The notes under the pieces: generated by a model
The model's database searches: none
Told to the model about the DNA's origin: nothing
Seen by the model: the letters and a program-made list of their open reading frames with translations, nothing else
Virus record (IMG/VR): IMGVR_UViG_3300033074_000711
Location: 91,931-155,930 of that record
Length of the DNA: 64,000 nucleotides
Origin: a virus
Lineage: Duplodnaviria > Caudoviricetes
Direction: 5' to 3' (one strand)
Program-made: the position numbers and the translations under genes
Part shown: one piece after another, positions 1 to 64,000 of the stretch
Layout of the letters: each line of letters opens with the position of its first letter
How positions within the stretch are numbered: the first letter of the stretch is position 1

Positions 1-3
1 GAA

Positions 4-276
4 TTGAATGGTAATGAAAAGATAACTAGTAATCAAATCATAATAGGTTTTTTAACTAATGGTAATGGGCCAAACACTGTAACTTTAGGCAATGATGATA
101 TTACTAAAACATTTTTAAAAGGTAATGTCGGTATAAAAACTAATCCAGTTTCACACTCATTAGAGGTAAGCGGTAGCATATATGCCAGTGAATATTTTAT
201 TTTAAAATCACCAAACGGTAATAAATGGAAAATTTCAGTTGATGATAGTGGTAATTTAAATTCATCATTATTGTAA
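4..276 (+). CDS. C-terminal part of a tail/fibre-type virion protein (probably 5'-truncated by window edge)
   Basis: GNVGIxT...LEVSGSI fibre repeat; C-terminal LKSPNGNKWKISVDDSGNL motif typical of phage fibre termini. Confidence 0.6.
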   Translation: MNGNEKITSNQIIIGFLTNGNGPNTVTLGNDDITKTFLKGNVGIKTNPVSHSLEVSGSIYASEYFILKSPNGNKWKISVDDSGNLNSSLL

Positions 277-293
277 TAAAAAATTAAAAATTT

Positions 294-303
294 TATATTT
301 ATA
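294..303 (+). promoter_or_regulatory. putative late promoter TATATTTAT(A), first of about 11 intergenic copies
   Basis: Same motif at 6012, 10971, 22091, 24416, 24831, 36152, 37791, 42943, 49627 and on the minus strand at 63830-63838, mostly upstream of virion or leader-bearing genes. Confidence 0.55.
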
Positions 304-346
304 AATAAATATGAAAGAAAACAAATAAAACAATTAGGAATAAATT

Positions 347-640
347 ATGCCAATAGATAATTTCGAAACAATATTAACAGGCAGTGATAATATAAAAGCA
401 TTAAAATTATTAGCGGGTGCTAGAAAAGCTTTTGTATTAACAGCTTCAGACACAGTTGATGAAACATTATTATGTAGAGCAATACATAGTAATTCAGATG
501 GTACAATACGAGTATTATTAGCAGATGATAGTACGCCAATTGATTTTAAAGTAATAGCTGGTGCTGTTTATAATCTTCGTGTAAAAAGATTATTTGTTAC
601 AGGAACTGATGCTGGAATGAATATAATAGGATTGGAATAA
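347..640 (+). CDS. head spike base protein (RcGTA Rcc01079-like)
   Basis: 97 aa; AFVLTASD...RAI....GTIRV...G.VYNLRVKRLFVTGTDA..IIGL pattern matches this family; AGGA RBS. Confidence 0.65.
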   Translation: MPIDNFETILTGSDNIKALKLLAGARKAFVLTASDTVDETLLCRAIHSNSDGTIRVLLADDSTPIDFKVIAGAVYNLRVKRLFVTGTDAGMNIIGLE

Positions 641-642
641 CA

Positions 643-867
643 ATGGGTGGTTTAGGTTTTGGTTTAAGATTTATATTTAATCTTTTTAGAGGGCGAAGTA
701 GTTATAGTGCATATGTTAAAACTCGTTCGAATGATTATATATTAACTAGAGATAATAGAAAATTACTAATACCATCTTCAATAGATTTAGTATCTATAAA
801 AATTTATACCAAAGATGAAAATCAAATATTAACTAAATCTGGTATAGAGTTAAATTTAAAATTGTAA
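643..867 (+). CDS. putative head-fibre adapter
   Basis: N-terminal MGGLGFGL (like the GLGLGL N-terminus of spike-bound head fibres); two T[RK]xxxxILT[RK]x repeats. Confidence 0.45.
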   Translation: MGGLGFGLRFIFNLFRGRSSYSAYVKTRSNDYILTRDNRKLLIPSSIDLVSIKIYTKDENQILTKSGIELNLKL

Positions 868-886
868 TAATAAGGAATTGTAAATT

Positions 887-2797
887 ATGCCACAAATATA
901 TGGACTCAATGACCCACAATTAAATACCATTACTCCACAATTAACAGATGTTATATTAATAGAAAATGCATCAGAAACTGGTAAGTGTACGTTAGAATCG
1001 GTTAAACAAATTTTATTAAATGAAGATATTTATTATGATATAGGTGTAATGGGTACTGAAGGTGCTGGCGTTGGCGTAATACCAACTAGATATTTACCCT
1101 GGTACATTAGACCTATGGAAGGCACTGAAATAAAAGGTAGTGTTAATTATGGTAATTATAAATGTGTTATTGATAATTCTATAATGGTGTGTATTACAGC
1201 GTTTGTGTATAAATTAGAACATAATGGTACTACATTAATAAATAAAATTACAATTAAAAATTTTAAAGATTATAATTTTGATGAAAATTTAGCTATAGCA
1301 GATGGATTTGTATTACCAAGAGCATTTATAGATGGTGGTGAATTTAAAACTGCAATTTTAGTTGATAAATATAAATGGTCACTTACAAATGCAGTTGAAG
1401 GTGTAAGCGGAATAGCAAGTTCGATTAAAAACAGTAATCCAATATCAAGTTCGAGTGCTATGAAACGCTGGCGAACAGCTAATATTAGCAATGCAGTTGC
1501 TGGTAGTGGTATAGTCACTATCACAAGTACATCGCACGGATTCAAATCAAATAATACCGTCACTATTAGCGGTGTTGTTGGGATGACAGATATTAATGGT
1601 ACTTTCGTAATTACGGTAATTGACACAAGTAGTTATTCAATCCCCGTTAGCACAGTACAAACATACATAAGTGGAGGAGTTGCAAAAGTTGCGAATTATC
1701 CCGGCTCGTTTTCTAATTGTATTTCCAACGGACAAACGCCTGCTGATATTTATGGCGGTGCTTATTCGGTAGCAAAATCAAGAGGAAATGACTTTTTTGT
1801 TACTCCTATATATGTTTGGCAAGCAATACAAATATTACAACAAGCACATGCTCAAGCTTCTACAAGTAGTACTTATTGTGCTTGGTATGACGGAACGGGA
1901 GCTAAAAATTATCCAAAAGGGAATAACAACTATGGTGCTGATATAGATGACGGTACAATAACATTTTCTAATTGTACTGATGATTATTGGAAGGCATTAC
2001 CCGGAAATGAAGCCAAACAAAATGGGGGAGCAAGTAATTTAGCAAAGACTACGCATAATGGACAGGAATGCGGAATTAGTGGTGTGAATGGGAATCAATT
2101 TGATGTAGTAAGCGGGCTGACTTGTAAAACGACAACTTACACGATTGATTTGCTAACAGGTGATGGTTCAAAAGTAACAATTCATACAACAGCAAGCCAC
2201 AATAGAAGCGTCAACGATTGGATTATGCTAACTAATCTTGGTGCAGAAATTACCGATAAGTTGTTTAAAGTTACGGATATAGTTGATAGTCAAACGCTAA
2301 AAGTAGCAAGTGCAGTAACAAGTTTCACAGATACAAGTGGAACGATGACGGCTGGGACATTTTATTTGTTAAAAGATACGTTCCAAGTCAAAAATCTTAC
2401 AGGCGGGAATAGTTTAACAACAACAGATATGTTTAACTCTACATTTCTAAGTACTTATTGTGACATAGTTACTCCCGATTTCGTAAATGAAGGTGCTTTT
2501 GCTCAAAAGCATGGAAATGGAGCAAACCAAGTGCTTGAATTTAGCACGAATAAAACGTCAAATGCTTACAAAAAAGCGAGTGCCTTAATGCCAAAAGCAA
2601 ATGGTGTAAGTTCTTTGGGTACGAATCAATTTGGAATAGATTATTTTTATCAATATTTGCGTGACGAACTCGTCCCGATTGTTGCCGGTAGTTGGAATAA
2701 CGGTTCCTATGCGGGCGTGTTCTATTTGACCTTGTCTTACAACCGTACAAACTCGATCAGTACTGTTTCGGGTCGCTCTTGCCTGTATGTAAATTAA
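887..2797 (+). CDS. fibre/receptor-binding protein with C-terminal C-type lectin (Mtd-like) fold; DGR target
   Basis: LPRAFIDGG, VDKY, THNGQECGISGVNGN and C-terminal AGSWNNGSYAGVFYLTLSYNRTNSISTVSGR are CLec/DGR-target hallmarks. Confidence 0.75.
   Translation: MPQIYGLNDPQLNTITPQLTDVILIENASETGKCTLESVKQILLNEDIYYDIGVMGTEGAGVGVIPTRYLPWYIRPMEGTEIKGSVNYGNYKCVIDNSIMVCITAFVYKLEHNGTTLINKITIKNFKDYNFDENLAIADGFVLPRAFIDGGEFKTAILVDKYKWSLTNAVEGVSGIASSIKNSNPISSSSAMKRWRTANISNAVAGSGIVTITSTSHGFKSNNTVTISGVVGMTDINGTFVITVIDTSSYSIPVSTVQTYISGGVAKVANYPGSFSNCISNGQTPADIYGGAYSVAKSRGNDFFVTPIYVWQAIQILQQAHAQASTSSTYCAWYDGTGAKNYPKGNNNYGADIDDGTITFSNCTDDYWKALPGNEAKQNGGASNLAKTTHNGQECGISGVNGNQFDVVSGLTCKTTTYTIDLLTGDGSKVTIHTTASHNRSVNDWIMLTNLGAEITDKLFKVTDIVDSQTLKVASAVTSFTDTSGTMTAGTFYLLKDTFQVKNLTGGNSLTTTDMFNSTFLSTYCDIVTPDFVNEGAFAQKHGNGANQVLEFSTNKTSNAYKKASALMPKANGVSSLGTNQFGIDYFYQYLRDELVPIVAGSWNNGSYAGVFYLTLSYNRTNSISTVSGRSCLYVN
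2657..2797 (+). repeat. DGR variable region (VR); no template repeat seen in window
   Basis: Abrupt GC rise; invariant residues use A-free codons (ccg, gcg, gtg, ttg, tcg, cgc, ctg); variable positions are all NNY (AAY-derivable). Confidence 0.7.
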
Positions 2798-2815
2798 TTA
2801 AATTAAAGGTGAAAA

Positions 2816-3208
2816 ATGTATTATTATAATATTAATGAAATAGTAAAAGATTTTACAACTTATTCAATAGTTGTAGACGAAGGAAATAGATTAATAAAAT
2901 ATTCTGATGGATATTATGGAACAGAAAAACCTATTAATATGGATAAACAATATTCAGAATGTCAAATAATTGAAATACAATTTAATGATATTAAATCAAT
3001 GCTCGATAATTGTAATCATATGAAAATGATTAATAATCAAATTGTTTTTGAGATTAGATTAAAATATTCTATTGATGATGAAATGAAGTTAATTAAAAAA
3101 GCATTAATAAATCCATTAGACAAGGAATATTTGGAAATGCAAAAGTATATTGAAAATATTAAAAATATTTATAATATAACAAAAAAAGATATGGGATTAA
3201 TATTATAA
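2816..3208 (+). CDS. hypothetical protein, possible fibre chaperone
   Basis: Directly follows fibre gene; AAGGTG RBS; role inferred from position only. Confidence 0.5.
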   Translation: MYYYNINEIVKDFTTYSIVVDEGNRLIKYSDGYYGTEKPINMDKQYSECQIIEIQFNDIKSMLDNCNHMKMINNQIVFEIRLKYSIDDEMKLIKKALINPLDKEYLEMQKYIENIKNIYNITKKDMGLIL

Positions 3209-3225
3209 TAATGGAAAAATAAATT

Positions 3226-5004
3226 ATGGCAGATGTATTATTTCAAAATTTACCTTCACAATCAGTAGTAGCACCATCACATGAAGTATTGTTAGATAAT
3301 GGTTCAGTAACAGGTAGAGCAACAGTTAGTAAATTAATAGATTTATTTAATAACTCTGGTAGCATTAATACGTTAACATCATCTGGAAGTATTAATATTA
3401 AATCAAATTCAGATTCTTCTGGTGGTGGTGATATTAATTTTTTAGTTGGTAATAACGTATTAAATAATAAAATTAAAAGTAATGCTGGTGGTACACAAGG
3501 ATTATTTGAAGTAATTGAAACTCATATAAGTAGTTCGTTTTTATCAGCATCAGCTAATTCTGTTGGAATTGGTGCAAAAGAAAATCAGCTATATCGTATT
3601 GATGACGCTGGTAAAACAGGACAATTAATTTGTGCCGATGATTGGGGCGAGCCAAAAGGGGGATACATGTTTGATGGAGTGAATGATTATATTAGTGTAC
3701 CAAATAATTCTAACCTTAATTTTGGAATAGGTGATTTTAGTCTATCTTGGTGTGGGATCGTGAATAATCCTACTTCGGGATCCCAACACTTGGCTGGGAA
3801 AAGAGGTATTGGGTCTAATTGGTATAGAATAGTATTATATTCTACTTCGGGTAAACCAACATTAGAAGTAAACACAACTACAAGATTACAAGCAAATACA
3901 GTTTTGCAAGCTAATACTCTATATCATATAGTAGTTACAAGAATCAATGGAATTGCATACATATATATCAATGGGAAACTTGATATTTCTGGTAGTCTGA
4001 CATCTGATGTTAGCAATACTGATACATTTACGATCGGAGCTTATAGTTCATCAAATTATTTTAATGGAAAAACATTCTTTGCAAGAGTTTATAATAGAGG
4101 CTTATCCACTTCCGAAATTCTTAGTTTGTACAACAATGGATTGACAGGTCAAAATGTCTTACCGATTGCGGATGTAGGGGCGAATAATGATAACATGATA
4201 GGTAGTACATGGTTAGCTGTAGGGAATGTAAGCGAATTAGGGAGTGTTATAACATATTCACCCGATGGTATTACGTTCACTTATATACGGAATTCATTCG
4301 CTATTAGTGGGAAAAACAAAAAAAAATATAAATTAACATATAGTATTGTTTCTAACACGCTTATCGGTAATGGTGTCTTTTCATTAATGGGTAAAGCTTT
4401 AAGTGCTGGGAATAGTTTATATAACGGAAATAATTTACCACTTAATACTTCAATCGGATTTCATGCTATCGAATTTACGAGTGGAGACCAAAATACTTTA
4501 ACTCAAGAAGGTTTTCAATTATCTGCAGGATATACATCAGGGAATCTTGTTGTAGATAGCATATCAATTACCCAAATCGGTTGTGTAGCCGAATATCTTC
4601 CCGAAAATGCGGGTCGTATTGGTTGGATAGAAACTATGAATGGATTACATGGTAGTACAAGTGGTTCACCTATTTGTTTAACAGCAGAACAGAGTTCGCA
4701 AGTATATAAAGATTATAAATCAACTGTAACTGGAAATACAACATTAACATCTATTATTCCAAAAAGATATATATTAAAACAAATAATAATAGAAAATACA
4801 ACTGCTAATACTTTTACATTAAATATAGGTAGTAGTACTTCAGGTGGAACTGACATTGTTAATGGAGCATCAATTGTAAGCGGATTAACTACTATTACAA
4901 TTAATAAAACATTTTCACTAACAGCAGACCAAACATTATATCTACAAAGTAGTAATTGGAACTCTAGTTCAAATAATTTTTATTTTATAATGGAAAAAAT
5001 ATAA
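3226..5004 (+). CDS. fibre protein with LamG/concanavalin-A-like domain
   Basis: FDGVNDYISVP...FGIGDFSL...YHIVVTR...IYINGKL...IGAY...RVYNRGLSTSEI; N-terminus similar to that of 887..2797. Confidence 0.75.
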   Translation: MADVLFQNLPSQSVVAPSHEVLLDNGSVTGRATVSKLIDLFNNSGSINTLTSSGSINIKSNSDSSGGGDINFLVGNNVLNNKIKSNAGGTQGLFEVIETHISSSFLSASANSVGIGAKENQLYRIDDAGKTGQLICADDWGEPKGGYMFDGVNDYISVPNNSNLNFGIGDFSLSWCGIVNNPTSGSQHLAGKRGIGSNWYRIVLYSTSGKPTLEVNTTTRLQANTVLQANTLYHIVVTRINGIAYIYINGKLDISGSLTSDVSNTDTFTIGAYSSSNYFNGKTFFARVYNRGLSTSEILSLYNNGLTGQNVLPIADVGANNDNMIGSTWLAVGNVSELGSVITYSPDGITFTYIRNSFAISGKNKKKYKLTYSIVSNTLIGNGVFSLMGKALSAGNSLYNGNNLPLNTSIGFHAIEFTSGDQNTLTQEGFQLSAGYTSGNLVVDSISITQIGCVAEYLPENAGRIGWIETMNGLHGSTSGSPICLTAEQSSQVYKDYKSTVTGNTTLTSIIPKRYILKQIIIENTTANTFTLNIGSSTSGGTDIVNGASIVSGLTTITINKTFSLTADQTLYLQSSNWNSSSNNFYFIMEKI

Positions 5005-5060
5005 TGGCAATTAGATACAATTGGTAGTAGAGATGAATATGTTAAATAAGGAGTATAAAA

Positions 5061-5324
5061 ATGCCAGCTAAAACAAAATCTCAAAGAAGATTAATGGGTA
5101 TGGCTCTCGCTTATAAGAGAGGAGAATTAAAATCTGCTAGTGATGAAGTTAAAAAATTAGCAAGTAGTATGAGTGAAAAAGATTTAGAAGATTTTGCAAG
5201 TACATCAGAAGATAATTTACCAGAAGAAGAACTTAAAGAATATTATAAAAAATTATTGAATAAAACAAAAAAGATTATAAATTTATTAGAGAGAAAAATA
5301 AATGGAAATTTCAAAAATTTGTAA
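5061..5324 (+). CDS. DUF3008-like protein with C-terminal copy of leader motif
   Basis: MPAKTKSQRRLMGMALAYKRGE...SMSEKDLEDFAST; strong AAGGAG RBS. Confidence 0.65.
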   Translation: MPAKTKSQRRLMGMALAYKRGELKSASDEVKKLASSMSEKDLEDFASTSEDNLPEEELKEYYKKLLNKTKKIINLLERKINGNFKNL

Positions 5325-5532
5325 AGTAAAAGTGTTAGATAAAACTTCAACACACGTATTAGTAAAAGAATTACGAAAAGACCCAGATGATATTTACATC
5401 TTCGATATAGTAATAAAAGATTCTAATGGAGATATAATCGAAACCTTAGCTACTGATAGATATGAATTAACAACAAGTTCACCATTTAAATTAACAAAAA
5501 CTGAATTAGGTAAATTAATTGGCAACGAATAG
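5302..5532 (+). CDS. hypothetical protein
   Basis: ORF overlapping neighbours in operon. Confidence 0.55.
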   Translation: MEISKICKVKVLDKTSTHVLVKELRKDPDDIYIFDIVIKDSNGDIIETLATDRYELTTSSPFKLTKTELGKLIGNE

Positions 5533-6007
5533 TATTTTAGCAAATGATGATATTAATTCTAATGGGTATATAACAGGTAAAAAATCTGGTGTATATGCTT
5601 ACTTAAGTGCAAGTGCTGATACTGTAATTATTTCAGCAGGAACTTATTATCCAATAAGTGGTTCTTTTATAAACACACCTATAAATAATTTTAGTTTAGT
5701 TGCAGACCCTGCTATAAAATATGATGGTGCTTTAACTCAATATTTTGAAATTGATTGACATGCTAGTTTAAGTGCTAATGTTAATGGCGCTACAGCAAGA
5801 GTAGGAATAAAAAAGAATGGTAATATTGTACCATCACCTATGAGTGCTTATTTAAAAACTGCAGGTGAAATATATGCATTAAGTGGTACATGTATTACTG
5901 AATTAGCAATTAATGATAAAATTCAGTTGGTCGTTACTTCAGATGGTGATGGTGATATAATAAATTTTTTAAATTACACAGCAACAATAACGGAATTTTT
6001 TGATTAG
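5519..6007 (+). pseudogene. beta-sandwich (C1q/BclA-C-like) virion protein interrupted by one in-frame TGA at 5756-5758
   Basis: Frame stays open 82 codons past the TGA (HASLSANVNGATARVGIKKNG...ELAINDKIQLVV...EFFD) to TAG 6005-6007. Confidence 0.6.
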
Positions 6008-6052
6008 ATTTTATATTTATAAAAAGTATAAAACTTATAATGGATTGATGAT

Positions 6053-6562
6053 ATGGCTAATGAATGTATATTTCATAACGATTTTATGAAAACTGTTAAC
6101 TCGGATATTAATATGTTAAAAGAAAATATAGAAGATATAAATAATAATTTTGATAAATTATTTAATCAAGTATCATCACTTGATAAAAAAATAGATAAAT
6201 TTGGTAGTATAGATATAATAAACGGTGGTGGATTGAAAGTAAAAGTATCATTTAATGAAATAATACCAAATTTATATAATGTCACAAAAGATTTAAGATT
6301 AATAGTTGAAAATAATCAAAATAAAATGTATAAATTATTTGATGATTATAAAATGACGCCAGATAAGTTAATGGAAATGGCTGAAGAAAAGCTACCAGAG
6401 TTAATAATAAAAGCGGACGAAATTAGAAGTGAAAAAATAGATAAAAAAATAAACAAAAGTAATAAATTTTTTGAGTTTGTTTTAAATGGTGGTAAAATAT
6501 TATTTTATGTTGTTGTTGGTTTTTATTTTATTTTACAAATTTTACAAAAAAAAGTTATCTAA
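6053..6562 (+). CDS. coiled-coil protein with C-terminal transmembrane helix (holin/XhlA-like candidate)
   Basis: Heptad N-terminus; hydrophobic ILFYVVVGFYFILQIL; late motif at 6012. Confidence 0.45.
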   Translation: MANECIFHNDFMKTVNSDINMLKENIEDINNNFDKLFNQVSSLDKKIDKFGSIDIINGGGLKVKVSFNEIIPNLYNVTKDLRLIVENNQNKMYKLFDDYKMTPDKLMEMAEEKLPELIIKADEIRSEKIDKKINKSNKFFEFVLNGGKILFYVVVGFYFILQILQKKVI

Positions 6563-6594
6563 CTATTTACTTTTAGAAAATTTTTTATTATATT
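6560..6594 (+). promoter_or_regulatory. repeated sigma70-like promoter (TAACTA-TTTACT-N17-TATATT), copy 1
   Basis: -35 TTTACT, 17-bp spacer, -10 TATATT; conserved in 10 copies. Confidence 0.75.
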
Positions 6595-6635
6595 TACAAG
6601 TATAATTAAAAATTTTTAACAAGGAGTTATGAAAA

Positions 6636-7079
6636 ATGAAAGAGTTATATGAAAGTGACGAATTAAAAGAAATCGGTGAAAAAATTATTGCCAAAGAAAA
6701 TTTAGATTTTGGTAATACAAGAATAGGTTATGTAATGGTTGAACCATATATTTCGAAAACAGTGTGCGGTAAATGCATTAGAAGTAATAATGAATTAAAA
6801 TTATTTTCTAATAAAGATTATATCATAGAAATTTCTTTTGATATATGGAATAAATTAGAACCAGAACAACAAGAATTATTAATGCTACACGAATTAATGC
6901 ATATTTTAGTTGTTCAAGACAAAGAAGGTAATAATCTATATAAGATTAGACCCCATGATATAGAAGATTTTGAAAAAATAATTAAAAAATATGGCACTGA
7001 CTGGATTAAAAAAATAAAACTATCTGTATCTAGTTTGTATGATTTAGACCCAAGTCAAGAAGATTTAATAAAAATTTAA
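6636..7079 (+). CDS. putative phage metallopeptidase
   Basis: LMLHELMH (HExxH) plus IRPHDIEDF..IIKKYG. Confidence 0.75.
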   Translation: MKELYESDELKEIGEKIIAKENLDFGNTRIGYVMVEPYISKTVCGKCIRSNNELKLFSNKDYIIEISFDIWNKLEPEQQELLMLHELMHILVVQDKEGNNLYKIRPHDIEDFEKIIKKYGTDWIKKIKLSVSSLYDLDPSQEDLIKI

Positions 7080-7091
7080 AAATTTTTTAAT

Positions 7092-7126
7092 TAACTATTT
7101 ACTTTTAGAAAAAAATGTATTATATT
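7092..7126 (+). promoter_or_regulatory. repeated sigma70-like promoter, copy 2
   Basis: taactatttacttttagaaaaaaatgtattatatt. Confidence 0.75.
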
Positions 7127-7149
7127 TACAAAATCAATTTAATTAATTA

Positions 7150-7410
7150 ATGGAGTTACACATGGCTACAAAAAAAGAAGTAAAAAAACAAGTTAAAGTT
7201 ACAACAAAAAAATCTTCAAAAAAACCGCTAACACTTTCCGAGAGAGTTAGACGGGTTTACAAAAAGTATGGAGAAAAATGTAAATCAAATGATTTTCTAA
7301 TCTCCAAAATGAAAGAAGATTTTGAAAGATTAGGGTCGGATAAAACTAGATTTAATGGCTCTGTAAAGAGAATATTAAATCGAATGTTAAAAAATGGTGA
7401 CCTAAATTAA
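7150..7410 (+). CDS. small basic protein (possible DNA-binding); start may be 7162
   Basis: Lys-rich; GGAG upstream of ATG 7162. Confidence 0.55.
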   Translation: MELHMATKKEVKKQVKVTTKKSSKKPLTLSERVRRVYKKYGEKCKSNDFLISKMKEDFERLGSDKTRFNGSVKRILNRMLKNGDLN

Positions 7411-7434
7411 AATTGATAACTAAAATTAACGTGA

Positions 7435-7839
7435 GTGCCCAATTATTTGGGTACTCTATACTCTTTTATGGAAAACAAAAATAAAACATTATACTGCAGT
7501 TGTGGGAATGAAGTAATTGTTCCAAATATGGATAAAATAATTGACGTTAAATGTTGGAGATGCACATGTATTATGTCATTTCCAAAAGAAGATGAAATTC
7601 AATCAGTTGATAATAAAGATAAAAGATATAAAAAACCAAAAGATTGGATTTATTTAGATGAATTTATAGATATGTTTGGTAATATTTATAAATTTGGAAA
7701 AAAAGTAGGAGAAAATGGTACACCCACAGACTTAACAAATATTAAAAAAAGAATAAAGCAAGCTAAAGAAGCTTCTTTAGTTAAAAAAGGAAAAGAAATA
7801 ATTAAAATAAAAAAAGGAATAAAAAAACATGCGGAGTAG
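7435..7839 (+). CDS. hypothetical zinc-ribbon protein
   Basis: CSCG...CWRC; W....EFID.FGNIY. Confidence 0.55.
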   Translation: MPNYLGTLYSFMENKNKTLYCSCGNEVIVPNMDKIIDVKCWRCTCIMSFPKEDEIQSVDNKDKRYKKPKDWIYLDEFIDMFGNIYKFGKKVGENGTPTDLTNIKKRIKQAKEASLVKKGKEIIKIKKGIKKHAE

Positions 7840-8152
7840 AACTATTTTGATAATGGTAGTTGATGAAGGTGTTGAAAGATTAATACCAATGAATTCTGCA
7901 GACCCTGCTGAAAAAATTAAAAATTGGTTAGACAAAAATTTTGGTTCTGATGATGAATTAAAAAGAACATCATGGGCTAAAATAAAATGTATTAAAGAAT
8001 TATTAAATGGCAGGATGATGATAGAAACTCTTAAAAATTTCTATATGATTCATGGTGTTGATGTTTTATTTTATTGGGATGAATCACATCAATTATGGCA
8101 TATTAAAAGTTTAAAAAATGTTTTAGTTGATGCTGGTGTAAAGTTTGATTAA
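7829..8152 (+). CDS. hypothetical protein
   Basis: Operonic ORF. Confidence 0.55.
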   Translation: MRSRTILIMVVDEGVERLIPMNSADPAEKIKNWLDKNFGSDDELKRTSWAKIKCIKELLNGRMMIETLKNFYMIHGVDVLFYWDESHQLWHIKSLKNVLVDAGVKFD

Positions 8153-8558
8153 TATTTTATATTTATGTGATTCACATGAATCTAGAAAAAATGGTTTAAA
8201 GTTAATTAAAATTTTAGATGAAAATTCTGGAATTTTATTTACATTTCCAAGTGAATTAAAATATACCTTTACTAATAAAGATATACCATATGGTATATGT
8301 GCAATATTTTTTGATAAAAATTATAATATTGTTAATAAACAATTAGTAAAACCATTTCAATTAAAATTTAATTCACCATCAAATTTTAAATATGTTATTG
8401 AGTGTCATGAAAATTTATATAATAATATAAATAATGATGACACTTTATTTAATATTATTGATAACAAATATAAAAACATATTAGAACACAAAATTTATAC
8501 AAAAAAAGATAAAACAGAAACAAAATTAACAAATCTTTTATCAGGTATGAAATGGTAA
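8145..8558 (+). CDS. DUF192-like protein
   Basis: SRKNGL...ENSGILFTF...IFFDKNYNIV...YVIE pattern. Confidence 0.55.
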   Translation: MINILYLCDSHESRKNGLKLIKILDENSGILFTFPSELKYTFTNKDIPYGICAIFFDKNYNIVNKQLVKPFQLKFNSPSNFKYVIECHENLYNNINNDDTLFNIIDNKYKNILEHKIYTKKDKTETKLTNLLSGMKW

Positions 8559-8848
8559 CATTTATATTAGTAATATTAATTTTAATTCTTGTATATATTG
8601 TAATTATACAAGAATTAAAGATAAAAAAATTATTAAGTGTGTATGAAGATAGTATAGAATTTAAAGAAAGAATGGTGATAAAATTAAACACAGTTTTACA
8701 AAATATTAGAAGTGTTGATTTTAAAGGTTCTTTTGAAACAGATGATGAAATAAGTTTTATATGGATTTTTATAAAAGAATCTATTAATGAAATTAAAAAA
8801 TCTTTGGAAATTATTGAGAGACAAAATGCCAAGAAAAAAGACAACTAA
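8552..8848 (+). CDS. membrane-anchored hypothetical protein
   Basis: N-terminal TM helix; GSFETDDE motif. Confidence 0.6.
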   Translation: MVTFILVILILILVYIVIIQELKIKKLLSVYEDSIEFKERMVIKLNTVLQNIRSVDFKGSFETDDEISFIWIFIKESINEIKKSLEIIERQNAKKKDN

Positions 8849-9584
8849 TGTTTACTTTGATGAAAATACAGAAGCGGCTATAGATTTATATAACACTGCA
8901 ACAAGTTACGAAGAAAAGCAGTATATTTATGAAAGTGAAATAAAAGTGCCGCTTGAAAAATTAGCAAAAAATATAATAATGTCTTTTAGTTTTATGTATG
9001 TACCAGAAAATTATCAAACACAAAAAGATGATTTAATAAGTTATTTAATAAGTGAAGTTATACAAAATTGTAATTCTAGTAAAGGTAAATCGTTTTCATA
9101 TCTTTCGGTAAGTGCTAAAAATTATATGATAAATGAAAATAATTATAATTATAATAAACGTAAAGTTGAATTTAGCATTGATTGTAATAATGATAATGAT
9201 AATGACGATAAAAATATAAATGTTTTTGAAATACCAGATACATCTAAAAACTTAGAATATAGAGAAGATTTAAATTTATTTATTGATTTGTTGGTAAAAT
9301 GGTTGAAAAAAAATATAAATTTTATATTTAAAAGAAAAAGAAGTATTCAAGTTGCATATGCAATAATAAATATTATAGAAAATAGAAATATTTCAATGGA
9401 TACTTCCAATAAAAAAGAATTATATATTTTAATAAAAGAACAAGTTAAATGTTCATCTGTTGATATTAGTTTAGTTTTAAATATTTTTAGAAAAATTTAT
9501 ACTAAATTAGCAAAAGATTATGAACAATATGGTACATTAGATTTTAATAAGGTTTATTATAGGTATGGTCAATGGAAGGATTAA
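8826..9584 (+). CDS. phage RNA polymerase sigma factor (gp55-like, late)
   Basis: MPRKK..YFDENTEAAI..YN and region-2-like KGKSFSYLSVSAKNYMI; located ahead of structural block; start moved to ATG 8826. Confidence 0.55.
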   Translation: MPRKKTTNVYFDENTEAAIDLYNTATSYEEKQYIYESEIKVPLEKLAKNIIMSFSFMYVPENYQTQKDDLISYLISEVIQNCNSSKGKSFSYLSVSAKNYMINENNYNYNKRKVEFSIDCNNDNDNDDKNINVFEIPDTSKNLEYREDLNLFIDLLVKWLKKNINFIFKRKRSIQVAYAIINIIENRNISMDTSNKKELYILIKEQVKCSSVDISLVLNIFRKIYTKLAKDYEQYGTLDFNKVYYRYGQWKD

Positions 9585-9937
9585 ATTCTAATAAAATTTT
9601 AATTAATGATGAAACTTTAGCTGAAATTTTATCAAAAAGCTACAATAGTGCTTTATCAAAAGATGAGCAGTTAAAAAGAATAATAGAATTATTAACAGAA
9701 AAATTAAATAATGATGCTGAAAACTCTATAGCATTAGCACCATTATTAAGAGAGTTTATGGAATTATCGATAAAAAACGATGACCAATTAGTTAAAGTAG
9801 CATCAGTTTTACAAAGAACGTTAAATAGAACTTCTATTAAATCATTAAGTCAACCAACTAATAATATAGTTGCGTTATTTGGCGAAGAGGATAAAAAGAA
9901 AATTTTAGATAAAATAGGTAATAATTCTAATGTATAA
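9572..9937 (+). CDS. hypothetical helical protein
   Basis: APLLREFMELSIKNDDQLVKVA; operonic. Confidence 0.6.
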   Translation: MEGLNSNKILINDETLAEILSKSYNSALSKDEQLKRIIELLTEKLNNDAENSIALAPLLREFMELSIKNDDQLVKVASVLQRTLNRTSIKSLSQPTNNIVALFGEEDKKKILDKIGNNSNV

Positions 9938-10955
9938 TTTTAACGATGGTAATATTCCAAATTTAAATTCAAATTTTGAAAGTAATTTATCAAATTTAGA
10001 CCAACAAAATGGATTAAAATTATTTTTAGGTGAAGTTATTGATATCATAAATGATTCAGACCATCCAGATTATACTAATACAACCGATATTGGTAAAGTT
10101 AAATTTAGATTATTAACAGATTCTGGCAAAGGTTCTGATAATTTAAGTTTTGCTTTACCAATAAATAATTCTAATATAAATACACCAATTATTGGTGAAT
10201 TATTAGTTTTATTTCAAATATTTGATATTTATTATTTTATAGCAACATTAAATATTGATAACACACTAAATTCACAAGAATTAAAGGGAATTTCGGATAG
10301 TAAAACTGTTAAAAATAAAATAAAAAAAGAAAATATTAATAAAAATACAATTATTAAACAAAATCCTGGTGATAGCATATTAAGGGGTAGATATGGTAAT
10401 ACTATATTATTATCAGACTTAAATAAATCACCATATATTTTATTAGCATCTGATGATAATTTTGATTTAAGTAATCTAGATAATATTAACAATTGTATTT
10501 TAATAACAAAATCAGGTTTAATTTCTCAATTTAATAGTAGAATGAGAAATTCGCAATTGTATAACAAAGATGGTGCAATAAATTCTGATAAAAATATTAT
10601 ATTAATAAAAAATGATACATTAATAACAGAATCAACAAATTTTTTAAATAATTCAACAAATTATACACAAAATTCTGAAAAAACTATTATAAATACACCA
10701 TCTTATATTTTAAATTCTAATGAAACTAATATTAAATCTAAAAAAATCACACTCGGTAATTCCGCAAGTAATAGTGTTGTTCTTGGTGAAGAATTAAACC
10801 AAGTTTTAAATGATTTAATAGATGCTATTACAAAAATAACAGTCATGGTGCCGTCTGCACCAGGTAAAAGTTTACCACCAGTTAACATACCTGATTTCAT
10901 ACGCATAAAAGGTAGATTACAAAGAATATTGAGTAAAAGTGTTAAAACCGAATAA
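9930..10955 (+). CDS. baseplate central spike/hub (gp5/VgrG-like)
   Basis: OB-fold-like start (GEVIDI...GKVKFR..P.IGE), PGDSILRGRYGNTI, beta-repeat, VVLGEELNQVL tip; adjacent to gp25 and gp6. Confidence 0.6.
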   Translation: MYNFNDGNIPNLNSNFESNLSNLDQQNGLKLFLGEVIDIINDSDHPDYTNTTDIGKVKFRLLTDSGKGSDNLSFALPINNSNINTPIIGELLVLFQIFDIYYFIATLNIDNTLNSQELKGISDSKTVKNKIKKENINKNTIIKQNPGDSILRGRYGNTILLSDLNKSPYILLASDDNFDLSNLDNINNCILITKSGLISQFNSRMRNSQLYNKDGAINSDKNIILIKNDTLITESTNFLNNSTNYTQNSEKTIINTPSYILNSNETNIKSKKITLGNSASNSVVLGEELNQVLNDLIDAITKITVMVPSAPGKSLPPVNIPDFIRIKGRLQRILSKSVKTE

Positions 10956-11002
10956 TTTTTTTTCTAAATTTATATTTATAAATATTATAGGATATAGTAA
11001 AA

Positions 11003-11353
11003 ATGGATGTTAAAAATTTTATAAAAACATTAACGAAATTAATTGACCAAAGAGTTGAAGCTAAAGTTAAAGTTTTAGTTGAATCTCAGGTTAAGCAAAT
11101 TTTAGAGCAATTTAAAAAAAGCAGTAATGGTAAAAATAATATTAACTTTGATGAGATTATATCAGAAGCTAAAAAAGTTTTACCTGATGTTAGACAAGAA
11201 GAGGTTAAACAAAAAGTTAAGCAATATAATTTGCAAACAACACAAACTAGCATTGAAGATTTTGATACAACACAATCTGTTAGAGATTTAAAAAATGTAC
11301 CAGATAGAATTAAGCAAGCATTTAATAGAGATTATAGTAATGAACAATTTTAA
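11003..11353 (+). CDS. hypothetical virion-associated protein
   Basis: Late motif at 10971; C-terminal AFNRDYS. Confidence 0.55.
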   Translation: MDVKNFIKTLTKLIDQRVEAKVKVLVESQVKQILEQFKKSSNGKNNINFDEIISEAKKVLPDVRQEEVKQKVKQYNLQTTQTSIEDFDTTQSVRDLKNVPDRIKQAFNRDYSNEQF

Positions 11354-11355
11354 CA

Positions 11356-11727
11356 ATGATATCAATTAGCACAAAATATCCATTACAACAAGATAGTACT
11401 AATATTTTTGCAATGAATTATACTAATTTTGATGCGATTGAATCAAGAATTCGTTTATTATTTGATACATTTGAGGGTGAAAGACCATTTAATGTTTCAT
11501 ATGGAATTAATTTAAAACAATATTTATTTGAACCAAATAATAAACAATTATATAATAAAATAGAATCAGAGATTTATGATAAATTTAAAATATTCACTGA
11601 TATTTCGTTAACAAATGTGTTAATAGAACCAATAAATGATAATGAAATAAATATAAAAATATCTTATATTATAAACAAATCTAAGGATATAAAAACAATT
11701 AATATACAAAAAACTCTGGGATTATAA
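11356..11727 (+). CDS. baseplate wedge gp25-like protein
   Basis: IRLLFDTFEGERPFNVSYGINLKQYLFEP (T..GER.F.P.FG..L...LFE motif). Confidence 0.8.
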   Translation: MISISTKYPLQQDSTNIFAMNYTNFDAIESRIRLLFDTFEGERPFNVSYGINLKQYLFEPNNKQLYNKIESEIYDKFKIFTDISLTNVLIEPINDNEINIKISYIINKSKDIKTINIQKTLGL

Positions 11728-13571
11728 TGGGTGAAATAAAATCTATAAATTATACTAATAAAGATTTTTCTCAAATAAAAGAATCTTTAAAAACATTAAT
11801 AAAATCATATTACCCAGACAAATATAATGATTTTAATGATTCTTCTGTTGAAATGATGTATATTGATACTTTGGCTTATATCGGTAATATTTTATCATTT
11901 TATCAAGATAAAACATTAAATGAGAGTATTTTAACATTTGCAACAAATCCGATAAACATATTAAATATAGCACAAAGTAATTATGGTTATAAACCAATTT
12001 TAGCTTCTTCTGCTATAGTTGATGTTGATATTTATCAATTATTACCAGCAGTTCAAGAAACACCTGGTGGTGAATATATACCTAATTATAAATATGCATT
12101 AAAAATGAGTGATGTTCAAGTTAAAGCTGAATCTAATAATACCATTTTTAATATTAATGATGTTGTTGATTTTTCAGAATCTGGTTCTATACAAAATACA
12201 ATTGATATATACGAAACTGATAATTCTGGGTTACCGACATATTTTTTAGCAAAGAAAACATATAAAGCATATTCAGGAGAAACTAAAGAATATTCTTACA
12301 CAGTTTCTGAATTAATAAAATATTTAAATATAACAGTGCCAGATGATAATATAATAAAAATATTAGATATAACAGATAGTGATGGTAATATTTGGTATGA
12401 AGTTAATAATTTAGCAAATGATTTAGTTGAAACTAAAATACCAACATCAACATATCAAGAATTTTCAGGTTTACAACATAATACACCTTTTATTTTAGAA
12501 TATTCTAAAGTATCTAAGAGATTTATAACTAAAATAAATTCAAATGGTAATATAATAATACAGTTTGGCGCTGGAATTTCAGATTATTCAGATGAGTTAA
12601 TAATACCGAATCAAAATACATTATATTATGATTATTTTAATGAACCTGTTGACCCTAAAAATTTTGTTACAACAAGAACATATGGTGAAGTTCCACAACC
12701 AGGTGTGACATTAACTATTAGGTACTTAAAATCAAATGGTGTTGTTAGTAATGTAAAATCAAACGATATTAATAAAATTTCAAATTATAACTTAATAAAT
12801 GATATTAGAACATTTAGTGAGAGTGAAGTAAATTTATTTAATTTTATTACTACAACATTAGCTTGCAATAATGAATTACCAGCAGTTGGAGCCAAAGATA
12901 TTGAAACATATGAACAAATAAAAATAAATGCACCAGCATATTTTAGTTCTCAAGATAGATGTGTAACTATACCTGATTATAATATTAGGGTTTTGACAAT
13001 GAATCCTATATATGGTTCTGTTGCAAAATCTTTTACTACAAATAGTAATTTGGTAAATAATGAATTTAATAATCAAAGTCTAGATATTTATTGTCTTGGA
13101 TATGATTATGCTAAACACTTAATAAAGCTAAATGAAGCTGTTAAGTATAATATAAAAAATTACTTATCTAATTATAAAATGGCTAATGATGTAATCTATA
13201 TTAAAGATGCGTATATTATAAATATTATTGTAGAATTTGATATAATATGTTATGATACGGTTCAAAATAAAAATGAAGTTATTTTAAATTGTGTAAAACA
13301 GTTAAAAGATTATTTTAATATAGATAACTGGCAAATAGGTCAACCAATAATTTTAAATGAAATTAAACAAATGTTAGATAAAGTTAGTGGAGTTAGAACT
13401 GTTGAAAATGTTATCGTAAAAAATATTTTTGATAACTCCAATGAAACTTATTCTGATATTTATTATGATATTGAAGCCGCAACAAAAAATGGAGTTATTT
13501 ATACAGCAGTAGACCTAAGTATTTTTGAGGTTAAATATCCAGATGTAAATATATACGGGAGAGCAAAATAA
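11727..13571 (+). CDS. baseplate wedge gp6-like protein
   Basis: YTNKDFSQIK..L, DFNDSS, LSFYQD, IQFGAG, QDRCVT..DY. Confidence 0.85.
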   Translation: MGEIKSINYTNKDFSQIKESLKTLIKSYYPDKYNDFNDSSVEMMYIDTLAYIGNILSFYQDKTLNESILTFATNPINILNIAQSNYGYKPILASSAIVDVDIYQLLPAVQETPGGEYIPNYKYALKMSDVQVKAESNNTIFNINDVVDFSESGSIQNTIDIYETDNSGLPTYFLAKKTYKAYSGETKEYSYTVSELIKYLNITVPDDNIIKILDITDSDGNIWYEVNNLANDLVETKIPTSTYQEFSGLQHNTPFILEYSKVSKRFITKINSNGNIIIQFGAGISDYSDELIIPNQNTLYYDYFNEPVDPKNFVTTRTYGEVPQPGVTLTIRYLKSNGVVSNVKSNDINKISNYNLINDIRTFSESEVNLFNFITTTLACNNELPAVGAKDIETYEQIKINAPAYFSSQDRCVTIPDYNIRVLTMNPIYGSVAKSFTTNSNLVNNEFNNQSLDIYCLGYDYAKHLIKLNEAVKYNIKNYLSNYKMANDVIYIKDAYIINIIVEFDIICYDTVQNKNEVILNCVKQLKDYFNIDNWQIGQPIILNEIKQMLDKVSGVRTVENVIVKNIFDNSNETYSDIYYDIEAATKNGVIYTAVDLSIFEVKYPDVNIYGRAK

Positions 13572-14740
13572 TGCACGTATTTATAAAACCGAGTTTAGAT
13601 TCAGCAATATATAGCGATAATAAATATCAAAATACCAGTAATGACCAAATTTTAGAATTAGTTAAAACCAAAAATACATATTATACATCATCTAATGATT
13701 TATTTGTTTCTAGAATATTAACATATTTTGACTTAAATCAAATATCGAATGTAATTAGTACATATAATATACCAGTACCATCTACATCTAGTATAATAAA
13801 TTCTACCGAATCTAACTTTATTTTTAAAATGTATGTTGCAAATTCTGATAACTTAATAAGAAATAAAAATATATTAGCATTATATCCAATTAGCTCTAGC
13901 TGGAGTCAGAGTTTTGGTACACGTTCTGATTTGGAAATTGTGTCTGATGGTGTTAGTTGGTATAGTTCGTCAAATTCATCTTGGAATTTGGCTGGTGGTG
14001 ATTATATAAATGACCCATTATTTGAATGCAATTCCATATTAGATACTAACACAGATGAAATAACAGATTTATCAGCAAATGTTAATAAAATTATTTACGG
14101 TTGGTATTATGATATTTTAGATTTGCAAAATCATCCATATTCATTTTTGTATGATTTAAATTTTGGTAGTAATTATTATGATTTAAATAGCGAGTCACTG
14201 AAAATAAATAATTATGGGTTTATAATAAAAAGAACCGAAACTCAAGAAAATGATGATATTGACTATGGTTATGTAAATTTTTATAGCATAAAAACTAATA
14301 CAATTTATTCACCAATATTAGATATAAGCTGGGATGATTCAGTTTATAATTTCAATAGCTCTTCAGTGCAATTATATACTGGCTGGTATCCATATGCATA
14401 TATTAGAAGAGTTAAAAATAAATATAAATTAAATGAAACCGCTGAATTTATTTGTAAAATTAGAGATGAAGTTTATGATGGTTCATTACCAACAACAGGT
14501 TCAAAAGAATATGTGTTAGATGAAGAAAGTTATTATTCTATTATAGATTTAGACACTGGCGATGAAGTTATACCGTTTAATAATCATAGTAAAATAAGTT
14601 TAAGCGGTAGTTTAAATTATTTTAAAATAAATTTTGAAAACTTTAATACTAATAGATTATATAAAATTTTATTAAAAACAAAAGTAAAAAATTCTTATGT
14701 AATTTTTGATAACGAACACAAATTTATTGTAGAAGAATAA
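13571..14740 (+). CDS. virion structural protein
   Basis: SRILTYFDL, GVSW...W..AGGDY, TIYSPILDISWDD; in baseplate operon. Confidence 0.6.
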   Translation: MHVFIKPSLDSAIYSDNKYQNTSNDQILELVKTKNTYYTSSNDLFVSRILTYFDLNQISNVISTYNIPVPSTSSIINSTESNFIFKMYVANSDNLIRNKNILALYPISSSWSQSFGTRSDLEIVSDGVSWYSSSNSSWNLAGGDYINDPLFECNSILDTNTDEITDLSANVNKIIYGWYYDILDLQNHPYSFLYDLNFGSNYYDLNSESLKINNYGFIIKRTETQENDDIDYGYVNFYSIKTNTIYSPILDISWDDSVYNFNSSSVQLYTGWYPYAYIRRVKNKYKLNETAEFICKIRDEVYDGSLPTTGSKEYVLDEESYYSIIDLDTGDEVIPFNNHSKISLSGSLNYFKINFENFNTNRLYKILLKTKVKNSYVIFDNEHKFIVEE

Positions 14741-15867
14741 TGAATTTACCAATTAGCAGGTCTTTTAGTAATGATATTTTGTCAGTGCAGTATAGTGATA
14801 TAACTTCTAGTAATTTTGCATTAATTCAAAATATTGTAACAAAATATGATGATAGTAATGTAGATGATATTATTGATAGAAATTTTACTGAAATTATATC
14901 AGAAGATATAACAAATAAAATTTTAGTTGATAGTGATGCATATGATAAATTATTATCAGACATGTTAAATTATTCTTCTAGTTTAGCTTATTATAGTGCC
15001 GCATTTTCTGCTGAATTATATTTCAAAGAATTAGAAAGAACTAATTTTTATAATATAGTAACATCAAGCTTTAATGCATCATTAACTGCAGTAAACGAAT
15101 TAGTTAATGTTAAATATTTTAATCCGAATAATAATCCAGATGCAACAGTACCGATAGAAGTTATAAAATCAGATTTAAATACAATAAAAGATTTAATATC
15201 AATACCTGTTATAGCACCATTTGATTTATATTCTGGTTCAACTGCATTTGAAAATGAACCAATACAATTATACAAATATGATGTTGACAAAGGTCTTATA
15301 AGTGGTAGTTTATATAAGGAGTTAGTATATAGAAAAATAGATGAATATGAATATACACAAGAAACAATAAAAAATATTTATGAAGATTATAACACACAAA
15401 TATTAAATTTAAATTCTCTAATAACACAATCTATAAACTTACAAGATGAAAATAACTCATTAAAATTAAGAATTTATCAGTTAGAAAATGTTATTGGACC
15501 CCCTATAAAAACAGTTGAAGATTTAATTGATAAAATTTATGAATTAAATAATATAACTGGTTCATTAAATTCAGAAATATCAGCTAGTAAGAAATATCAA
15601 GATGAATTATTTAATTATTTAAAAGGATATATAGAAGAAAATCAAAATTTAAAAAATGAATTAGTTTTTTATAAAAATGAATATGTGGATATATGGGGAT
15701 TAAATAATACTGGATATGGTGGTTTTATGTACTCGTATTATGTTAATACAAAACCTATAAATTATTATTATAAGTTATATAAAATGGGTCAAAGTGGTAG
15801 TAATGTTAATCCACCTAATAGTGTTATCAATAATTTTTTAGCGAGTCAAAATAATGCTCAAATATGA
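14740..15867 (+). CDS. virion structural protein with coiled coil
   Basis: Operon context, heptad segments. Confidence 0.5.
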   Translation: MNLPISRSFSNDILSVQYSDITSSNFALIQNIVTKYDDSNVDDIIDRNFTEIISEDITNKILVDSDAYDKLLSDMLNYSSSLAYYSAAFSAELYFKELERTNFYNIVTSSFNASLTAVNELVNVKYFNPNNNPDATVPIEVIKSDLNTIKDLISIPVIAPFDLYSGSTAFENEPIQLYKYDVDKGLISGSLYKELVYRKIDEYEYTQETIKNIYEDYNTQILNLNSLITQSINLQDENNSLKLRIYQLENVIGPPIKTVEDLIDKIYELNNITGSLNSEISASKKYQDELFNYLKGYIEENQNLKNELVFYKNEYVDIWGLNNTGYGGFMYSYYVNTKPINYYYKLYKMGQSGSNVNPPNSVINNFLASQNNAQI

Positions 15868-17317
15868 TGATGAAAAATTATTAACTTTAGTAAAAACTAA
15901 CACACAAATAACACACCAAGATTTTATTGGTACTGCAAGTGGTGGTATTTTTTTAAAAATAAAAATAACAGATTTTGAAAATAACACTATTTCTATATTA
16001 TATGAAAATGTTAAACAATTAACTCTTGATAGTAAAATTGTTTTTGAATCACAAAACATTTATGTTGATTTTGGCTATATTTTTAGAAAAAATGGATTTT
16101 TTGAAGGTAGATATAACTTTATAAGTGAATTTATAGTTTTAATTTATGGTTCACCATTATATAATGACTTATATATAAATAAAATATTTCAATCAAAAAA
16201 AGAAATAATAATAGCTACAAAAGATATTAATAATGATTTAATACATACTAGAGATGTTTCTGGAAATTTAGTAAATTTTTTAAATAGTTCTGTTATACAA
16301 TTAATGAAAAGTTTAGTTGTTTATTTAAATTTTGGTTATGATAAAGTAACATTAGCCGTTAATGCTATAGAGATTGAAAATAATTTACATAAACTTGGTT
16401 TGAAATTATATGAAGAAATAGATGCTAAGGAAAAAGATTTTGTTTTTATGTATTACACATTGTTTACACCTTATTTAGATTCTATATACATTTATACAGA
16501 AAATCCAGAAGAAAGTATTAATCAATTAAAAACAGGTATTACACCTGATATACCAAAAGAAATTAAAACACAAAAGTATAATTTTATACAGTTGTTACAA
16601 TATAGTAGTGATAACGAAAAATTTAAAATACGCTCTTATTATAATAATTTACAAAATAATGATTTATCAATAGATTATTCTGATTATAGTAATTTTATAA
16701 AATTTAGCAGTGCCAGTGATAGAATAAACATTTTTAAAAATAAAGTACAAACATTAGAATCATATTTTAATGCTATTAATGTGTTAAATTCATCATCATT
16801 TAAAAGTTTATATTATTCACAATCATTATCTAAATATAATGATAAAATAAACGAAATTTTTGATAATTTTGATGGATATGAATATTTTTTATATTTTGAT
16901 ACAGATGTAACTCAATATTTATCTGGTAGTTTATATCCAAGCACAACTGCTCCAAAAAATTCTAATGTTATATATCCAACAACATCATCTCAGTTTATAA
17001 ATTGGTTTCAATCACAATCAAATGTTGCTACATTATATGATAGTAATAATTTTGATAGACTGACAAACATAATTCCATCAGATGCATATGATAACTCATA
17101 TAATTCTGATTATGTAAAAATTATAAAATTAGTTGGTCATTATACAGATAATTTATATTTATATATAAATGGTTCTGAAAAACTATTCGATTTAAATAAT
17201 GATGTTGATAAAGGATTACCAAAAATATTAATACCACATATATTAAATAGCAAAGGACTTAACTTTAAAAGTGAATATACTATAACAAATTTACCAGAGT
17301 ATTTTTCTAATGAATAA
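15854..17317 (+). CDS. virion structural (baseplate/tail) protein
   Basis: DYSDYSNFIKFSSA.DRI..F..K, FDGYEYFLY, LVGHYTD. Confidence 0.6.
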   Translation: MLKYDDEKLLTLVKTNTQITHQDFIGTASGGIFLKIKITDFENNTISILYENVKQLTLDSKIVFESQNIYVDFGYIFRKNGFFEGRYNFISEFIVLIYGSPLYNDLYINKIFQSKKEIIIATKDINNDLIHTRDVSGNLVNFLNSSVIQLMKSLVVYLNFGYDKVTLAVNAIEIENNLHKLGLKLYEEIDAKEKDFVFMYYTLFTPYLDSIYIYTENPEESINQLKTGITPDIPKEIKTQKYNFIQLLQYSSDNEKFKIRSYYNNLQNNDLSIDYSDYSNFIKFSSASDRINIFKNKVQTLESYFNAINVLNSSSFKSLYYSQSLSKYNDKINEIFDNFDGYEYFLYFDTDVTQYLSGSLYPSTTAPKNSNVIYPTTSSQFINWFQSQSNVATLYDSNNFDRLTNIIPSDAYDNSYNSDYVKIIKLVGHYTDNLYLYINGSEKLFDLNNDVDKGLPKILIPHILNSKGLNFKSEYTITNLPEYFSNE

Positions 17318-19157
17318 TCTAAAAAATCTAAATTTAGAAATAAATAAAAGAATAATAAATAATTTAATTTATTTATATAAATCTAAGGGAACTGAAAAAT
17401 GTATTAGGCAGTTTTTTAATTGTTATGGCATACCACAAAGTTTAATGCAGTTTTATAATTATGGTGAATTTTCGTATAAAAATGATTCATATTCGGAAGT
17501 AAATACACCATATATTAAAAAGGAAAATTTCAATTATGTTTTAAATTTTAATGGTTCTGAAAATATTAGAATACCTAAATTAAACTGCAAAACTATAGAG
17601 ATAAGTTTTAAAATAACTGAAAATATTAATACATATTTAGCAACTAAAAAATTATTTCAAACAGAATTAGGTACATATGTATCATTAACTCACACATATA
17701 ATGAATTTGGCACTGTAACATTTTTTTTAGATACAGATGATACTTATACTACAGATGAAATTCCAATTTTTAACGGAAATTTAACAACAATTTCACTACA
17801 GTATGTTGATAATTCTAATTATTTAGCGTCAGTTACACAACATATAAACAATAGAAAGGTTATAGATATTTATCACACTATAACAGATGCTGGCTCCTAT
17901 TCAGATTGGTTTGATTCTTACTTAGATTTAGGTTATAGCAATTTTTATGGCATGATTAATGAATTTAGATTATGGGATATTAATTTAAGTAGGTCTATTT
18001 TATATATACATTCAAAATATCCTGAATCTTTAATTGGTGATAATTACTTATCATTTTATGATAATCTATTATTTTTATTAACTTTTTCTATACCAAAAAA
18101 TTTATCTATAAATACAACATTATATAACGAATCAAATAATGCTTTGTACTCATCAGAGTATGCTGTTGCCAGTGGCTTTAGTTCTGTGGTTAACTTTCCT
18201 TATAATTTTTCATATTTAAATTATTATTCATATATTGAAAATATAAATGATAAATTAAATATAAATAATAATAAAATATTTATACCAACACAGACTCTTA
18301 AAACCATTAATAATCAAAAAGTTTTAAAGCACAATGAAACTATGGAAAACATAGATATAATGTATAATAGTAGTAATATATATTATATGTTAATTTCACC
18401 TATTCAATTAATGAATGATATTATTATAAAAAGAATCCCAACGGATAATTTTATTGAATTATATGGTGACCCAAGAGATACTTATAAAGAAACATTTGAA
18501 ACATTAAATAGTCTCAGAGTAAATTTTTATAAATATTATCAAAATATTATAAAATTTAACGATTTTATTAGAAATTTAAAATATTTTAACTTTTCAATTT
18601 TTGAAAATATTAAACAATTTTTACCATCAACTATTGATTTGAAAACTGGATTTTTAATTGAAAATACAATGTTAGAATCAAATAAAGTAAAACATATTAA
18701 ACCAACATTAATAAATAAATCTAAAAATGAAGTTATTATTCATACTAAACCGTTTGTTAAAAATTTATCAAAATTTGAAAAAAATGAAAAAAATATAAAA
18801 ATTTTAGAAAAATTTAATATTTATACATATATGGAAAATATTAAAGGTTCACTAAAAAGCTTAACTAAAAATTCAGTTTATGGTAAAACATTTAGCATAA
18901 TAAAACCAAGAATAGATTTTTATACTAATAGTTATTTACAAAATAACATAAATATTGCACCAAATCAAGAAATTGAAGATAATCTAGATAAAAAATATAA
19001 AATATATAGAACAGCAGAAAAAAGAATAAAATACTTAGGTTGTAAAAATACTATAGATACAACTATTGATAAAAAACAACCTGTGTCAATATTCATAAAT
19101 GATTCGAACATAATTGTATCTTATAAAGATGAAAAAAGTCAATTACAAGTAAAATAG
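17310..19157 (+). CDS. baseplate/tail protein with LamG-like domain
   Basis: LYKSKGTEKCIR....YGIP wedge-type motif; FYGMINEFRLW. Confidence 0.6.
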   Translation: MNNLKNLNLEINKRIINNLIYLYKSKGTEKCIRQFFNCYGIPQSLMQFYNYGEFSYKNDSYSEVNTPYIKKENFNYVLNFNGSENIRIPKLNCKTIEISFKITENINTYLATKKLFQTELGTYVSLTHTYNEFGTVTFFLDTDDTYTTDEIPIFNGNLTTISLQYVDNSNYLASVTQHINNRKVIDIYHTITDAGSYSDWFDSYLDLGYSNFYGMINEFRLWDINLSRSILYIHSKYPESLIGDNYLSFYDNLLFLLTFSIPKNLSINTTLYNESNNALYSSEYAVASGFSSVVNFPYNFSYLNYYSYIENINDKLNINNNKIFIPTQTLKTINNQKVLKHNETMENIDIMYNSSNIYYMLISPIQLMNDIIIKRIPTDNFIELYGDPRDTYKETFETLNSLRVNFYKYYQNIIKFNDFIRNLKYFNFSIFENIKQFLPSTIDLKTGFLIENTMLESNKVKHIKPTLINKSKNEVIIHTKPFVKNLSKFEKNEKNIKILEKFNIYTYMENIKGSLKSLTKNSVYGKTFSIIKPRIDFYTNSYLQNNINIAPNQEIEDNLDKKYKIYRTAEKRIKYLGCKNTIDTTIDKKQPVSIFINDSNIIVSYKDEKSQLQVK

Positions 19158-19168
19158 GAAAATAAAAA

Positions 19169-19801
19169 ATGAGTTTTTTAGACAATACAAACATAACAGT
19201 TGACGCTGTTTTAACTTCTGCTGGTAGAGAAGCTTTAGCTAAAGGTCAACTAAATATTACAAAATTTGCATTAGGTGATGATGAAGTTGATTATAGATTA
19301 TATAATTTTGCACACCCAAGTGGTAGTGATTATTATGGTGAAGCAATAGAACATATGCCAGTATTAGAAGCATTGCCAGATGGTGTTAGAATGTTAAAAA
19401 GTAAATTAGTAACTTTTCCAAAAGGAACTACAAAATTACCCTTATTAACAGTTGGTGGTTATCCAAATAATCAAGTAAATTTAATAACAGGTGAAACCGT
19501 AACATTAACACCGCAATTATTTAATTCATCTGACGATAGTTTGGGTTATACAGCTACACTACAAAATACTCAATATTTTTCAATAGAGGGTATTAATGCA
19601 GTTAATACGAATACAAGAGCACCTGAGTCTTCTGTTGGTTTAACTGGTACGGTAACAATAGGTTCATTTAAACAAATTAAATTAAATGCTTTAATCTTAC
19701 CGCAAACTATAGCATCAACAGAAGGTACATTAACAATTACCAGCAACAACACAGGTAATTCGGTAACATTAAAAATAACAAATACAAATAATGCATTATA
19801 A
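19169..19801 (+). CDS. virion structural protein
   Basis: VDAVLTSAGREALAKG..ITKFALGDDEVDY (fibre-attachment-type N-domain). Confidence 0.65.
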   Translation: MSFLDNTNITVDAVLTSAGREALAKGQLNITKFALGDDEVDYRLYNFAHPSGSDYYGEAIEHMPVLEALPDGVRMLKSKLVTFPKGTTKLPLLTVGGYPNNQVNLITGETVTLTPQLFNSSDDSLGYTATLQNTQYFSIEGINAVNTNTRAPESSVGLTGTVTIGSFKQIKLNALILPQTIASTEGTLTITSNNTGNSVTLKITNTNNAL

Positions 19802-19812
19802 GAGGAATAAAA

Positions 19813-20796
19813 ATGGCAGATTCAATTTACACACTATTTGAAAATGATGATATAGTAACAGATGTTCCAACAAGAGTAACACAGCCATTATGGTATAATG
19901 ATACATTATTTTTAACTGGTTCAGCAATGTTAACATCATCAGCTCAATCAGCATCTAACGGTAAATATTATTATGATGTTTATAATGCATCAACTGGAAG
20001 TCAAGTTGAATTTTCAATTTGTTATGGTCATGTTGCTAATAGTGGAACATTAAATACTGATTTAGATAAACCATCACAAGCTATGTATAATTTATATAGA
20101 AATTTATTGCTAGATACAAACACTTCTAAGTTTTTAGTCGGTAGTAACTATGTTGATGATGTTGTTGTGATATCAGTTAATAGAGCAAACTTAAAACAAC
20201 GTATTGACCCTGGCAATTGGCAATTAACACTAACCAGTGGCAGTGTTGTTAGAACATTAATAGATGATTCATTTGATTCAACAGATTTAGATGCTCAACC
20301 AAATAAAGTATATAATATTATTAGCGGTAGTATTGGTGATACAACAAATGCATTTAGCAAATATTTTGGATTATTTTATCCAGATGCTGGTATTTTTGTT
20401 ATTAGTGGTAATGCATTACGTTCTGGGAGTGCTGATACATCACTAAATATAGAATTTGGTTATAATACTGGTTCAGTTGCTTATTATAATAATCATGGTA
20501 ATTTTTTAAAATATGTAACTAAATTTCAAGGTAGAAGTGAAGAAGTAATTAGTTCTGTTCATTATTATGTTAGAGTAAAAAATAAAAATTATAATTATTC
20601 AACTAATAGTACTTTTATAACTGGTTCTTCTGGTGATTTAAGATATACACAATTTGTAAATGACCCCAAAACTTATATAACCACTGTTGGTTTGTATGAT
20701 GATACAAATACATTATTAGCTATAGCAAAATTATCACAACCAACTAAAAAAGCTTTTAATAGTGAAGCTAATATTGAGGTTAGACTTGATTACTAA
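19813..20796 (+). CDS. virion structural protein
   Basis: IDPGNW, GLFYPDAG, YITTVGLYDD..LLAIAKLSQP. Confidence 0.65.
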   Translation: MADSIYTLFENDDIVTDVPTRVTQPLWYNDTLFLTGSAMLTSSAQSASNGKYYYDVYNASTGSQVEFSICYGHVANSGTLNTDLDKPSQAMYNLYRNLLLDTNTSKFLVGSNYVDDVVVISVNRANLKQRIDPGNWQLTLTSGSVVRTLIDDSFDSTDLDAQPNKVYNIISGSIGDTTNAFSKYFGLFYPDAGIFVISGNALRSGSADTSLNIEFGYNTGSVAYYNNHGNFLKYVTKFQGRSEEVISSVHYYVRVKNKNYNYSTNSTFITGSSGDLRYTQFVNDPKTYITTVGLYDDTNTLLAIAKLSQPTKKAFNSEANIEVRLDY

Positions 20797-21565
20797 TATT
20801 TATAAAAATATTGGAAAATCTGATATAAATTTATACAAATTTAACGCAAAGAAAAATTGGCAGATAACTTCTGCTAGTTTTTCTGATTATAATGTTAAGC
20901 TAAATATTGGTATAAAATCACCGTATTATGAAACATTTGATTTAGGTGATGATATTAATGATGATGGTTCTTATAAAAGATTAATATATGATTCAATTAA
21001 TAAGTTATATTATGATGAAAATTATTATGTAGATGCTGATAAATTTTTATATATTACAAGAAGTTTATCATCAAGATTATTATTATTAGAAATTCCTAAT
21101 AATTTATATGATTTAAAAGTTAACTCATTTAAATTAGTAAGCGGTAGTGTTGAATATGTTGATGATACTTTTTACAATTTAAAAATAAGCGGTTCTAATA
21201 CATGTGTTGGTAATATTTTTTATAACACAGGACATATTGTAATAACAGATGAAACCATTCAAGGTGAAATTTTATCTGGTTTTGATTATATTCAATTTGA
21301 ATCTGATGTTAGGTTAAATCAATTAAGTATAAATATAAATATAGAACCAACTGAATTTAATATAAGTAATGGTGAAAATTATAAAACAGTTTATCAATTA
21401 TATTCTGGTAGTTTATTAAATAGTTTAGATGATTTACCACCATATTTTACAACAATAGGTTTTTATGATGATAATAATACATTATTAGCTGTTACTAAAT
21501 TAGCACAACCGCTAAAGAGACATGATTATTTTTCTACGATGATTAATACTAAATTAATTTTATAA
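20762..21565 (+). CDS. virion structural protein, paralogue of preceding gene (start uncertain)
   Basis: VGNIFYNTG; YFTTIGFYDD..LLAVTKLAQP. Confidence 0.6.
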   Translation: MKLILRLDLITNIYKNIGKSDINLYKFNAKKNWQITSASFSDYNVKLNIGIKSPYYETFDLGDDINDDGSYKRLIYDSINKLYYDENYYVDADKFLYITRSLSSRLLLLEIPNNLYDLKVNSFKLVSGSVEYVDDTFYNLKISGSNTCVGNIFYNTGHIVITDETIQGEILSGFDYIQFESDVRLNQLSININIEPTEFNISNGENYKTVYQLYSGSLLNSLDDLPPYFTTIGFYDDNNTLLAVTKLAQPLKRHDYFSTMINTKLIL

Positions 21566-21566
21566 T

Positions 21567-22058
21567 ATGTCAACTATAAGGTCTAGAAAAAATAAAGGAA
21601 GAATGTTACAAAATAAAGTGCGTGATATTTTACGAGAATCTTATATTAATAAATTAGAAGACGGCGATATAGAATCTAGACCAATGGGATGTAGTGGAAC
21701 TGATATAATTTTATCACCATTAGCTATGAAAATGATTCCATTTGATATTGAATGTAAAAATCAAGAAAAGTTAAACTTATTATCAGCTATAGAACAAGCA
21801 GAAACAAACGCTAAAAGAGATAGAATTTCTATAGTAATATTTAAAAAAAATCGTTCTAAAATATTTTGCTGTTTAAAATTAAATGATTTGGTAAAAATTG
21901 ATTATACATATCAATATATAGATAAAAGTTTAATACGTGAAGTGAAAACATTAGATATATGGAAAAAGTTAGATACTAAAGATTGGTTCGCATTTAAATA
22001 TAATAATTATATGTATATGTGTTTATTGTTTGAACATATTATTAAAAATTTTAAATAA
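21567..22058 (+). CDS. PD-(D/E)XK nuclease, Holliday-junction resolvase-like
   Basis: SRKNKGR.LQ...SRPMG.SG.DI...PFDIECKNQEKLN. Confidence 0.7.
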   Translation: MSTIRSRKNKGRMLQNKVRDILRESYINKLEDGDIESRPMGCSGTDIILSPLAMKMIPFDIECKNQEKLNLLSAIEQAETNAKRDRISIVIFKKNRSKIFCCLKLNDLVKIDYTYQYIDKSLIREVKTLDIWKKLDTKDWFAFKYNNYMYMCLLFEHIIKNFK

Positions 22059-22100
22059 CTATTTATTTTTGCTAATTTTTTTATTATATTTATATTTATA
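22056..22100 (+). promoter_or_regulatory. variant sigma70-like promoter copy abutting late motif
   Basis: taactatttatttt...tatatt followed by tatatttata. Confidence 0.5.
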
Positions 22101-22112
22101 AAATATAACAAC

Positions 22113-22219
22113 AAATTTAAATAACGAGGAAAAAAATGCAAAAAAATAAAAAAGAATTAGAAGCTTTATTAGTTAAAACTAAAAAAGTTAAAAAAATTTT
22201 AGAAAATCAATTGAATGAA
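22113..22219 (+). repeat. RBS+leader cassette, about 105 bp, repeated at about 22914-23019
   Basis: aaatttaaataacgaggaaaaaa-ATG...ttagaagctttattagttaaaactaaaaaagtt...ttgaatgaa shared; similarity ends at the NE codons. Confidence 0.8.
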
Positions 22220-22495
22220 AAATATAATCCTGATGTACTTTCAAAATTAGAATCTAATTATAATCAACTTATAAAGTTAAATCAACAATATAAAAACACA
22301 TTAGATATATTTAATGAATTTGTTAATAACAGCAAAAAGTATGAAAATCAAATTAAAGATGATATAAAAAAATATAAAAGCGGTGGTTTAGAAGATGAGA
22401 TTATAGATATATCAACAAAATTAAAAGATAATGTAAATTTTATGTTATATTATTTAAAAGGAATTAAAAAAATAGCAGAAGACCTTGATTGGTAA
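22136..22495 (+). CDS. long-leader protein (putative internal head protein); paralogue of 62954..63340
   Basis: MQKNKKELEALLVKTKKVKKILENQLNE leader. Confidence 0.65.
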   Translation: MQKNKKELEALLVKTKKVKKILENQLNEKYNPDVLSKLESNYNQLIKLNQQYKNTLDIFNEFVNNSKKYENQIKDDIKKYKSGGLEDEIIDISTKLKDNVNFMLYYLKGIKKIAEDLDW

Positions 22496-22556
22496 AAAAA
22501 TTAATTTAAATATTATTTTTTTTTGTTAATTTATAAAAATAATTAAATATAAGAGC

Positions 22557-22925
22557 ATGTATATGAAATTAAAGAATTTATTAGAATCTGAGGATAAGTA
22601 TAATAAAAATCAAGTCAGAACAGATATAATAAATGCTTTAATAAAAAAATTTAAAACAGAATATGGTATAATTTTATCAAAATATGATATTAATGAGTGG
22701 ACTGATACAGTTTATTTTAAAAATGTAAAAAATGTTTTTAATAATAAAATTTCAGAACCAAGCATTGAATTTGTTTTTGAGTTACATATAGATTTAAGCA
22801 CATGGTATGGTGATTGTTATGTTTCTAGCTTTTATATGAATTTTGAAAAATTTAATTTACCTGGAAAAATAATAATAAACGATGAAATTTTAGAGTATGA
22901 TGTTAAAAAGAAAAAATTTAAATAA
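22557..22925 (+). CDS. short-leader protein (MKLKNLLE)
   Basis: Leader ending in E, unique body. Confidence 0.6.
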   Translation: MYMKLKNLLESEDKYNKNQVRTDIINALIKKFKTEYGIILSKYDINEWTDTVYFKNVKNVFNNKISEPSIEFVFELHIDLSTWYGDCYVSSFYMNFEKFNLPGKIIINDEILEYDVKKKKFK

Positions 22926-22935
22926 CGAGGAAAAA

Positions 22936-23364
22936 ATGGAAAAGAACAAAAAACAATTAGAAGCTTTATTAGTTAAAACTAAAAAAGTTCAAAAGATTTT
23001 AGAGAGTCAGTTGAATGAAGAAGATTTTAACAAAGATAATGAGTTATTAGCAATTAAACTATTAAATAAAGAACTAAAACAATTAGGTTTCCCAACGGTG
23101 AAGGAAAATCATGATTTTTATGATGATTTTAAAGTAAGTTATTTAAAAGATATTTTAAAAATTGGTAATATTTTTAAATATGCTTTTGATGAGTTTGGTT
23201 TTGTTGTGACTAAATCTGTGATGTCTGGGTATAACGGTGTTTATGAGTTTAGCATCGGTACAGAATATAAAAAACCACATTCAGCATTTAGTAATAATGA
23301 TTTTTTCTATAAAATTACAATTTCACTACCAGAAAATAAAGCTACAGTAAAAAAATTAAGATAA
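22936..23364 (+). CDS. long-leader protein
   Basis: MEKNKKQLEALLVKTKKVQKILESQLNE; GAGG RBS places start at 22936. Confidence 0.65.
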   Translation: MEKNKKQLEALLVKTKKVQKILESQLNEEDFNKDNELLAIKLLNKELKQLGFPTVKENHDFYDDFKVSYLKDILKIGNIFKYAFDEFGFVVTKSVMSGYNGVYEFSIGTEYKKPHSAFSNNDFFYKITISLPENKATVKKLR

Positions 23365-23374
23365 AATAATTTTA

Positions 23375-23401
23375 GGCAGTTGAAATACACTGCCAATTTT
23401 T
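23375..23401 (+). terminator. probable intrinsic terminator
   Basis: ggcagt-N8-actgcc hairpin then aattttt. Confidence 0.5.
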
Positions 23402-23438
23402 ATAAAATTGTTACATAAAAAGTTATAACGAGAAAAAA

Positions 23439-24410
23439 ATGCATAAAGAAAGATTAAAATTATTAATCTCACTTGCAATAAATCAATCTGATATTAAAAT
23501 CAAAAACGATGAAATATTAATCTGGTGCCCTATCTGTAATAAATCCAGAAGTAATAAAAAAATTTCATTAAATATTAACCATAACTCAAAAACATTTGGT
23601 AAGTGGCATTGTTGGGTTTGTGAAAATACAAATAATGCTAAAGGCAATACAATACAATCTTTATTTAAATTTTTTAATTCTACTGAAAATTATTATATTC
23701 AATTAAAAATATTATTAGAAGAATTAAATATAACACAAGATTTTAAAACTGAAGAAAATATAGAAGAAGAAAAAGTAATATTTCCAACAAATGAAATAAT
23801 ACCTATAAATAAACCAAATAGTAAATATTTATTTGAAATAACAAATGCTGTAAATTATTTAAATAATAGGGGAATAGATAAAACATTAATAAATGTTTAT
23901 AATATGCATGTTGGTGTTTTAGGTGATTATCAAAATAGAGTTATAATACCATCTTATGATAATAACTATAAAGTTAATTACTTTACAGCAAGAAGTATGT
24001 ATAATACTAAATTAAAATACTTAAATCCAAATGTATCTAAAAATAAAATAATCTTTGAAAATATTTTAAATTTTAATTATCCTATATTATTAGTTGAGGG
24101 AATGTTTGATGCTATAACAGCCAGAAGAAATAGTACGGCTTTAATGGGTAAAACTGTTAATGATAAATTATTTCAAAAAATTAATAATAATAGCACTCCA
24201 GTTATAGTGTGTTTAGATAAAGATGCAAAAAATAATGCTATAAAAATTATTGAAACTTTTTTAGAACATAATATTGAAACATATTATATACAAATGGATA
24301 AAAAAGACCCTAATGAAATTGGGTTTGAAAAATTTATAAAAAATTATTATAATAATAAAGTTAAAGTTAATTTTGATACATTGATTAAAATAAGATTAAA
24401 CTTTTTATAA
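23439..24410 (+). CDS. DNA primase (DnaG-type)
   Basis: CPIC...WHCWVC Zn finger; YLNNRGI, NRVIIP, KYLNP, TOPRIM LVEGMFD and LDKDA, KDPNE. Confidence 0.9.
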   Translation: MHKERLKLLISLAINQSDIKIKNDEILIWCPICNKSRSNKKISLNINHNSKTFGKWHCWVCENTNNAKGNTIQSLFKFFNSTENYYIQLKILLEELNITQDFKTEENIEEEKVIFPTNEIIPINKPNSKYLFEITNAVNYLNNRGIDKTLINVYNMHVGVLGDYQNRVIIPSYDNNYKVNYFTARSMYNTKLKYLNPNVSKNKIIFENILNFNYPILLVEGMFDAITARRNSTALMGKTVNDKLFQKINNNSTPVIVCLDKDAKNNAIKIIETFLEHNIETYYIQMDKKDPNEIGFEKFIKNYYNNKVKVNFDTLIKIRLNFL

Positions 24411-24462
24411 ATTTTTATATTTATAAAATATAACAATAAATTTAAATAGAGGATATCAAAAA

Positions 24463-24810
24463 ATGCAACAGGAAAAAGCACAAAAATTATTAACAAAAGT
24501 TAAAAAGTTAAAAAAACTTTTAGAAAGTAAATTGAAAGAATATTATACTTCACCAATGAGCACAAAAGAATTAATGAAAACTGTATTAAATGATAAAGAA
24601 CTATTAAATAAAGTTATAAAAAATTCTAAACAAATTATTCCAGGTAAAACATATTTATGTATCACAACTGCTGAAGGTAGTGATGAAATAATTGCAACAA
24701 CTATGAGAATCGGGCAAACAGTTAGAAAAGCATATATAGGCTTACATGAACCAGTTACTAAAAATAATGTTGTTAAGGCTATAAAAGGTGATATGCCAGA
24801 AGATTATTAA
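24463..24810 (+). CDS. long-leader protein
   Basis: MQQEKAQKLLTKVKKLKKLLESKLKE; late motif at 24416. Confidence 0.65.
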   Translation: MQQEKAQKLLTKVKKLKKLLESKLKEYYTSPMSTKELMKTVLNDKELLNKVIKNSKQIIPGKTYLCITTAEGSDEIIATTMRIGQTVRKAYIGLHEPVTKNNVVKAIKGDMPEDY

Positions 24811-24833
24811 TAAAATTTAATAAAAATTTTTAT

Positions 24834-24873
24834 ATTTATAATAGATACTATATTTTTAGTATCTATTATAAAT
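24834..24873. repeat. 17-bp perfect inverted repeat overlapping late motif
   Basis: atttataatagatacta-tatttt-tagtatctattataaat. Confidence 0.7.
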
Positions 24874-24896
24874 TAGTTAAAATAGGAGACGTTCCG

Positions 24897-25331
24897 ATGT
24901 TATCAGAAATATTACAAAAATTAATTGATGAAATGTTTTATAATTTATCTAAACCAGAAGTACAAAATTATAAAAGCAAATACACAAAGATATCATTTAT
25001 TAAAGAATTTTGCACAATTAAATTAGGCACACATAGAAGAGCAGGTCATACAACAGCCGCTTGGTCATTAAATTTAAGGCAAAAGTATAATATTTTATAT
25101 GTGATTAAAAATAAAAAAGCATATAAAGATTATATTACAACAAATTCAAATGTTATTGAATTTGTAGATAATTTCGATTTTTATACTAATTTTGAAAATT
25201 TAATAATTTCTAAAAAAATAAATGTTATTATAATAGACCCATCATTTTATTTATCTGATTCAATAACTAAACAAATTATAAATAATTTACCGATAGAACA
25301 CGGAAATATTATTTTAGTTTTATTACAATAA
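24897..25331 (+). CDS. hypothetical protein, degenerate P-loop-like
   Basis: RRAGHTT and VIIID resemble Walker A and B. Confidence 0.5.
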   Translation: MLSEILQKLIDEMFYNLSKPEVQNYKSKYTKISFIKEFCTIKLGTHRRAGHTTAAWSLNLRQKYNILYVIKNKKAYKDYITTNSNVIEFVDNFDFYTNFENLIISKKINVIIIDPSFYLSDSITKQIINNLPIEHGNIILVLLQ

Positions 25332-25347
25332 AATAGGAAAAAGTTAT

Positions 25348-28300
25348 ATGGTTAAAAAAATAGTTCACATATCAGATATTCATATTAGATTAGTTTCAAG
25401 ATTAAAAGAGTATGAATATGTTTTTAACTCGTTATATAATAAACTTCAAGAAATTAAAGATGAATTTATAATAGTTTTAACTGGTGATATATTTCATTCA
25501 AAAACTGAATTATCACCAGAATCAGTCACATTAGCTAAAAATTTATTTATTAGTTTATCTAATATTGCTCCAACATTTATAATACCAGGTAATCATGACG
25601 CTAACTTATTCAATGATAATAGAATGGATTCTATAACACCAATTATAGATACCATAAAATTTTCTAACAATATTTTACCATTAACTTATTATAAAAATTC
25701 TGGTGTATATAATTATAAAAATTTAGATTTTGTTCATTTATCTGTTTTTGATGATGTTGATAAATATTCAGAAATAATTTCAAATTATGAAAAAAATGAA
25801 AATGTTAGCATAATTTTATATCATGGTGTTGTTCAAAATTGCAAATTACCAAATAACATGTTATTAGCCGATGGTTTATCTAATAACATATTAGAACAAG
25901 CTGATTTAGCATTACTTGGTGATATACACTTATTTCAATATATGAATGATAATAAAACTATTGCTTATCCTGGTTCTTTAATATGTCAAAATTACGGTGA
26001 AAAATTAGAACATGGTTTTTTAATATGGGATGTTGAAAATAAAGATAGTGAATTTATAGAAATTTATAATAAATATTCTTATTGTAATGTTTTTGAAAAT
26101 AATTATGATAAAATAAATATTCCAGAAGAAGGTAAAATAAAATTAAACGTTAATAATGATATTGATGATAGTAAACTAAATTCTATTGTTTTTAATATAA
26201 AACAAAAATATCCAAATTTAACTGATTTTACTATAAACAAAATAAATTCAAAAGAGAATACCCAAGTTTTAACTAAAAATGAAATTTTAGATTTGATTGA
26301 TATTAAAGATACTTTTCAAATAATTTTAAAATATATACAAAAAAATAATAAACTTACACAAGATGATATTGATATTTTGAGAAAAATGCACTCAATTTAT
26401 GAAAATTCAATAGTTATTGATGAAAAATATAATCACAAATGGCATCCTATAAAATTTGAATGGAGTAATACATTTTCATATGGTGAAAATAATTGCTTAG
26501 ATTTTAGTAACATTGATAATAACATTATAGGAATTTTTGCACCGAATAGAACTGGTAAAACGTCATTTATTGAATCATTAACATATACGCTTTTTGATAA
26601 AATTAATAAAGATTCTAATTTATCTGGTATTTTAAATGTTGATTCTGATATGTTTAAATGCAGATTAACATTAAATTTAAACGATGAAATTTATTTAATA
26701 GAAAAAATAGTTAAAAGAACTAAAACAGGTGCATCATTAAGTAACTTTAAATTTGAAAAACAAATTGATGGTGTTTTTGAATCATTAAATGATGTTGATA
26801 AAAATGCTACTATAAAATTAATGCGAGAATTAATCGGCACATATGAAAACTTTATTTTAACAGCTTATAACTCACAATTTAAAAATAAAAGTATTATAGA
26901 TATTGGTGATTCTGATAGAAAAACTTTAATAAGTCAATTTATAGGTTTGGATGTTTTTGATAAATATCACGAACTTTGTAAAAATGTTATAAAGGAATTA
27001 AATGCTGTTATAAAATTTAAAAATATAGATAAATTGAACTCAGAATTACAAACAAATGAATTAGATATAGAGCATACTAACAAATGTATTGAAGATATAC
27101 ATAAAAAACTAACAGACTTTGAAGAGAGTATAGAAGAACAACAAAAGCTAATAAATGAATTAGAGTTACAAAAAAATTTAATACAAATAGAAAACATAGA
27201 TATTGATAAAATTAATTCCGAATATTATAGTATTAATAATAAAATAAAAGAATTAAATGATAACAATATAAAATCAAATGAAAAATTAAACTTTTTAGAA
27301 AAATCTATAGAAGATATAAAAATAAATGAAGAAGAAATAGGTATTATAGAAAAGAATTATTTTGAAATATTAAAGTTATCTGATGAAGAAAAAAAACTAT
27401 CAAATGATTTTAATTTATATGAAATTAAAATTAAACAAAAGATTGATAAATCTGACAAACTGTTGGTTTTAGAATATGATGAAAATTGTACATATTGTAT
27501 GAATAATGTTTTTGTTAAAGACGCAATAAATGCCAAATCTGAGATACAAAGAGATTTAGATGAAGCTACTAATTTAAAAAATAAATTAGATGAAATTAAA
27601 AAACTAACTATAAATAAGAATGATATTGAAACTAAATATTTTAGTTTAAATAATAAATTAAAAGAATTAAATAATCTAAAGCAACTAAAAATAAATGTTA
27701 ATAATGAAATTTCTAATAATAATATTAAATTAAATGAATTAAATAATAAATTATTAGAAATCACTAAAAAACAAGAGCAATATGAAAAGAATAAAATTTT
27801 AATACAGGATAAATTTTTATTAGAGCAAGAAATCTACCAAAAAAATAATAAATTAAATATTGATAAATCATCTTACAAAACTTTAAATTCAGATTTACAG
27901 CGTGAAATAGCTAATAAGAGTTATAAAGAAAATCAAATGGATAATTTATTAAAAGAAATAGAAGAATATAATAATACAAAAAAATTAGTAGATTTATATA
28001 ATATTTACTTACAAGCCACACATAGAGATGGTGTTCAATTAGATATTATTTCAAATATTTTACCATATTTGCAAGCCACTATAAATAATATGTTAAAAAA
28101 TGTAGATGAATCACAAGTAATATTAGAATTAGATAAAAATAAAGATATTTCTATATTTATTAATTATGGAGATAAGGTTTGGAGTACTGGATTAATAAGC
28201 GGTATGGAAAAGTTTATGCTTTCATTAGTAACTAGAACAGCACTAATGAAAATTTGTAATATACCACATCCAGATTTTTTAATAATTGATGAAGGCTTTG

Positions 28301-28470
28301 GTGTTTTAGATGCTGATAACTTTGGTAATATTAAAACATTGATGGAATATTTAAAAACTGAATTTAAGTTTATTATGTTGGTTTCTCACATTGCACAAGT
28401 TAAAGAAATGGCTGATGTTGTAATTAATATTGATAAAATAGATAATAGAAGTAAATTATATTATGCTTGA
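25348..28470 (+). CDS. fused SbcD(Mre11)-SbcC(Rad50) recombination nuclease (gp47/gp46-like)
   Basis: DIH, GDIFH, GNHD, LGDIH, YPGS; then APNRTGKT, coiled coil, CTYC zinc hook, SGMEK, IIDEGFGVLD, VSH. Confidence 0.9.
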   Translation: MVKKIVHISDIHIRLVSRLKEYEYVFNSLYNKLQEIKDEFIIVLTGDIFHSKTELSPESVTLAKNLFISLSNIAPTFIIPGNHDANLFNDNRMDSITPIIDTIKFSNNILPLTYYKNSGVYNYKNLDFVHLSVFDDVDKYSEIISNYEKNENVSIILYHGVVQNCKLPNNMLLADGLSNNILEQADLALLGDIHLFQYMNDNKTIAYPGSLICQNYGEKLEHGFLIWDVENKDSEFIEIYNKYSYCNVFENNYDKINIPEEGKIKLNVNNDIDDSKLNSIVFNIKQKYPNLTDFTINKINSKENTQVLTKNEILDLIDIKDTFQIILKYIQKNNKLTQDDIDILRKMHSIYENSIVIDEKYNHKWHPIKFEWSNTFSYGENNCLDFSNIDNNIIGIFAPNRTGKTSFIESLTYTLFDKINKDSNLSGILNVDSDMFKCRLTLNLNDEIYLIEKIVKRTKTGASLSNFKFEKQIDGVFESLNDVDKNATIKLMRELIGTYENFILTAYNSQFKNKSIIDIGDSDRKTLISQFIGLDVFDKYHELCKNVIKELNAVIKFKNIDKLNSELQTNELDIEHTNKCIEDIHKKLTDFEESIEEQQKLINELELQKNLIQIENIDIDKINSEYYSINNKIKELNDNNIKSNEKLNFLEKSIEDIKINEEEIGIIEKNYFEILKLSDEEKKLSNDFNLYEIKIKQKIDKSDKLLVLEYDENCTYCMNNVFVKDAINAKSEIQRDLDEATNLKNKLDEIKKLTINKNDIETKYFSLNNKLKELNNLKQLKINVNNEISNNNIKLNELNNKLLEITKKQEQYEKNKILIQDKFLLEQEIYQKNNKLNIDKSSYKTLNSDLQREIANKSYKENQMDNLLKEIEEYNNTKKLVDLYNIYLQATHRDGVQLDIISNILPYLQATINNMLKNVDESQVILELDKNKDISIFINYGDKVWSTGLISGMEKFMLSLVTRTALMKICNIPHPDFLIIDEGFGVLDADNFGNIKTLMEYLKTEFKFIMLVSHIAQVKEMADVVINIDKIDNRSKLYYA

Positions 28471-31400
28471 GAAAAAAAGTAACAGACAATATTTAGAAAA
28501 AGTTAATGTCTTATTAGAGGATGTTGATAATACTATTTTTAATATTACCAACATTCCTCAAATATTATACAGTGGTAATAATCATTTTTTAATTTATGGC
28601 TCAGATAAATTAAAACAAAATTCTGAAATAGCTATAGAAATTTTAGATAGTAATAATAATACAATTTATTACGAAATTTCAAAGGACTATAATTTTGGCG
28701 GTAATAGATTAGTGTCAATAAAAATATTTGATTATGTTGAAAATGGTTTAGCAACATTGACAATATTAGGTATATTAAACACAAATGATGTTGAATGGAA
28801 AAATAAATATAATGTTAAAACAACAAGAAAAATAATAGTTGATAAAACATTAAATAATAACAGTGATATTATTTTTAAAAATTTTCCAACAGCTAGTATT
28901 AATGAAGTTTTTAGAACAGATTTAAATACAGAAAATTCAACAATTTATTCAAATTACAACTCAGGTTCGATTAGCACATATATTGCAACTAATGTTAAAA
29001 ATACCAATTTAAATTATAGTACAATGAAATTGGTAAGTGGTTCGCTTAATGAAAAAATGTTAAATTCTAAAATTGAAATATATAGTGGTAGCATAACACA
29101 TAGTGCAATTATAGATAGGATAGTTAATGAAACTTATTGTTATATAAAACCAAATTATTTAGAAAATGATATTGTAAAAACTTTTGACAATTGTAATTAT
29201 AATATACAATACATTAATAGTACATATCAAGAAACATTTTTATCATCATCTTATGCTGAAATTGTATTAAACAATTTAGAAACATTATCAGGTAAAATAG
29301 ATAAAATTAAAGTCTTTTCAAAAAATATAAATAGAAATGAAGATTATAAGTTATTAGGAGATTATCCACTATTATCATGGAATAATTATTATGCGTGGAG
29401 TGGTTCATTATTAATAGATACTGGTGTATTAAAAAAATATTGGAGTTCATATTATGATAATGGTGGTTTAATCTCCACAAATTACATTATAACAGAAAAT
29501 GATAATGTCTTATTAAATTCTATACAAATTAATACAGAACCACATGAAAGTACCGCATATGCTTATATAGTTAATAATACACCTTTTACTGTTATAAAGG
29601 GCAATAAATATGTTTTAGAATTTGATAGAGCAGTTTTATTAAAAGATTTATATAACACTGATTGTAATTTTAAAATAAGTGCATATGGCACAAGCTTATA
29701 TAATTCAGATGAAACATTATTATACGAAGAATATAATATAGATAATACTGTTATATCACCAACATATTTGGGTAAAAAATTCATAGTGTTTGAACCAAAT
29801 AAAACAGGTACATTATTTATTAAATTTATTTTTGGTGCTGGCACATGGTATTTATCTAATTTAAAATTATATGATTATTTTGATGTTGGTATAAATCCGA
29901 ATAATACAAAATTATATATTCCTATTAATAATTTTAAAAGAAATGAACAATACGTTTTTAAAATAGAATATAAAAATATAAATAATTTATCATCACAAAA
30001 TTATTCTGAAATAAATTTACCATTAAATTTTATAGGTAATCCTAAATACATACAGTTAGATGATAATGTTTTAGACGGTAAATTAAAAATAGGTAATAAT
30101 ATAAATTCAAATGGTATAGAAATATCAGGAAAAGAAACAAACGGTTCTTATATATCATCAGTTGGTTACAAAGGATATTATAGTGCTAGTAATAATATAG
30201 GTGATTCTGGATTTTTAATTTATAGTGGGTCTGTTTTAAATACATTAACAAATGAGTATGAAAATGGTGTTGGTTTAGAATTACACGGTGGTTATAAATC
30301 AGGTAGTATGAGATTTAAAGCAGATGGTCTAAATAGTTTTTTAGAAATAACTGGTTCAATATTTGCTGAAAATGGTTATTTTTCTGGTTTGTTAAGCGCA
30401 AGTACGGGACACATTGCTAGTTTTTATATAAATGAGACAAGCATAACTTCTAATAATAATACTAATACATCAAGATTTATTTTAAGTCAATCTGCTAATA
30501 TTAGAGATATTGGTTTGCATTTAAATGATGGTAATAATGTTAATAGATTACAAATAGGATTAGTAAATACAACAGGTAGCAAAATATCGGATTATGGTAA
30601 TATAGCATTAACAAGTAGTGCAACTAATTCAGATAATATGGCGACATTATCAAAATGGTCGATTTTAGATGATACTACACCTGGTATTGCTAGATTAGAT
30701 ATGAGTTCTTATACATTAACGAGTGCCAGTATTTCTATAAATTCAATACTAATTAATGAATTAGATTTTATACCTGCTGGTGGTTATTTATATACAAACA
30801 ATACTAATAATAATTTTAATTCTGTACCATCTGGTCAATATATATTAAGTGTTAAATCATATCAATCTTCTGGAAAAGATAGAGCAATTTTTAAAATAAT
30901 AATAAAAGATGATAGTGATAATGTGTTATTTAATAGCAATAATTATGTAACCAATAGTGATGAATATAATTTACATCAGTTTGCTTTTACAATAAGTGAA
31001 ACAAAAAATTTAAGAATATATTATTATTGTTCTTTATTAAGTTATAATTCTCAATTTTATTTATTTGATACAAAAATACAACCATATGTTAGTAGAATGA
31101 GTATAACAGAACGTGGTTTACTTTTATCAACATCTCCGAATAAATATATATTATTATCAGATTTTTTTAATTTAATCGGAATTAATGAAATTCAAACTGA
31201 TATTATATATGCAAATAAAATTATTTCTGATGATTTAGTTAAAATTTCTATAAATACTGATAATACAATTTTAAATTATTTTAATATTACTGGCAGTTTT
31301 GTTGATAATAATAATAATGATATTTCAAACATAAGTGCTAAGTGTTTTGATTTTTGGATATCAAAAAAACCATATGGTCAAATAAGCACAATAGGCACAT

Positions 31401-31630
31401 CTAATATAGAATTAAAAAATTTATATAATTGTGGGTTAATAACAAATTATACAACCAGTTCGGTCGAAGATTATATTTATAAATTTAGTAATGTTAGTCA
31501 ATCTGGCTTAATCAGTTCTAGTATAAATAATATATTTTCATTTTCAATTTATTCTAGTTTACCAGTAGGTGGTTATATAAACATTTCATATAATAATAAA
31601 ATTTATACAGAATATTTAGATATTGCTTAA
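28463..31630 (+). CDS. large virion structural/tail protein
   Basis: N/S/T/G-rich beta composition; SSVGYKGY, GFLIYSGS, GVGLELHG, LEITGSI.A..G fibre motifs. Confidence 0.55.
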   Translation: MLEKKSNRQYLEKVNVLLEDVDNTIFNITNIPQILYSGNNHFLIYGSDKLKQNSEIAIEILDSNNNTIYYEISKDYNFGGNRLVSIKIFDYVENGLATLTILGILNTNDVEWKNKYNVKTTRKIIVDKTLNNNSDIIFKNFPTASINEVFRTDLNTENSTIYSNYNSGSISTYIATNVKNTNLNYSTMKLVSGSLNEKMLNSKIEIYSGSITHSAIIDRIVNETYCYIKPNYLENDIVKTFDNCNYNIQYINSTYQETFLSSSYAEIVLNNLETLSGKIDKIKVFSKNINRNEDYKLLGDYPLLSWNNYYAWSGSLLIDTGVLKKYWSSYYDNGGLISTNYIITENDNVLLNSIQINTEPHESTAYAYIVNNTPFTVIKGNKYVLEFDRAVLLKDLYNTDCNFKISAYGTSLYNSDETLLYEEYNIDNTVISPTYLGKKFIVFEPNKTGTLFIKFIFGAGTWYLSNLKLYDYFDVGINPNNTKLYIPINNFKRNEQYVFKIEYKNINNLSSQNYSEINLPLNFIGNPKYIQLDDNVLDGKLKIGNNINSNGIEISGKETNGSYISSVGYKGYYSASNNIGDSGFLIYSGSVLNTLTNEYENGVGLELHGGYKSGSMRFKADGLNSFLEITGSIFAENGYFSGLLSASTGHIASFYINETSITSNNNTNTSRFILSQSANIRDIGLHLNDGNNVNRLQIGLVNTTGSKISDYGNIALTSSATNSDNMATLSKWSILDDTTPGIARLDMSSYTLTSASISINSILINELDFIPAGGYLYTNNTNNNFNSVPSGQYILSVKSYQSSGKDRAIFKIIIKDDSDNVLFNSNNYVTNSDEYNLHQFAFTISETKNLRIYYYCSLLSYNSQFYLFDTKIQPYVSRMSITERGLLLSTSPNKYILLSDFFNLIGINEIQTDIIYANKIISDDLVKISINTDNTILNYFNITGSFVDNNNNDISNISAKCFDFWISKKPYGQISTIGTSNIELKNLYNCGLITNYTTSSVEDYIYKFSNVSQSGLISSSINNIFSFSIYSSLPVGGYINISYNNKIYTEYLDIA

Positions 31631-31638
31631 GGAGTTCT

Positions 31639-32283
31639 ATGAAAAAAGACGAATTTACATATGATATTAAAAAAGTTCACGCAATTTTAAGGGGTGAAGA
31701 ACCAACATTAAATATTTATCAAAATAATTTTGTAAAGAGTTTCGATAAATTAGAAGATAAAATTAATATAGATGGTGTTGAATATGAAGTTTTTACAGAT
31801 AGTGAAAAAAAATATATAAAAAGAAATGGTGTAAATGTAGATATTAAATTTTTTGAAAATTCTGGTGTTTCAAAACTAACATGTCCAAAGTGTAAAAAAA
31901 TATTTTCACATAAATTTGATAAATTTTATTACTCAAAAACAAATATGTGTTACTCATGTTTTATAAAATTTCAAACAGAGATGTTGATAGAAGATAAATG
32001 GTACGAATATGAAGAGGAACAAATTTTAAAAAGTAAATTATCATTTGCAAAAGAAACGCTACAAACGGTTAATGATATTTTAAATGGTGGTATAAAAAAA
32101 CAATATTCATATGTTAAAAATGAATCTGGTGAAGTTGAATATTGGGAAAATGAAAAATATTCAGAGGAATTAGAATTTTTTGATAAAGAAAAAAAATATT
32201 TAGAAAATATAATTGAATTAATTCAAAAATATTTAAATAAAGAAATAACAGCAGAAGAATATGATGAAAAAATAAAAAAATAA
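31639..32283 (+). CDS. hypothetical Zn-finger protein
   Basis: CPKC...CYSC; AAGGAG RBS. Confidence 0.6.
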   Translation: MKKDEFTYDIKKVHAILRGEEPTLNIYQNNFVKSFDKLEDKINIDGVEYEVFTDSEKKYIKRNGVNVDIKFFENSGVSKLTCPKCKKIFSHKFDKFYYSKTNMCYSCFIKFQTEMLIEDKWYEYEEEQILKSKLSFAKETLQTVNDILNGGIKKQYSYVKNESGEVEYWENEKYSEELEFFDKEKKYLENIIELIQKYLNKEITAEEYDEKIKK

Positions 32284-32290
32284 TTTTCAT

Positions 32291-32325
32291 TAACTATTTA
32301 CTTTTTATAAAAAATGTGTTATATT
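32291..32325 (+). promoter_or_regulatory. repeated sigma70-like promoter
   Basis: About 60 bp from here differ by 1 nt from the copy at 51662. Confidence 0.75.
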
Positions 32326-32361
32326 ATATATGTAAATTAAATTAATTATTGAGGTTACAAA

Positions 32362-32547
32362 ATGGAAGACGCAAACAAAGAAAACAAAGCAAAACAACAA
32401 AATTGGTATGAAGTTTTCTCATATTTAGGAAAGCATCTCGGTTATGTAGTAGCTCAAAATAAAAAAGATGCTGGAAATATTGCTGTAGAGAAGTTCGGCA
32501 ATGGAGTTTTCACCAAAAGGTGTTATAATGGTGGAGTTAGAGGTTAA
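32362..32547 (+). CDS. small early hypothetical protein
   Basis: Promoter plus GAGG RBS; hairpin agttagagg/cctctaact at 32535-32559. Confidence 0.6.
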   Translation: MEDANKENKAKQQNWYEVFSYLGKHLGYVVAQNKKDAGNIAVEKFGNGVFTKRCYNGGVRG

Positions 32548-32586
32548 TATCCTCTAACTTGGGAAAATAATAAAAAAGAGGTTACT

Positions 32587-32826
32587 ATGTTAGAAATTCA
32601 AATATTAAAAGAAGAAATAAACAAAGTTGATTTATACAAAAAAGTTCAAAAAGCATTTGTTGGAGCTTTCATAAATGGCTTTGATTATGTTGGTATAAAA
32701 GAAAACGAACAAACGTTTCACTTTTGTTTTAATGAAACATATTGTAAAAACTTCAACTATAAAATATTTCAAGATTTAGGTGAAGCAGTTACATACGTGT
32801 TTAAAAAACATAATAATATGTTATGA
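32587..32826 (+). CDS. hypothetical protein
   Basis: GAGG RBS. Confidence 0.55.
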   Translation: MLEIQILKEEINKVDLYKKVQKAFVGAFINGFDYVGIKENEQTFHFCFNETYCKNFNYKIFQDLGEAVTYVFKKHNNML

Positions 32827-32887
32827 CTATATTATTAATAATTTTAACAGCTTTTTCCGCTTATAATTAATTTTTTAAAGGATATAA

Positions 32888-33985
32888 GTGAAATTAACAA
32901 GAGAGCAAATAAAGACGCTAAATAGTTATGTTGAAAATGGTTATATAAATAAAAGAAAACACCCAGAGTGTAATTTGTATTTATATAAATATTCGGTTAA
33001 ACAATCTTTTGCACCATATAATGAATGGTGTGAAATAATTAAAATGTGTAGAGGTTTGATATTAACTGAAGATTATAATATTGTTGCAAAACCATTTGAA
33101 AAATTTTTTAATTTACATGAAGAAAATATAAAAGTTGATGAAAGTATATTAAATTATGAATTAATAGAAAAATTAGATGGTTCGTTAATAATAACATATT
33201 TTAATCCAATACTAAATAAATTTGAATGCACAACAACAGGTTCATTTGAATCTGAACAAGCTAAAATGGCGAATGATATTTTAATTAATAATAATATTTA
33301 TGAAAAGTTATATATGTCATATACATATTGTTTTGAGTTAATACATCCAGAAAATAGAATAGTTGTAGATTATGGTGATATAAAAGATGTGATTTTGTTA
33401 GGTGTATTTGATATAAATACTGGCAAAAAGGTTATAGAAAAATTAGATGGTGTAAAAAATCCTAAAAAATATAAATTTAATAATTTAAATGAATTAAATA
33501 ATTTTTTACAAAATTCTAAAAACTTTGAAGGATTTGTAATAGAAACAGACGATAAAAAGTTACATAAATTAAAAACGCAGGAGTACATTAAATTACACTA
33601 TTTAAAAAATCAATTAAATAAAAAATCAGCATTTGATTTATACTATGATAGTTTAGGTTCATTAGAAAGTGTCAAAAATTATGATATACAAGAAATAAAT
33701 GATTATTATTCTAAAGAATTTAAAAACATAAAAAATATTTTAGATAATGAATTAAATATAATAAATGATTTATATAATAAATACATAGAACAAAATTTTA
33801 AAATTATACAAAACTTAACAGAAGTAGAAAAAAATAAACATTTTGCATTATATGTTATAGGAAAAACACCTAAGCAATATCATAGTTTATTATTCGAGTT
33901 TAAAAATAAAAAATCATTTGATAAATTTGCACAAAAAGTATTAAAGTTGTTAATAAAAAATATTTATTTACAGGAGATGAATTAA
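32888..33985 (+). CDS. rnlA: RNA ligase 1 (T4 Rnl1/RnlA-like)
   Basis: CRGLIL, KPFEKFFN, motif I EKLDGS, FEL..PENRIVV.Y, EGFV, KLK..EY. Confidence 0.85.
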   Translation: MKLTREQIKTLNSYVENGYINKRKHPECNLYLYKYSVKQSFAPYNEWCEIIKMCRGLILTEDYNIVAKPFEKFFNLHEENIKVDESILNYELIEKLDGSLIITYFNPILNKFECTTTGSFESEQAKMANDILINNNIYEKLYMSYTYCFELIHPENRIVVDYGDIKDVILLGVFDINTGKKVIEKLDGVKNPKKYKFNNLNELNNFLQNSKNFEGFVIETDDKKLHKLKTQEYIKLHYLKNQLNKKSAFDLYYDSLGSLESVKNYDIQEINDYYSKEFKNIKNILDNELNIINDLYNKYIEQNFKIIQNLTEVEKNKHFALYVIGKTPKQYHSLLFEFKNKKSFDKFAQKVLKLLIKNIYLQEMN

Positions 33986-34872
33986 TGCAATTTATAGAGT
34001 TATTATATGGGTTACCTGGTTCTGGAAAATCTAAATATGCTAAAGAAAAGGTTAGAGAAGATAGTACATATAAAAGAGTTAATAAAGATGATATTAGAGA
34101 ATTGCTGTTTAGTTCAGTTTTTAATAAAGAGAATGAAAAATTAACAATAAACATTAGAGATACATTAATTTATGAATTATTAAATAAAGGTTACAATGTT
34201 ATAGTTGATGATACTAACTTTCCATTTGGTGGTGAACATTATCAAACTATTTGTAATATTGCCAAAAATCATGGTAATGTAATGGTTATTGAAAAATATA
34301 TTGATATTGATTTAGAAACAGCAATAAAAAATAATAAAGGAGAGTTTAGAAAAGAAATACCAGAAAATGTTATTATAAATATGTATAATAAATATATTAA
34401 AAATAAAAATTACCAAACTAGTTCTGTATTTTTCGAAAAAAGTAAAAAGGTTGAAAATAATAGTAACTTACAAAATTGTGTTATTGTAGATATTGATGGT
34501 ACATTAGCTTATAACACTAATAGAAATATTTATGATTATGATAATGTTATAACTGATGATGTTAATAAAAATTTAGTATATTTATTAAATTCTTTACAAA
34601 ATGTTCAAATATTATTATTAACAGGTAGACCAGAAGATTGTAGAAAACAAACCAAAGAATGGTTATATAAAAATAATATCAATTATCATGTTTTATTTAT
34701 GAGAGATATTAATAATAATGAATCAGATTTTATCATAAAGCAAAAAATTTACAATCAATGTATTAAACCATTGTTTAACTGCTTATGTATTTTTGAAGAT
34801 AGGAAAAGAAACATAGATATGTGGCGTGGTATCGGCTTAGAAGCTTATCAAGTTAAATATGGTAATTATTAA
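33985..34872 (+). CDS. pseT: polynucleotide 5'-kinase/3'-phosphatase
   Basis: GLPGSGKS, NKDDIR, VIVDDTN; HAD DIDGT, TGRPE, FEDR. Confidence 0.9.
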   Translation: MQFIELLYGLPGSGKSKYAKEKVREDSTYKRVNKDDIRELLFSSVFNKENEKLTINIRDTLIYELLNKGYNVIVDDTNFPFGGEHYQTICNIAKNHGNVMVIEKYIDIDLETAIKNNKGEFRKEIPENVIINMYNKYIKNKNYQTSSVFFEKSKKVENNSNLQNCVIVDIDGTLAYNTNRNIYDYDNVITDDVNKNLVYLLNSLQNVQILLLTGRPEDCRKQTKEWLYKNNINYHVLFMRDINNNESDFIIKQKIYNQCIKPLFNCLCIFEDRKRNIDMWRGIGLEAYQVKYGNY

Positions 34873-34873
34873 T

Positions 34874-36016
34874 ATGGATTTAAATTATGAATTAAAAAAA
34901 TGGTTTGGTTATGATGAATTTAAAGAATATCAAAAAGAAATAATAAATGATATTTTAAATAAGAAAAATGTTTTAGCCGTATTACCAACGGGTTATGGAA
35001 AATCTCTATGTTATCAATTACCTTCAGTTTTAATAGATGGATTAACATTAGTTATTAGCCCATTATTAAGTTTAATGCAAGACCAAATAGATAAACTAAA
35101 TGAAAGAAATATACCATGTGCAACCTTAAATTCATTTACAGATATAGAAGATAAAAGTATAATAAAGCAAAATTTGAAAGAAAATAAAATAAAAATTTTA
35201 TATATTTCACCTGAATTCTGTCAAAATTTAAGAGTAATAAATTATTTAAAATCATTAAATATTTCACTATTAGTAATAGATGAAGCACATTGTATAACAG
35301 AGTGGGGTTATGATTTTAGACCTTCATATACAAAAACGTTATCACTATTAACAAAAGTATTATCATGTAATTGTTTGGCTGTTACAGCAACAGCAACTAA
35401 AAAAACTAGAGATGATATTAAAAAAATTTTAAGATTTGAAAACTTTTCTGAATATATTGGTAATTTCGATAGACCTAATTTAAATATAAGTGTTATAAAA
35501 AATTTAGATAAGGATGCATTTTTATTAGATTTAATTTCTAATTACAAAAACAAAACAGGTATAATTTATTGCTTATCACAAAAAGATACACATTATTTAA
35601 GCGGTATGTTAAATTCAAATAATATTAAATCTTTACCATATAACGCTGGCATGACAAGAGAAGATAGAATTGATGCTCAAGAAAAGTTTATTAATGATGA
35701 TATTAATGTTATTTGTGCAACAACAGCATTTGGTATGGGTATAGATAAACCTGATATAAGATTTATAATACATCATACATTACCGTTATCAACAGAGAGT
35801 TATTATCAACAAATAGGTAGAGCAGGTAGAGATGGTAAAAAATCAGATTGTATTTTAATATACTCATATAATGATATTAAAAAGGTTATTTGGTTATTGA
35901 ACAGAGGTGCTAATATAAATGATGTTGAATATAAATTATTATTATTTAATAAATTTAAAAATATTGTTGAAAGAGGATTGAAGAGAGAAGATTTATTAAA
36001 CTATTTTAATAATTAA
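34874..36016 (+). CDS. recQ: RecQ-family helicase (helicase core only)
   Basis: LPTGYGKSLCYQLP, ISPLLSLMQDQ, IDEAHCITEWGYDFRP, TATAT, AFGMGIDKPDIR, YYQQIGRAGRDG. Confidence 0.9.
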   Translation: MDLNYELKKWFGYDEFKEYQKEIINDILNKKNVLAVLPTGYGKSLCYQLPSVLIDGLTLVISPLLSLMQDQIDKLNERNIPCATLNSFTDIEDKSIIKQNLKENKIKILYISPEFCQNLRVINYLKSLNISLLVIDEAHCITEWGYDFRPSYTKTLSLLTKVLSCNCLAVTATATKKTRDDIKKILRFENFSEYIGNFDRPNLNISVIKNLDKDAFLLDLISNYKNKTGIIYCLSQKDTHYLSGMLNSNNIKSLPYNAGMTREDRIDAQEKFINDDINVICATTAFGMGIDKPDIRFIIHHTLPLSTESYYQQIGRAGRDGKKSDCILIYSYNDIKKVIWLLNRGANINDVEYKLLLFNKFKNIVERGLKREDLLNYFNN

Positions 36017-36029
36017 TAAATATTTTAAT

Positions 36030-36064
36030 TAACTATTTACTTTTTAATTAAATTTTATTATATT
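36030..36064 (+). promoter_or_regulatory. repeated sigma70-like promoter
   Basis: taactatttactttt...tatatt. Confidence 0.7.
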
Positions 36065-36191
36065 ATATATATTGATAATAAATACTATGTTAAAAATATA
36101 AATAAAAAATTATACTGTTAATAATAATTAATATATCTTTTTATAATTTTTTATATTTATATAAAATAAATTAAATAAACATTGTTAAAAT

Positions 36192-36548
36192 ATGATTAAA
36201 TTACAAAATTTATTAAATGAAGCGGTAAAAACTTTAGTAAAAAGTGTCAATATAAGATATAATATTGTCACAACAATACATTCTAACGATAGATTAAATA
36301 GACCTAATTATCAACAAATAAATCAAAAACAAATAGAAGATGCTATAAATATTATTATAAATGAAATTGCACAAGATGTTTTAATGGGTGCTATAAAAAA
36401 TAGAAATAATATTTATATAAAATCTGGTAATTTAAATATAATAGCAATAGTTGAGTTTTTGGGACATAGTTTTGACATAGTTGTAAAAACTGCAATTATA
36501 AAACCAGATTTTTACGCTAAAGATGTTGCAAAAAGTTATAATATTTAA
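36192..36548 (+). CDS. short-leader protein (MIKLQNLLNE), possible RelE/BECR-like fold
   Basis: TIHSNDRLNR...VVKTAI pattern; late motif at 36152. Confidence 0.55.
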   Translation: MIKLQNLLNEAVKTLVKSVNIRYNIVTTIHSNDRLNRPNYQQINQKQIEDAINIIINEIAQDVLMGAIKNRNNIYIKSGNLNIIAIVEFLGHSFDIVVKTAIIKPDFYAKDVAKSYNI

Positions 36549-36551
36549 TAA

Positions 36552-36947
36552 ATGTTAAGAGGTTTTATGTTTAATGTTGTAGAAAAAAATAATGATAGAT
36601 TAAAATCATTAAATATTATTTATTTTTTCTTAAAGTCTAATGATAGATTTTTAAAAATTATGAATGAATATTCCGATGCCTGGTGTGTAACATTAGATAA
36701 AAATTTAGAAAAATTATATATTGATGTTATTTTTAAAGAAGTTAAAGATATTAATAAAGAAGAATTTTATCAAAAGTTTTATTTTGATAAAAAATTTTGT
36801 GTTAAAAATGTATTAAAAAAATTACCAGAAGTTGATTTAAATTTTATTAAGAATAAACTACATATAGAAAATTTAGATTCTTTAACACAACAAGAATCTG
36901 ATAAACTTAATAATGGAATTTCTTTGTGTTTAGAATTTGTTAGTTAA
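36552..36947 (+). CDS. hypothetical protein
   Basis: ORF with GAGG before second Met. Confidence 0.5.
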   Translation: MLRGFMFNVVEKNNDRLKSLNIIYFFLKSNDRFLKIMNEYSDAWCVTLDKNLEKLYIDVIFKEVKDINKEEFYQKFYFDKKFCVKNVLKKLPEVDLNFIKNKLHIENLDSLTQQESDKLNNGISLCLEFVS

Positions 36948-37213
36948 TAATATATTAATTAAAAAATCATATAAAATGTTATTAAAATATACAATTTTGT
37001 TATATTTACTAATATAAAATGTAGGTTATAGTTAATGATAAAATTCAATAGAATTGGTGATAAAATAATATTATAGTTTTCAAACGTGATAAAACAGTTA
37101 TTAAATTAAAACAACACAGCGATGTTAATCTAAAAACAACAAATTACATGGTGTGTTGGTGTCACCGTCTGTTTTACTGTGAAAATATCAAAAAAATATC
37201 AGTGGAGAAAAAT

Positions 37214-37759
37214 ATGCAGCTAATTAGCAGAAAAGGTAGTTTCGATTCGGGTCACCGTGTAATGAATGAAAAATTCAAGTGTTATAACATCCACGGTCAC
37301 ACGTATTTGTATGAATTAAACTTCGAATTTAACGACATGATGGATATAGGGTATGCTATAGATTTCAAAGAAATCAAGCGAGTAGGGTGCCAGTGGATAG
37401 ACGATTATTTAGACCACGGTATGATACTTAACCCAAAGGACGATCTGTTGATAACCACTGCTAAACAAATGGGTAGTAAATATTGGATAATGTCGTTGAA
37501 CGGGGGTGGGTATTGTAACCCGACAGCAGAAAATATAGCCCGAGAAATTTGTTTAGCTCAGCAAATATTATTTGAAAAACATAATGGATTATATTTTCAT
37601 TCATTACGTTTATATGAAACGCCTAATTGCTGGACTGATTGTTATTTAGGTGAAATAAGTGACAAAGAAAAAGAAAATTTTAATACAGCGAGAAGTCATG
37701 AAATAAGAAAATATGCAGCTGAAAAGGGTATAATAGAATATGATTGCACCAAAATTTAA
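37214..37759 (+). CDS. queD: 6-carboxytetrahydropterin synthase
   Basis: FDSGHRV...CYNIHGHTY, IDFKEIK, LDHG, NPTAEN, LYETPN; GGAG RBS supports start 37214. Confidence 0.85.
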   Translation: MQLISRKGSFDSGHRVMNEKFKCYNIHGHTYLYELNFEFNDMMDIGYAIDFKEIKRVGCQWIDDYLDHGMILNPKDDLLITTAKQMGSKYWIMSLNGGGYCNPTAENIAREICLAQQILFEKHNGLYFHSLRLYETPNCWTDCYLGEISDKEKENFNTARSHEIRKYAAEKGIIEYDCTKI

Positions 37760-37825
37760 AATAACCGTTGGTTTTTATGTAAAATTTTAATATATTTATT
37801 TATCATAAATATAAGTGTGAATTAA

Positions 37826-38347
37826 ATGAAAAAAACAAAAGACATAACTAAATATAATATTGATTGGCAAATAATAAGAGTCTGTGCCAAAAAAATGAAA
37901 ACATGTGAAGAAAAAATCGCAGTATGTGAGCAATATTTTAAAGAAAATATGACAGTTGATAATAAAGAACGGTATATAAATTGGTTAGAAGGGTTGCTGT
38001 TAGGATATAAGGCTTCGAATGATATGCAATCCGTCGACATCATTATTGAAAAAATTGACGAGTCTTATTCGATAAAGTGTAAATCGAAAGAAACCAATCA
38101 AGTGTCTTCAGAGAGTAGTATATTAAAATATGACGATAAACGGCTATCCACTGTGTTCAATGATTTATGTGATAGGAATATCAGATGGCTGAGTAAAGGG
38201 TATTTTAACACAGAATTAAATGAGTTTATCGATAATATACATAAATGTATAAGAGATAAACACGCCGTGAAAAAGAAGAAAGAAAAATTAGACATGATGA
38301 GGTGTAGTAGTAAAAAAATAAAAAATACATATAGTTTTATATATTAA
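37826..38347 (+). CDS. hypothetical protein within que cluster
   Basis: Between queD and queC; late-like motif at 37791. Confidence 0.6.
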   Translation: MKKTKDITKYNIDWQIIRVCAKKMKTCEEKIAVCEQYFKENMTVDNKERYINWLEGLLLGYKASNDMQSVDIIIEKIDESYSIKCKSKETNQVSSESSILKYDDKRLSTVFNDLCDRNIRWLSKGYFNTELNEFIDNIHKCIRDKHAVKKKKEKLDMMRCSSKKIKNTYSFIY

Positions 38348-38357
38348 AGAGGATACC

Positions 38358-39131
38358 ATGAAAAAAAGAGCAGTACTATCAGTTTCAGGGGGGATGGATT
38401 CAACCACTCTCATGATACATATGTTAAATAAAGGTTATAATTTAAGAGTGTTAAGTTTTTTTTACAATCAAAAACACGACATTGAATTGAGCAGGTTAAA
38501 AAATAATATCCTATACTTAAAAAATAAAGGATTTTTCATAGACCATCACACTGTAGACTTATCCTCAGTTATGTCACTGTATGATTCTGCTCTGATAAGA
38601 GGTGGTGTTGATATCCCGGAAGGTCACTATTCATCCGAAAACATGAAGCCCACTGTCGTACCGAACAGAAATGCTATTTTTTCATCGATTGTATACGGAA
38701 TGGCACTGTCAGATGTCAGTAGATTTAATACCCACGTCGATATAGCACTCGGAGTTCATTCAGGGGATCGTGAGATTTATCCAGACTGTCGGCCTGAATT
38801 CTTTGATTCAATCGAGCGTGTGTTTAAGATGGGTAACTGGAAATCAGAAAATGTGTCTTATTATTTACCGTATGTTGGTGTAACAAAATATGAAATATTA
38901 TTAGATGGTAAAACGTGCTGTGATAATCTGAATTTGGATTTTAATACGTTGTATAGTAACACCATCACGTGTTATCAACCTAACAGCACTGGTCGGAGTT
39001 GTGGAAAATGTGGGTCTTGTGTTGAAAGGATTGAGGCATTTTCTAAAATGGGAATTCAAGACCCTATTGAGTATGTAAATAATTGGGATGTTACACAAAA
39101 GCACACAACGAAAATCTTGGGTGAGCTATGA
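38358..39131 (+). CDS. queC: 7-cyano-7-deazaguanine synthase
   Basis: SGGMDS, TVVPNRNAIF, YPDCRPEF, TCY...CGKCGSCVER. Confidence 0.95.
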   Translation: MKKRAVLSVSGGMDSTTLMIHMLNKGYNLRVLSFFYNQKHDIELSRLKNNILYLKNKGFFIDHHTVDLSSVMSLYDSALIRGGVDIPEGHYSSENMKPTVVPNRNAIFSSIVYGMALSDVSRFNTHVDIALGVHSGDREIYPDCRPEFFDSIERVFKMGNWKSENVSYYLPYVGVTKYEILLDGKTCCDNLNLDFNTLYSNTITCYQPNSTGRSCGKCGSCVERIEAFSKMGIQDPIEYVNNWDVTQKHTTKILGEL

Positions 39132-39976
39132 TAATAAATTTAACACCTGATGGTGTATTTCCGATTATATATGATAAAAATGGAGTGTTAATAAATGAGA
39201 TCACAGACACTGGGTATCAAATTCCGGGAACATTACAAGGTGAAGGGGTTTTCAGCGGTATTCCAAGTATTTTTATTAGAACCACAGGGTGTAATTTGAG
39301 ATGTGCGTGGGAAACCCCTGGTGGTGGATCTCCTTGTGATACCCCATACTCGTCGTTCGATCGTGAAATTTTTAAAGCAGAAATCGATGATGTGGTGTCC
39401 ATAGTTCAACAGAATACTGTGAGTGTTAATATAAAACATATTGTGATCACAGGGGGAGAACCAACCATTCAAACGAATGCGTTAGTTGAACTGATTACTA
39501 AATTAAAAAAACATCAGTATATGATAACATTAGAAACCAATGGAACTTTATATAATGATTTTGTTGCTCAAAATGTTGATTTAATCTCATTATCTCCTAA
39601 ATTAAAATCATCTGTTCCTTTAGAGAGTCATTTAATTAATACACCATATAAATTTAATAAAAACATCGCGATTGCGCATGATAAAAAACGAATTAACATA
39701 AATGTATTACAGCAATATATTGACAATTCTATTAATTATCAATTAAAATTTGTAATATCATCTTATGATTATGAAACTGATATAAACGAAATACAAACGA
39801 TTTTACATAAATTAAACAATATAAAAACTGAAAATGTTCTAATAATGCCTGAGGGGTTAATGGTAAGTAAATCCACTGCTCATTATAATAAAGTGGTTCA
39901 ATATGCTATACAACATGGGTATAGGTTTTGCCCTCGAATTCACACGTTTTTATACGGAAATAAAAAAAATGTTTAG
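39128..39976 (+). CDS. queE: 7-carboxy-7-deazaguanine synthase (radical SAM)
   Basis: TLQGEG, FIRTTGCNLRC...CDTPY, ITGGEP, ETNGT, SPKL, PRIH. Confidence 0.9.
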   Translation: MIINLTPDGVFPIIYDKNGVLINEITDTGYQIPGTLQGEGVFSGIPSIFIRTTGCNLRCAWETPGGGSPCDTPYSSFDREIFKAEIDDVVSIVQQNTVSVNIKHIVITGGEPTIQTNALVELITKLKKHQYMITLETNGTLYNDFVAQNVDLISLSPKLKSSVPLESHLINTPYKFNKNIAIAHDKKRININVLQQYIDNSINYQLKFVISSYDYETDINEIQTILHKLNNIKTENVLIMPEGLMVSKSTAHYNKVVQYAIQHGYRFCPRIHTFLYGNKKNV

Positions 39977-39984
39977 GAGGTATT

Positions 39985-40464
39985 ATGTTATTAAATAGCG
40001 ATCAAGTTTTACAATATGTAACAAATGTTCACAAAATTAAACAAAAACAGCAAGTATCCGTAGATTTAACTGTTAAACACATTAATAAAATACAAGGTGG
40101 TTACATCAGTAATGATAGTACACAATTATATGATTATGAAGAAGTTGAACTCGTTAATGGTGTATTTCATTTAAAGCGAGGGTCATACAGTATGACATTT
40201 AATGAGGGGTTAACACCACTACCACCTTCACTGACAGCATTTATTACCCATCGTAGCAGCCTACTCCGAATGGGTGGTATGATATCGAGTGGAATTTTTG
40301 ACCCGGGGTTTTACACAGCAAATCTAGGAGCATGTCTAATGATATTTAATGATGATATTAAAATTGAAATCAACAGCAGGGTTGCCACAATATTTATAAC
40401 AGAAAATATACCAACACAAAATATTTATAACGGCCAGTGGCAGGGTGTTTTAGATAAAAAATAA
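39985..40464 (+). CDS. dCTP deaminase / trimeric dUTPase family
   Basis: VDLT, RSSLLRMG, FDPGF, YNGQWQ. Confidence 0.8.
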   Translation: MLLNSDQVLQYVTNVHKIKQKQQVSVDLTVKHINKIQGGYISNDSTQLYDYEEVELVNGVFHLKRGSYSMTFNEGLTPLPPSLTAFITHRSSLLRMGGMISSGIFDPGFYTANLGACLMIFNDDIKIEINSRVATIFITENIPTQNIYNGQWQGVLDKK

Positions 40465-40488
40465 TAATAATAATATAAGGATATACAT

Positions 40489-41457
40489 ATGAAAAATTTA
40501 CCGGATATGCAAAGCACTCAAACAGGGTTTCCTAAAATCCCAATCGAAAAAGTTGGAGTGAGAGGAATAGTAGTCCCCATCACATTATATAAAAAGAGTG
40601 GTGGGCTGTTTTCAACCACAGCAACTGTTAGTTCATACTGCTCACTGGTTGAAAATATAAAAGGGATAAATATGTCAAGGATTTCTCGAACGATTAATGA
40701 TGTATTATCTAAACAACCACATAATATTGGATTCGTTAATTTAAACGAATTTGTAACAGAGCTTAAACATGCACACGGAGCGGATGACGTATATATAAAA
40801 GCTGAATTCAAATACTTAATGGAGTTAGTTTCTCCAGTGACACAGTTACCTTCATACGAACCTGTTGATGTTATAATGGAAAGTGTTTTAAAAACAATAG
40901 ATAATGTAAGTGTGTTAAAAACATATTTAACTGTGTCTTCCACTGAGATGTCATTATGCCCATGTTCGAAAGAAATGTCATCTTTAATGAATAATTTAAA
41001 TGAGAGTGAGCTCGAAGAGATATCAAAATTATCACAACACACTGTAAATAAATTAAAACTGTCAGGGTTTGGTGCCCACAATCAAAAATCTAATATAACA
41101 GTCACAGTTGAATCTGATAAAATATTTTATATAGAAGATCTGGTGGATATAATAAAACAAAGTTCTTCATGCCCTACGTTTATTGTATTAAAACGACCTG
41201 ATGAAAAATGGGTAACTGAGGTGAGTTACACGGGTGGGTATTTTGACGACAGTAAATCGTTTGTTAAAGTCGGTAGTGAAGATCAATACGGTCCAAAATT
41301 TGTCGAAGATATTTCTCGATTAATAGCTGAGAAATTAAATAAATTGTTAGACAATGAAATTAATGATTATGTCATTGTTGTAAATAATGAAGAAAGTATT
41401 CACTCGGGTGATTTACAAGCAACCTCAATATTAACAGCTGGCAGATATTTAAAATAA
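40489..41457 (+). CDS. folE2: GTP cyclohydrolase IB
   Basis: LPDMQ, IEKVGV, KGINMSR, SLCPCSKEMS, GAHNQKS, LKRPDEKWVT, PKFVED, EESIH. Confidence 0.9.
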   Translation: MKNLPDMQSTQTGFPKIPIEKVGVRGIVVPITLYKKSGGLFSTTATVSSYCSLVENIKGINMSRISRTINDVLSKQPHNIGFVNLNEFVTELKHAHGADDVYIKAEFKYLMELVSPVTQLPSYEPVDVIMESVLKTIDNVSVLKTYLTVSSTEMSLCPCSKEMSSLMNNLNESELEEISKLSQHTVNKLKLSGFGAHNQKSNITVTVESDKIFYIEDLVDIIKQSSSCPTFIVLKRPDEKWVTEVSYTGGYFDDSKSFVKVGSEDQYGPKFVEDISRLIAEKLNKLLDNEINDYVIVVNNEESIHSGDLQATSILTAGRYLK

Positions 41458-41471
41458 TTTCGAAATAACCG

Positions 41472-41495
41472 AAAGACTCTCACAGAGAGTCTTTT
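41472..41495 (+). terminator. intrinsic terminator
   Basis: aaagactctc-aca-gagagtcttt hairpin with T tail. Confidence 0.7.
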
Positions 41496-41534
41496 GATAA
41501 TAATATAATTTAATAACTTTAATAACAAAATAAT

Positions 41535-42365
41535 ATGAAAATATCACATGAAGTACCATATACACTGATGAATGAATCTCTTGAATTTAACGATTATGAT
41601 TACGCACTAGTTCATTTATTTGAACAAAATGAAAATTATTTTCAATTTTATTATGACTCGATTCATAAACGAAATCGAGTTGTTTTAATAGATAATAGCG
41701 TTTTTGAATTGGGAAAGGCGTTTGATACTCATAAATTCATTGACCAACTCTTCAGAATAAACCCGACGAATACTACTGAATTTGTTATCCCTGATAGCTT
41801 GAGTGACATGCGTTCGACGTTACGGCAAATGGATGAGTTTTTAAAAATACTACCTAAAGACGTGAAAGGTAAAAAAATAGGAGTTGTGCAAGGAAACTCC
41901 AAAGAAGATATTATAACATGCTATAAACATATGTCAGAAGATTATCGCGTTGATAAAATCGCGATTAATTTTACAAATGACGTGATGTCACAATTTATAC
42001 CAATTAATGTTCGGTTAAATAAATCTTCCCGTTATTTATCCATACGCGGTCGATATTATTTTATAAAATATTTAATAGAAAATGATTTGATCAATAATAA
42101 AAAACCACATCACTTACTAGGATGTGTGTTACCTCAGGAATTTTCATTTTATAAAGACAAGAAGCGATATGGGTTTATAGAGTCCTGTGACACATCAAAC
42201 CCAGTTGTCCACGGAATTCACGGAATTAAATATTCCGATAATGGATTGGAAGAAAAATTAAATATAAAATTAGTTGACATAATATCCACACCAATGGATG
42301 TTATTGATCGTTTTCGTCATATTATATACCATAATATATACACATTTAAACAATTTTGTGAGTAA
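41535..42365 (+). CDS. TGT/DpdA-like TIM-barrel protein (candidate 7-deazaguanine transglycosylase)
   Basis: IDNSVFE, VIPD, GVVQG, HHLLG, SCDTS parallel the TGT barrel motifs; in que cluster. Confidence 0.55.
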   Translation: MKISHEVPYTLMNESLEFNDYDYALVHLFEQNENYFQFYYDSIHKRNRVVLIDNSVFELGKAFDTHKFIDQLFRINPTNTTEFVIPDSLSDMRSTLRQMDEFLKILPKDVKGKKIGVVQGNSKEDIITCYKHMSEDYRVDKIAINFTNDVMSQFIPINVRLNKSSRYLSIRGRYYFIKYLIENDLINNKKPHHLLGCVLPQEFSFYKDKKRYGFIESCDTSNPVVHGIHGIKYSDNGLEEKLNIKLVDIISTPMDVIDRFRHIIYHNIYTFKQFCE

Positions 42366-42370
42366 ACAAC

Positions 42371-42937
42371 ATGAACAAATATATTAAAATAGGGTTAACA
42401 GGTATTCACTCTTCAGGGAAAACCACAGTATTTAATGAATTGAAGCGGTTAGAAGCATTTGAAAAGTTTTCGTTTATAGACGGACCTGCTCGCAAATTAA
42501 AAAACGAAGGGATAAATATAAATGAAGCAGCAGATGATGTGGCGCAGGTTATGCTGGTTAATCGGACAGTCGAAGGTATATTTAAACCGGGTAACACGGT
42601 TTCCGACAGGACTTTGATTGACGCGATGGCATACACTGAATGTTTATTTGGTATGAATAAAATATCAAAAAATGTACATGATTATGTGTCTCTTATATTT
42701 AACCAATATATAAATACTTATGATGTGATATTTATATCAAAACCTGAATTTAATATGGTGGATGACGGTGTGAGGAGTACTGATATTGAGTTTTATAATA
42801 AATCTAATGAGGCGTTTGAATATTATTATGAGAAATGTAGTGAGATTATACCAAATAAATTAATCAGATTATCAGGAACTGTTAAAAATCGAGTTGATAT
42901 AATAATAAATTCATTAAAGTTACTAAATTTATTTTAA
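42371..42937 (+). CDS. P-loop nucleotide kinase (AAA_28/NadR-like)
   Basis: GIHSSGKTT, SDRTLID..AY, DDGVR. Confidence 0.7.
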   Translation: MNKYIKIGLTGIHSSGKTTVFNELKRLEAFEKFSFIDGPARKLKNEGININEAADDVAQVMLVNRTVEGIFKPGNTVSDRTLIDAMAYTECLFGMNKISKNVHDYVSLIFNQYINTYDVIFISKPEFNMVDDGVRSTDIEFYNKSNEAFEYYYEKCSEIIPNKLIRLSGTVKNRVDIIINSLKLLNLF

Positions 42938-42971
42938 TTTTATATATTTATAATTATTAATCAACTAATAT

Positions 42972-43760
42972 GTGGGTAATTTTGTGTCGAAAAAACGAGT
43001 TAAAAATTCGCAAAATATGGAAAATGAAGTAAAAAATGTATTATTAAATCAACAGCAAAATCAAGATGAAAATCAAGATGAAACCCAAAAAGTATTAATA
43101 GGTTCTAAAATTAAAAAGTTAGATGTTAATTTTAAAACAGAGTCACAAGAGCAGTTATGGAACATGATAGAAAGTAAAGAAATAATAATTTGTGCTGGTG
43201 ACGCCGGTACTGGTAAGTCACATATATCATTATTAAAAGCATTAGAGTTAACAAAAAAATATCCTAAGAAATATAAAAAAATATTTATAACAACACCAGC
43301 GAAAGAAGCTGATGGTGAACAAATGGGTTTTTTACCAGGTGGTGTTGAAGAAAAGTTAGCACCATATACATATAGTTCTTTATATCTATTAAAAAAGATA
43401 TTAGGTGATGTTAAAGTAGACAGATTAATAAAAAGTAAAGATGTTGAGGTTATAGCATTAGCATATTTACGTGGTGTAAATATCGATAATGCTATATTAA
43501 TATGTGATGAAGCTCAAAACTTAACTAAAAAAACATTAAAAACGCTATTAACCAGAATTGGTGAAGATTCTAAATTTATTTTAAACGGTGATTTAAGTCA
43601 ATCAGATAGAGTCGATGATTATAAAAAATCAGGTTTATACTTTGCTTTAGAAAACTTAAAGGATATTCCGCAAATAGGTTTATTTAAATTCAAAGAAGAA
43701 GATATTGTTAGAAATCCTGTTATTAGTTTAATTATAAAAAGATTTAATGAAAATAATTAA
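42972..43760 (+). CDS. phoH: PhoH family ATPase
   Basis: GDAGTGKS, MGFLPG, LAYLRG, DEAQN, LTRIG, GDLSQSD, DIVRNP. Confidence 0.9.
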   Translation: MGNFVSKKRVKNSQNMENEVKNVLLNQQQNQDENQDETQKVLIGSKIKKLDVNFKTESQEQLWNMIESKEIIICAGDAGTGKSHISLLKALELTKKYPKKYKKIFITTPAKEADGEQMGFLPGGVEEKLAPYTYSSLYLLKKILGDVKVDRLIKSKDVEVIALAYLRGVNIDNAILICDEAQNLTKKTLKTLLTRIGEDSKFILNGDLSQSDRVDDYKKSGLYFALENLKDIPQIGLFKFKEEDIVRNPVISLIIKRFNENN

Positions 43761-43762
43761 AT

Positions 43763-43797
43763 TAACTATTTACTTTTGTTAAATAATTTATTATATT
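43763..43797 (+). promoter_or_regulatory. repeated sigma70-like promoter
   Basis: taactatttactttt...tatatt. Confidence 0.7.
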
Positions 43798-43809
43798 ATA
43801 AATATAAAA

Positions 43810-44106
43810 TTGAGTATTATTATGAAAATGAAAGAAGTATTAAAAGAATCAAATTATATTTTATATCACAAAACTTATACTGATGCTGTATCTGAATTTT
43901 TAAAGTATATAGAAAAATCTGGCTATACATATGATAAAGATGAAGTTGCTGATGCTATAGGTATAAATTCTGTTAGACCATCAGAAGGAAGAACAACAAA
44001 GGTTTCAATACCAATATACAAAAATGGAAAAATACAAAGAAAATATGCACACATGCAGGTATATGGTAATAGAACTAATTATGAATTAAATTGCTATATA
44101 AGTTAA
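43810..44106 (+). CDS. short-leader protein (MKEVLKE)
   Basis: Leader ending LKE; likely start 43822 or 43828. Confidence 0.6.
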   Translation: MSIIMKMKEVLKESNYILYHKTYTDAVSEFLKYIEKSGYTYDKDEVADAIGINSVRPSEGRTTKVSIPIYKNGKIQRKYAHMQVYGNRTNYELNCYIS

Positions 44107-44116
44107 GGATAAAAAA

Positions 44117-44812
44117 ATGAAATTAAGCATATTGTATAATGATATTTTTTATGGGTCACTATTAAACGAAGGTGTTTTTGATAAACACATATTTAAATGT
44201 ATATTTTTAGCAGGTGGTTCTGGTGTTGGTAAATCATTTATTAGTAATAATGCATTAAGTGGTTATGGATTAAAGGTTGTTGATTCAGATAAAGTTTTTG
44301 AGATTTTAATGAATAAACAAAATTTATCACTAAAAATGCCAGATTCTGAAAAAACAGAAAGAGATGCTGTTAGAGATACCGCTAAAAAGATAACGGTTAA
44401 GTTTAGAGATACTTATATCAATAATAGATTAGGTATAATAATAGATGGAACTGGAAAAGATGCCGATGAATTAATAGGTTTATCTGAAAAATTAAAAGAA
44501 ATAGGTTATGATACATTTATGGTTTTAGTAACAGCAGAAGAAGATATAGCCATTGAACGCAATGCGAAAAGGCCGAGAAGTGTACCAGTTGATTTATTGA
44601 AAAAGATTAGAAAACAAGTATTAGGTAATATTAGTAGATATTCCAATTATTTTGGAAATAATTTTAGACTTTTAGATACTAGTGATGAATCAAAAACAAG
44701 TGATATTAAAACTAACTTATCTAAAATTATTAGAAATTTTTTAAATAAAGGTATAACTAATCCATCAGCTAAAGTTTGGATTGATTCTGAACTAGAAAAA
44801 AGAAAAAGATAA
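44117..44812 (+). CDS. P-loop kinase (zeta-toxin/AAA_33-like) with LLNE leader
   Basis: LLNE|GVFDK, FLAGGSGVGKS, IIDGTG, ERNAKRPRSVP. Confidence 0.7.
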   Translation: MKLSILYNDIFYGSLLNEGVFDKHIFKCIFLAGGSGVGKSFISNNALSGYGLKVVDSDKVFEILMNKQNLSLKMPDSEKTERDAVRDTAKKITVKFRDTYINNRLGIIIDGTGKDADELIGLSEKLKEIGYDTFMVLVTAEEDIAIERNAKRPRSVPVDLLKKIRKQVLGNISRYSNYFGNNFRLLDTSDESKTSDIKTNLSKIIRNFLNKGITNPSAKVWIDSELEKRKR

Positions 44813-44823
44813 TTTTTTTATCA

Positions 44824-44858
44824 TAACTATTTACTTTTTATAAATAATTTATTATATT
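44824..44858 (+). promoter_or_regulatory. repeated sigma70-like promoter
   Basis: Followed by tgtaaattaaattaa and agaggttataaaATG. Confidence 0.75.
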
Positions 44859-44895
44859 AGTATTGTAAATTAAATTAAATATAAGAGGTTATAAA

Positions 44896-45062
44896 ATGAA
44901 AAAGGAATATAAAGAATTAGATAGACAATTAGATAGATTAATTGGTTCGGTGATGAAAAATTTCACGCAAGCCACAGAAGTAACTTATTAAGAAAAGATG
45001 AAAGTTTTTATAGTCAATATAATTGGAAAGAACAAAATAATTTGGAGTACATATGGCCTTAA
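44896..45062 (+). pseudogene. remnant of pyrimidine-dimer glycosylase-like (DenV/MSMEG_6728-like) gene
   Basis: 44940-45062 translates NWFGDEKFHASHRSNLLRKDESFYSQYNWKEQNNLEYIWP*, out of frame with ATG 44896. Confidence 0.6.
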
Positions 45063-45442
45063 ATAAAGAATCATTACACAGACAATTGTTAGATAAATTT
45101 TTATATTTTAATGATATAAACCTAACAAATATTCAATATGAAAATTTATTGAGTTATGTTTTAGAAAATGCAACTGAAGATAATACGGAAAAATTAGATA
45201 GTTTAGAAGAACAAATAGAAGAATTAGAAAGTTCAACACAGTGTTTACAAGTAGATGTTGACGAACTTAAATCTGATGTTAAAGAATTAATAAAAAAAGT
45301 TGAAAATGTTATTGATGATAAAACAATATTAAAAGATATAAATAACGAGGTTAGTTATTTATTAGGTAATATAAGAGAATGTTCAACAACGGCATACCAA
45401 TTAACTTACGAATTTACAAACTGTTATAATAATATGGATTAA
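45053..45442 (+). CDS. coiled-coil hypothetical protein
   Basis: GGAG RBS; heptads. Confidence 0.55.
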   Translation: MALNKESLHRQLLDKFLYFNDINLTNIQYENLLSYVLENATEDNTEKLDSLEEQIEELESSTQCLQVDVDELKSDVKELIKKVENVIDDKTILKDINNEVSYLLGNIRECSTTAYQLTYEFTNCYNNMD

Positions 45443-45444
45443 AT

Positions 45445-45879
45445 ATGAATTTAACATATGAGATACATGAATATTTAAATTTATTTACAAAAAGATTTGC
45501 ATTATTAAAATCACATGAATTACAATATCCATTAAAATTAGATTTTGGTTCAGAATTTAATAGTATTTTTACAAAGATTGACAATGAATTTAGTGAGTGT
45601 GAGTTAGCATTATACAGCTTAGTTAAAAATATAGAAAAATCATCAGAAGCTTGGTATAATATTAGAGATGCTGTAGAAATTTATTATCAATATTTATATA
45701 TTATGAATGAATTAAATGTTGATAATGAAGAACAAGAAGTTAGAGTTAAACCTATATTTAATTCTGTTAGTACTGAGATTAAAATTTTAGAAAAAAATGT
45801 AATAGATTTAATATATGAATATTTCGGAGTGATAGTAAATGACATTGAAAAACATAAAAGAAATTTTATATCGTTTTAA
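45445..45879 (+). CDS. hypothetical protein
   Basis: Operonic ORF. Confidence 0.55.
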   Translation: MNLTYEIHEYLNLFTKRFALLKSHELQYPLKLDFGSEFNSIFTKIDNEFSECELALYSLVKNIEKSSEAWYNIRDAVEIYYQYLYIMNELNVDNEEQEVRVKPIFNSVSTEIKILEKNVIDLIYEYFGVIVNDIEKHKRNFISF

Positions 45880-46045
45880 CGGCAGTTTTGAATCTAAAAA
45901 TAAAAATAATTTTACAGTTATTATACCGATAAATTATTTTACAGTTTTTACATATAAGTGTAAAATTACTGATAATTATATTATATCAGAAAAGCAATTT
46001 AATAATAAAATAATATTAACAATAAGTAATAATATATTAAAATAA
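45839..46045 (+). CDS. hypothetical protein
   Basis: GGAG RBS. Confidence 0.45.
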   Translation: MTLKNIKEILYRFNGSFESKNKNNFTVIIPINYFTVFTYKCKITDNYIISEKQFNNKIILTISNNILK

Positions 46046-46076
46046 AATTATAAAATAAAAAAAATAGAGATAAAAT

Positions 46077-46292
46077 ATGTCAGATGAATTTTTTAATTTT
46101 ATGTTAGTTCAAAATGGTGTTAAAATAAAATTAACAAAAAATCATGTGGTTTTATATTGTTTTGAAAAAGATGCATCAATTTGGTTAAATGAAAAAAGTA
46201 ATAATGAGGATATACATTTATTTTTAAGATTATGTAGTTGTGATAATGAGTATATATTTGAAGAAATTAAAAAATTAATAGGAAATTTATGA
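46077..46292 (+). CDS. hypothetical protein
   Basis: Overlaps glf start. Confidence 0.5.
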   Translation: MSDEFFNFMLVQNGVKIKLTKNHVVLYCFEKDASIWLNEKSNNEDIHLFLRLCSCDNEYIFEEIKKLIGNL

Positions 46293-47413
46293 AAGTACAT
46301 ATAATAGGTGCTGGTATAAGTGGATTAACAGTGGCAAATAAATTAAGTGGTATAACGAAGGATATTTTTATATATGATTCTAGAGAACATGTCGGTGGTA
46401 ACTGTTATTCTTATATTGATGAAAAAACAAATATAGAAGTACATAAATACGGGCCGCATATATTCCATACTAGTAATGATGTTGTAAAAAGTTTTTTAAA
46501 CGGGTTAGATATAAAATTTAATAATTATATTCATAAAGTAAAAGTATATAACAATCTTTCATATTATTCATTTCCATATAACAAATTAACACATAATCAA
46601 ATTTATGACGGTATTAATAATTGTTTTGTTGTTAAAGAACCAACATCCGCTAAAAATTTTGAAGATTATTTAATACAAAAAATAGGAAAACGTGCATATA
46701 GTATTTTATACAAATATTATACTAGAAAGCAATGGGGTGTTAGCGGAGATGAACTTCCAGTAGAAATTGCTAAGAGAATACCAATTAGAAATAATTTTAT
46801 AGATGATTATTTTGATGATGATTTGCAGGGTATTCCAATTGGTGGTTATTCTAAAATATTTGAAAGTTTATTAAAAAACATAAATAAAGAAAATATAATA
46901 CTAAATAAAAAAATAGATTTTAACTTTATTAAACAAAAATTAAAAGAAGGTGATATTTGCGTTTACACAGGTTCATTAGATGACTTAATAATATTACAAA
47001 ACAAATTGCAATATCGTTCTTTAGATTTTGTTTTTAAAACAGTTGATATAAGTAAAACAATAGGGTGTGCACAATTAAACTTTGCGGATATTGGTACGGT
47101 TACTAGAGTAACAGATTTTTTATATTTTGATTATAATAAAAATAAAAATAGTAAAAAAACAATATTGTGTTATGAATTTCCAAAGGAATGTATATTAAGT
47201 GATGAAAAATATTATCCTATAAATAATATAAAAAATGATAAAGTTTATGAAGAATATTTAAAAACATTATATGATAATAATAAGTTATATAACTCTGATA
47301 ATTTATTTTTATGCGGTAGATTAGCAGATTATAAATACTATAATATGGATATGGCTATGTACAAAGCAATATTATTAGCAGAAAAAATACAGGAAAAAAT
47401 TAAATGGAGTTAA
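46289..47413 (+). CDS. glf: UDP-galactopyranose mutase
   Basis: GAGISG, HVGGNCY, VHKYGPHIFHT, YTRKQWG, QGIPIGGY, YRSL, YYP, GRLADYKYYNMD. Confidence 0.9.
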   Translation: MKVHIIGAGISGLTVANKLSGITKDIFIYDSREHVGGNCYSYIDEKTNIEVHKYGPHIFHTSNDVVKSFLNGLDIKFNNYIHKVKVYNNLSYYSFPYNKLTHNQIYDGINNCFVVKEPTSAKNFEDYLIQKIGKRAYSILYKYYTRKQWGVSGDELPVEIAKRIPIRNNFIDDYFDDDLQGIPIGGYSKIFESLLKNINKENIILNKKIDFNFIKQKLKEGDICVYTGSLDDLIILQNKLQYRSLDFVFKTVDISKTIGCAQLNFADIGTVTRVTDFLYFDYNKNKNSKKTILCYEFPKECILSDEKYYPINNIKNDKVYEEYLKTLYDNNKLYNSDNLFLCGRLADYKYYNMDMAMYKAILLAEKIQEKIKWS

Positions 47414-47414
47414 G

Positions 47415-48221
47415 ATGTCAAATGTACTAAATATATTATATAGAATAAGTGATGCTGGTTATAAAAAAGAAAAACCAGAATATATAAATAATATTAATTG
47501 TTTAAAAAATTTTATTGAAAGTATAGGGTTAAATCCATATGAGAAAATTTATATAAATGTGTTTTTAGATAACTGCTCATATGAAACGAAAAAACTTGTT
47601 ACAGATTTTTTAGAAATTTATGTTTATGAAAATTTTACATGTGATATTTCATATTTAGATAAATATTTTGAATTTCACACACATGACATTAAATGTGGCT
47701 CTAGTGCTAAATCATTTAAACATGTTTTTGATTTTGTATTAAATTATTTAGATGATGATACACATGTTTATTTTGTTGAAAATGATTATTTACATAAATC
47801 AAATTTTCAAGAAATAATATTTGACGCAATAAAAAATTTAAAAGCAAATTACGTAACTTTATACGACCATCCAGATAAATATATTTATGGTGCAAATCCT
47901 GAAGTTAAACAAGATGGTGGTGAAATAACTAAAGTTTACTTAGGTAAAAATTGCCATTTTAAATTAACTAATAGTACGACCATGACATTTGCAACTACAG
48001 TTATTCAGTTAAAAAAAGATTATGATGTTATTAATAAATATATTAGTGAAGATTATCCGCAAGATTATTTAATGTTCAAAGAATTAATAAAAATACATAA
48101 AAGGTCATTATTATCACCTATACCTGGATATTCAACACACGGTGAAACAAAATGGTTATCACCTTTAACAAATTGGCAAAAAATTGGAGAAAAAGATGTC
48201 AAAAAGGAAATGTTGTTTTAA
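47415..48221 (+). CDS. glycosyltransferase (GT-A fold)
   Basis: YFVENDYLH, YDHPDKY, STTMTF, PIPGYSTH. Confidence 0.65.
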   Translation: MSNVLNILYRISDAGYKKEKPEYINNINCLKNFIESIGLNPYEKIYINVFLDNCSYETKKLVTDFLEIYVYENFTCDISYLDKYFEFHTHDIKCGSSAKSFKHVFDFVLNYLDDDTHVYFVENDYLHKSNFQEIIFDAIKNLKANYVTLYDHPDKYIYGANPEVKQDGGEITKVYLGKNCHFKLTNSTTMTFATTVIQLKKDYDVINKYISEDYPQDYLMFKELIKIHKRSLLSPIPGYSTHGETKWLSPLTNWQKIGEKDVKKEMLF

Positions 48222-48516
48222 TTGTGAATTTTTTCCTCATGAAGATTATGATTACGATGTATCTATAAAAGGAAAAAGCAGAGATAATTACTATTGCAAA
48301 AATATTAGAGTATTGCATTCTAAAAAAACAAAAGAAACTCAAATAGAACCAAGTAGAACTGAATTTGATTTTGAAACTGCAGTTTTATGCAATGAGCGAA
48401 ATAAAAATTATGATTGTGATAGATATAAAAGTGCATTAGGTTGTGTGTATGTTTTTTATACATTTGCAATATTTATAATAACAATATTATTCCTTAATTT
48501 TATAGGTTCAATTTAA
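48196..48516 (+). CDS. Cys-rich protein with C-terminal TM helix
   Basis: CFNC...C..RNKNYDC; GGAG RBS. Confidence 0.5.
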   Translation: MSKRKCCFNCEFFPHEDYDYDVSIKGKSRDNYYCKNIRVLHSKKTKETQIEPSRTEFDFETAVLCNERNKNYDCDRYKSALGCVYVFYTFAIFIITILFLNFIGSI

Positions 48517-49332
48517 ATGTTTAAAGTTTCCATTATAATACCCTCTTATAATAGACCTGATGCACTTGATAAGTGTTTAGGGTCTATTTTTTATAAAAAT
48601 GAATTAAAAAACATTGATATTATAGTATATATTGATGGTAATATTGGTTTATTTAGTTCTGTTATGACAAGATATGAGAATAAAGTAAAATTTATAAAAA
48701 ATCAAAAAAATTATGGATTAGCAACAGCAATTAATATATCAGCGTATAAATCTGATAGTGATTTTTTATTAGTTGTTAATGATGATAATGTATTTCCCAT
48801 AAATTTTGATACAAAACTACATAAATTATTATTAGATAATGGTTTAAGTAAAACATGTGTAACAATAAATCAAATTGAAAGAACACGAAGTATATATAAA
48901 AATATTAAAATATATGATTGCGGTGATGTTGATAATTTTAATTTTGATTTATTTAATAACATTAATGAAGGTTATTCTGATGATGGACTATTCGATTATG
49001 GTGGTGGATTGTTTCCGTTTTTAATATCAAAAAAGAATTTTATGATAGTTAATGGCTTTGATATTGCTTATAATAGCCCATATATTATGGACTGGGATTT
49101 TTTTCTAAAGTTGGAATTAAATGATATAAAAATGAGATTAAGTAAATATTTTCATTTATATCATTTTGGTAGTTTGAGTACAAAAAATAATGGAGATAAA
49201 TTTGTAGTAAATGATATGATAATTAAAGAACAAAATGCTATTAAATATTTTAAATACAAATGGAATACAAATCCTGAATTAGGAATAAATAATACAAAAA
49301 TAAATAAATACTTACAAACAAAATATAGGTGA
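48517..49332 (+). CDS. glycosyltransferase family 2
   Basis: VSIIIPSYNR, NYGLATAIN, VNDD, GFD, DWDF. Confidence 0.85.
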   Translation: MFKVSIIIPSYNRPDALDKCLGSIFYKNELKNIDIIVYIDGNIGLFSSVMTRYENKVKFIKNQKNYGLATAINISAYKSDSDFLLVVNDDNVFPINFDTKLHKLLLDNGLSKTCVTINQIERTRSIYKNIKIYDCGDVDNFNFDLFNNINEGYSDDGLFDYGGGLFPFLISKKNFMIVNGFDIAYNSPYIMDWDFFLKLELNDIKMRLSKYFHLYHFGSLSTKNNGDKFVVNDMIIKEQNAIKYFKYKWNTNPELGINNTKINKYLQTKYR

Positions 49333-49336
49333 TAAA

Positions 49337-49606
49337 ATGCCAGAAATATCAAATGAAATGTTAGAATATAGTAAAAAAATTGAACGTTTAGAAAGGGAGT
49401 TAGAATTATTAAAAAAAATTTATAACTTATATGAATTAATTAATAAATCTAATGAAAAACTTTTTGAGCAACAGATGCGTCAAGTAACTTACCCAACTTT
49501 TCCAGTATATCCATTTTATCCTAATCCATTAACGCCAACAGTTACATATACTACTACTACTACAGCAGATGGAACTAATGTTAATTCAGAAATAAATAAA
49601 AAGTAA
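49337..49606 (+). CDS. hypothetical protein
   Basis: Coiled coil plus Pro/Thr-rich tail. Confidence 0.5.
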   Translation: MPEISNEMLEYSKKIERLERELELLKKIYNLYELINKSNEKLFEQQMRQVTYPTFPVYPFYPNPLTPTVTYTTTTTADGTNVNSEINKK

Positions 49607-49662
49607 TACATTTTTTAGTTTTATTTTATATTTATTTATATTATAATATAATAGAGGATTAA

Positions 49663-50103
49663 ATGAAACAGGAAGAAATCAAAAAGTTAATCAAAAGAAC
49701 TGAAGGGGTTCAGAAAATTTTAGAAAACCGATTGAACGAAGTATCAGAAACAGATGATTATAATTTTAGAAATATAAAAAGTATTTTTGAAAAAATAGCA
49801 AAAAAAGTTTATTCTGAAACAAAGATAAAATTAGAAATAACAGATAATGATATTAATAATTTATTAAAAATGGACCCGAGTAAAAGACTAGGTCAAGGTG
49901 TTAAATTAAAACAACCTAACGAAACTGTTAAGTGTCCTAATACTGGTGGTTCAATAACATTTACATATTCCTTTGAGCTTGTTTTTATAAATGGTAAACC
50001 AAATATATTATTTGATTCAAGTATTTCTAAAATGTCTGGAATTTTTGAACATTATATTTCACAAGATGAAACAGTAATGTTAAAGTTTAACGAAAATAGT
50101 TAA
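49663..50103 (+). CDS. long-leader protein
   Basis: MKQEEIKKLIKRTEGVQKILENRLNE; late motif at 49627. Confidence 0.65.
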   Translation: MKQEEIKKLIKRTEGVQKILENRLNEVSETDDYNFRNIKSIFEKIAKKVYSETKIKLEITDNDINNLLKMDPSKRLGQGVKLKQPNETVKCPNTGGSITFTYSFELVFINGKPNILFDSSISKMSGIFEHYISQDETVMLKFNENS

Positions 50104-50115
50104 AATAATTTTAAT

Positions 50116-50150
50116 TAACTATTTACTTTTATAAAATAATTTATTATATT
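50116..50150 (+). promoter_or_regulatory. repeated sigma70-like promoter
   Basis: Followed by tgtaaattaaattaa and agaggttataaaATG. Confidence 0.75.
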
Positions 50151-50186
50151 TATAATGTAAATTAAATTAATTATAGAGGTTATAAA

Positions 50187-50711
50187 ATGAAACAGTATTT
50201 ATCAGTTGATGCAGAAACAGACGGATTGTGGGGCAACCCATTTTCAATAGGTGCGATTTTATATGATGAGAGCGGAACTGAACTTGATAGTTTTTATGGT
50301 TCTTTACCAAAAAGTTTTATTAAAAATGAATGGGTAATTGAAAATGTTTTACCACAATTACCAAATGAATATACACATAGCAGTCTTGATGAGTTGCTAG
50401 AGGATTTTTCAAAATTTTATAATAAATATAACTCAGCAACAACAATATGGCACATGGGTCATGTTGTAGAATCTAATTTATTTAGATTATTAGTTGAAAA
50501 AAAATATATAGGTGAATGGAATGCACCATACACACCGATTGAAGTATCAACTTTATTATTGTTGTTTGGTGAAAATCCATCATCTGTTGATGAATATGTT
50601 AAAAAATATAATTTAAAATTATCAAAAAGTTATTTAACAACACACAATCCATTATATGATTGTGAAGTTACTGCTAAAGTATATTTTGATTTAATTAATA
50701 AAAATAATTAA
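50187..50711 (+). CDS. DEDDh-type 3'-5' exonuclease-like protein
   Basis: SVDAETDG, SIGA, HNPLYDC. Confidence 0.6.
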   Translation: MKQYLSVDAETDGLWGNPFSIGAILYDESGTELDSFYGSLPKSFIKNEWVIENVLPQLPNEYTHSSLDELLEDFSKFYNKYNSATTIWHMGHVVESNLFRLLVEKKYIGEWNAPYTPIEVSTLLLLFGENPSSVDEYVKKYNLKLSKSYLTTHNPLYDCEVTAKVYFDLINKNN

Positions 50712-50717
50712 TAAATA

Positions 50718-50788
50718 ACAACCATCATTTAATTGGATAGGATCTACATTCAGGTGTAGTATAAGAGTTCGAATCTCTTCGGTTGTTA
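50718..50788 (+). tRNA. degenerate tRNA-like element (anticodon loop TTCAGG; identity unclear)
   Basis: Acceptor acaacc/ggttgt, D-loop AATTGGATA, stem ctaca/tgtag, perfect T-arm aagag-TTCGAAT-ctctt; about 3 nt short of canonical. Confidence 0.55.
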
Positions 50789-50816
50789 TTTTAATAAAAA
50801 AAATAAGGAAATAATT

Positions 50817-51152
50817 ATGAAGAGATATGTAGTAAGAGCATTAGAAAATATGCAACAACAAAATCCATTATCTAAATTTATTAAAATTGAAAATGATGAA
50901 AATATTAAAGGTGTTACACCAATTGTGAGTTTTACAATACAATCCGACCCTATACCAGAAGTTGGTATAAATGGCTTACAAGTAGAAGATATGATTCAAT
51001 TTTGTAAAAATTTAGTATATGTGTTAAATGAAACAGTGCCATGTGATGAAAACAAAGAAACTATAGAATATTTAAATAAAGCTGAGCTTTCTCAAATTAA
51101 AAGAAAAACCGATAGACTTAAAAGAAATGTTGAAGGCACGTTAAACAAATAG
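50817..51152 (+). CDS. tad1: Tad1/Acb2-family anti-defence sponge protein
   Basis: IQSDPIPEVGINGLQVEDMI...PCDEN...KRKTDRLKRNVEGT resembles the Tad1 C-terminal half. Confidence 0.65.
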   Translation: MKRYVVRALENMQQQNPLSKFIKIENDENIKGVTPIVSFTIQSDPIPEVGINGLQVEDMIQFCKNLVYVLNETVPCDENKETIEYLNKAELSQIKRKTDRLKRNVEGTLNK

Positions 51153-51163
51153 GTGTTAAGGTA

Positions 51164-51358
51164 ATGCTAACGGAAGAAAAAATAAACGAGTTATTATTAG
51201 CTAATATAGCTGAATTAAAAGAAATGAAAAATAAAGTTAATAAAAACATATATGAGAAAATAAAATTTATAAATATTTCTAATAAAATACAAATATTATT
51301 ATTAATATTAGAAAAAGATATTGTTGAAGAATATAATAAAATTTTAAAAAATGATTGA
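51164..51358 (+). CDS. hypothetical protein
   Basis: AAGGT RBS. Confidence 0.45.
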   Translation: MLTEEKINELLLANIAELKEMKNKVNKNIYEKIKFINISNKIQILLLILEKDIVEEYNKILKND

Positions 51359-51378
51359 TATAGCTTAAGAGGTAAAAT

Positions 51379-51681
51379 ATGTTTATAATATTGTTATCGT
51401 TAATAATATTAACAATAATTATGGGGATTAAAATTTTTATAATATCTAAAAGCGAAATATATGCAAAGCGTAGATATATGCTATATATAAAAAGTATTAA
51501 TATAATATTTTTGTGGCCAATTATATTTTTGTTAGCTGTATTTAAAGATATTTATGATGAAGTGCTAAAACCAACAATTGTTGGTATAATAGACGAGTTT
51601 TCTAAATATGGAAAGTTTTATAAATATTTGCTTTTATTATGGATTATTAATTTATTTTTACTAACTATTTACTTTTTATAA
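51379..51681 (+). CDS. membrane protein
   Basis: Three hydrophobic segments. Confidence 0.55.
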   Translation: MFIILLSLIILTIIMGIKIFIISKSEIYAKRRYMLYIKSINIIFLWPIIFLLAVFKDIYDEVLKPTIVGIIDEFSKYGKFYKYLLLLWIINLFLLTIYFL

Positions 51682-51696
51682 AAAATGTATTATATT
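51662..51696 (+). promoter_or_regulatory. repeated sigma70-like promoter
   Basis: Near-identical to 32291 copy; overlaps end of upstream ORF. Confidence 0.75.
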
Positions 51697-51740
51697 ATAT
51701 ATGTAAATTAAATTAATTATTAAATATAAGAGGTTACAAA

Positions 51741-52058
51741 ATGAAAAGGTCACAAATATTAAAAGCAATGATTAAAAACCACATTATTGAAAAAATATCT
51801 AGATATTGTAACGGTGAGAGTAGATTAACTGTGGTTGAATATGAACCTGACACAAAAGACGTTAGTTTAAGTTTAACATGTTCACGTTATGAATATAGAA
51901 CAGACCGTGATGATTATTTATTATTTATACCATCAAATGATGGTGGTGCATTGAAAGAAACAAAAGAATGGATTAGAGATTTATTAAATGAGAAATTTAA
52001 AGACGCACTTCATGGTGAAGAGTTAGATGAATATTATTCAAAAATATACGGTGAATAA
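51741..52058 (+). CDS. hypothetical early protein
   Basis: Promoter plus AGAGG RBS. Confidence 0.6.
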   Translation: MKRSQILKAMIKNHIIEKISRYCNGESRLTVVEYEPDTKDVSLSLTCSRYEYRTDRDDYLLFIPSNDGGALKETKEWIRDLLNEKFKDALHGEELDEYYSKIYGE

Positions 52059-52059
52059 A

Positions 52060-52353
52060 ATGAATGATATCAAAATAGTAGAAAAGCAAATAGAAGAATT
52101 ATTAGAAAAGTATTTGTTTAATGTTGGTTACATACAGCATGAAATTAAATATAAAAGTAATGATACAATAAGTGAATTATATAATTTTACAATAACGTGT
52201 TATCAAGATGATTATTTTAATATTTCTTATAAATTTATAAAACAAATTGAAAATGATGTATCTAATTTATTGTCACATTTTTATTTAGATGATATTATTA
52301 TTACCGCTTCAAAAATAACAACAGTTGTTATATATATTAAACAGAGAGAATAA
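52060..52353 (+). CDS. hypothetical protein
   Basis: Start adjusted to ATG after upstream stop. Confidence 0.5.
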   Translation: MNDIKIVEKQIEELLEKYLFNVGYIQHEIKYKSNDTISELYNFTITCYQDDYFNISYKFIKQIENDVSNLLSHFYLDDIIITASKITTVVIYIKQRE

Positions 52354-52354
52354 A

Positions 52355-53062
52355 ATGAAAGATATTATAAAATTAAAATATGAAGAAAATGTTACGTACG
52401 CTTATGAGGTTATAAGTAGTGCTGAACAAGTTATTAAATTTATTAAAAAATATATACCAAATATAAAAATATTTAATAATATATCTAATAAAAATACTAA
52501 GAATATAATATCAACTTATTCTTTTAATGAAAAAACATGCGAAACAAAATTAAAAAGCTTTTTTATAGAATGTGCGTTTAATCATATGTTATCAAGACGA
52601 TTTAGTGTTGGTGAATATATAATAATAAAAGTTTATTCTGAAATAAAAAAATATAAAATTGAAACTTATGATAAAAATGAAATATTTTTAAAATATCCAA
52701 AATTTATTAGAACTAATAATTATACTGAGATTAAAGAATATAATCCATACGCTTTTTTATATACTGGTAATAATGCATCAGATTTTTCAAAAAATGTAAC
52801 AGATTATATAAAAAATTCAGATTCATATAAATTTTTAACAGAATTAAAAATTTATGAAGGTAATCAAGACATAAATTTAGTTACTGATACTACTTTTAGT
52901 TTTGATGAATCTAAACGGTTGTATATAGAATTTTCTCATTATAAAGAAACAGACACTATTATATTAAAACCAAATACATATCTAGTTATAGGTAAATCAC
53001 CATTTCATAATTATATAGAAAAATTAACTAAACAAAAAATAAAAAAATTATACGGTGTTTAA
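52355..53062 (+). CDS. hypothetical protein (weak tandem similarity to 60004..60294 family)
   Basis: VGEYIIIK and AFLYTGNN...KPNTYLVIG. Confidence 0.5.
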   Translation: MKDIIKLKYEENVTYAYEVISSAEQVIKFIKKYIPNIKIFNNISNKNTKNIISTYSFNEKTCETKLKSFFIECAFNHMLSRRFSVGEYIIIKVYSEIKKYKIETYDKNEIFLKYPKFIRTNNYTEIKEYNPYAFLYTGNNASDFSKNVTDYIKNSDSYKFLTELKIYEGNQDINLVTDTTFSFDESKRLYIEFSHYKETDTIILKPNTYLVIGKSPFHNYIEKLTKQKIKKLYGV

Positions 53063-53068
53063 ATATAT

Positions 53069-53299
53069 TTGAAATATATTAAAAAAATTATAAAAGATTA
53101 TTTTAGAAATAACAAAGTATATTGTAAAACATGTGTGTATTATTATTTAGATTCACAGACTAATGAAAAAAAGTGTTGGCATGAAAATAATCTACTTGAC
53201 ACACCATTTGAACAAGTTAATCAACTAATTGAAAAAGTTAATAAAAATAACAATTGTTCATTATTTAAAAAAAATATTTATGAAAACTTTATTAAATAG
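53069..53299 (+). CDS. Cys-rich small protein, paralogue of 57817..58029
   Basis: KVYCK.C.Y...DTP.E...IEKVNKNNNC.L. Confidence 0.6.
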   Translation: MKYIKKIIKDYFRNNKVYCKTCVYYYLDSQTNEKKCWHENNLLDTPFEQVNQLIEKVNKNNNCSLFKKNIYENFIK

Positions 53300-53323
53300 A
53301 ATTAACAAATTATAGAGGTTAAT

Positions 53324-53746
53324 TTGAAAGCAAAATATAATATCGGAGATTGTGTAATTTTTAATGAAATAAATGTTAATAAATGGAAATATGATACTTT
53401 TACAGGAATTATTGAAGATATTATTATTGATGAAGATTCTAATAATAAATTTTCTTATGTTATTAGCTATAATGATACTTATAGTTCGTTTATTAAAGAA
53501 GATAAAATTATTAAAAAAATAATGATGAAAAAAAAACAAATAATAGATGAAATTATTGATAATATACAAGGTCGCACCGAAAGACAAGAATTATGTTCAA
53601 TTACGTGTTTATATTATAATATATCAAGAACATTACCGGTGTGCGCATTATTTGATAAAGATTTAAAGGAAGAAGAAAATCAAAATATTCATTTTAGATT
53701 GAGTAAATGTTTAGTATTAAAACCTTGTCAAAAATTAAATAAATAA
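53324..53746 (+). CDS. two-module protein (SH3-like plus Cys4 module)
   Basis: N-half like 55462 N-half; C-half like 57240. Confidence 0.55.
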   Translation: MKAKYNIGDCVIFNEINVNKWKYDTFTGIIEDIIIDEDSNNKFSYVISYNDTYSSFIKEDKIIKKIMMKKKQIIDEIIDNIQGRTERQELCSITCLYYNISRTLPVCALFDKDLKEEENQNIHFRLSKCLVLKPCQKLNK

Positions 53747-53762
53747 TAATAGGAGTAAAGTA

Positions 53763-54464
53763 ATGGAAGAATTAAAAAAACAAGAAGAAGAGAACAGTTA
53801 TTTAGACAGTCTTTTAGAAAAAAAAGAATATGACTTAGCATTAGACTGGGTATGTCTGGATTTAATATCTATAAAAAATAAACTTTTTAATTTTAATGTA
53901 AATGATAATTTTAGTGATATTGTTAATGATGTTACTAAGACTATTAATTTAATTAACCATAGCGTTAGAATTAAACATAAAATTAGCGAAAAGATTCAAC
54001 AAAAATATTTTATTAAAAATAGACCTATGTATTTTGTTAAAGAATGTATGAAATTAGTAGATAACATGAATCAAGAAGAAAAAGCAGAATTAGTGACAAA
54101 AATATTTAAAGATGTTGTAACAAAAACACAAAACGATAACAAAAGAAATGATAAAATATACGCAGATACAAAAATGACAGAAAATACATATAATATGTTA
54201 CAAATAGCAAAAAAATTAAAACAAGAGATTAGTTCAATTATAGATATACATGTTGCTGATGAAGAATCTATTGAAATAAAATTTCCATTTATAATAAATA
54301 ATAAAAATGATTTCATTGATAAAACAAAACAAATAGAAAAAATATCACAAGAATATGGTTATTGGTGCCATAAATGGGATGATGTTAATTTATTAACAAC
54401 ATATAAAATATATTTTCGTAAAATAACGGAAGAAGAATTAAAATTAAAAAACAATGAGAGTTAA
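53763..54464 (+). CDS. hypothetical protein sharing a module with 55462..55911
   Basis: YLD.LL...Y.LA...VC.DL...SVRIKH.I.EKI. Confidence 0.6.
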   Translation: MEELKKQEEENSYLDSLLEKKEYDLALDWVCLDLISIKNKLFNFNVNDNFSDIVNDVTKTINLINHSVRIKHKISEKIQQKYFIKNRPMYFVKECMKLVDNMNQEEKAELVTKIFKDVVTKTQNDNKRNDKIYADTKMTENTYNMLQIAKKLKQEISSIIDIHVADEESIEIKFPFIINNKNDFIDKTKQIEKISQEYGYWCHKWDDVNLLTTYKIYFRKITEEELKLKNNES

Positions 54465-54466
54465 AA

Positions 54467-54724
54467 ATGGAAAATAATGTGGTTAAAAAACAAGATTGGC
54501 AATCATTTCGTAACACTGGATTAGTAGTCATTATCAATCAAATACTTCACATTTTCGGGTGGTCAATAGTATTTGATATTAAAGATGATAAAATATTGGA
54601 TGTTTATCCAGCAAGAGTTAAATTTAGAGGTTTTAGAGAAGATGCTCAACAAAGAGCATATACAAAAATAAGTAGGTATATGTTAGAAAATGCATATATT
54701 CTTAATAAAGAAATACAAGAATAA
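54467..54724 (+). CDS. hypothetical protein
   Basis: FRNTGL..INQILHIFGW...YPARVKFRGF. Confidence 0.6.
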   Translation: MENNVVKKQDWQSFRNTGLVVIINQILHIFGWSIVFDIKDDKILDVYPARVKFRGFREDAQQRAYTKISRYMLENAYILNKEIQE

Positions 54725-54730
54725 TTAAAA

Positions 54731-55078
54731 ATGATTGAAAACAAAAAATTAGAATGGCATGTTATTAATCGTGGTTATTATTTATTACATAGGTTGTTTT
54801 TAAAAACTGATAAGAAAAAATATCCAAATTATGATAATTTGATATTTTTAGCAGAAGTTGAAGAATTTACTAATTATCATGATAATAAAAAACCAAATTG
54901 TTTTAAAATAAATAAAATAATATGCGATTGGTTTTTGGAGTTAAATGAAACAACAATACATTTAGATTATAATTTTGGTAACTATTATGATTCATTATTA
55001 GAATGTGAAAAAGTAATAAATAATAGATTACTAAAATTTTCAAATACGCTTGTAGAATTATTAAATAATACTAAGTAA
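54731..55078 (+). CDS. hypothetical protein
   Basis: Operonic ORF. Confidence 0.5.
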   Translation: MIENKKLEWHVINRGYYLLHRLFLKTDKKKYPNYDNLIFLAEVEEFTNYHDNKKPNCFKINKIICDWFLELNETTIHLDYNFGNYYDSLLECEKVINNRLLKFSNTLVELLNNTK

Positions 55079-55101
55079 TAAAATTATAACAGGTTATAAT
55101 A

Positions 55102-55392
55102 ATGAATATAGAAAAGAAAAGAACAAATATTCTAACAATTAACTATTTTGATAATATTGAAATAGACTTATCAAAATTATGTCTTATAGATTTATATCTA
55201 TTAAATATGCATATGGTTTATGCTCATATAAAAAAATTAAAAGAAGAAAATATGTGTGATTTTGAAGAAATAATTAAAGATAAATCTAATTTTAAAAATA
55301 AGGAACTTAATGTAGTTATTGATAGAATTAATGAAGAATTAAATTTTAGATATATATTTGATATAAATAATAATTATGAATATCTTAATTAA
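55102..55392 (+). CDS. hypothetical protein
   Basis: AGGT RBS. Confidence 0.5.
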   Translation: MNIEKKRTNILTINYFDNIEIDLSKLCLIDLYLLNMHMVYAHIKKLKEENMCDFEEIIKDKSNFKNKELNVVIDRINEELNFRYIFDINNNYEYLN

Positions 55393-55424
55393 CTATTTAC
55401 TTTTTATAAAAAATTTATTATATT
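55390..55424 (+). promoter_or_regulatory. repeated sigma70-like promoter
   Basis: taactatttactttt...tatatt. Confidence 0.75.
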
Positions 55425-55461
55425 TGTATTATAAATTAAATTAAATACGAGATGATATAAA

Positions 55462-55911
55462 ATGCAAAAATATAAAATAAATGATAAAGTTGAATTTATA
55501 TATTATGATTTAATAACAAAAAAGAATCATAATGTAATTGGAATAATAATCAATGTTGAATCAGAACCATATGGAAATTTGGGATATCAATATTCTATAT
55601 ATATTCCTGATTATGAAACTAGTATAGATGTTTTTGAATTTGATATAATTAAAAAAATTAATATTAACACATATTTAGATAAGCTTTTAGATGCGGGTCA
55701 TTATGAACTTGCAATAGAAAATGTATGTATTGATTTGGTTATGTTAAAGAAAAATTTACAAAACAAATTGACAGAATATAATAGTGAAATAATAAATGAT
55801 GTTATAAAAGTAATTAATGAAATTAATTATAGTGTTAGAATAAAACATAATATTGGCGAGAAAATAATAGAAAAACATAGTATAAAGACAAATAATCAGG
55901 AGTTAAAATGA
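55462..55911 (+). CDS. two-module protein (SH3-like plus helical module)
   Basis: KYKINDKV...G.I; C-half like 53763 N-half. Confidence 0.6.
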   Translation: MQKYKINDKVEFIYYDLITKKNHNVIGIIINVESEPYGNLGYQYSIYIPDYETSIDVFEFDIIKKININTYLDKLLDAGHYELAIENVCIDLVMLKKNLQNKLTEYNSEIINDVIKVINEINYSVRIKHNIGEKIIEKHSIKTNNQELK

Positions 55912-56150
55912 AAACAGAAATAATAAATCCAGAACAATTGTTAACCTTAATCAAAACACCAGTTGTTGATAGAAGGTTCTCAGAATGCTGTAGTGATATT
56001 CAAAGTAATGGAGTCATACATATATGCAACTTTGAAGATGATATGGATGATTTTTGTTTTTTATTTGGTGAGGATTTAGAAATGACGGAATTAGGATATA
56101 GGCATGAAAGATACCAAAAGTGTTTAGATAATTTTAAAGTAAAGGTGTAG
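55908..56150 (+). CDS. Cys4 small protein
   Basis: C.LFGEDL...RYQKCL as in 57240 and 53324. Confidence 0.55.
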   Translation: MKTEIINPEQLLTLIKTPVVDRRFSECCSDIQSNGVIHICNFEDDMDDFCFLFGEDLEMTELGYRHERYQKCLDNFKVKV

Positions 56151-56153
56151 TAA

Positions 56154-56387
56154 ATGACAATACAAAATAGTTACAAACGATGTGGTAATTGTGGTGATTT
56201 TTTAGATAATAATGATAATTATTTTATTGGTGAGATAACAGAGGAAATGATAAATAATGATAAGGTAGAACTTAGTATATGCGAATCTTATAGCGATGTT
56301 ATATTAAAAGAAATGATAGAAAGTGAAAGAAGACTAAATCAGGAGCAAGAGTATTGGGATAATTTTTTTATAGAAAATTTTAGGTAA
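56154..56387 (+). CDS. hypothetical protein
   Basis: CGNCG. Confidence 0.5.
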   Translation: MTIQNSYKRCGNCGDFLDNNDNYFIGEITEEMINNDKVELSICESYSDVILKEMIESERRLNQEQEYWDNFFIENFR

Positions 56388-56393
56388 AAAAAA

Positions 56394-56780
56394 ATGCTAA
56401 AACAAATTGAAAATCTAACAGAAGAAGAAATAATAGAAATAGTAAAATGTTCTACAGGATTTGATTCTATTAATTCTATAGTACTTGACCCATTTAGCAA
56501 AATTAATCGTGATAAAGTTATTAAAATAAGTTATAGTTTTATTGAGAGCAGTGATAAAGCTTTTAAAGAAATACGTGGTGATGTTAGTATATGTTATTTT
56601 AATGAAGATAATTTATCTAATAATAAAAACGATGCTGATTATTTATGTGATGTTTATTTTGAAATTTTATGGGATTATAGCATTGTTTTATTGGTTAATG
56701 ATGGTTCAGATGGTAATATTCCAGTAAACGTTTTAAAAACAGCAGAGTATATAAATAACAATTTAAAAATAAAGGAATAA
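56394..56780 (+). CDS. hypothetical protein
   Basis: AGGT RBS. Confidence 0.5.
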   Translation: MLKQIENLTEEEIIEIVKCSTGFDSINSIVLDPFSKINRDKVIKISYSFIESSDKAFKEIRGDVSICYFNEDNLSNNKNDADYLCDVYFEILWDYSIVLLVNDGSDGNIPVNVLKTAEYINNNLKIKE

Positions 56781-56782
56781 CG

Positions 56783-57172
56783 ATGGAATTCGGTCAAAGA
56801 ATAAAAGAAATGAGAATGAGCAGAAACATTAGTTTAAGGCAGTTTTGTAGAAATACAGGGTTTAAACCGAACATGTGGGTCAGAATAGAAGATTGCCTCA
56901 CATATCCGAATGAAAAAATATTACCAATTGTAGCAAAAGGATTGGGCTTAAGTGAGTTTGATTTAGATTATTTAACATTACATCATGAAATACTTTCTGA
57001 TAATTTAGAACGTATTGAAAATTATAATACTGTTGAATATATTAAAATATTTTTGCAAGTATTGTCAGATGCTGAACAAAAAAAACCAACAGAAGAACAA
57101 TTAGAAAAATTTGAACAAATGTTAATTAGTTTTTTTCAAAATGTTAATGGAGATAAAAGTGAGAATAAATAG
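56783..57172 (+). CDS. XRE-family HTH protein
   Basis: FGQRIKEMR..RNISLRQFC...W.RIE; KKPT.EQLE. Confidence 0.75.
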   Translation: MEFGQRIKEMRMSRNISLRQFCRNTGFKPNMWVRIEDCLTYPNEKILPIVAKGLGLSEFDLDYLTLHHEILSDNLERIENYNTVEYIKIFLQVLSDAEQKKPTEEQLEKFEQMLISFFQNVNGDKSENK

Positions 57173-57239
57173 AAAAGTTTATTGTAAATATGTTGATGAA
57201 TCATTTTTTGGGATTTATTAAATTAAATTTGAGATAATA

Positions 57240-57485
57240 ATGACAAGAGAAGAAGCTATACAAGAAATTGAAAATAATATTAAAATATTTAAATTAACCG
57301 ATGAAGTGCGTGTATATGGAACAAAATCATGTAACACAAATTGCCCGTACTTTTTAGAAGATAAATATGTTTCTAATTTTTTTATATGTAAATTATTCAA
57401 TGCTGAATTAGTGAATGAAAGATTACCACAGTGTTTAGCTATTAAACCACAATACGAATATGTTATTAAAGATATGGATAAATAA
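57240..57485 (+). CDS. Cys4 small protein
   Basis: MTREEAI...C...CPY...CKLF...RLPQCL. Confidence 0.55.
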   Translation: MTREEAIQEIENNIKIFKLTDEVRVYGTKSCNTNCPYFLEDKYVSNFFICKLFNAELVNERLPQCLAIKPQYEYVIKDMDK

Positions 57486-57506
57486 AAAATAAAACGGAGA
57501 AATAAA

Positions 57507-57827
57507 ATGTTTATAGAATTAACGAGGAAAGGATATATATACTCAAATAAAACTATAACTTATAGTAAATTTACTATAAATATAAATACTATAGCTGGTT
57601 TAGAATCAACTACATTTTTTGATACTGCATCAACTTATGTGGTAAGAACACATGAACATTTAGACAATGAAAATGTAACTGAAACACCAGAAGAAATAAG
57701 AGAATTAATACGAAAAGAAATGAATAAACAAACAAGCATAATATCACCATCAATGTGGACTGGTGAATTTAGTGTGGTAGATTCAATTACGACTTATGGA
57801 GAAGGAGAAGTAAAAAATGGAAAATAA
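57507..57827 (+). CDS. hypothetical protein (FlbD-like pattern)
   Basis: MFIELT...ININ.I...V.ETPEEI. Confidence 0.5.
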   Translation: MFIELTRKGYIYSNKTITYSKFTININTIAGLESTTFFDTASTYVVRTHEHLDNENVTETPEEIRELIRKEMNKQTSIISPSMWTGEFSVVDSITTYGEGEVKNGK

Positions 57828-58029
57828 AAAAGTTTATTGTAAAAATTGCAAATATTGTGTAAAAAAATCAGGTGCATATATTTTTCCAGATACATATATT
57901 TGTATAAACAAACAAAATAAAATAGATACACCATTAGAACCAATTGCACCTTCAATTGAAAAAGTAAATAAAAATAATAACTGTACACTTTACACAGAAT
58001 GTATAATTTCTGAATTTTTTAATGAATAA
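57817..58029 (+). CDS. Cys-rich small protein, paralogue of 53069..53299
   Basis: KVYCKNCKY...DTPLE...IEKVNKNNNCTL. Confidence 0.6.
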   Translation: MENKKVYCKNCKYCVKKSGAYIFPDTYICINKQNKIDTPLEPIAPSIEKVNKNNNCTLYTECIISEFFNE

Positions 58030-58040
58030 AGAGGTTTTAA

Positions 58041-58448
58041 ATGAGATTTGGCGAAAAAATAAAACAATTAAGATTAGAACGTAATATCGGACTAAGAGAA
58101 TTTTGTGAAAGTATTAGTGTTGACCCAAGTAATTGGAGTAAGATAGAAAAAGGATATAAAAATTTTAATACTAAAGATACATTACTTTTTCATAGCATAA
58201 CAACGAATTTACAAATATCAAAAGAATCTGAATTATGGCAAGAATTATTTTTATTAAGCTACATTGATAATATTGATAGGGAAAAATTATTCGATGAAAA
58301 TTTACTAATAAAAAGTTTACCTTTTTGTTTATCAATCGATGGTAAAAAACCAACAGTAGAACAAATGGAAAATCTTTTAGATTTATTAAATAGTGAAATT
58401 GAAAATATGAGAAATAATATTAAACAAGAGGAGCAGAATGAAAAATGA
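58041..58448 (+). CDS. XRE-family HTH protein, paralogue of 56783..57172
   Basis: FGEKIKQLR.ERNIGLREFC...PSNWSKIEKG; KKPT.EQME. Confidence 0.75.
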   Translation: MRFGEKIKQLRLERNIGLREFCESISVDPSNWSKIEKGYKNFNTKDTLLFHSITTNLQISKESELWQELFLLSYIDNIDREKLFDENLLIKSLPFCLSIDGKKPTVEQMENLLDLLNSEIENMRNNIKQEEQNEK

Positions 58449-58710
58449 TAAATATGTAATGTTCCGTAATATAATGTATAATGAATTAGGTATTACGAAA
58501 GAAGATATTAGAGAATGGACTAAAGAAGCTGTAATAAAAACAGTAGGACAATATTTAGAAAGTTTTAATATTTCAGACTACATACAAAGACTTATTGATT
58601 ATCGAATAGAAAATGAATTGTTCAAAGGTAATGCTTATGATAGGATTATTCATTATATAGCGGATGATTTAACTGATAAATTAGAAATTAAAGTTAAAAA
58701 TGAAATATAA
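58438..58710 (+). CDS. hypothetical protein
   Basis: GAGGAG RBS. Confidence 0.55.
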   Translation: MKNDKYVMFRNIMYNELGITKEDIREWTKEAVIKTVGQYLESFNISDYIQRLIDYRIENELFKGNAYDRIIHYIADDLTDKLEIKVKNEI

Positions 58711-58733
58711 AATTTATTAAAACGGAGGAATAA

Positions 58734-58916
58734 ATGGAAGATAAAGAATTAATAGAAAACTTAAAAAATGCTAAAGTCATATGTAAAATAATTGACGATA
58801 TTCTTTTGCACTTTGAAGATTTAGATGTAATTAACTACCAATATGAAAAACTTCAAAATGCATTAATAGTACTACAGAGTGCCATAATTGAAAAATTAGA
58901 AGAGCTTGGTGAGTAA
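58734..58916 (+). CDS. hypothetical protein
   Basis: GGAGG RBS. Confidence 0.5.
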   Translation: MEDKELIENLKNAKVICKIIDDILLHFEDLDVINYQYEKLQNALIVLQSAIIEKLEELGE

Positions 58917-59352
58917 TAAAATGTTAACAGACAGATTTATTAAAATAACATTAACAGCGTGTTTTGTTTTTTTTTTAGCAATAACTATATTATTATCAAT
59001 CTATGTTAATTCTTATTTAACTGAAATTAAAATAATAACAAAGCAAGTAATTGTTGGTGAAATTTCAATAAAAGCTAACCTTTATACTTATAATATATAT
59101 GATTTAGATGGGAATTTTATATTAAAAACAGAGCAAACTAATACATATATACCAACAAATTCAAAAGTTTTATTGCGTATGGAAAATAAATATTGGGTTA
59201 AAGATTTCTTTTATAATGACATAGAACCAGAATTAATAAATAGCAGAATATCAGGTGTTAGAATTATTGAGGTCGGTGATAGAGATAGTAAACCAAGAAC
59301 TCACCGTCATTATGACGGTAGAATGTCACATAGTTATACAACAATTGAATAA
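58906..59352 (+). CDS. membrane-anchored hypothetical protein
   Basis: N-terminal TM helix. Confidence 0.5.
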   Translation: MVSNKMLTDRFIKITLTACFVFFLAITILLSIYVNSYLTEIKIITKQVIVGEISIKANLYTYNIYDLDGNFILKTEQTNTYIPTNSKVLLRMENKYWVKDFFYNDIEPELINSRISGVRIIEVGDRDSKPRTHRHYDGRMSHSYTTIE

Positions 59353-59432
59353 ATTAAAAGAGTAAAAAATTAAAAGTTAATGATTTATATATAGATTTAT
59401 AATATTAAAATTAAAAAAACAGGAGTTAAATA

Positions 59433-59711
59433 ATGAAAATATCAGAAATAGAAATAATAGAACTCGAAACAATAGCACATCGTTTTGGTCACAATGCATC
59501 TTTTAATGTTGTTATTAAAGGTGAAAGATTAACAGGGTATATATCATTCTCAACAGAATATTGGGGTTTTTATACAAGTTATGATTTAAGTACTTATTTT
59601 ACAACAATGCATGAAGCGGTCAAAAGCTTATTAAAAGAAGAGATGTCAGTAAAAAGTGATACAATTAAAGATATAGAATCTATATTAGAAAATATTGGAG
59701 AAAACAAATGA
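59433..59711 (+). CDS. hypothetical protein
   Basis: AGGAG RBS. Confidence 0.55.
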   Translation: MKISEIEIIELETIAHRFGHNASFNVVIKGERLTGYISFSTEYWGFYTSYDLSTYFTTMHEAVKSLLKEEMSVKSDTIKDIESILENIGENK

Positions 59712-60001
59712 AAAAATTATTTAATACAAACATATTAGAACAATATAAAATACAAGAATTATTAGAAATTATTAATAATTGTTTTGGCAAAAAAGCACAT
59801 TTACATAGTTGTAGTGAAGAAAACATTGATGGCTATTTATATGACCATATAAATATACAATTAGCAGAATATTTAGATAGTAATGATATGGAAGTTTTTA
59901 TAAATAAAATGCAGTCTAAATATTTATTAGAACATATGTATCATAAATTAGTTTTTTCAAATCAATTATTAACAGTAACATTTGCTGTATTAGGTGAATA
60001 A
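59708..60001 (+). CDS. hypothetical protein
   Basis: Operonic ORF. Confidence 0.5.
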   Translation: MKKLFNTNILEQYKIQELLEIINNCFGKKAHLHSCSEENIDGYLYDHINIQLAEYLDSNDMEVFINKMQSKYLLEHMYHKLVFSNQLLTVTFAVLGE

Positions 60002-60003
60002 AA

Positions 60004-60294
60004 ATGATAAAAAAATATAGAAAAAAGCCAGTTGTAATTGAAGCTATTCAATATAATAATTTAAATATTTCTGAGATTGAAAATTTTGTTGGTAAAAAAT
60101 TAAATAAAGAATTAGAAAACGTTAGTTCATATAATGCTAATATGTTACCGCCAATATTTAGTATAATTATAGAAACTCTAGAAGGTAATCATAAAGCATT
60201 ACCAGGTGATTATATAATTAAAGGCATACATGGTGAATTTTATCCTTGTAAACCAGATATATTTAAATTAACATACGAAGAAGTAGATGAGTAA
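60004..60294 (+). CDS. conserved phage protein (KKPVVIEA/PGDY family)
   Basis: YRKKPVVIEAIQ...TLEG...PGDYIIKG..GEFYPCKPDIF..TYE. Confidence 0.75.
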   Translation: MIKKYRKKPVVIEAIQYNNLNISEIENFVGKKLNKELENVSSYNANMLPPIFSIIIETLEGNHKALPGDYIIKGIHGEFYPCKPDIFKLTYEEVDE

Positions 60295-60595
60295 TCTTAA
60301 TATAAATACACCAGGATTTAAAGATAAAATATTAAAATATTCTAACTTAGATTTTAGTTTTAATTACAATGATTTATATGTTTATGGTTTAAAATTGTCT
60401 GAATTTGAACACGATTGGTTATGTTTTGAAAACAACGAACTTATTAAAGAAGTATTTAACTTAATAAATACTTATTTTACATATACAGATATAACAAATA
60501 TATTAACAATCGAATATCATTCTAAGCACTTAATAACTAAATATTATGATGGTGTTATTTTTATAAACTGTAAATTAAAAGATAAAAATGAATAA
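60287..60595 (+). CDS. hypothetical protein, tandem paralogue of next gene
   Basis: FK...LKY..L.F.F ... G..FI.CKLK.K.E. Confidence 0.6.
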   Translation: MSNLNINTPGFKDKILKYSNLDFSFNYNDLYVYGLKLSEFEHDWLCFENNELIKEVFNLINTYFTYTDITNILTIEYHSKHLITKYYDGVIFINCKLKDKNE

Positions 60596-60887
60596 TATAA
60601 AAGAAGACGAGTTTAAACAGAGAACATTAAAATACACCGATTTAAAATTTTATTTTCATAAAAATTGTTTATGGGTAGTTGGTGTAAAATCTTCAAAAGG
60701 TAAGCGTTTTTGGAGATATGTAGAAAATGATTTTTCAAAAGAGATAGTTAAATTAGTAGAAGAGTATTTTAATTATTCGTATGTAGATAATTTTATAAAA
60801 CCAGAATGCTCAGATGATGGTGTATTAAAAACAGTGCAAGGTGGTATTGTTTTTATAGATTGTAAATTAAAAAATAAAATGGAGTAG
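60588..60887 (+). CDS. hypothetical protein, tandem paralogue of previous gene
   Basis: Shares the same N- and C-terminal motifs as 60287..60595. Confidence 0.6.
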   Translation: MNNIKEDEFKQRTLKYTDLKFYFHKNCLWVVGVKSSKGKRFWRYVENDFSKEIVKLVEEYFNYSYVDNFIKPECSDDGVLKTVQGGIVFIDCKLKNKME

Positions 60888-60889
60888 TT

Positions 60890-61675
60890 ATGAATTTAAA
60901 AGATGTTAATGAATTATATATTAATGGTAAAATTGAATTACATTTAACTTTCCCACATCTAATAAAGAAATTAGAAAAACCACCAGATAAAATAGAAATT
61001 AAAAAACTTAATGTTTTTTATAAAAATAACTATATTGGTTATGTACCATATAAATTAACAAAAGAATTAATGGGTGAGTATTATGATAATCTTTTATTAA
61101 AACTATTAGAATTAATTAATAAACCAAGATATAACATTGCTATATCGGGTCCGCATTGTAGTGGTAAGAGTACATTAATAAATGAATTAAAAAAATTAGA
61201 TGAATGTAAAGAATTTTACTTTACCGAAAGCCCATCAACAAAAATGGTTGACAAAGTTAACCTATCAGAAAATAGTAATGATTCACAGCAATTATTATAT
61301 TTATTTAATACTGTTAAAACATTTGATGATACTATAGATAAAACAATAGTATATGATAGATGTGCATTTGATGTATATGTATATTCAAAATATTTATATA
61401 ATAAAAATAAAATAACAAAAGAAACTTATGATGATGTTTATAGAACACATAAGCGTTATTTAAAACAAATAAATAAAATAATATTATTATTAAATTATAG
61501 TAGATTAATATCAAATAATATTAGGTCAATGGATATAGAATATTTAAAAGAAATAAATAAGTTATTTTTAGAAACATTAGAAAAAGATGAACTATTAAAA
61601 AAGAAAGTTATTGTTATAGAAAGTAATAGTAGTGTAGAAGATAAGGTAAATGAATTTTTAAAAATATTACAATAA
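60890..61675 (+). CDS. P-loop nucleotide kinase (AAA_28-like) with extra N-domain
   Basis: GPHCSGKST, YDRCAFD..VY. Confidence 0.65.
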   Translation: MNLKDVNELYINGKIELHLTFPHLIKKLEKPPDKIEIKKLNVFYKNNYIGYVPYKLTKELMGEYYDNLLLKLLELINKPRYNIAISGPHCSGKSTLINELKKLDECKEFYFTESPSTKMVDKVNLSENSNDSQQLLYLFNTVKTFDDTIDKTIVYDRCAFDVYVYSKYLYNKNKITKETYDDVYRTHKRYLKQINKIILLLNYSRLISNNIRSMDIEYLKEINKLFLETLEKDELLKKKVIVIESNSSVEDKVNEFLKILQ

Positions 61676-61680
61676 TAATT

Positions 61681-62082
61681 ATGAAATCAAATCTTAATTG
61701 TGATAGTATTACTAAAATGGTTTTTGAAATTGGTGAAATTTTAAAATATTATTCACTTGATAGCTTGCGTCAAATTCATAGTGATTATATAATATCTTAT
61801 AGAGGTTATAAAAAACCACACATACGTAAGTTAATAAATAGTATAATAGTAACATTTGATTTTAGATTTGTTGGTGAGCATATATTTAGTGATTTATCAG
61901 GTAATAGTTATATTTTACCAAATTCATATGCTACTATTAATAAGCGTTATATGTTTAACTTACATATTAAAAATAACAGTATGTTATTATTAAATGGAAT
62001 TTTAAATAATAAAGAATATGATGATTTAGATATTTTAATAAAAGGTTATAATATGAATGATATAGTTAAAAAATATTTATGA
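61681..62082 (+). CDS. hypothetical protein
   Basis: ATGA overlap with methyltransferase. Confidence 0.5.
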   Translation: MKSNLNCDSITKMVFEIGEILKYYSLDSLRQIHSDYIISYRGYKKPHIRKLINSIIVTFDFRFVGEHIFSDLSGNSYILPNSYATINKRYMFNLHIKNNSMLLLNGILNNKEYDDLDILIKGYNMNDIVKKYL

Positions 62083-62807
62083 TAAAAATTATTAAACAAG
62101 ATAATTTAGAATTATTACAAACTTTACAAAATAATTCTATACAATTAATTTATTGTGATATTCTATATGGCACTGGCAATAAATTTAAAAATTACATTGA
62201 CTTGAAACCAATGCGAACAGAGATAGAAAATCATTATATACCACGTTTAATTGAAATGAAACGAGTTCTTAGTATTAATGGTTCAATATTATTACAAATG
62301 GATTATAGAATTAATCATTGGGTTCGGTGTTTATTAGATGATATATTTGGTTATAATAATTTTATTAATGAAATAATATGGCATTATAATTCAGCACCAA
62401 GAAAAAAGAATAACATTAGAAATAATCACGATACTATTTTATGGTATGCTAAAAATAATAACAATTATATTTTTAATGAAATAAGAGAACCATATTCAGA
62501 AACAGCACCAAGAGGATATGCTAAAGAAAAATATTATCACCCAGATGGTAAAGTTATAAGTAATGTTTGGCAAATAAATATGCTAGGTCAAAATGATAAA
62601 ACAGAACGATGCGGTTATGATACACAAAAACCAATTAAACTAATTGAAAGAATAATAACAATGTGCAGTAATGAAAATGATATAGTAGCTGATTTTTATT
62701 TAGGAAGTGGTACTACAGCGGTTGTATGTAAAAAATTAAATAGAAATTTTATAGGTTGTGATATAAACCAAGAAGCTGTTGATATTACTGTTAAGAGATT
62801 ATTGTAA
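62079..62807 (+). CDS. DNA amino-methyltransferase, beta class (m6A/m4C), atypical motif IV
   Basis: IQLIYCDILY, NEIIWHY, HDTILWY, YDTQKP..LIERII, DFYLGSGTT, RNFIGCD. Confidence 0.8.
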   Translation: MIKIIKQDNLELLQTLQNNSIQLIYCDILYGTGNKFKNYIDLKPMRTEIENHYIPRLIEMKRVLSINGSILLQMDYRINHWVRCLLDDIFGYNNFINEIIWHYNSAPRKKNNIRNNHDTILWYAKNNNNYIFNEIREPYSETAPRGYAKEKYYHPDGKVISNVWQINMLGQNDKTERCGYDTQKPIKLIERIITMCSNENDIVADFYLGSGTTAVVCKKLNRNFIGCDINQEAVDITVKRLL

Positions 62808-62897
62808 AATAAATAAAACATATTTATACATAATTCGTTATTAGGTGTATAAATATGTCGGTAATTGTTTATGATGTGTTTATGTGTTATATAAAAT

Positions 62898-62940
62898 AAA
62901 AAAAGCACGCTGTTTAATTAAAAATAACGTGCTTTATTAT
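62898..62940. terminator. probable bidirectional terminator between convergent units
   Basis: aaagcacg...cgtgcttt inverted repeat flanked by A/T runs. Confidence 0.6.
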
Positions 62941-62953
62941 TTAAAAGCTTTAA

Positions 62954-63340
62954 TTAACTAAAATCAAGATTATCTGCAACATTTTTTATATTTTTTAAAT
63001 TATTTTTTAACACTTCATTCATAGTTTCCAAATAGTCATTAACACCATCTCTATTCGGGCTTTCTATATCTTTGTCTTTATATGCACCTTTTTTATATTT
63101 TTGAACAGCATCTTTATACGTTTTTTCATAATATTTACATTCTGATGCAAAATTATTAATTGCTTCAAAATGTTTTTTATACTGCGAATATAATTTCGTA
63201 AACTCACTAATATTTTCTTCTAATCTCTCCAATATTTCTTCGTTTACTTCTTGGTTGGATTTTTCATTCAATTGACTTTCTAAAATCCTTTGAACTTTTT
63301 TAGTTCTTTGAATTAACTTTTTAATTTTTTGCTGTTCCAT
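62954..63340 (-). CDS. long-leader protein; paralogue of 22136..22495
   Basis: MEQQKIKKLIQRTKKVQRILESQLNE; body ends IKNVADNLDFS vs IKKIAEDLDW. Confidence 0.7.
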   Translation of the reverse strand: MEQQKIKKLIQRTKKVQRILESQLNEKSNQEVNEEILERLEENISEFTKLYSQYKKHFEAINNFASECKYYEKTYKDAVQKYKKGAYKDKDIESPNRDGVNDYLETMNEVLKNNLKNIKNVADNLDFS

Positions 63341-63383
63341 TTTTTACCTATTTTTTTATTATTTATAAATATTTTAATTAATA

Positions 63384-63728
63384 TTAATTCTTAACATACA
63401 TTGCTTTACCGAAACTTTTGTTAAACTTACGAGCATATTTGTCTATAAGATTTAACACTTCTTCTTTAGAATTAAAGTATCTTAAATAAAATTTTTGAAG
63501 AAATTTATACAAATCAATATCACCATACTTATAATATTCTACATAAAGTATTATTGCAATTTCAGCGTCTTTTAATCCATTTGTAAAATCTTCAAAAGCA
63601 TTACGTGCATCAATGTAAATGCTTTGTTTATTTGCCCAGTGTTTAGATGAAACTAACATAGCCGCAAATGCATCTGCTGGTGAAGAAAATTTATTGCCAT
63701 TTTCTTTTAATACTTCTTGTATCTTCAT
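63384..63728 (-). CDS. short-leader protein (MKIQEVLKE)
   Basis: Leader ending LKE. Confidence 0.6.
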   Translation of the reverse strand: MKIQEVLKENGNKFSSPADAFAAMLVSSKHWANKQSIYIDARNAFEDFTNGLKDAEIAIILYVEYYKYGDIDLYKFLQKFYLRYFNSKEEVLNLIDKYARKFNKSFGKAMYVKN

Positions 63729-63790
63729 ATTATTTTTTTAATCTTTGTTTTGTTTAATAAAGCTTCTAATTGTTTTTTATTCTTTTTCAT
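63725..63790 (-). CDS. stand-alone 21-aa leader peptide ORF
   Basis: MKKNKKQLEALLNKTKIKKII*; AGGGA RBS, late motif at 63830-63838; ATGA overlap with 63728 start; absent from the ORF track. Confidence 0.55.
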   Translation of the reverse strand: MKKNKKQLEALLNKTKIKKII

Positions 63791-64000
63791 TATATAGTTC
63801 CCTATTTTAATTTAAAAATAATTATATTAATAAATATAAAAAAAAATAAAAACTTATAATAATTATTCATAATTTTCTTCATATAAATCACAAGCATATT
63901 TATAACCTCCCAATTATATACTATTATATGTTAGCATATTTTTCTCTATTATTTAAAGTTAATTGTTAACGTTATCATATCCTTTGTTATTGAGAAGCGT

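Follow-up and report, generated by a model that had tools for sequence, protein, structure and literature searches.

A putative capsid-vertex spike locus with an adapter-like protein and two lectin genes in a large uncultured phage

This analysis indicated that the first genes of the window (the whole stretch of 64,000 nucleotides analysed, part of a 155,930-base, 67%-complete record of a large uncultured phage) may encode a spike of the gene-transfer-agent type for the capsid vertices, made of at least three parts, with lectins docked on an adapter. We put this reading forward tentatively, its chances being a little short of even. Homology, fold and a recurring gene order of base, small plug protein and fibre all speak for the identity of the spike base and for the plug-like character of the adapter. 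The phage has a base-family relative, a small, conserved plug protein and two lectins, one of them hypervariable; together they suggest that sugar binders adaptable through a diversity-generating retroelement (DGR) may be carried on the phage head. The features concerned are as follows.

347..640, plus strand: head-spike base of the Rcc01079/GhsA family, a jellyroll of 97 aa (profile search against the PDB, model, Foldseek).
643..867, plus strand: adapter of 74 aa, with a putative plug at residues 1-15 and hairpin-like repeats at 29-46 and 57-74 (open reading frame, conservation).
887..2797, plus strand: lectin protein of 636 aa, with an N-terminal anchor peptide of about 45 aa, a DGR-type C-type lectin (CLec) body and E1_FCCH-like beta-barrel inserts.
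2671..2791, plus strand: variable repeat of DGR type, C-terminal in the 636-aa protein, with variable codons at residues 602-626.
2816..3208, plus strand: accessory gene of 130 aa, a constant companion of the CLec protein.
3226..5004, plus strand: lectin protein of 592 aa, with an anchor peptide (1-45), a shaft, a LamG domain (150-298) and a C-terminal domain (503-592).
5519..6007, plus strand: third payload gene, probably decayed: one reading frame, lacking an anchor peptide and interrupted in frame by a TGA at 5756-5758 (tblastn).

This cluster, which also includes two tail-fibre-like proteins with Mtd_N-type N-termini, lies about 30 kb away from the head and tail genes. The motif TATAAATA stands 40 nt upstream of the base gene and is commoner in the record than expected by chance (83 sites, about 50 expected), a weak indication that the spike cluster may be expressed late.

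Sequence and fold both make the 97-aa protein a true homologue of Rcc01079. The head spike of RcGTA consists of the base Rcc01079 (GhsA) and the fibre Rcc01080 (GhsB) (PDB 6TB9/6TBA/6TSU/6TUI; PMC7296036); the Rcc01079 pentamer sits on capsid pentons and binds residues 2-10 (IALGLGLGL) of one fibre chain (PMC7296036). In a single-sequence phmmer search, Rcc01079 (6tb9) was the top PDB match (E=0.004), and a 70-sequence family profile retrieved it over its full length (E=7e-20; chain residues 2-83 of an 84-aa protein). The AlphaFold model of the 97-aa protein (pLDDT 87.8) was superposed by Foldseek on 6tb9 with TM scores of 0.71/0.81 and an rmsd of 1.5 Å over 77 columns, including the six-strand jellyroll. 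The Rcc01079 likeness proposed by the sequence-only reading was thus confirmed by both profile and model. The same profile also matched chain h of the mature Carin1 capsid (8cjz_h, E=2.6e-10; TM 0.58/0.64 for the model), deposited as 'Spike Base Protein' (PDB 8CJZ) and belonging to the same family, so that true phages also bear such a base on their capsid. The 97-aa protein is the sole member of this family within the 156-kb record. Used as a tblastn query against cultured phages, it gave no match; another family member did. A base homologue in a cultured phage is gene 101 of Pseudanabaena phage Pan1 (ON968452), annotated 'GTA-like head spike base protein'.

The start codon of the adapter gene lies 2 nt past the base stop codon, and the two genes are translationally coupled. 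The adapter begins with MGGLGFGLRFIF, whose hydrophobic residues, at positions 4, 6, 8, 10 and 12, alternate with small ones, and goes on to hold two repeats, YILTRDNRKLLI and QILTKSGIELNL, as had been described from the sequence. This start is like the nine-residue star peptide which plugs the RcGTA fibre chain into its base. Five alternating hydrophobics alone are common at N-termini in this AT-rich genome (28/352 ORFs), and the same pattern with at least two glycines in between is found in 2/352. The repeats, hairpin-like and weak, are conserved in a 72-aa orthologue, and their similarity stands modestly above that of shuffled sequences (a score equalled or exceeded by 110 of 5000 shuffles, p about 0.02). 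On its own, the adapter is disordered in the Atlas model (pLDDT 0.39), with no useful neighbour there and no match in PDB, Pfam or PHROG.

One might hence suppose that 643..867 is not a gene and that its pattern arose by chance in AT-rich sequence, as the lack of a database family, a homologue search which returned the protein itself only and the frequency of alternating hydrophobic starts here would allow. Yet all four close lineages have kept the open reading frame coupled to the base gene (identity 33-64%, TRDN repeat invariant), adapter forms of 72, 99 and 106 aa directly follow base genes in relatives and are present in every close relative, and analogues exist in distant lineages. An artefact, already disfavoured, is thus very improbable, and 643..867 is, judging by this conservation, a real and conserved gene.

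The pairing of a base with a small plug protein indeed recurs elsewhere. In distant lineages, base genes are followed by analogues of 37-50 aa starting with MLGLGLGL..., MFLGISISL... or MRIGLGLSI..., and plug-like N-termini were counted in 23/83 ORFs directly after a base gene, as against 41/1388 background ORFs. Where the contig extends far enough, a larger gene comes immediately next at every small-adapter locus except that of Pan1, whose 73-aa protein after the base, annotated hypothetical, starts with MIGVGV and has the hairpin motif VVLVTSDGRQITRD, and where, unlike here, no lectin gene comes next. In at least eight unrelated mini-adapters, the C-terminus consists of three short tandem repeats (for example GVWNDA/GVWDDT/DVWNDS, LYLLMEDG/LYLELENG/QMIELE or LGWPDATP/AAWPDATP/LSWPS) and one fibre gene follows. 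These small plug-type proteins are mostly unannotated, so that the spike module is missed by standard annotation.

Both large genes next to the adapter encode lectins of the kinds that had been recognised from their sequences. The model of the 636-aa protein (pLDDT 87.4, with residues 1-8 and 10-34 below 50) has the DGR-type C-type lectin fold, its top match being TaqVP (5vf4, E=3e-11), and Pfam places E1_FCCH at 208-267; homologues fall into at least 351 clusters. With TaqVP and the Mtd of Bordetella phage BPP-1, this protein shares the CLec fold, a C-terminal variable repeat and variation at template-adenine positions, and it differs from them by the E1_FCCH-like barrel inserts in its body. 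Among four alleles of the variable repeat, the variation falls on codon positions 1 and 2, and the codons in between do not differ at all, silent sites included; with the template repeat of the relative L033 as reference, 23 of the 26 template-adenine columns varied, compared with 12 of the 85 other columns (p=4e-12). The description of this protein as DGR-diversified therefore holds for its variable-repeat signature, which is strong, and has no counterpart in diversifying machinery within the 155,930-base record, where blastn searches (word size 7) of the window and of the whole record found no template repeat, RVT_1 is absent and no Avd lies beside the gene or anywhere else. A search with the degenerate variable-repeat pattern gave no match in viral_contigs and just two more variable-repeat alleles in metagenome_contigs. 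Relatives that lack the cassette in the same gene order nevertheless show differences at template-adenine positions, so the DGR template and the enzyme presumably sit in the third of the genome that is missing from the record. The 130-aa protein, which has no Pfam or PHROG family, has homologues after the CLec gene in the relatives L013, L025 and L026, and after the DGR reverse transcriptase in L033 and L034.

The 592-aa protein carries Laminin_G_3 (PF13385) at residues 150-298, well over the Pfam gathering score (E=4.7e-15; 56.5 bits, cut-off 27.6). Its N-terminal 37 and C-terminal 90 residues match a minimal form of 141 aa in the relative L007 (E=1e-8 and 3e-23, respectively). Further downstream, 5519..6007 was matched by tblastn with a protein of the relative L027 which combines an anchor peptide with the same domain (65% identity, E=1e-19), and is probably a decayed third payload gene.

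Where these lectins sit on the particle is a question on which the evidence divides. In L033 and L034, homologues of the CLec gene lie between baseplate genes, next to Baseplate_J and a sheath-initiator gene; they are accompanied by an Avd, a template repeat and a reverse transcriptase of their own, in the order target-Avd-TR-RT, and no base-family gene adjoins them. This suggests a tail location for the CLec family; the gene of the window, by contrast, has head-spike genes, not tail genes, as its neighbours. The 109/110-aa proteins that precede the CLec genes of these two relatives were considered as base-family members and ruled out by profile. The head spike might consist of the base and the 74-aa protein only, the latter being a short peg or holding some other component, while the lectins would be tail or baseplate fibres merely sharing the fibre-gene cluster. 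Mtd, the classic DGR target, is a tail-fibre protein, which speaks for such an arrangement, as do the two proteins with Mtd_N-like N-termini within the cluster. One of these two, an upstream tail-fibre-like protein of 497 aa for which a homologue search found no relatives, ends with DIILTSDSYIKL and FVILTKSGTLKYYY, two ILT motifs resembling the adapter repeats; the lectins might be docked there instead of on the adapter, possibly as tips. PHROG 12296 is moreover labelled tail fiber, but this label stems from unverified annotations of Rhodobacter phages, and the base family is found at the vertices of both solved capsids, RcGTA and Carin1. A larger gene right after a small adapter in several unrelated lineages would not be expected from chance clustering either, and the anchor of the window's CLec protein differs from those of its baseplate-module homologues. 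On balance, we consider it unlikely, while still deserving serious attention, that the lectins belong to the tail or baseplate.

The anchor peptides had been described by the sequence-only reading as a shared N-terminal module. This was borne out to a limited degree: the modules of the 636- and 592-aa proteins gave no BLASTP alignment, whereas an anchor profile built without 636-type sequences found the 636-aa anchor, weakly (E=0.00097). A profile from distant lineages alone detected neither anchor. Within the 156-kb record, the module occurs in these two proteins only. A protein 93% identical in its CLec body carries a different N-terminal anchor, which indicates that anchors can be swapped.

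From a mechanistic point of view, one adapter chain would plug into each base pentamer, and its C-terminal hairpin-like repeats would dock the N-terminal anchors of both neighbouring lectin proteins, peptides of about 45 residues that are predicted to lack a fold in isolation. We infer the docking of either lectin from gene order. The capsid corners would then carry the DGR-rewritten C-type lectin protein and the LamG protein, both of which would make the first, reversible contact with glycans on the surface. That the hypervariable CLec domain is displayed on the head is likewise what we infer here, while CLec homologues elsewhere stand in baseplate modules. The expectation that repeat number follows the number of fibre genes seems to hold in the window's own clade, where two units accompany exactly two module-bearing proteins here, the third payload having probably decayed, and three units, in the 99- and 106-aa adapters, accompany more module-bearing genes. 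It does not hold in simpler systems, in which three repeats precede a single fibre gene, a combination that fits one repeat per trimer chain and not per fibre gene. The adapter could be a symmetry converter rather than a branching hub, with one chain in the five-fold base and the repeats jointly holding the chains of a single fibre, so that the lectins would compete for the same adapter and differ by vertex. The at least eight mini-adapters and the three units of the longer forms in the clade are consistent with such a converter; against it, only two clear units, instead of three, are present in the window's adapter, and unit number seems to follow the count of anchor-bearing genes within the clade. 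We regard the converter as rather improbable. The branching hub, taken to its most specific form, would give plug-and-socket vertices in which each repeat docks one anchor, every vertex displays two or three lectins, one of them DGR-rewritten, and the lectin set could change as repeat units or genes with an anchor tag are gained or lost; with the docking motif recurring at the end of a tail-fibre protein, the lectins could be shown on the tail as well. This elaborate scheme is itself doubtful.

Compared with RcGTA, the present locus has a homologous base of the same fold, followed by a gene which opens with five alternating hydrophobics like the fibre star peptide, and a glycan-binding role has been proposed for the appendage in both cases. 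In RcGTA, however, plug and 325-aa receptor-binding fibre (Rcc01080/GhsB) form one chain, whereas here the plug would be borne by a 74-aa protein of its own, which has hairpin repeats and no binding domain. The binding domains belong to other proteins, each equipped with an anchor peptide, and the particle concerned is that of a large myovirus (over 156 kb) instead of a gene transfer agent. Head spikes of this type are represented by two solved particles, and the RcGTA fibre plugs straight into its base. If the capsid-vertex reading is true, a micro-adapter combined with interchangeable, anchor-tagged binders would allow capsid-displayed lectins to be swapped while the capsid genes stay untouched. 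The head would then also bear a binding site diversified by a DGR, which matters for adhesion to glycan layers before tail engagement.

The 97-aa product of 347-640 matched no family in a Pfam search, while it did match PHROG 12296, whose "tail fiber" label could be traced to Rhodobacter phage annotations. In a phmmer search against PDB, the top match was the head-spike base Rcc01079 of the gene transfer agent RcGTA (E=0.004). An exhaustive profile search gathered 303 representative clusters of 70-130-aa proteins, and a profile built from 70 of them matched Rcc01079 over its whole length (E=7e-20), as well as chain h of 8CJZ, "Spike Base Protein" (E=2.6e-10). The AlphaFold model of the base (pLDDT 87.8) superimposed on 6tb9 with an rmsd of 1.5 Å (TM 0.71/0.81) and on 8cjz, "Carin1 bacteriophage mature capsid" (TM 0.58/0.64), a structure search yielding no further significant match. 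The profile match and the superposition on 6tb9 indeed bear out the resemblance to Rcc01079 proposed in the sequence-only reading. Two solved particles, RcGTA and Carin1, put this family on capsid vertices, and the copy of cyanophage Pan1 is already annotated as a GTA-like head spike base. The window's protein is very probably a capsid-vertex spike base.

The record comprises 155,930 bases, with the window at its end and an estimated completeness of 67%, and is AT-rich (GC 19-33% across 2-kb windows). Gene content classes the virus as a myovirus, the minus strand of the record encoding tail sheath, major head protein and portal within 43-57 kb. The spike genes lie inside a plus-strand block of fibre-like genes beginning about 6 kb upstream of the window. 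This block borders on early-type genes at one end, and at the other on replication genes and an endolysin-like gene. The order of the block is as follows:
822-aa and 497-aa proteins, Mtd_N-like N-termini (ILQFRRG...GELYLD)
858-aa protein
347-640, plus strand, spike base, first of five spike/lectin genes
643-867, plus strand, 74-aa adapter
887-2797, plus strand, 636-aa CLec protein
2816-3208, plus strand, 130-aa product
3226-5004, plus strand, 592-aa LamG protein
DUF3008 protein
A conserved motif, TAACTATTTACTTTT...TTATTATATT, precedes many genes, with nine sites in the window between 6537 and 55486 (e.g. 7069-7126, 32268-32325, 50093-50150), and is probably a phage-specific promoter class. In a close relative, a flagellin gene (Flagellin_N and Flagellin_C; L004:4704-5570, minus strand) stands beside the fibre/spike cluster of a phage-like contig.

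The adapter start codon lies 2 nt past the base stop codon, and in the close lineages (4/4) the stop of the base gene overlaps the start of a gene for a small adapter homologue (72, 99 or 106 aa). Its N-terminus, MGGLGFGLRFIF, places L, F, L, F and F on alternate positions. PMC7296036 describes residues 2-10 (IALGLGLGL) of one RcGTA fibre chain as a five-point star inside the base pentamer. Five alternating hydrophobic residues open 28 of 352 ORFs in this AT-rich genome, two of them with two glycines in between; since the pattern alone is not rare, the reading of this start as a plug rests on gene context. Across 86 further base-family loci, 83 ORFs directly after base genes included 23 with a strict plug-like N-terminus, versus 41 of 1388 background ORFs; eight loci, each with a 37-aa MKLALQIALALVGG-type ORF, escaped this count. 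It is likely that the adapter plugs into the base. As for its two repeats, they are present and conserved in the orthologue, but their score exceeds that of shuffled sequences by only a modest margin (p about 0.02). Modelled alone, the 74-aa protein is predicted to be disordered.

Some base loci carry a long fibre directly downstream, as in RcGTA (MPGLGIGLGVGLGG, 630 aa; MFLGVGVPL, 558 aa), whereas in others a 37-50-aa protein stands between base and fibre gene. Three short tandem repeats close the chain in at least eight unrelated sequence types of such mini-adapters:
DFLLQENG / SFLLQEDG / FKISL
ILPYAAENGTD / LYTAENGTD / SYTTEG
GVWNDA / GVWDDT / DVWNDS
LYLLMEDG / LYLELENG / QMIELE
GFWDDS / GTYNDDS / TWID
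LFYRGPDGTS / RYLRPNGTS / FYLRP
LGWPDATP / AAWPDATP / LSWPS
ALFTFDV / SLFDGQD / VFG
Proteins of 37-50 aa with an alternating-hydrophobic start, three repeats and a fibre-like gene next downstream occur directly after the base gene at L018:1892-2017 and L023:5803-5949, and likewise in L051, L061, L068, L072, L087, L089, L108 and L045. In L028, 49- and 43-aa proteins with one ITD...N.I.I hairpin motif each (28-177 and 442-573) flank a base gene, and they are followed by a CLec protein whose N-terminus is anchor-like. Within the window's own clade, adapters of 99 and 106 aa have three longer units, and those of 72 and 74 aa two clear ones. The triple-repeat proteins may be five-fold to three-fold symmetry adapters; a five-fold plug and repeated docking units on one chain would form a natural bridge for a symmetry mismatch, an arrangement on which a literature search found no paper.

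The 636-aa protein (pLDDT 87.4 overall, residues 1-8 and 10-34 below 50) has TaqVP, a DGR variable protein with a C-type lectin fold, as its best structural match (E=3e-11), its body being interrupted by E1_FCCH-like barrels. The 592-aa protein holds a LamG domain scoring over the Pfam threshold. Both of its ends recur in a 141-aa minimal protein of a relative (first 37 residues, E=1e-8; last 90, E=3e-23), which indicates an anchor peptide and end domain with a shaft and LamG insert. Their proposed common N-terminal module is weakly supported: a profile without 636-type sequences ranks the 636-aa protein second in the genome (E=0.00097), but BLASTP found nothing, the reverse profile search did not find the 592-aa protein, and a profile from distant lineages alone found neither. 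With the full profile, the two are the sole carriers in the 156-kb record.

A possible docking of the lectins on the adapter is favoured by the larger fibre-like gene directly after a small adapter in several unrelated lineages, by anchor peptides that look unfolded alone in the model, and by a CLec homologue (P0156) whose CLec part is 93% identical and whose N-terminus differs, the anchor thus appearing swappable on a constant body. The number of repeat units seems to track that of anchor-bearing genes within the clade, with two units and two carriers in the window; in L027, where the adapter has three units, a third-payload domain still carries the anchor. A decayed third payload gene seems to remain in the window:
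5519-6007, plus strand, single frame, in-frame TGA at 5756-5758, anchor lost, 65% identical to the F592-type-anchored domain of L027
By contrast, the CLec genes of L033 and L034 sit between baseplate genes, with no adjoining base-family gene. The L034 target is immediately preceded (9542-9998) by two small proteins, one of 109 aa that belongs to no known family and one of 37 aa with a triple repeat (YLLDETK/KFIRDENG/NHIQGD); a similar 109-aa protein (110 codons including stop) precedes that of L033. By profile, these 109-aa proteins fall outside the base family. The window's cluster also includes tail-fibre-like proteins, among them the 497-aa protein (L002:16140-17633, record 88140-89633, about 2.3 kb upstream of the window), with its Mtd_N-like N-terminus. 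As its C-terminus carries DIILTSDSYIKL and FVILTKSGTLKYYY, close to the two adapter repeats, the lectins might dock on a tail fibre as well as, or instead of, the adapter. We give an even chance to at least one lectin riding on the adapter, while the strict branched arrangement first proposed, each repeat holding one different fibre, is unlikely.

Diversification of the CLec protein was evaluated on four C-terminal alleles (window, L013, L025 and L026), which differ almost exclusively at codon positions 1 and 2 of about 13 codons, the interspersed codons being identical, silent sites included. In the 111 preceding codons, variation is mostly third-position (27/19/64 by codon position). Homologues in L033 (73% identical) and L034 show the canonical order of target, bAvd, template repeat and RVT_1, in complete cassettes within baseplate gene modules, template and variable repeats sharing about 86% identity:
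L033:5306-8958, DGR cassette
L034:10001-13364, DGR cassette
Downstream of each cassette lies a gene homologous to that of the window's 130-aa product. Of 16 template-to-variable mismatches in each, 15 and 16, respectively, fall at template adenines. When the L033 template was aligned to the window-type alleles, 23 of 26 template-adenine columns were variable, versus 12 of 85 others (p=4e-12). The four alleles share a gene order lacking the cassette, the CLec gene being directly followed by the 130-aa gene, and yet differ at template adenines; it is thus most likely that diversification went on, driven by a template and enzyme located elsewhere, presumably in the third of the genome that the record lacks, as neither template repeat nor reverse transcriptase was found in the record. 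On these alignments, past diversification of the CLec protein by a DGR is well supported, and present activity probable.

In the arrangement proposed, the GTA-type head spike would here be split into a base, a micro-adapter and anchor-tagged lectins, one of these lectins being a DGR target.

Follow-up and report, generated by a model that had tools for sequence, protein, structure and literature searches.

A portable promoter-leader cassette on unrelated small proteins of an uncultured T4-like phage: a candidate extended capsid-targeting propeptide

A basic helical leader of 26-28 amino acids stands on at least six otherwise unrelated small proteins of an uncultured, T4-like and very AT-rich phage; most probably it is a local, lengthened form of the tag used by T4 to load its capsid. 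In T4, a capsid-targeting sequence is carried by the internal proteins IPI, IPII, IPIII and Alt and is removed by the protease gp21 (PMC9026906; PMC3012670; PMC8442874). We consider the chances somewhat better than even that the long leader is a lineage-specific, extended propeptide of this kind, to whose system a 19-residue variant and short tags of 7-10 residues would also belong. The features that sequence can address all agree with a T4-style capsid-targeting leader, as circumstantial evidence. The phage is represented by the record IMGVR_UViG_3300033074_000711 (155,930 bp), of which positions 91,931 to 155,930 form a window of 64,000 nucleotides; coordinates are those of the window unless marked as genome.

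The leader ends in ILE-x-x-L-[NK]-E and forms the N-terminus of the genes at 22136, 22936, 24463, 49663 and 63340 (minus strand), exactly as a first-pass annotation of this DNA had described. An HMM built from the copies and run on the six-frame translation of the whole record finds all five and adds a sixth full copy at genome 49409 (minus strand), beyond the window; E-values are 2e-15 to 3e-12 for the five and of the order of 1e-15 to 1e-12 for all six. The sixth copy is internal to a 205-aa frame, yet it has its own GAGG site and ATG. The same search confirms a free-standing copy at 63790 (minus strand, E 0.009), which is truncated: its ORF has 21 codons and a stop overlapping the start codon of gene 63728. 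Recombination probably left it behind as a scar, in use today as promoter and upstream ORF. The parts considered here are as follows.

22057..22135, plus strand: dual promoter and GAGG ribosome site ahead of the first long-leader gene, with an early-type -35/-10 block overlapped by a late-like T-run and TATATTTAT.
22136..22495, plus strand: first long-leader gene (119 aa), leader at residues 1-28, helical body paralogous to that of 62954 (leader HMM E 1.9e-13).
22563..22925, plus strand: short-tag gene within an operon, flanked by two long-leader genes; the tag has 8 residues, ends in L-L-E and precedes Ser (homologue on L084, 95% identical).
22936..23364, plus strand: second long-leader gene (142 aa); ribosome site and leader DNA 95% identical to the genome 49409 copy.
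24414..24810, plus strand: late-like promoter (24414-24424, matrix score 14.7) and third long-leader gene (24463-24810, 115 aa), with a 26-aa leader ending L-K-E.
36150..36548, plus strand: late-like promoter (36150-36160, matrix score 21.7, the top match outside the training set) and short-tag gene (36192-36548), whose tag of 10 residues ends in L-N-E and precedes Ala.
43764..44106, plus strand: promoter of the early type, followed by a short-tag gene (43822/43828-44106) whose tag ends in L-K-E ahead of Ser and can be aligned with that of 63728; the late motif is absent, which makes it the weakest member.
49625..50103, plus strand: late-like promoter (49625-49635) and fourth long-leader gene (49663-50103, 146 aa) with an orphan cargo (leader HMM E 2.4e-15).
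62954..63340, minus strand: fifth long-leader gene (128 aa), paralogue of 22136 (leader HMM E 2.1e-15).
63384..63728, minus strand: short-tag gene flanked by the truncated leader and 62954; its tag of 9 residues ends in L-K-E ahead of Asn and was identified by tag pattern and by alignment with the 43828 tag.
63725..63840, minus strand: late-like promoter (63830-63840, score 17.3) and truncated leader, from 63790 down to 63725.
5061..5324, plus strand: DUF3008 protein (Pfam E 2e-11) with a C-terminal helix loosely like the leader, rejected as a copy (leader HMM E 1.2).

From a protein perspective, what follows the leader differs from gene to gene. As had been claimed, the bodies are mutually unrelated by BLASTP with the exception of the pair 22136/62954 (36% identity, E 1e-14); the tag occupies the extreme N-terminus of proteins with unrelated mature parts. 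In all long copies, residues 21-23 are [IL]-L-E and residues 26-28 are L-[NK]-E, an L/I-x-E end of the T4 type; both halves of the leader close with L-x-E, and the net charge of the leaders ranges from +2 to +6. Between diverged copies, 17-29 of about 80 nt are changed, and Leu11, Leu22, Glu23, Leu26 and Glu28 are retained, the replacements being K/R, I/L and N/S; on this sequence pattern, the leader peptide is under selection.

A gp21-like protease and L-x-E sites in capsid or scaffold had been named for checking, and the protease and a capsid-protein site were found. The phage encodes a gp21-type protease (genome 53362-53955; Peptidase_S77, 79 bits, above cut-off). It aligns to the T4 gp21 structure 5JBL (E 6e-11), and its His74 and Ser129/130 fall on the catalytic positions; T4 gp21 cleaves after L/I-x-E (PMC9026906). 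The capsid-protein propeptide ends in Q-L-L-A-E, followed by S-T-R-V-G-G-D-G, and in 77 relatives it reads L-L-E-N-Q, two residues, Q-L-[IL]-x-E. The pentapeptide [IL]-L-E-[NS]-Q occurs six times in the proteome (0.24 expected), namely in four leaders, the capsid propeptide and one fibre. The residue after the leader's L-N-E is Glu, Lys, Val or Tyr, unlike the small residue at the capsid-protein site, and Ser or Asn comes next only after the I-L-E site; both points count against capsid targeting.

If the leader is a capsid-targeting propeptide, the tagged genes would be transcribed from the promoter type of head and tail genes, with an early promoter added in three cassettes. The basic amphipathic helix would dock each protein on the very acidic scaffolding core during prohead assembly (the protein at the scaffold position, genome 52201-53202, has a pI of 4.1), and the gp21-type protease would cut the leader after I-L-E (residue 23), after L-[NK]-E (residue 28) or after both, as it would cut the capsid protein after L-L-A-E. 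The mature cargo of 60-230 residues could then be retained in the head and leave with the DNA. We infer docking, cutting, packaging and ejection, as well as the role of the cargo, from this parallel.

The link to structural genes comes from the promoters. The first-pass annotation had placed the tagged genes mostly behind a motif of their own, and this stands for 22136, 24463, 36192, 49663 and 63790, where TATATTTAT lies 38-50 nt upstream. It does not stand for 22563, 22936 and 62954, which have no full motif and are each downstream of a motif-bearing leader gene, nor for 43828, whose promoter is of the early type only. A promoter matrix whose training set was limited to sites ahead of sheath, tube, portal, scaffold, fibre and head-spike genes gave eight further gene-proximal matches, five of them ahead of leader genes; one of these five (42300) was assigned by eye to an internal MKLEPLLKE start at genome 42272. 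The motif would be late, a timing suggested solely by its position before structural genes; a gp55-like late sigma factor was not found by a Sigma70_r2 search or among ten ORFs scanned with PHROGs, and both points weigh against capsid targeting. The 21-nt core of the dual promoter (22073-22093) occurs only three times in the 156-kb record, always before a leader gene. The early-only promoter of 43828 and the additional early promoter on three cassettes both count against capsid targeting.

It is unlikely, in our judgement, that the leader is a common N-terminal docking or oligomerisation helix for something other than the prohead core (a host enzyme, a chaperone of the phage or the protein itself), neither removed nor related to packaging. 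Such a helix would suit the predicted amphipathic character and heptad-like spacing of the leader, the helical bodies of 22136 and 62954 themselves and the early promoters on three cassettes. It would also suit genes lying amid replication and recombination genes, and the finding that most copies are among replication genes (RusA-like resolvase, primase, SbcCD-like nuclease) counts against capsid targeting. What it leaves unexplained are the two protease motifs that close the conserved part, the pentapeptide in common with the capsid propeptide, the structural-gene promoter motif on these genes and the copies that neighbour the capsid gene within the head operon.

At the DNA level, identity is 0.8-1.0 over the ribosome site and leader and drops to background right past the last Glu codon, and therefore the leader behaves as a recombining cassette whose mosaic junctions fall exactly at that codon. 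The portable unit of promoter, ribosome site and leader that had been proposed is, on these alignments, real, and it is dispersed over eight or more sites of one genome. Under the capsid-targeting reading, the block would spread by homologous recombination, and new cargo could therefore be tagged. The conserved unit might instead be an expression cassette (promoter, ribosome site and first codons) that spreads by recombination for its strong signals, the peptide being a passenger without a targeting role. This agrees with the DNA identity that spans promoter, ribosome site and leader and then stops abruptly, with the truncated 63790 copy that is now only promoter and upstream ORF for another gene, and with the identical dual promoter ahead of two different leader types. 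We regard it as quite improbable: the older copies 24463, 49663 and 62954 have lost most DNA identity and, their replacements being conservative or synonymous, retained the residue pattern; 22936 and genome 49409 possess a leader but no promoter; and two L-x-E sites in every copy are unexpected for a passenger peptide. The leader mRNA shows no fold exceeding shuffled controls (z -1.4 to +0.75) and no structure in common, which speaks against the cassette explanation and leaves an RNA element unsupported.

Shorter tags extend the family. The short forms claimed at 22563, 36192, 43828 and 63728 are present, while the one at 44117, at residue 18 of a kinase-like ATPase and with no supporting evidence, was discarded. 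Tags of the type MK-x-x-x-L-[NK]-E correspond to the second half of the long leader, and by alignment the 22563 tag has its counterpart in residues 17-24 of the 24463 leader. A 19-aa variant is found on two further genes, one adjoining the capsid gene (E about 1e-4 in a small N-terminus database). An [LMVI]-L-[NK]-E ending at residues 7-12 was observed six times against 0.85 expected, with a pattern picked post hoc and one of the six falling in the scaffold protein, where relatives have no such Glu. Endings in the generic [LI]-x-E at residues 7-11 show no enrichment (24 of 226 proteins, as against about 8% at other positions); L-x-E near N-termini is frequent by chance in this Lys/Glu/Leu-rich proteome, a point against capsid targeting. 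The N-terminal I-L-K-E of the scaffold, initially taken as a tag, was dropped, as relatives have Gln, Asn or Lys instead of the Glu. The C-terminal copy claimed in the DUF3008 gene at 5061 fell away as well, with no DNA similarity beyond AT-rich noise. Overall, there are six adjacent pairs among 15 tagged genes (0.93 expected, p about 1e-5), and three or four of them lie directly 3' of the capsid gene.

The cargo ranges from 61 to 229 residues, with pI values from 4.5 to 9.6; it is therefore not uniformly basic, unlike the T4 internal proteins, which counts against capsid targeting. By the searches made, leader and cargo are orphans. No homologue of either was found by profile against 5.8 billion proteins, nor with two cargo queries, and the 22136/62954 profile found none in a full HMMER search of 1.84 billion representatives. 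Exact DNA-pattern scans of IMG/VR and JGI metagenomes and a peptide-pattern scan of IMG/VR gave no further relative, and 10 kb compared by megablast with 50,697 phage records gave no match. Running the leader HMM on relatives had been proposed along with the whole-genome search that yielded the sixth copy; over 80 related head loci it found no match at E 1. The only outside relative found is one 736-bp NCBI contig (P0007/L084), and the 26-28-residue leader and the 19-residue variant were otherwise not found beyond this record in the databases searched. The relative of 22936 on that contig keeps 24 of 28 leader residues and only 79 of 114 body residues (69%), as against 95% identity for the neighbouring gene, a homologue of 22563. 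For cargo function, PHROGs and Pfam gave nothing and the ESM Atlas no usable match; a single-sequence AlphaFold model of 22936 reached a pLDDT of 44.

The tagged proteins might also enter the prohead as assembly or core components, like T4 gp67/gp68, and be degraded or expelled at maturation instead of being injected as effectors. In relatives, a core protein encoded between portal and protease has an 18-21-residue helical propeptide ending in L-x-E that is among the most leader-like N-termini; this conserved gp67/68-like protein is missing from its usual place in the present record, and the bodies of 22136 and 62954 are coiled-coil-like. We hold this explanation to be very improbable: essential core proteins are conserved and these cargos are orphans, the body of the sole orthologue pair changes fast beside its neighbouring gene, and further L-x-E sites are few or none in several bodies.

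A capsid-targeting propeptide is the reading that we retain, and it can be elaborated into a composite that we find distinctly unlikely in its entirety. The long leader would consist of two tandem tags, the first half like the core-protein leaders of relatives and the second a short tag, its end copying the last helix of the capsid propeptide. It would dock on three exact acidic repeats of the scaffold and, together with the short tags and a dedicated dual early and late promoter cassette, would load about 15 or more fast-evolving orphans (roughly 7% of the genes seen), tag length setting copy number, position or release order.

If the capsid-targeting reading is true, T4-style tagging for delivery with DNA would be used far more extensively in distant T4-like phages from the environment, whose hosts are probably Bacteroidota, and a capsid tag could be long, composite and borne on a mobile promoter-ribosome site-leader cassette. 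It would provide a list of first-minute infection proteins, testable against host defences, and a second, longer natural tag for comparison with the one from T4, which already serves to bring foreign proteins into capsids. Should the reading be wrong, the cassette remains a clean case of phage genes exchanging their 5' ends as modules.

Diverse internal proteins with one conserved tag are already known from T-even phages (PMC3012670; PMC9026906). As in T4, the present tag is N-terminal on unrelated small proteins, has an L/I-x-E end and is accompanied by a gp21-family protease gene, and the tag alone is conserved on diverse, fast-changing cargo. The 63728 short tag can be set beside the T4 tag MKTYQEFIAE (PMC8442874), with M-K, Q-E, two hydrophobic residues and the final Glu alike, a comparison by eye since 10 residues are too few for statistics. 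Unlike the 10-residue T4 tag, the long leader has 26-28 residues and its variant 19, so that only the short tags of 7-10 residues are of the T4 length; that the long leader is nearly three times as long as the T4 tag counts against capsid targeting. The long leader also has a pair of candidate cut sites, and its sequence is not significantly similar to that of the T4 tag. Tagged genes number about 15 here, in two thirds of a genome, as against four in T4, and the system here is known from sequence alone.

Repoila et al. reportedly described, in 1994, T-even polymorphic internal-protein loci in which cargo is swapped by recombination in the conserved leader. The principle of cargo swapping at such loci has been stated (PMC3012670). 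Here, too, the 5' region is conserved, the downstream coding sequences are unrelated and the junctions imply recombination within the leader; unlike the T-even loci, the cassette stands at eight or more sites of one genome and includes a defined dual early and late promoter.

Among relatives, including the cultured Flavobacterium phage immuto, small head-module proteins have 10-21-residue helical leaders that end in hydrophobic-x-E. In the gp67/68-like core protein and other small head-module proteins of uncultured relatives and immuto, encoded between portal and capsid, these leaders have 16-21 residues, with abundant Lys, Glu, Leu and Ile. The long leader is like them in its first half, with a weak similarity (7.5 bits at most) that is not statistically significant, a point against capsid targeting; they are shorter than the long leader and mostly confined to the head module. 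In the giant phages phiKZ, 201phi2-1 and SPN3US, propeptides of head and ejection proteins are cut by a diverged gp21 homologue (PMC9026906; PMC5694885; PMC10052503). These differ in their S/A/G-x-E motifs, in having no single common leader and in belonging to a separate phage group, and many head proteins are processed there; as in the present leader with its two candidate sites, the N-terminal propeptides are longer and contain several cleavage sites that end in Glu.

The leader is best and most economically read as an extended capsid-targeting propeptide of the T4 type, an interpretation that we hold with somewhat more belief than doubt; the putative capsid loading that it would serve is backed by five independent kinds of circumstantial evidence. 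In T4, L/I-x-E is the motif after which the prohead protease gp21 cleaves, ten N-terminal residues of IPIII are enough to direct foreign proteins into the head, and it has been proposed that T4-like phages use the tag to package a variety of proteins (PMC9026906). The internal proteins of the T-even phages have been described as diverse and as countering host defences, with the tag alone in common (PMC3012670). The tagging concept is already known from T4; new here are the composite form of the 26-28-residue leader, its likeness to the end of the capsid propeptide, a dedicated dual promoter and the number of tagged orphan genes.

The five genes credited with the long leader in the first-pass annotation (window 22136, 22936, 24463, 49663 and, on the minus strand, 63340, the start of the 62954 gene) are all present at those places. 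A leader HMM, built from the copies and run on the six-frame translation of the whole record, recovered the long copies with E values of 2e-15 to 3e-12, and added a sixth full copy at genome 49409(-), genome positions being those of the whole record, and a truncated one at window 63790(-) (E 0.009). The proposed C-terminal copy in 5061 scored E 1.2, lacks DNA similarity and has to be discarded. In the alignment, Met1, Leu11, Leu22, Glu23, Leu26 and Glu28 are invariant; residues 1-17 are variable, yet basic and helical throughout, while residues 18-28 are almost fixed (V-[QK]-[KR]-[IL]-L-E-[SN]-x-L-[NK]-E). Copies differing at 17-29 of about 80 nucleotides retain the pattern by way of synonymous codons and conservative exchanges (K/R, I/L and N/S), so that the peptide, and not the DNA alone, is conserved. 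BLASTP agrees that the bodies are unrelated except for the 22136/62954 pair (36% identity, E 1e-14). Furthermore, an all-against-all comparison within the record returned only four kinds of shared N-termini, namely a tail-fibre family, two full-length paralogue pairs (two HTH-like proteins and a second duplicated pair), the leader family and a 19-residue variant. The latter (M-D-L-K-K ... L-L-E-N-K-L-N-E), found on genome 50424(-), which adjoins the capsid gene, and on genome 22179(-), matches the long leader with E ~1e-4 in a small N-terminus database. The leader family is real, well beyond chance. Single-sequence AlphaFold draws residues 2-25 of 22936 as one helix, in a model with a pLDDT of only 44; that this helix docks on a partner other than the prohead core is a doubtful alternative, though the foremost one.

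The proposal that the leader is portable is upheld by a sharp drop in DNA identity at the leader end in several copy pairs. For 22936 against genome 49409, 21-nt windows show an identity of 0.86 just 5' of the ATG and of 0.95 across the 84-nt leader, and are back to background 21 nt beyond it (unrelated 21-mers genome-wide: mean 0.32, 99.9th percentile 0.67); 22136/22936 and 49663/62954 give the same profile. The two 19-residue-variant cassettes, 28 kb apart, are near-identical from the early promoter to the 19th codon and diverge directly past its Glu. The truncated copy at 63790 keeps promoter, ribosome-binding site and 21 codons, with its stop on the ATG of a short-tag gene, and looks like a recombination scar. 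The leader unit is a recombining cassette, again well beyond chance; that it spreads for expression, with the peptide as a passenger, we regard as improbable, and less plausible than the docking helix.

Two promoter signals recur in the intergenic regions. An early-type block (A-A-C-T-A-T-T-T-A-C-T-T-T-T, ~17 nt, T-A-T-A-T-T) precedes many small genes, whereas a T-run followed by TATATTTAT(A) precedes the sheath, tube, portal, scaffold, fibre and head-spike genes, a position from which we infer that it is "late". A late sigma factor was not found with the Sigma70_r2 profile or among ten ORFs scanned with PHROGs. A matrix trained on the structural-gene sites alone (threshold at least 14 bits) gave eight further gene-proximal matches, five of them upstream of tagged genes (those with a long leader, 19-residue variant or short tag): 36192 (the best, 21.7 bits), genome 42272, the 63790 unit, 24463 and genome 50424. 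The assignment to genome 42272 is our own reading, because the promoter sits within a longer called ORF, 28 nt before an internal start. With one mismatch allowed, a late-like motif lies 30-50 nt upstream of 22136, 24463, 36192, 49663, 63790 and genome 50424, 22179 and 42272. The tagged genes had been described as mostly behind their own motif, which holds for these eight units but not for the others; the latter lie directly downstream of a motif-bearing tagged gene, except 43828, which has an early-type promoter only. The 21-nt core of the dual early and late promoter has three copies in the record, each upstream of a leader gene. Among 15 tagged genes, 6 adjacent pairs were counted against 0.93 expected (p ~1e-5), a figure weakened by the partly visual selection of the short tags. 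The early-type block is itself highly conserved, with 47 matches in the record (at most 2 mismatches), 25 of them no more than 130 nt 5' of a gene start on the same strand; it is followed by a shared leader and an A-G-A-G-G-T-T-A-C-A ribosome site (e.g., window 6566-6635, 32284-32361 and 50104-50186).

Among the short L-x-E tags, a tight pattern, [LMVI]-L-[NK]-E with its Glu at residues 7-12, exceeds expectation (6 observed vs 0.85 expected), although it was picked after the data had been seen and its six include the scaffold, which should go; the loose rule, [LI]-x-E with its Glu at residues 7-11, shows no enrichment (24/226 proteins vs ~8% elsewhere), and the site claimed at 44117 is unsupported. 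The scaffold was dropped as a short-tag protein because the Glu is missing in its relatives. Of more weight than these counts, the tag of 22563 aligns to residues 17-24 of the 24463 leader, and thus the long leader holds a short-tag-like core; the tags of 43828 and 63728 align to one another.

The gp21-like protease and the capsid L-x-E site that the first-pass annotation proposed to check for are both present. The record codes for a prohead protease of the T4 gp21 type (Peptidase_S77, 79 bits; E 6e-11 to the T4 gp21 structure 5JBL, with His74 and Ser129/130 at the catalytic positions) and for a gp23-type major capsid protein (E 6e-24 to T4 gp23 structures). The capsid propeptide of 77 related phages has the form L-L-E-N-Q, then two residues, then Q-L-[IL]-x-E; here the propeptide ends in Q-L-L-A-E, followed by S-T-R-V-G-G-D-G. 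This end presumably corresponds to the T4 cut before A-E-I-G-G-D-H-G, the site being assigned from the motif because the HMMER alignment to T4 stops short of that segment. The pentapeptide [IL]-L-E-[NS]-Q is found at six places in the proteome, where composition would predict 0.24: in four leaders, in the capsid propeptide and in one fibre. The leader end therefore resembles the capsid protein's own propeptide end. The two candidate cut sites in the leader would be explained by redundant sites, as in giant-phage propeptides (PMC9026906). I-L-E is followed by Ser or Asn and L-N-E by Glu, Lys, Val or Tyr; the former are nearer to the Ser after the capsid site, which suggests that I-L-E may be the main predicted cut site.

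Four genes directly follow the capsid gene: one with the 19-residue variant, one with a short tag, a frame of 205 residues and one for a very basic peptide of 43 residues.

Features of the head locus (L002, the locus of the studied record)
Genome 49068-49685 (L002:9068-9685), minus strand: 205-residue frame with a DUF5661 domain (Pfam E 4e-11)
Genome 48914-49045 (L002:8914-9045), minus strand: 43-residue, extremely Lys/Arg-rich ORF, last in the tagged-gene operon after the capsid gene
Genome 52201-53202 (L002:12201-13202), minus strand: scaffold-position protein, pI 4.1, 91/160 residues acidic

The 205-residue frame is made up of a short-tag-like start, DUF5661, an internal long leader that has a GAGG site of its own, and a tail of 85 residues; it would be either a two-part protein with a protease joint or a pair of nested genes. 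The 43-residue ORF may be an internal DNA-binding peptide. An acidic amphipathic repeat of 15 residues is present three times, in identical copies, in the scaffold-position protein; these are candidate sites on which the leaders, being basic (net charge +2 to +6), would dock. Leader-bearing genes also occupy the intergenic position after the capsid gene in relatives (locus L023). That the tagged proteins are head-targeted assembly proteins rather than injected effectors is less probable again than a spreading cassette. An RNA element in the leader region is unlikely, because fold z-scores (-1.4 to +0.75) are near those of shuffles and no structure is shared.

Beyond this record, leader tagging is met as a habit rather than as the same sequence. 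The long leader was absent from 80 related head loci searched with the leader HMM, and it was found neither among 5.8 billion proteins nor in IMG/VR and JGI metagenome contigs (exact DNA pattern scans; peptide-pattern scan of IMG/VR). The sole outside relative is a syntenic 736-bp contig of GCA_030154505.1 (L084), in which the gene beside 22936 is 95% identical, the leader keeps 24/28 residues and the body (L084:240-668 vs window 22936-23364) 79/114, or 69% identity; this single comparison hints that the cargo may evolve fast. The cargo could not be assigned a function: it gave no match in PHROGs or Pfam, no homologue in sequence searches (two cargo queries; a 22136/62954 profile against 1.84 billion representatives) and no usable look-alike in the ESM Atlas. 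In related phages, small proteins between the portal and capsid genes open with 10-21-residue helical leaders ending in hydrophobic-x-Glu, one leader often being common to several unrelated neighbours; leader tagging is thus common in this phage group. Moreover, in relatives the propeptide of the conserved gp67/68-like core protein is 18-21 residues long and ends in L-x-E, directly before a conserved Gly-rich motif; here the core-protein gene is missing from its usual place (genome 53955-53958, between a 293-aa protein and the protease), where relatives have it. When 835 distinct N-termini of relatives were ranked by the leader HMM, the small-protein and core-protein leader types topped the list, with scores of at most 7.5 bits that are not significant.

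The source record, of which the window covers bases 91,931-155,930, is a linear virus record of 155,930 bp (estimated completeness 67%; G+C 20-31%). By capsid protein the closest cultured phages are Flavobacterium phage immuto (47% identity), Microcystis phage Mel-JY01 and Rhodothermus phage RM378, and the closest IMG/VR contig is 59% identical; megablast of 10 kb against 50,697 phage records gave no DNA-level match. A tRNA-like gene at window 50717-50788 (+) has a two-base anticodon in a 6-nt anticodon loop (ARAGORN) and scores 25.5 bits with the Rfam tRNA model, under the gathering score of 29. Two adjacent, very large ORFs (1040 and 1055 aa) lie at window 25348-31630, the former with a phosphoesterase (SbcD/gp47-like) match confined to its first 230 residues.

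What the first reader, a model, noticed from the sequence alone, without database searches (positions are those of the whole stretch)
37140..42937. Recently acquired 7-deazaguanine island using FolE2
Seen: queD-orf-queC-queE-dcd/dut-folE2-(terminator)-TGT-like-kinase, with visibly higher GC/CpG than the flanks. Known: GCH-I, QueD, QueE and QueC make preQ0, and phages insert it into DNA to block restriction. The phage clusters I know mostly use FolE (type IA) rather than FolE2. No QueF, ArcS or Gat-QueC is in the window. Inference: a preQ0-level (or novel derivative) DNA modification module imported as a block.
Basis: partly seen in the sequence, partly recalled or inferred. Interest (0 to 1): 0.8.

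Follow-up and report, generated by a model that had tools for sequence, protein, structure and literature searches.

The report
Imported DpdA3 deazaguanine DNA-modification island
A very AT-rich uncultured large phage has recently taken in, as one block, eight genes of a known kind (DpdA3 type) that should replace the guanine in its DNA with a 7-deazaguanine; its older genes instead avoid the restriction site GATC, so the phage appears to have been caught changing how it escapes restriction.

Summary
Window 37148-42937 carries eight same-strand genes: QueD, a 173-aa unknown (orf2), QueC, QueE, a Dcd/Dut-like protein, FolE2, a hairpin, a TGT-fold protein and a P-loop kinase.

- **Island.** GC3 is 0.27 against 0.125 for the other 188 ORFs. 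CpG o/e is 1.07 against 0.67. GATC occurs 11 times in 5.8 kb against 10 times in the other 150 kb. This supports recent import as a block.
- **TGT-like gene.** It belongs to the published DpdA3 family (44% identity to Campylobacter phage CP220 gp056, 41% to Flavobacterium phage immuto DpdA3). That family is linked to 100% G replacement.
- **FolE2.** It is absent from cultured phage clusters but not rare: 4 of 80 sampled DpdA3 viral loci have it, and 57 of 80 sampled viral FolE2 loci sit near QueE.
- **Final base.** No QueF or formyltransferase is on the 156-kb contig. I infer dPreQ0, less likely dADG.
- **orf2.** It is a new basic all-helical family, found only in QueF-less DpdA3 clusters and usually just upstream of QueC.
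- **Kinase and Dut-like gene.** These hint at a nucleotide-level route. This scan has already raised that idea on at least 11 other genomes.

Verdict: a new variant of a known kind.

The parts
37148..37759 (+). QueD (6-carboxytetrahydropterin synthase), 203 aa
   Evidence: PF01242 92.5 bits, phrog_2389 E 4e-26. It has the QueD signature CxxxHGH (CYNIHGH at residue 45), not the DpdL form LxxxHRH. GC3 0.33.
37826..38347 (+). orf2: 173-aa basic all-helical protein of unknown function, an accessory of QueF-less DpdA3 clusters
   Evidence: No Pfam, PHROG or NCBIfam family. AF2 pLDDT 91, eight helices, no informative fold match. The family has 223 representatives at 50% identity. It lies directly upstream of QueC here and in L027, L082, L097 and L100, and no orf2 locus has QueF or DpdN. 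pI 9.1.
38358..39131 (+). QueC (7-cyano-7-deazaguanine synthase type), 257 aa, no amidotransferase domain
   Evidence: PF06508 162.5 bits. PP-loop SGGMDS and a Cys cluster (C205, C215, C218, C221). It is 47% identical to immuto QueC and 37% to CP220 QueC*.
39128..39976 (+). QueE-like radical SAM enzyme (7-carboxy-7-deazaguanine synthase), 282 aa
   Evidence: phrog_2076 E 1e-48. PF04055 37 bits. The best NCBIfam models are all QueE but fall below their cut-offs. The start overlaps the QueC stop.
39985..40464 (+). Dcd/Dut-superfamily protein, 159 aa: a second, divergent copy beside the backbone dUTPase
   Evidence: PF22769 34.5 bits; NF002598 91 bits, below its cut-off of 130. The closest solved structure is an archaeal-type dUTPase, 9w59, E 2e-11. 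The backbone has its own canonical dUTPase at G000:73606-74052. Homologues sit in other DpdA3 clusters: L007, L008, L010, L100, L190, L239.
40489..41457 (+). FolE2 (GTP cyclohydrolase IB), 322 aa, of a roughly 320-aa subfamily
   Evidence: PF02649 194 bits. NF010200 176 bits, below its equivalog cut-off of 215. The CPCS, HNQ and ESIH motifs align with solved FolE2 structures 2r5r and 3d2o. The nearest proteins are 52-60% identical, including viral contig L027 at 56%.
41472..41494 (+). Perfect 10-bp hairpin (AAAGACTCTC-ACA-GAGAGTCTTT) followed by a short T run: a terminator-like or RNA-processing site between the synthesis genes and the DpdA3-kinase pair
   Evidence: Sequence read directly. The scan lists it, formally on the minus strand because it is a palindrome.
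41535..42365 (+). DpdA3-family 7-deazaguanine transglycosylase, 276 aa
   Evidence: phrog_19058 E 1e-56. 44% identity to CP220 gp056 and 41% to the annotated DpdA of phage immuto. AF2 pLDDT 91. Foldseek top 50 are all TGTs (prob 1.0, E 7e-7). VIA-align gives ArcTGT Z 17.3, DpdA 7ui4 Z 16.5 and TGT Z 15.3, against 13.5 or less for generic TIM barrels.
42371..42937 (+). P-loop nucleoside/nucleotide-kinase-like protein, 188 aa, the conserved partner of DpdA3
   Evidence: phrog_2107 E 4e-28; PF13521 37.7 bits. The family profile hits the NadR ribosylnicotinamide kinase domain, deoxynucleoside kinases and thymidylate kinase in the PDB (E 2e-6 to 6e-3). It lies within 4 kb of DpdA3 in 34 of 41 viral loci that have enough flank. 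It is adjacent to DpdA3 in CP220 and 686 bases downstream in immuto, with a small ORF and DpdN between them.

Best explanation
The block is a self-contained, horizontally acquired DpdA3-type module for modifying the phage genome with a 7-deazaguanine.

- **Synthesis (inferred from family membership and intact motifs).** FolE2 opens GTP to dihydroneopterin triphosphate. QueD makes CPH4. QueE makes 7-carboxy-7-deazaguanine. QueC converts that to preQ0, possibly stopping at the amide ADG.
- **Insertion (by homology only).** The DpdA3 transglycosylase puts this base in place of guanine. In all three DpdA3 phages with measured DNA the replacement is complete.
- **Nucleotide enzymes.** DpdA3 travels with a nucleoside/nucleotide-kinase-fold protein and, here, with a second Dcd/Dut-like dNTP-cleaving enzyme. 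I therefore lean, at about even odds, to part of the pathway running on free (deoxy)nucleotides. In that scheme dGTP is cut down, the base is exchanged on a nucleoside or nucleotide, the kinase re-phosphorylates the product and the polymerase incorporates it. The published model instead has exchange only on finished DNA.
- **Expected product.** No QueF or DpdN is present, so I expect dPreQ0 (about 55%), dADG (about 20%) or another derivative, perhaps orf2-dependent (about 25%).
- **Evolution.** The backbone had adapted to restriction by purging GATC (o/e 0.04) and GAATTC. The island is not purged, so its sites need the protection the island itself provides.

The confidence given (0.8) is for the identity of the module and its import as a block, not for the nucleotide-level step or the exact base.
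For: Gene identities and motifs.

DpdA3 membership:
- tblastn against CP220 and immuto, E 1e-51 to 2e-55.
- Annotation as DpdA in immuto.
- AF2 model with TGT-superfamily matches.
- 100% replacement in CP220, phiST and immuto, as reported in PMC10516641.

Block import:
- GC3 0.27 against 0.125; CpG o/e 1.07 against 0.67.
- GATC 11 in 5.8 kb against 10 in 150 kb; Markov o/e 0.69 against 0.04; Poisson P 5e-13.
- Island GC of 0.31 lies inside the range of DpdA3 viral loci (0.28-0.47, median 0.35).

Pathway end: no QueF or formyltransferase on the contig, with a positive control.

Nucleotide-level lean:
- The kinase lies within 4 kb of DpdA3 in 34 of 41 loci.
- Its family profile matches only small-molecule nucleoside/nucleotide kinases among full-length hits.
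- The island Dut-like gene duplicates a function the backbone already has through a canonical dUTPase.
- Other DpdA3 phages carry a different dNTP hydrolase in the same place: an HD domain in CP220 and a MazG or dimeric dUTPase in phiST.
- The DpdA3 family is acidic, median pI 5.3.
- ADG nucleoside was reported in CP220-infected cells (PMC10516641).
Against: - No chemistry: the DNA of this uncultured phage has not been analysed, so modification, its level and the base are all inferred.
- DpdA3 activity has never been reconstituted. Cui et al. failed to do so in E. coli.
- The published reading is post-replicative exchange on DNA. Every solved relative of DpdA3 acts on a polymer (tRNA, DNA or a protein N-terminus).
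- The kinase could be an ATPase helper, as DpdB is for bacterial DpdA. The Dut-like protein could be a plain dUTPase that came along with the block.
- FolE2, QueD, QueC, QueE and the Dut-like protein all score below NCBIfam equivalog cut-offs, so they are divergent. QueE lacks the canonical CxxxCxxC spacing.
- No donor closer than 49-60% identity was found, so 'recent' is relative. No close backbone relatives were found to show the empty site.
- The contig is about 67% complete, so a QueF could lie on the missing part.
Confidence: 0.8

Rival explanations
1. Same module, working purely after replication as published. DpdA3 exchanges G for preQ0 or ADG on finished phage DNA. The P-loop protein is an ATP-driven helper, a functional analogue of DpdB, or an unrelated dNMP kinase. 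The Dut-like gene is ordinary dUTP sanitation.
For: - Every characterised TGT-superfamily enzyme acts on a polymer. The nearest folds are ArcTGT, DNA preQ0 insertase DpdA 7ui4 and TGT.
- Cui et al. 2023 propose post-replicative insertion for all DpdA families.
- 7 of 41 well-flanked DpdA3 loci lack the kinase within 4 kb.
- Dut-like genes are found in only about 4% of sampled DpdA3 loci.
Against: - Complete (100%) replacement is hard to reach by base exchange on packaged-length DNA. DpdA1, DpdA2 and bDpdA reach 30% or less.
- The kinase family resembles nucleoside/nucleotide kinases, not ParB-like DpdB.
- The backbone already has a dUTPase and a paralogous kinase.
- A dNTP hydrolase of three unrelated folds recurs beside DpdA3.
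Confidence: 0.4
2. The module makes dADG, as in Campylobacter phage CP220, not dPreQ0. QueC would stop at the amide, perhaps with orf2 influencing the outcome.
For: - The gene set (QueC, no QueF, DpdA3, adjacent kinase) matches CP220, whose DNA carries 100% dADG.
- orf2 sits directly upstream of QueC in five independent QueF-less clusters.
Against: - This QueC is closer to the QueC of preQ1-level phages, which must make preQ0 (47% to immuto; 45-49% to QueF-linked loci), than to CP220 QueC* (37%).
- CP220 has no orf2.
- orf2 has no invariant Cys, His or Asp that would suggest catalysis.
Confidence: 0.2
3. The genes are an auxiliary metabolic set that boosts host queuosine-tRNA or folate/pterin supply and does not modify DNA.
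For: FolE2, QueD, QueE and QueC are the same enzymes bacteria use for tRNA queuosine. FolE2 also feeds folate (PMC5699537).
Against: - A DpdA3 homologue is in the same operon-like block. That family is known only from phages with fully modified DNA.
- No QueF, QueA, QueG or bacterial-type TGT is present.
- The unpurged GATC sites in the island fit a self-protecting DNA modification.
Confidence: 0.04
4. The compositional contrast is not horizontal transfer. It would reflect amino-acid constraint or high expression of conserved enzymes, or an assembly chimera.
For: - Conserved enzymes in AT-rich genomes tend to be GC-richer at codon positions 1 and 2.
- Another GC-richer stretch exists at 887-5004.
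- The record is a metagenome assembly.
Against: - The excess is at synonymous sites: GC3 is 2-5 SD above the backbone in all eight genes, including the poorly conserved orf2.
- Equally conserved neighbours (PhoH, DEAD helicase, PNK, RNA ligase) have GC3 of 0.10-0.14.
- The CpG and GATC contrasts do not depend on protein constraint.
- Backbone composition resumes on both sides, on the same strand, with boundaries in intergenic spacers. A chimeric join would not give that.
Confidence: 0.04

Closest known systems
Campylobacter phage CP220 (Firehammervirus) dADG system: QueC*, DpdA3 (gp056), 'thymidylate kinase' gp057, HD/P-loop gp055
   Same: - DpdA3 homologue, 44% identical.
- The same kinase family directly downstream, 36% identical.
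- A QueC-terminal pathway without QueF.
- A dNTP-hydrolase-type gene beside DpdA3.
- An AT-rich myovirus-sized genome.
   Different: - In CP220 the genes are scattered: QueC* lies about 45 kb from DpdA3. Here they form one compact 5.8-kb island.
- The neighbouring CP220 hydrolase gene is an HD-domain/P-loop fusion, not a Dcd/Dut fold.
- CP220 has no orf2 and gave no tblastn match to this FolE2.
- CP220 QueC* is only 37% identical.
[quoted passage not shown]
   Same: It has the closest cultured-phage QueC (47%), a DpdA3 at 41%, the same kinase family near DpdA3, and complete G replacement measured by LC-MS.
   Different: - immuto continues to preQ1 and formylates it (QueF, DpdN). Both genes are absent here.
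- immuto uses FolE, not FolE2.
- immuto has no orf2.
- An immuto-like viral contig (L073) has FolE2 exactly where immuto has FolE. This shows the swap happening in place.
Uncultured viral contig IMGVR_UViG_3300020048_000078 (L027/L186)
   Same: It has the same parts list apart from the Dut-like gene: QueD, QueE, DpdA3, kinase, orf2, QueC and a FolE2 of the same subfamily (56% identity). It has no QueF or DpdN within reach.
   Different: - The gene order differs: DpdA3-kinase-orf2-QueC-FolE2.
- Its QueC is only 28% identical and its orf2 only 25%.
- No Dut-like gene was detected.
- It is not a close donor.
Bacterial Dpd system (DpdA/DpdB/DpdC; DNA preQ0 insertase, PDB 7ui4)
   Same: TGT-fold base-exchange enzyme using a preQ0-pathway product. 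It is the second-best structural match (Z 16.5, 226 residues aligned).
   Different: - Only 15% identical.
- The bacterial enzyme is about 410 aa, needs the ParB-like ATPase DpdB and modifies under 0.1% of G.
- The protein here is 276 aa, belongs to a mostly acidic family and is paired with a nucleoside/nucleotide-kinase-fold protein.
Pre-replicative base-replacement modules: T4 dCTPase + dCMP hydroxymethylase + dNMP kinase; Z-genome DatZ/MazZ/PurZ (from my own knowledge)
   Same: The logic is the same: a canonical-dNTP hydrolase, a base- or nucleotide-converting enzyme and a kinase, encoded together in phages whose DNA is 100% substituted.
   Different: There is no homology between the converting enzymes. 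No TGT-fold enzyme is known to act on a free nucleotide. This is an analogy, not membership.

Membership tests
DpdA3 subfamily of 7-deazaguanine transglycosylases (Cui, Hutinet et al. 2023) | Sequence homology to the founding members (CP220 gp056, immuto DpdA; phiST CGPG_00065) | tested here: met
   tblastn gives 44% identity over 91% of the length to CP220 (E 1e-51) and 41% over 100% to immuto (E 2e-55). phrog_19058 E 1e-56. phiST itself was not recovered by tblastn.
DpdA3 subfamily of 7-deazaguanine transglycosylases (Cui, Hutinet et al. 2023) | TGT-type TIM-barrel fold | tested here: met
   AF2 pLDDT 91. Foldseek top 50 are all TGTs (prob 1.0, TM 0.62-0.65). VIA-align gives ArcTGT Z 17.3 (rmsd 3.2, 234 aligned), DpdA Z 16.5 and TGT Z 15.3, against 13.5 or less for other TIM barrels.
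DpdA3 subfamily of 7-deazaguanine transglycosylases (Cui, Hutinet et al. 2023) | Encoded together with 7-deazaguanine synthesis genes | tested here: met
   FolE2, QueD, QueE and QueC lie in the same 5.8-kb block.
DpdA3 subfamily of 7-deazaguanine transglycosylases (Cui, Hutinet et al. 2023) | Catalytic aspartates equivalent to those of TGT or DpdA | tested here: inconclusive
   All family-invariant residues are kept, including D53, D87, D140 and D219 in DTSNP. I could not make a residue-level superposition on TGT catalytic residues.
DpdA3 subfamily of 7-deazaguanine transglycosylases (Cui, Hutinet et al. 2023) | Complete replacement of dG in virion DNA | not testable with these tools
   The phage is uncultured, so no DNA chemistry is available.
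GTP cyclohydrolase IB (FolE2) | Family profile match and conserved active-site motifs | tested here: met
   PF02649 193.9 bits (cut-off 25). The CPCS, GAHNQ and ESIH motifs align with solved FolE2 structures 2r5r and 3d2o.
GTP cyclohydrolase IB (FolE2) | NCBIfam equivalog score (NF010200, cut-off 215 bits) | tested here: not met
   176 bits, with MptA second at 130 bits. It belongs to a divergent subfamily of about 320 aa. Four GTDB genomes carry it at 47-56% identity and the other relatives kept are at most 31% identical; several viral contigs also carry it. Classical FolE2 genes in other DpdA3 loci pass the cut-off with 254-274 bits.
QueD (CPH4 synthase) as opposed to DpdL (CDG decarboxylase paralogue) | CxxxHGH motif with the catalytic Cys (DpdL has LxxxHRHxF) | tested here: met
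   CYNIHGH at residues 45-51. No LxxxHRH motif.
QueC (preQ0 synthase) as opposed to Gat-QueC or QueC* | PP-loop SGGxDS, Zn-binding Cys cluster, no glutamine amidotransferase domain; nitrile-forming second step | tested here: inconclusive
   SGGMDS and the Cys cluster (C205, C215, C218, C221) are present, and at 257 aa there is no extra domain. Whether it stops at ADG cannot be read from sequence. It is closer to preQ0-making QueCs than to CP220 QueC*.
QueE (CDG synthase) | Radical-SAM cluster motif and QueE family score | tested here: inconclusive
   phrog_2076 E 1e-48, and the five best NCBIfam models are all QueE, but every one is below its cut-off (87 against 206 bits). The Cys spacing is C-x3-C then about 10 residues to the next Cys, not CxxxCxxC.
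Nucleoside/nucleotide kinase fold (dNK, TMPK, NadR-RNK) | P-loop plus substrate-site motifs; profile similarity to solved kinases | tested here: met
   GIHSSGKT P-loop. Family-invariant Q59, D79-R80, D84 and R135. Profile hits to NadR RNK (E 2e-6), deoxynucleoside kinase (3e-6), thymidylate kinase (7e-5) and dGK (6e-3). The substrate is unknown.
dUTPase/dCTP deaminase superfamily | Family profile match; specificity for dUTP | tested here: inconclusive
   PF22769 34.5 bits (cut-off 27). PF00692 is below its cut-off. NF002598 scores 91 against a cut-off of 130. The fold family is met but specificity is unknown. A canonical dUTPase exists elsewhere on the contig.

The most novel reading that the evidence does not exclude
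DpdA3 systems, this one included, do not edit finished DNA. They build the modified base as a free deoxynucleotide. The Dcd/Dut-like enzyme would cut down dGTP. The minimal, acidic DpdA3 barrel would exchange guanine for preQ0 on a (deoxy)nucleoside or nucleotide. The dedicated kinase would re-phosphorylate the product, and the polymerase would write a 100% dPreQ0 genome, a state not yet reported. orf2 would be a new accessory of the QueC-terminal branch. [quoted passage not shown]
Probability: 0.4. Interest if true: 0.8.

Novelty: new variant of a known kind. Interest (0 to 1): 0.5.

Why it matters
- **A dated switch of strategy.** The old backbone escaped restriction by deleting GATC and GAATTC sites. 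The newly imported island still carries those sites and brings chemical protection instead. This gives a natural before-and-after for how fast site avoidance relaxes once a base is replaced.
- **A compact test object.** The island holds the whole QueF-less DpdA3 route, with FolE2, a Dut-like enzyme, a kinase and an unknown accessory, in 5.8 kb. That makes it convenient for the open questions about DpdA3: what its substrate is, how it reaches 100% replacement, and whether the kinase marks a pre-replicative route.
- **A literature gap.** FolE2-based phage 7-deazaguanine clusters are common in metagenomes, but the papers I could search do not mention them.

Tried and rejected
- **DNA-level relatives.** blastn of the island against 50,697 phage records found nothing.
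- **Close relatives in IMG/VR.** Searches with the DpdA3 protein, the DEAD helicase and PhoH found none, or only 32-37% PhoH matches. I therefore could not check whether relatives lack the block.
- **orf2.** No family in Pfam, NCBIfam or PHROGs. Foldseek against PDB and BFVD, VIA-align wide (only generic helical bundles, Z 8.8 or less) and the ESM Atlas gave nothing usable.
- **orf2 as an obligatory part of QueF-less clusters: rejected.** L188, L189 and L190 have FolE2, DpdA3, the kinase and QueC but no orf2, even by HMM search.
- **The single PTPS-family gene as DpdL: rejected** on the CxxxHGH motif.
- **FolE2 as a rarity in phages: rejected**.
- **TCGA purge.** It mostly disappears under a Markov expectation (o/e 0.77), so I cite only GATC and GAATTC.
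- **Names for the nearest FolE2 clusters.** None were on record.
- **Literature.** I found no paper on the DpdA3 mechanism after 2023.

Full report
**Setting.** The window is the last 64 kb of a linear IMG/VR virus contig of 155,930 b. CheckV puts it at about 67% complete, so the genome is probably over 200 kb. It is extremely AT-rich, about 22% GC. Nearly all window genes lie on the + strand.

**Observation.**
- Eight consecutive + strand ORFs fill 37148-42937. Family scans identify them as follows:
  - QueD: PF01242, 92 bits.
  - A 173-aa ORF with no family (orf2).
  - QueC: PF06508, 162 bits.
  - A QueE-like radical SAM enzyme: phrog_2076, E 1e-48.
  - A Dcd/Dut-superfamily protein: PF22769, 34.5 bits.
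  - FolE2: PF02649, 194 bits.
  - A 276-aa ORF matching only phrog_19058.
  - A P-loop protein: phrog_2107 'thymidylate kinase', PF13521.
- A perfect 10-bp hairpin followed by a short T run sits between FolE2 and the 276-aa ORF, at 41472-41494.
- Motifs are intact:
  - QueD has CxxxHGH, so it is QueD and not the decarboxylase paralogue DpdL described in PMC10516641.
  - QueC has SGGMDS and its Cys cluster.
  - FolE2 has CPCS, HNQ and ESIH, aligned with solved FolE2 structures.

**The island is real and imported.**
- I computed codon-position GC for 196 non-overlapping ORFs of the contig. All eight island genes have GC3 of 0.22-0.33. The other 188 ORFs average 0.125 (sd 0.036; Mann-Whitney p 3e-6).
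- The conserved neighbours PhoH, DEAD helicase, PNK and RNA ligase have GC3 of 0.10-0.14. Protein constraint therefore does not explain the contrast.
- CpG o/e is 1.07 in the island against 0.67 genome-wide.
- Another first-reader note on this genome (e1-5752747) pointed to GATC, and I tested it.
  - The island holds 11 GATC in 5.8 kb (Markov expectation 15.8).
  - The remaining 150 kb holds 10 (expectation 276; o/e 0.04).
  - The Poisson probability of 11 or more at the backbone rate is 5e-13.
  - GAATTC behaves alike, with o/e 0.33 in the backbone against 1.76 in the island.
- Backbone composition resumes on both sides, with boundaries in AT-rich spacers. This argues against a chimeric join.
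- Island GC (0.31) lies within the range of other DpdA3-bearing viral loci (0.28-0.47).
- No donor is close. The best identities are 49% for DpdA3, 53% for QueC, 60% for FolE2 and 42% for orf2.

**The TGT-like gene is DpdA3.**
- tblastn finds it in Campylobacter Firehammerviruses (CP220 gp056, 44%) and in Flavobacterium phage immuto (41%), where it is annotated as DNA guanine transglycosylase DpdA.
- Cui, Hutinet et al. (NAR 2023, PMC10516641) named this subfamily DpdA3. They report complete G replacement in CP220 (dADG), phiST (dDG) and immuto (fdPreQ1).
- Sequence profiles do not reach any solved structure.
- An AlphaFold model (pLDDT 91) hits only tRNA-guanine transglycosylases by Foldseek: top 50, probability 1.0.
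- A non-redundant VIA-align search ranks ArcTGT (Z 17.3), DNA preQ0 insertase DpdA 7ui4 (Z 16.5), TGT (Z 15.3), QTRT2 (Z 14.7) and Cap10 (Z 13.9). Generic TIM barrels score 13.5 or less.
- The family is large: 2,895 proteins in the word-indexed search and at least 567 IMG/VR loci.

**Census of 80 DpdA3 viral loci.**

| Gene near DpdA3 | Loci (of 80) |
|---|---|
| FolE | 63 |
| FolE2 | 4 (never together with FolE) |
| QueF | 65 |
| DpdN | 69 |
| Kinase | about 60 |
| Dut-like | 3 |
| orf2 | 4 |

- Most uncultured DpdA3 clusters are therefore of the immuto (fdPreQ1) type. This island belongs to the minority that stops at QueC.
- Among 41 loci with at least 4 kb on both sides of DpdA3, 34 have the kinase within 4 kb.

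**FolE2.**
- Cultured phages have no real FolE2 homologue. Cui 2023 never mentions FolE2. The 2016 review mentions it only as the bacterial alternative to FolE.
- A profile scan of IMG/VR nevertheless finds at least 259 viral FolE2 loci. Of 80 sampled, 57 have QueE within 8 kb, 48 have QueD, 19 have DpdA3 and none has FolE.
- Two kinds occur in DpdA3 clusters.
  - Classical FolE2 (L024, L062, L073) scores 254-274 bits against the equivalog cut-off of 215.
  - A divergent subfamily of about 320 aa (this window, L027) scores 176-180 bits.
- In L073, FolE2 sits exactly where the syntenic immuto cluster has FolE.
- In GTDB species genomes only four records carry the 320-aa subfamily at 47-56% identity, and every other relative kept is at most 31% identical. 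The four are a Bacilli MAG, a Clostridia MAG, one unnamed bacterium and Clostridium subterminale. The Bacilli MAG copy lies in a QueE-QueD-FolE2 row on a 26.6% GC contig, and the same MAG holds DpdA3-DpdN elsewhere. That is probably a binned phage.
- FolE2 is thus a repeated non-orthologous displacement, not a peculiarity of this phage.

**Which base.**
- tblastn and Pfam searches find no QueF and no formyltransferase on the contig, while both are found in the immuto control.
- This QueC is nearer to QueCs that must make preQ0 (immuto 47%; QueF-linked loci 45-49%) than to CP220 QueC* (37%).
- I infer dPreQ0 as most likely and dADG second.
- A missing QueF on the unassembled third of the genome cannot be excluded.

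**orf2.**
- It is a confident all-helical model (pLDDT 91) with no informative structural or family match.
- An exhaustive profile search finds 223 representatives, all stand-alone proteins of about 140-185 aa.
- It is basic (pI 9.1), whereas the DpdA3 family is mostly acidic: median pI 5.3, although the window's own copy is near neutral at 6.8.
- Its invariant residues are W, Q, R, K, N, Y, G and F. There is no invariant Cys, His or Asp.
- In viral contigs it lies next to DpdA3 and the kinase, and directly upstream of QueC, in the window and in L027, L082, L097 and L100. None of about eight distinct orf2-plus-DpdA3 contigs has QueF or DpdN.
- One of those contigs is 94% complete and lacks both genes genome-wide.
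- CP220 and immuto lack orf2.
- It is not obligatory. L188-L190 are QueF-less and have no orf2.
- Its function remains unknown. I would guess a binding or scaffolding role tied to QueC or to the preQ0-level product.

**Mechanism.**
- Shown: gene identities, DpdA3 membership, block import and the conserved DpdA3-kinase linkage.
- Inferred: activity, product and level of replacement.
- The kinase family profile matches NadR ribosylnicotinamide kinase, deoxynucleoside kinases, thymidylate kinase and dGK. It keeps a dNK-like set of invariant residues.
- Cui 2023 does not mention any kinase.
- The island Dut-like gene is a second copy, since the backbone has a canonical dUTPase.
- Other DpdA3 phages hold an unrelated dNTP hydrolase at the same place: an HD domain in CP220 and a MazG or dimeric dUTPase in phiST.
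- Three further facts bear on this: replacement is 100% in the measured phages, the DpdA3 barrel is small and its family mostly acidic, and ADG nucleoside was reported in CP220-infected cells. With the kinase and hydrolase evidence, I put roughly even odds on a nucleotide-level step.
- This scan has already raised the same idea for DpdA3-kinase pairs in at least 11 other genomes and on this stretch (e1-5752748). It is not specific to this window, and those notes are not independent evidence.

**Verdict.**
- This is a known kind of system (DpdA3 7-deazaguanine replacement) in a new variant: QueC-terminal, FolE2-based, and with orf2 and a Dut-like gene.
- Its main value is the unusually clean signature of recent import into a backbone that had relied on GATC avoidance.
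- No step had to be referred.

Noticed in passing
window 60890-61675 and 62079-62807: The backbone has a paralogue of the island kinase: 29% identical, with weak dNK and thymidylate-kinase Pfam hits and an 80-aa N-terminal extension. Two genes downstream lies an N6/N4 DNA methylase (PF01555, 176 bits). In 89 Streptomyces phage records the same kinase family matches; in nearly all of the rows shown it overlaps or abuts a gene annotated as methyltransferase.
   Followed up: partly
G000:C1:73606-74052 (minus strand; outside the window): The backbone carries a canonical dUTPase (PF00692, 65.6 bits summed). The island Dcd/Dut-like gene is therefore a second, divergent copy.
   Followed up: partly
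window 2755-4032: Four of the ten GATC sites outside the island cluster here, in the GC-richer stretch 887-5004 (GC 0.29-0.35; ORF 887-2797 has GC3 0.23). This may be a second, older import.
   Followed up: no
window 32888-36016: T4-type RNA ligase (PF09511), polynucleotide kinase-phosphatase (PF25109) and a DEAD-box helicase lie in a row just upstream of the island. This looks like an RNA-repair set of the kind that counters anticodon nucleases.
   Followed up: no
window 50717-50788: ARAGORN calls a 72-nt tRNA-like gene with an undetermined identity and an odd anticodon loop ('tRNA-???').
   Followed up: no
window 46289-49332: UDP-galactopyranose mutase (PF03275, 156 bits) and a family-2 glycosyltransferase are encoded in the phage backbone.
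   Followed up: no
L073:3376-4395 (IMGVR_UViG_3300025102_003667): In a cluster otherwise syntenic with phage immuto (66-76% protein identity), a classical FolE2 (274 bits) occupies the exact slot where immuto has FolE. This is a clean in-place non-orthologous displacement.
   Followed up: partly
L105 and L185 (MAG 'Bacilli bacterium' JAZNJG01): A bacterial MAG holds a 26.6% GC contig with QueE-QueD-FolE2 (FolE2 56% identical to the window's) followed by a SPASM radical-SAM gene. Another contig holds DpdA3-formyltransferase-GNAT. This is probably phage DNA binned into the MAG, and a possible hint at a Bacilli host range for such phages.
   Followed up: partly
window 25348-31630: Two very long ORFs of 1040 and 1055 aa. 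The first has an N-terminal calcineurin-like phosphoesterase domain and looks SbcD/SbcC-like.
   Followed up: no
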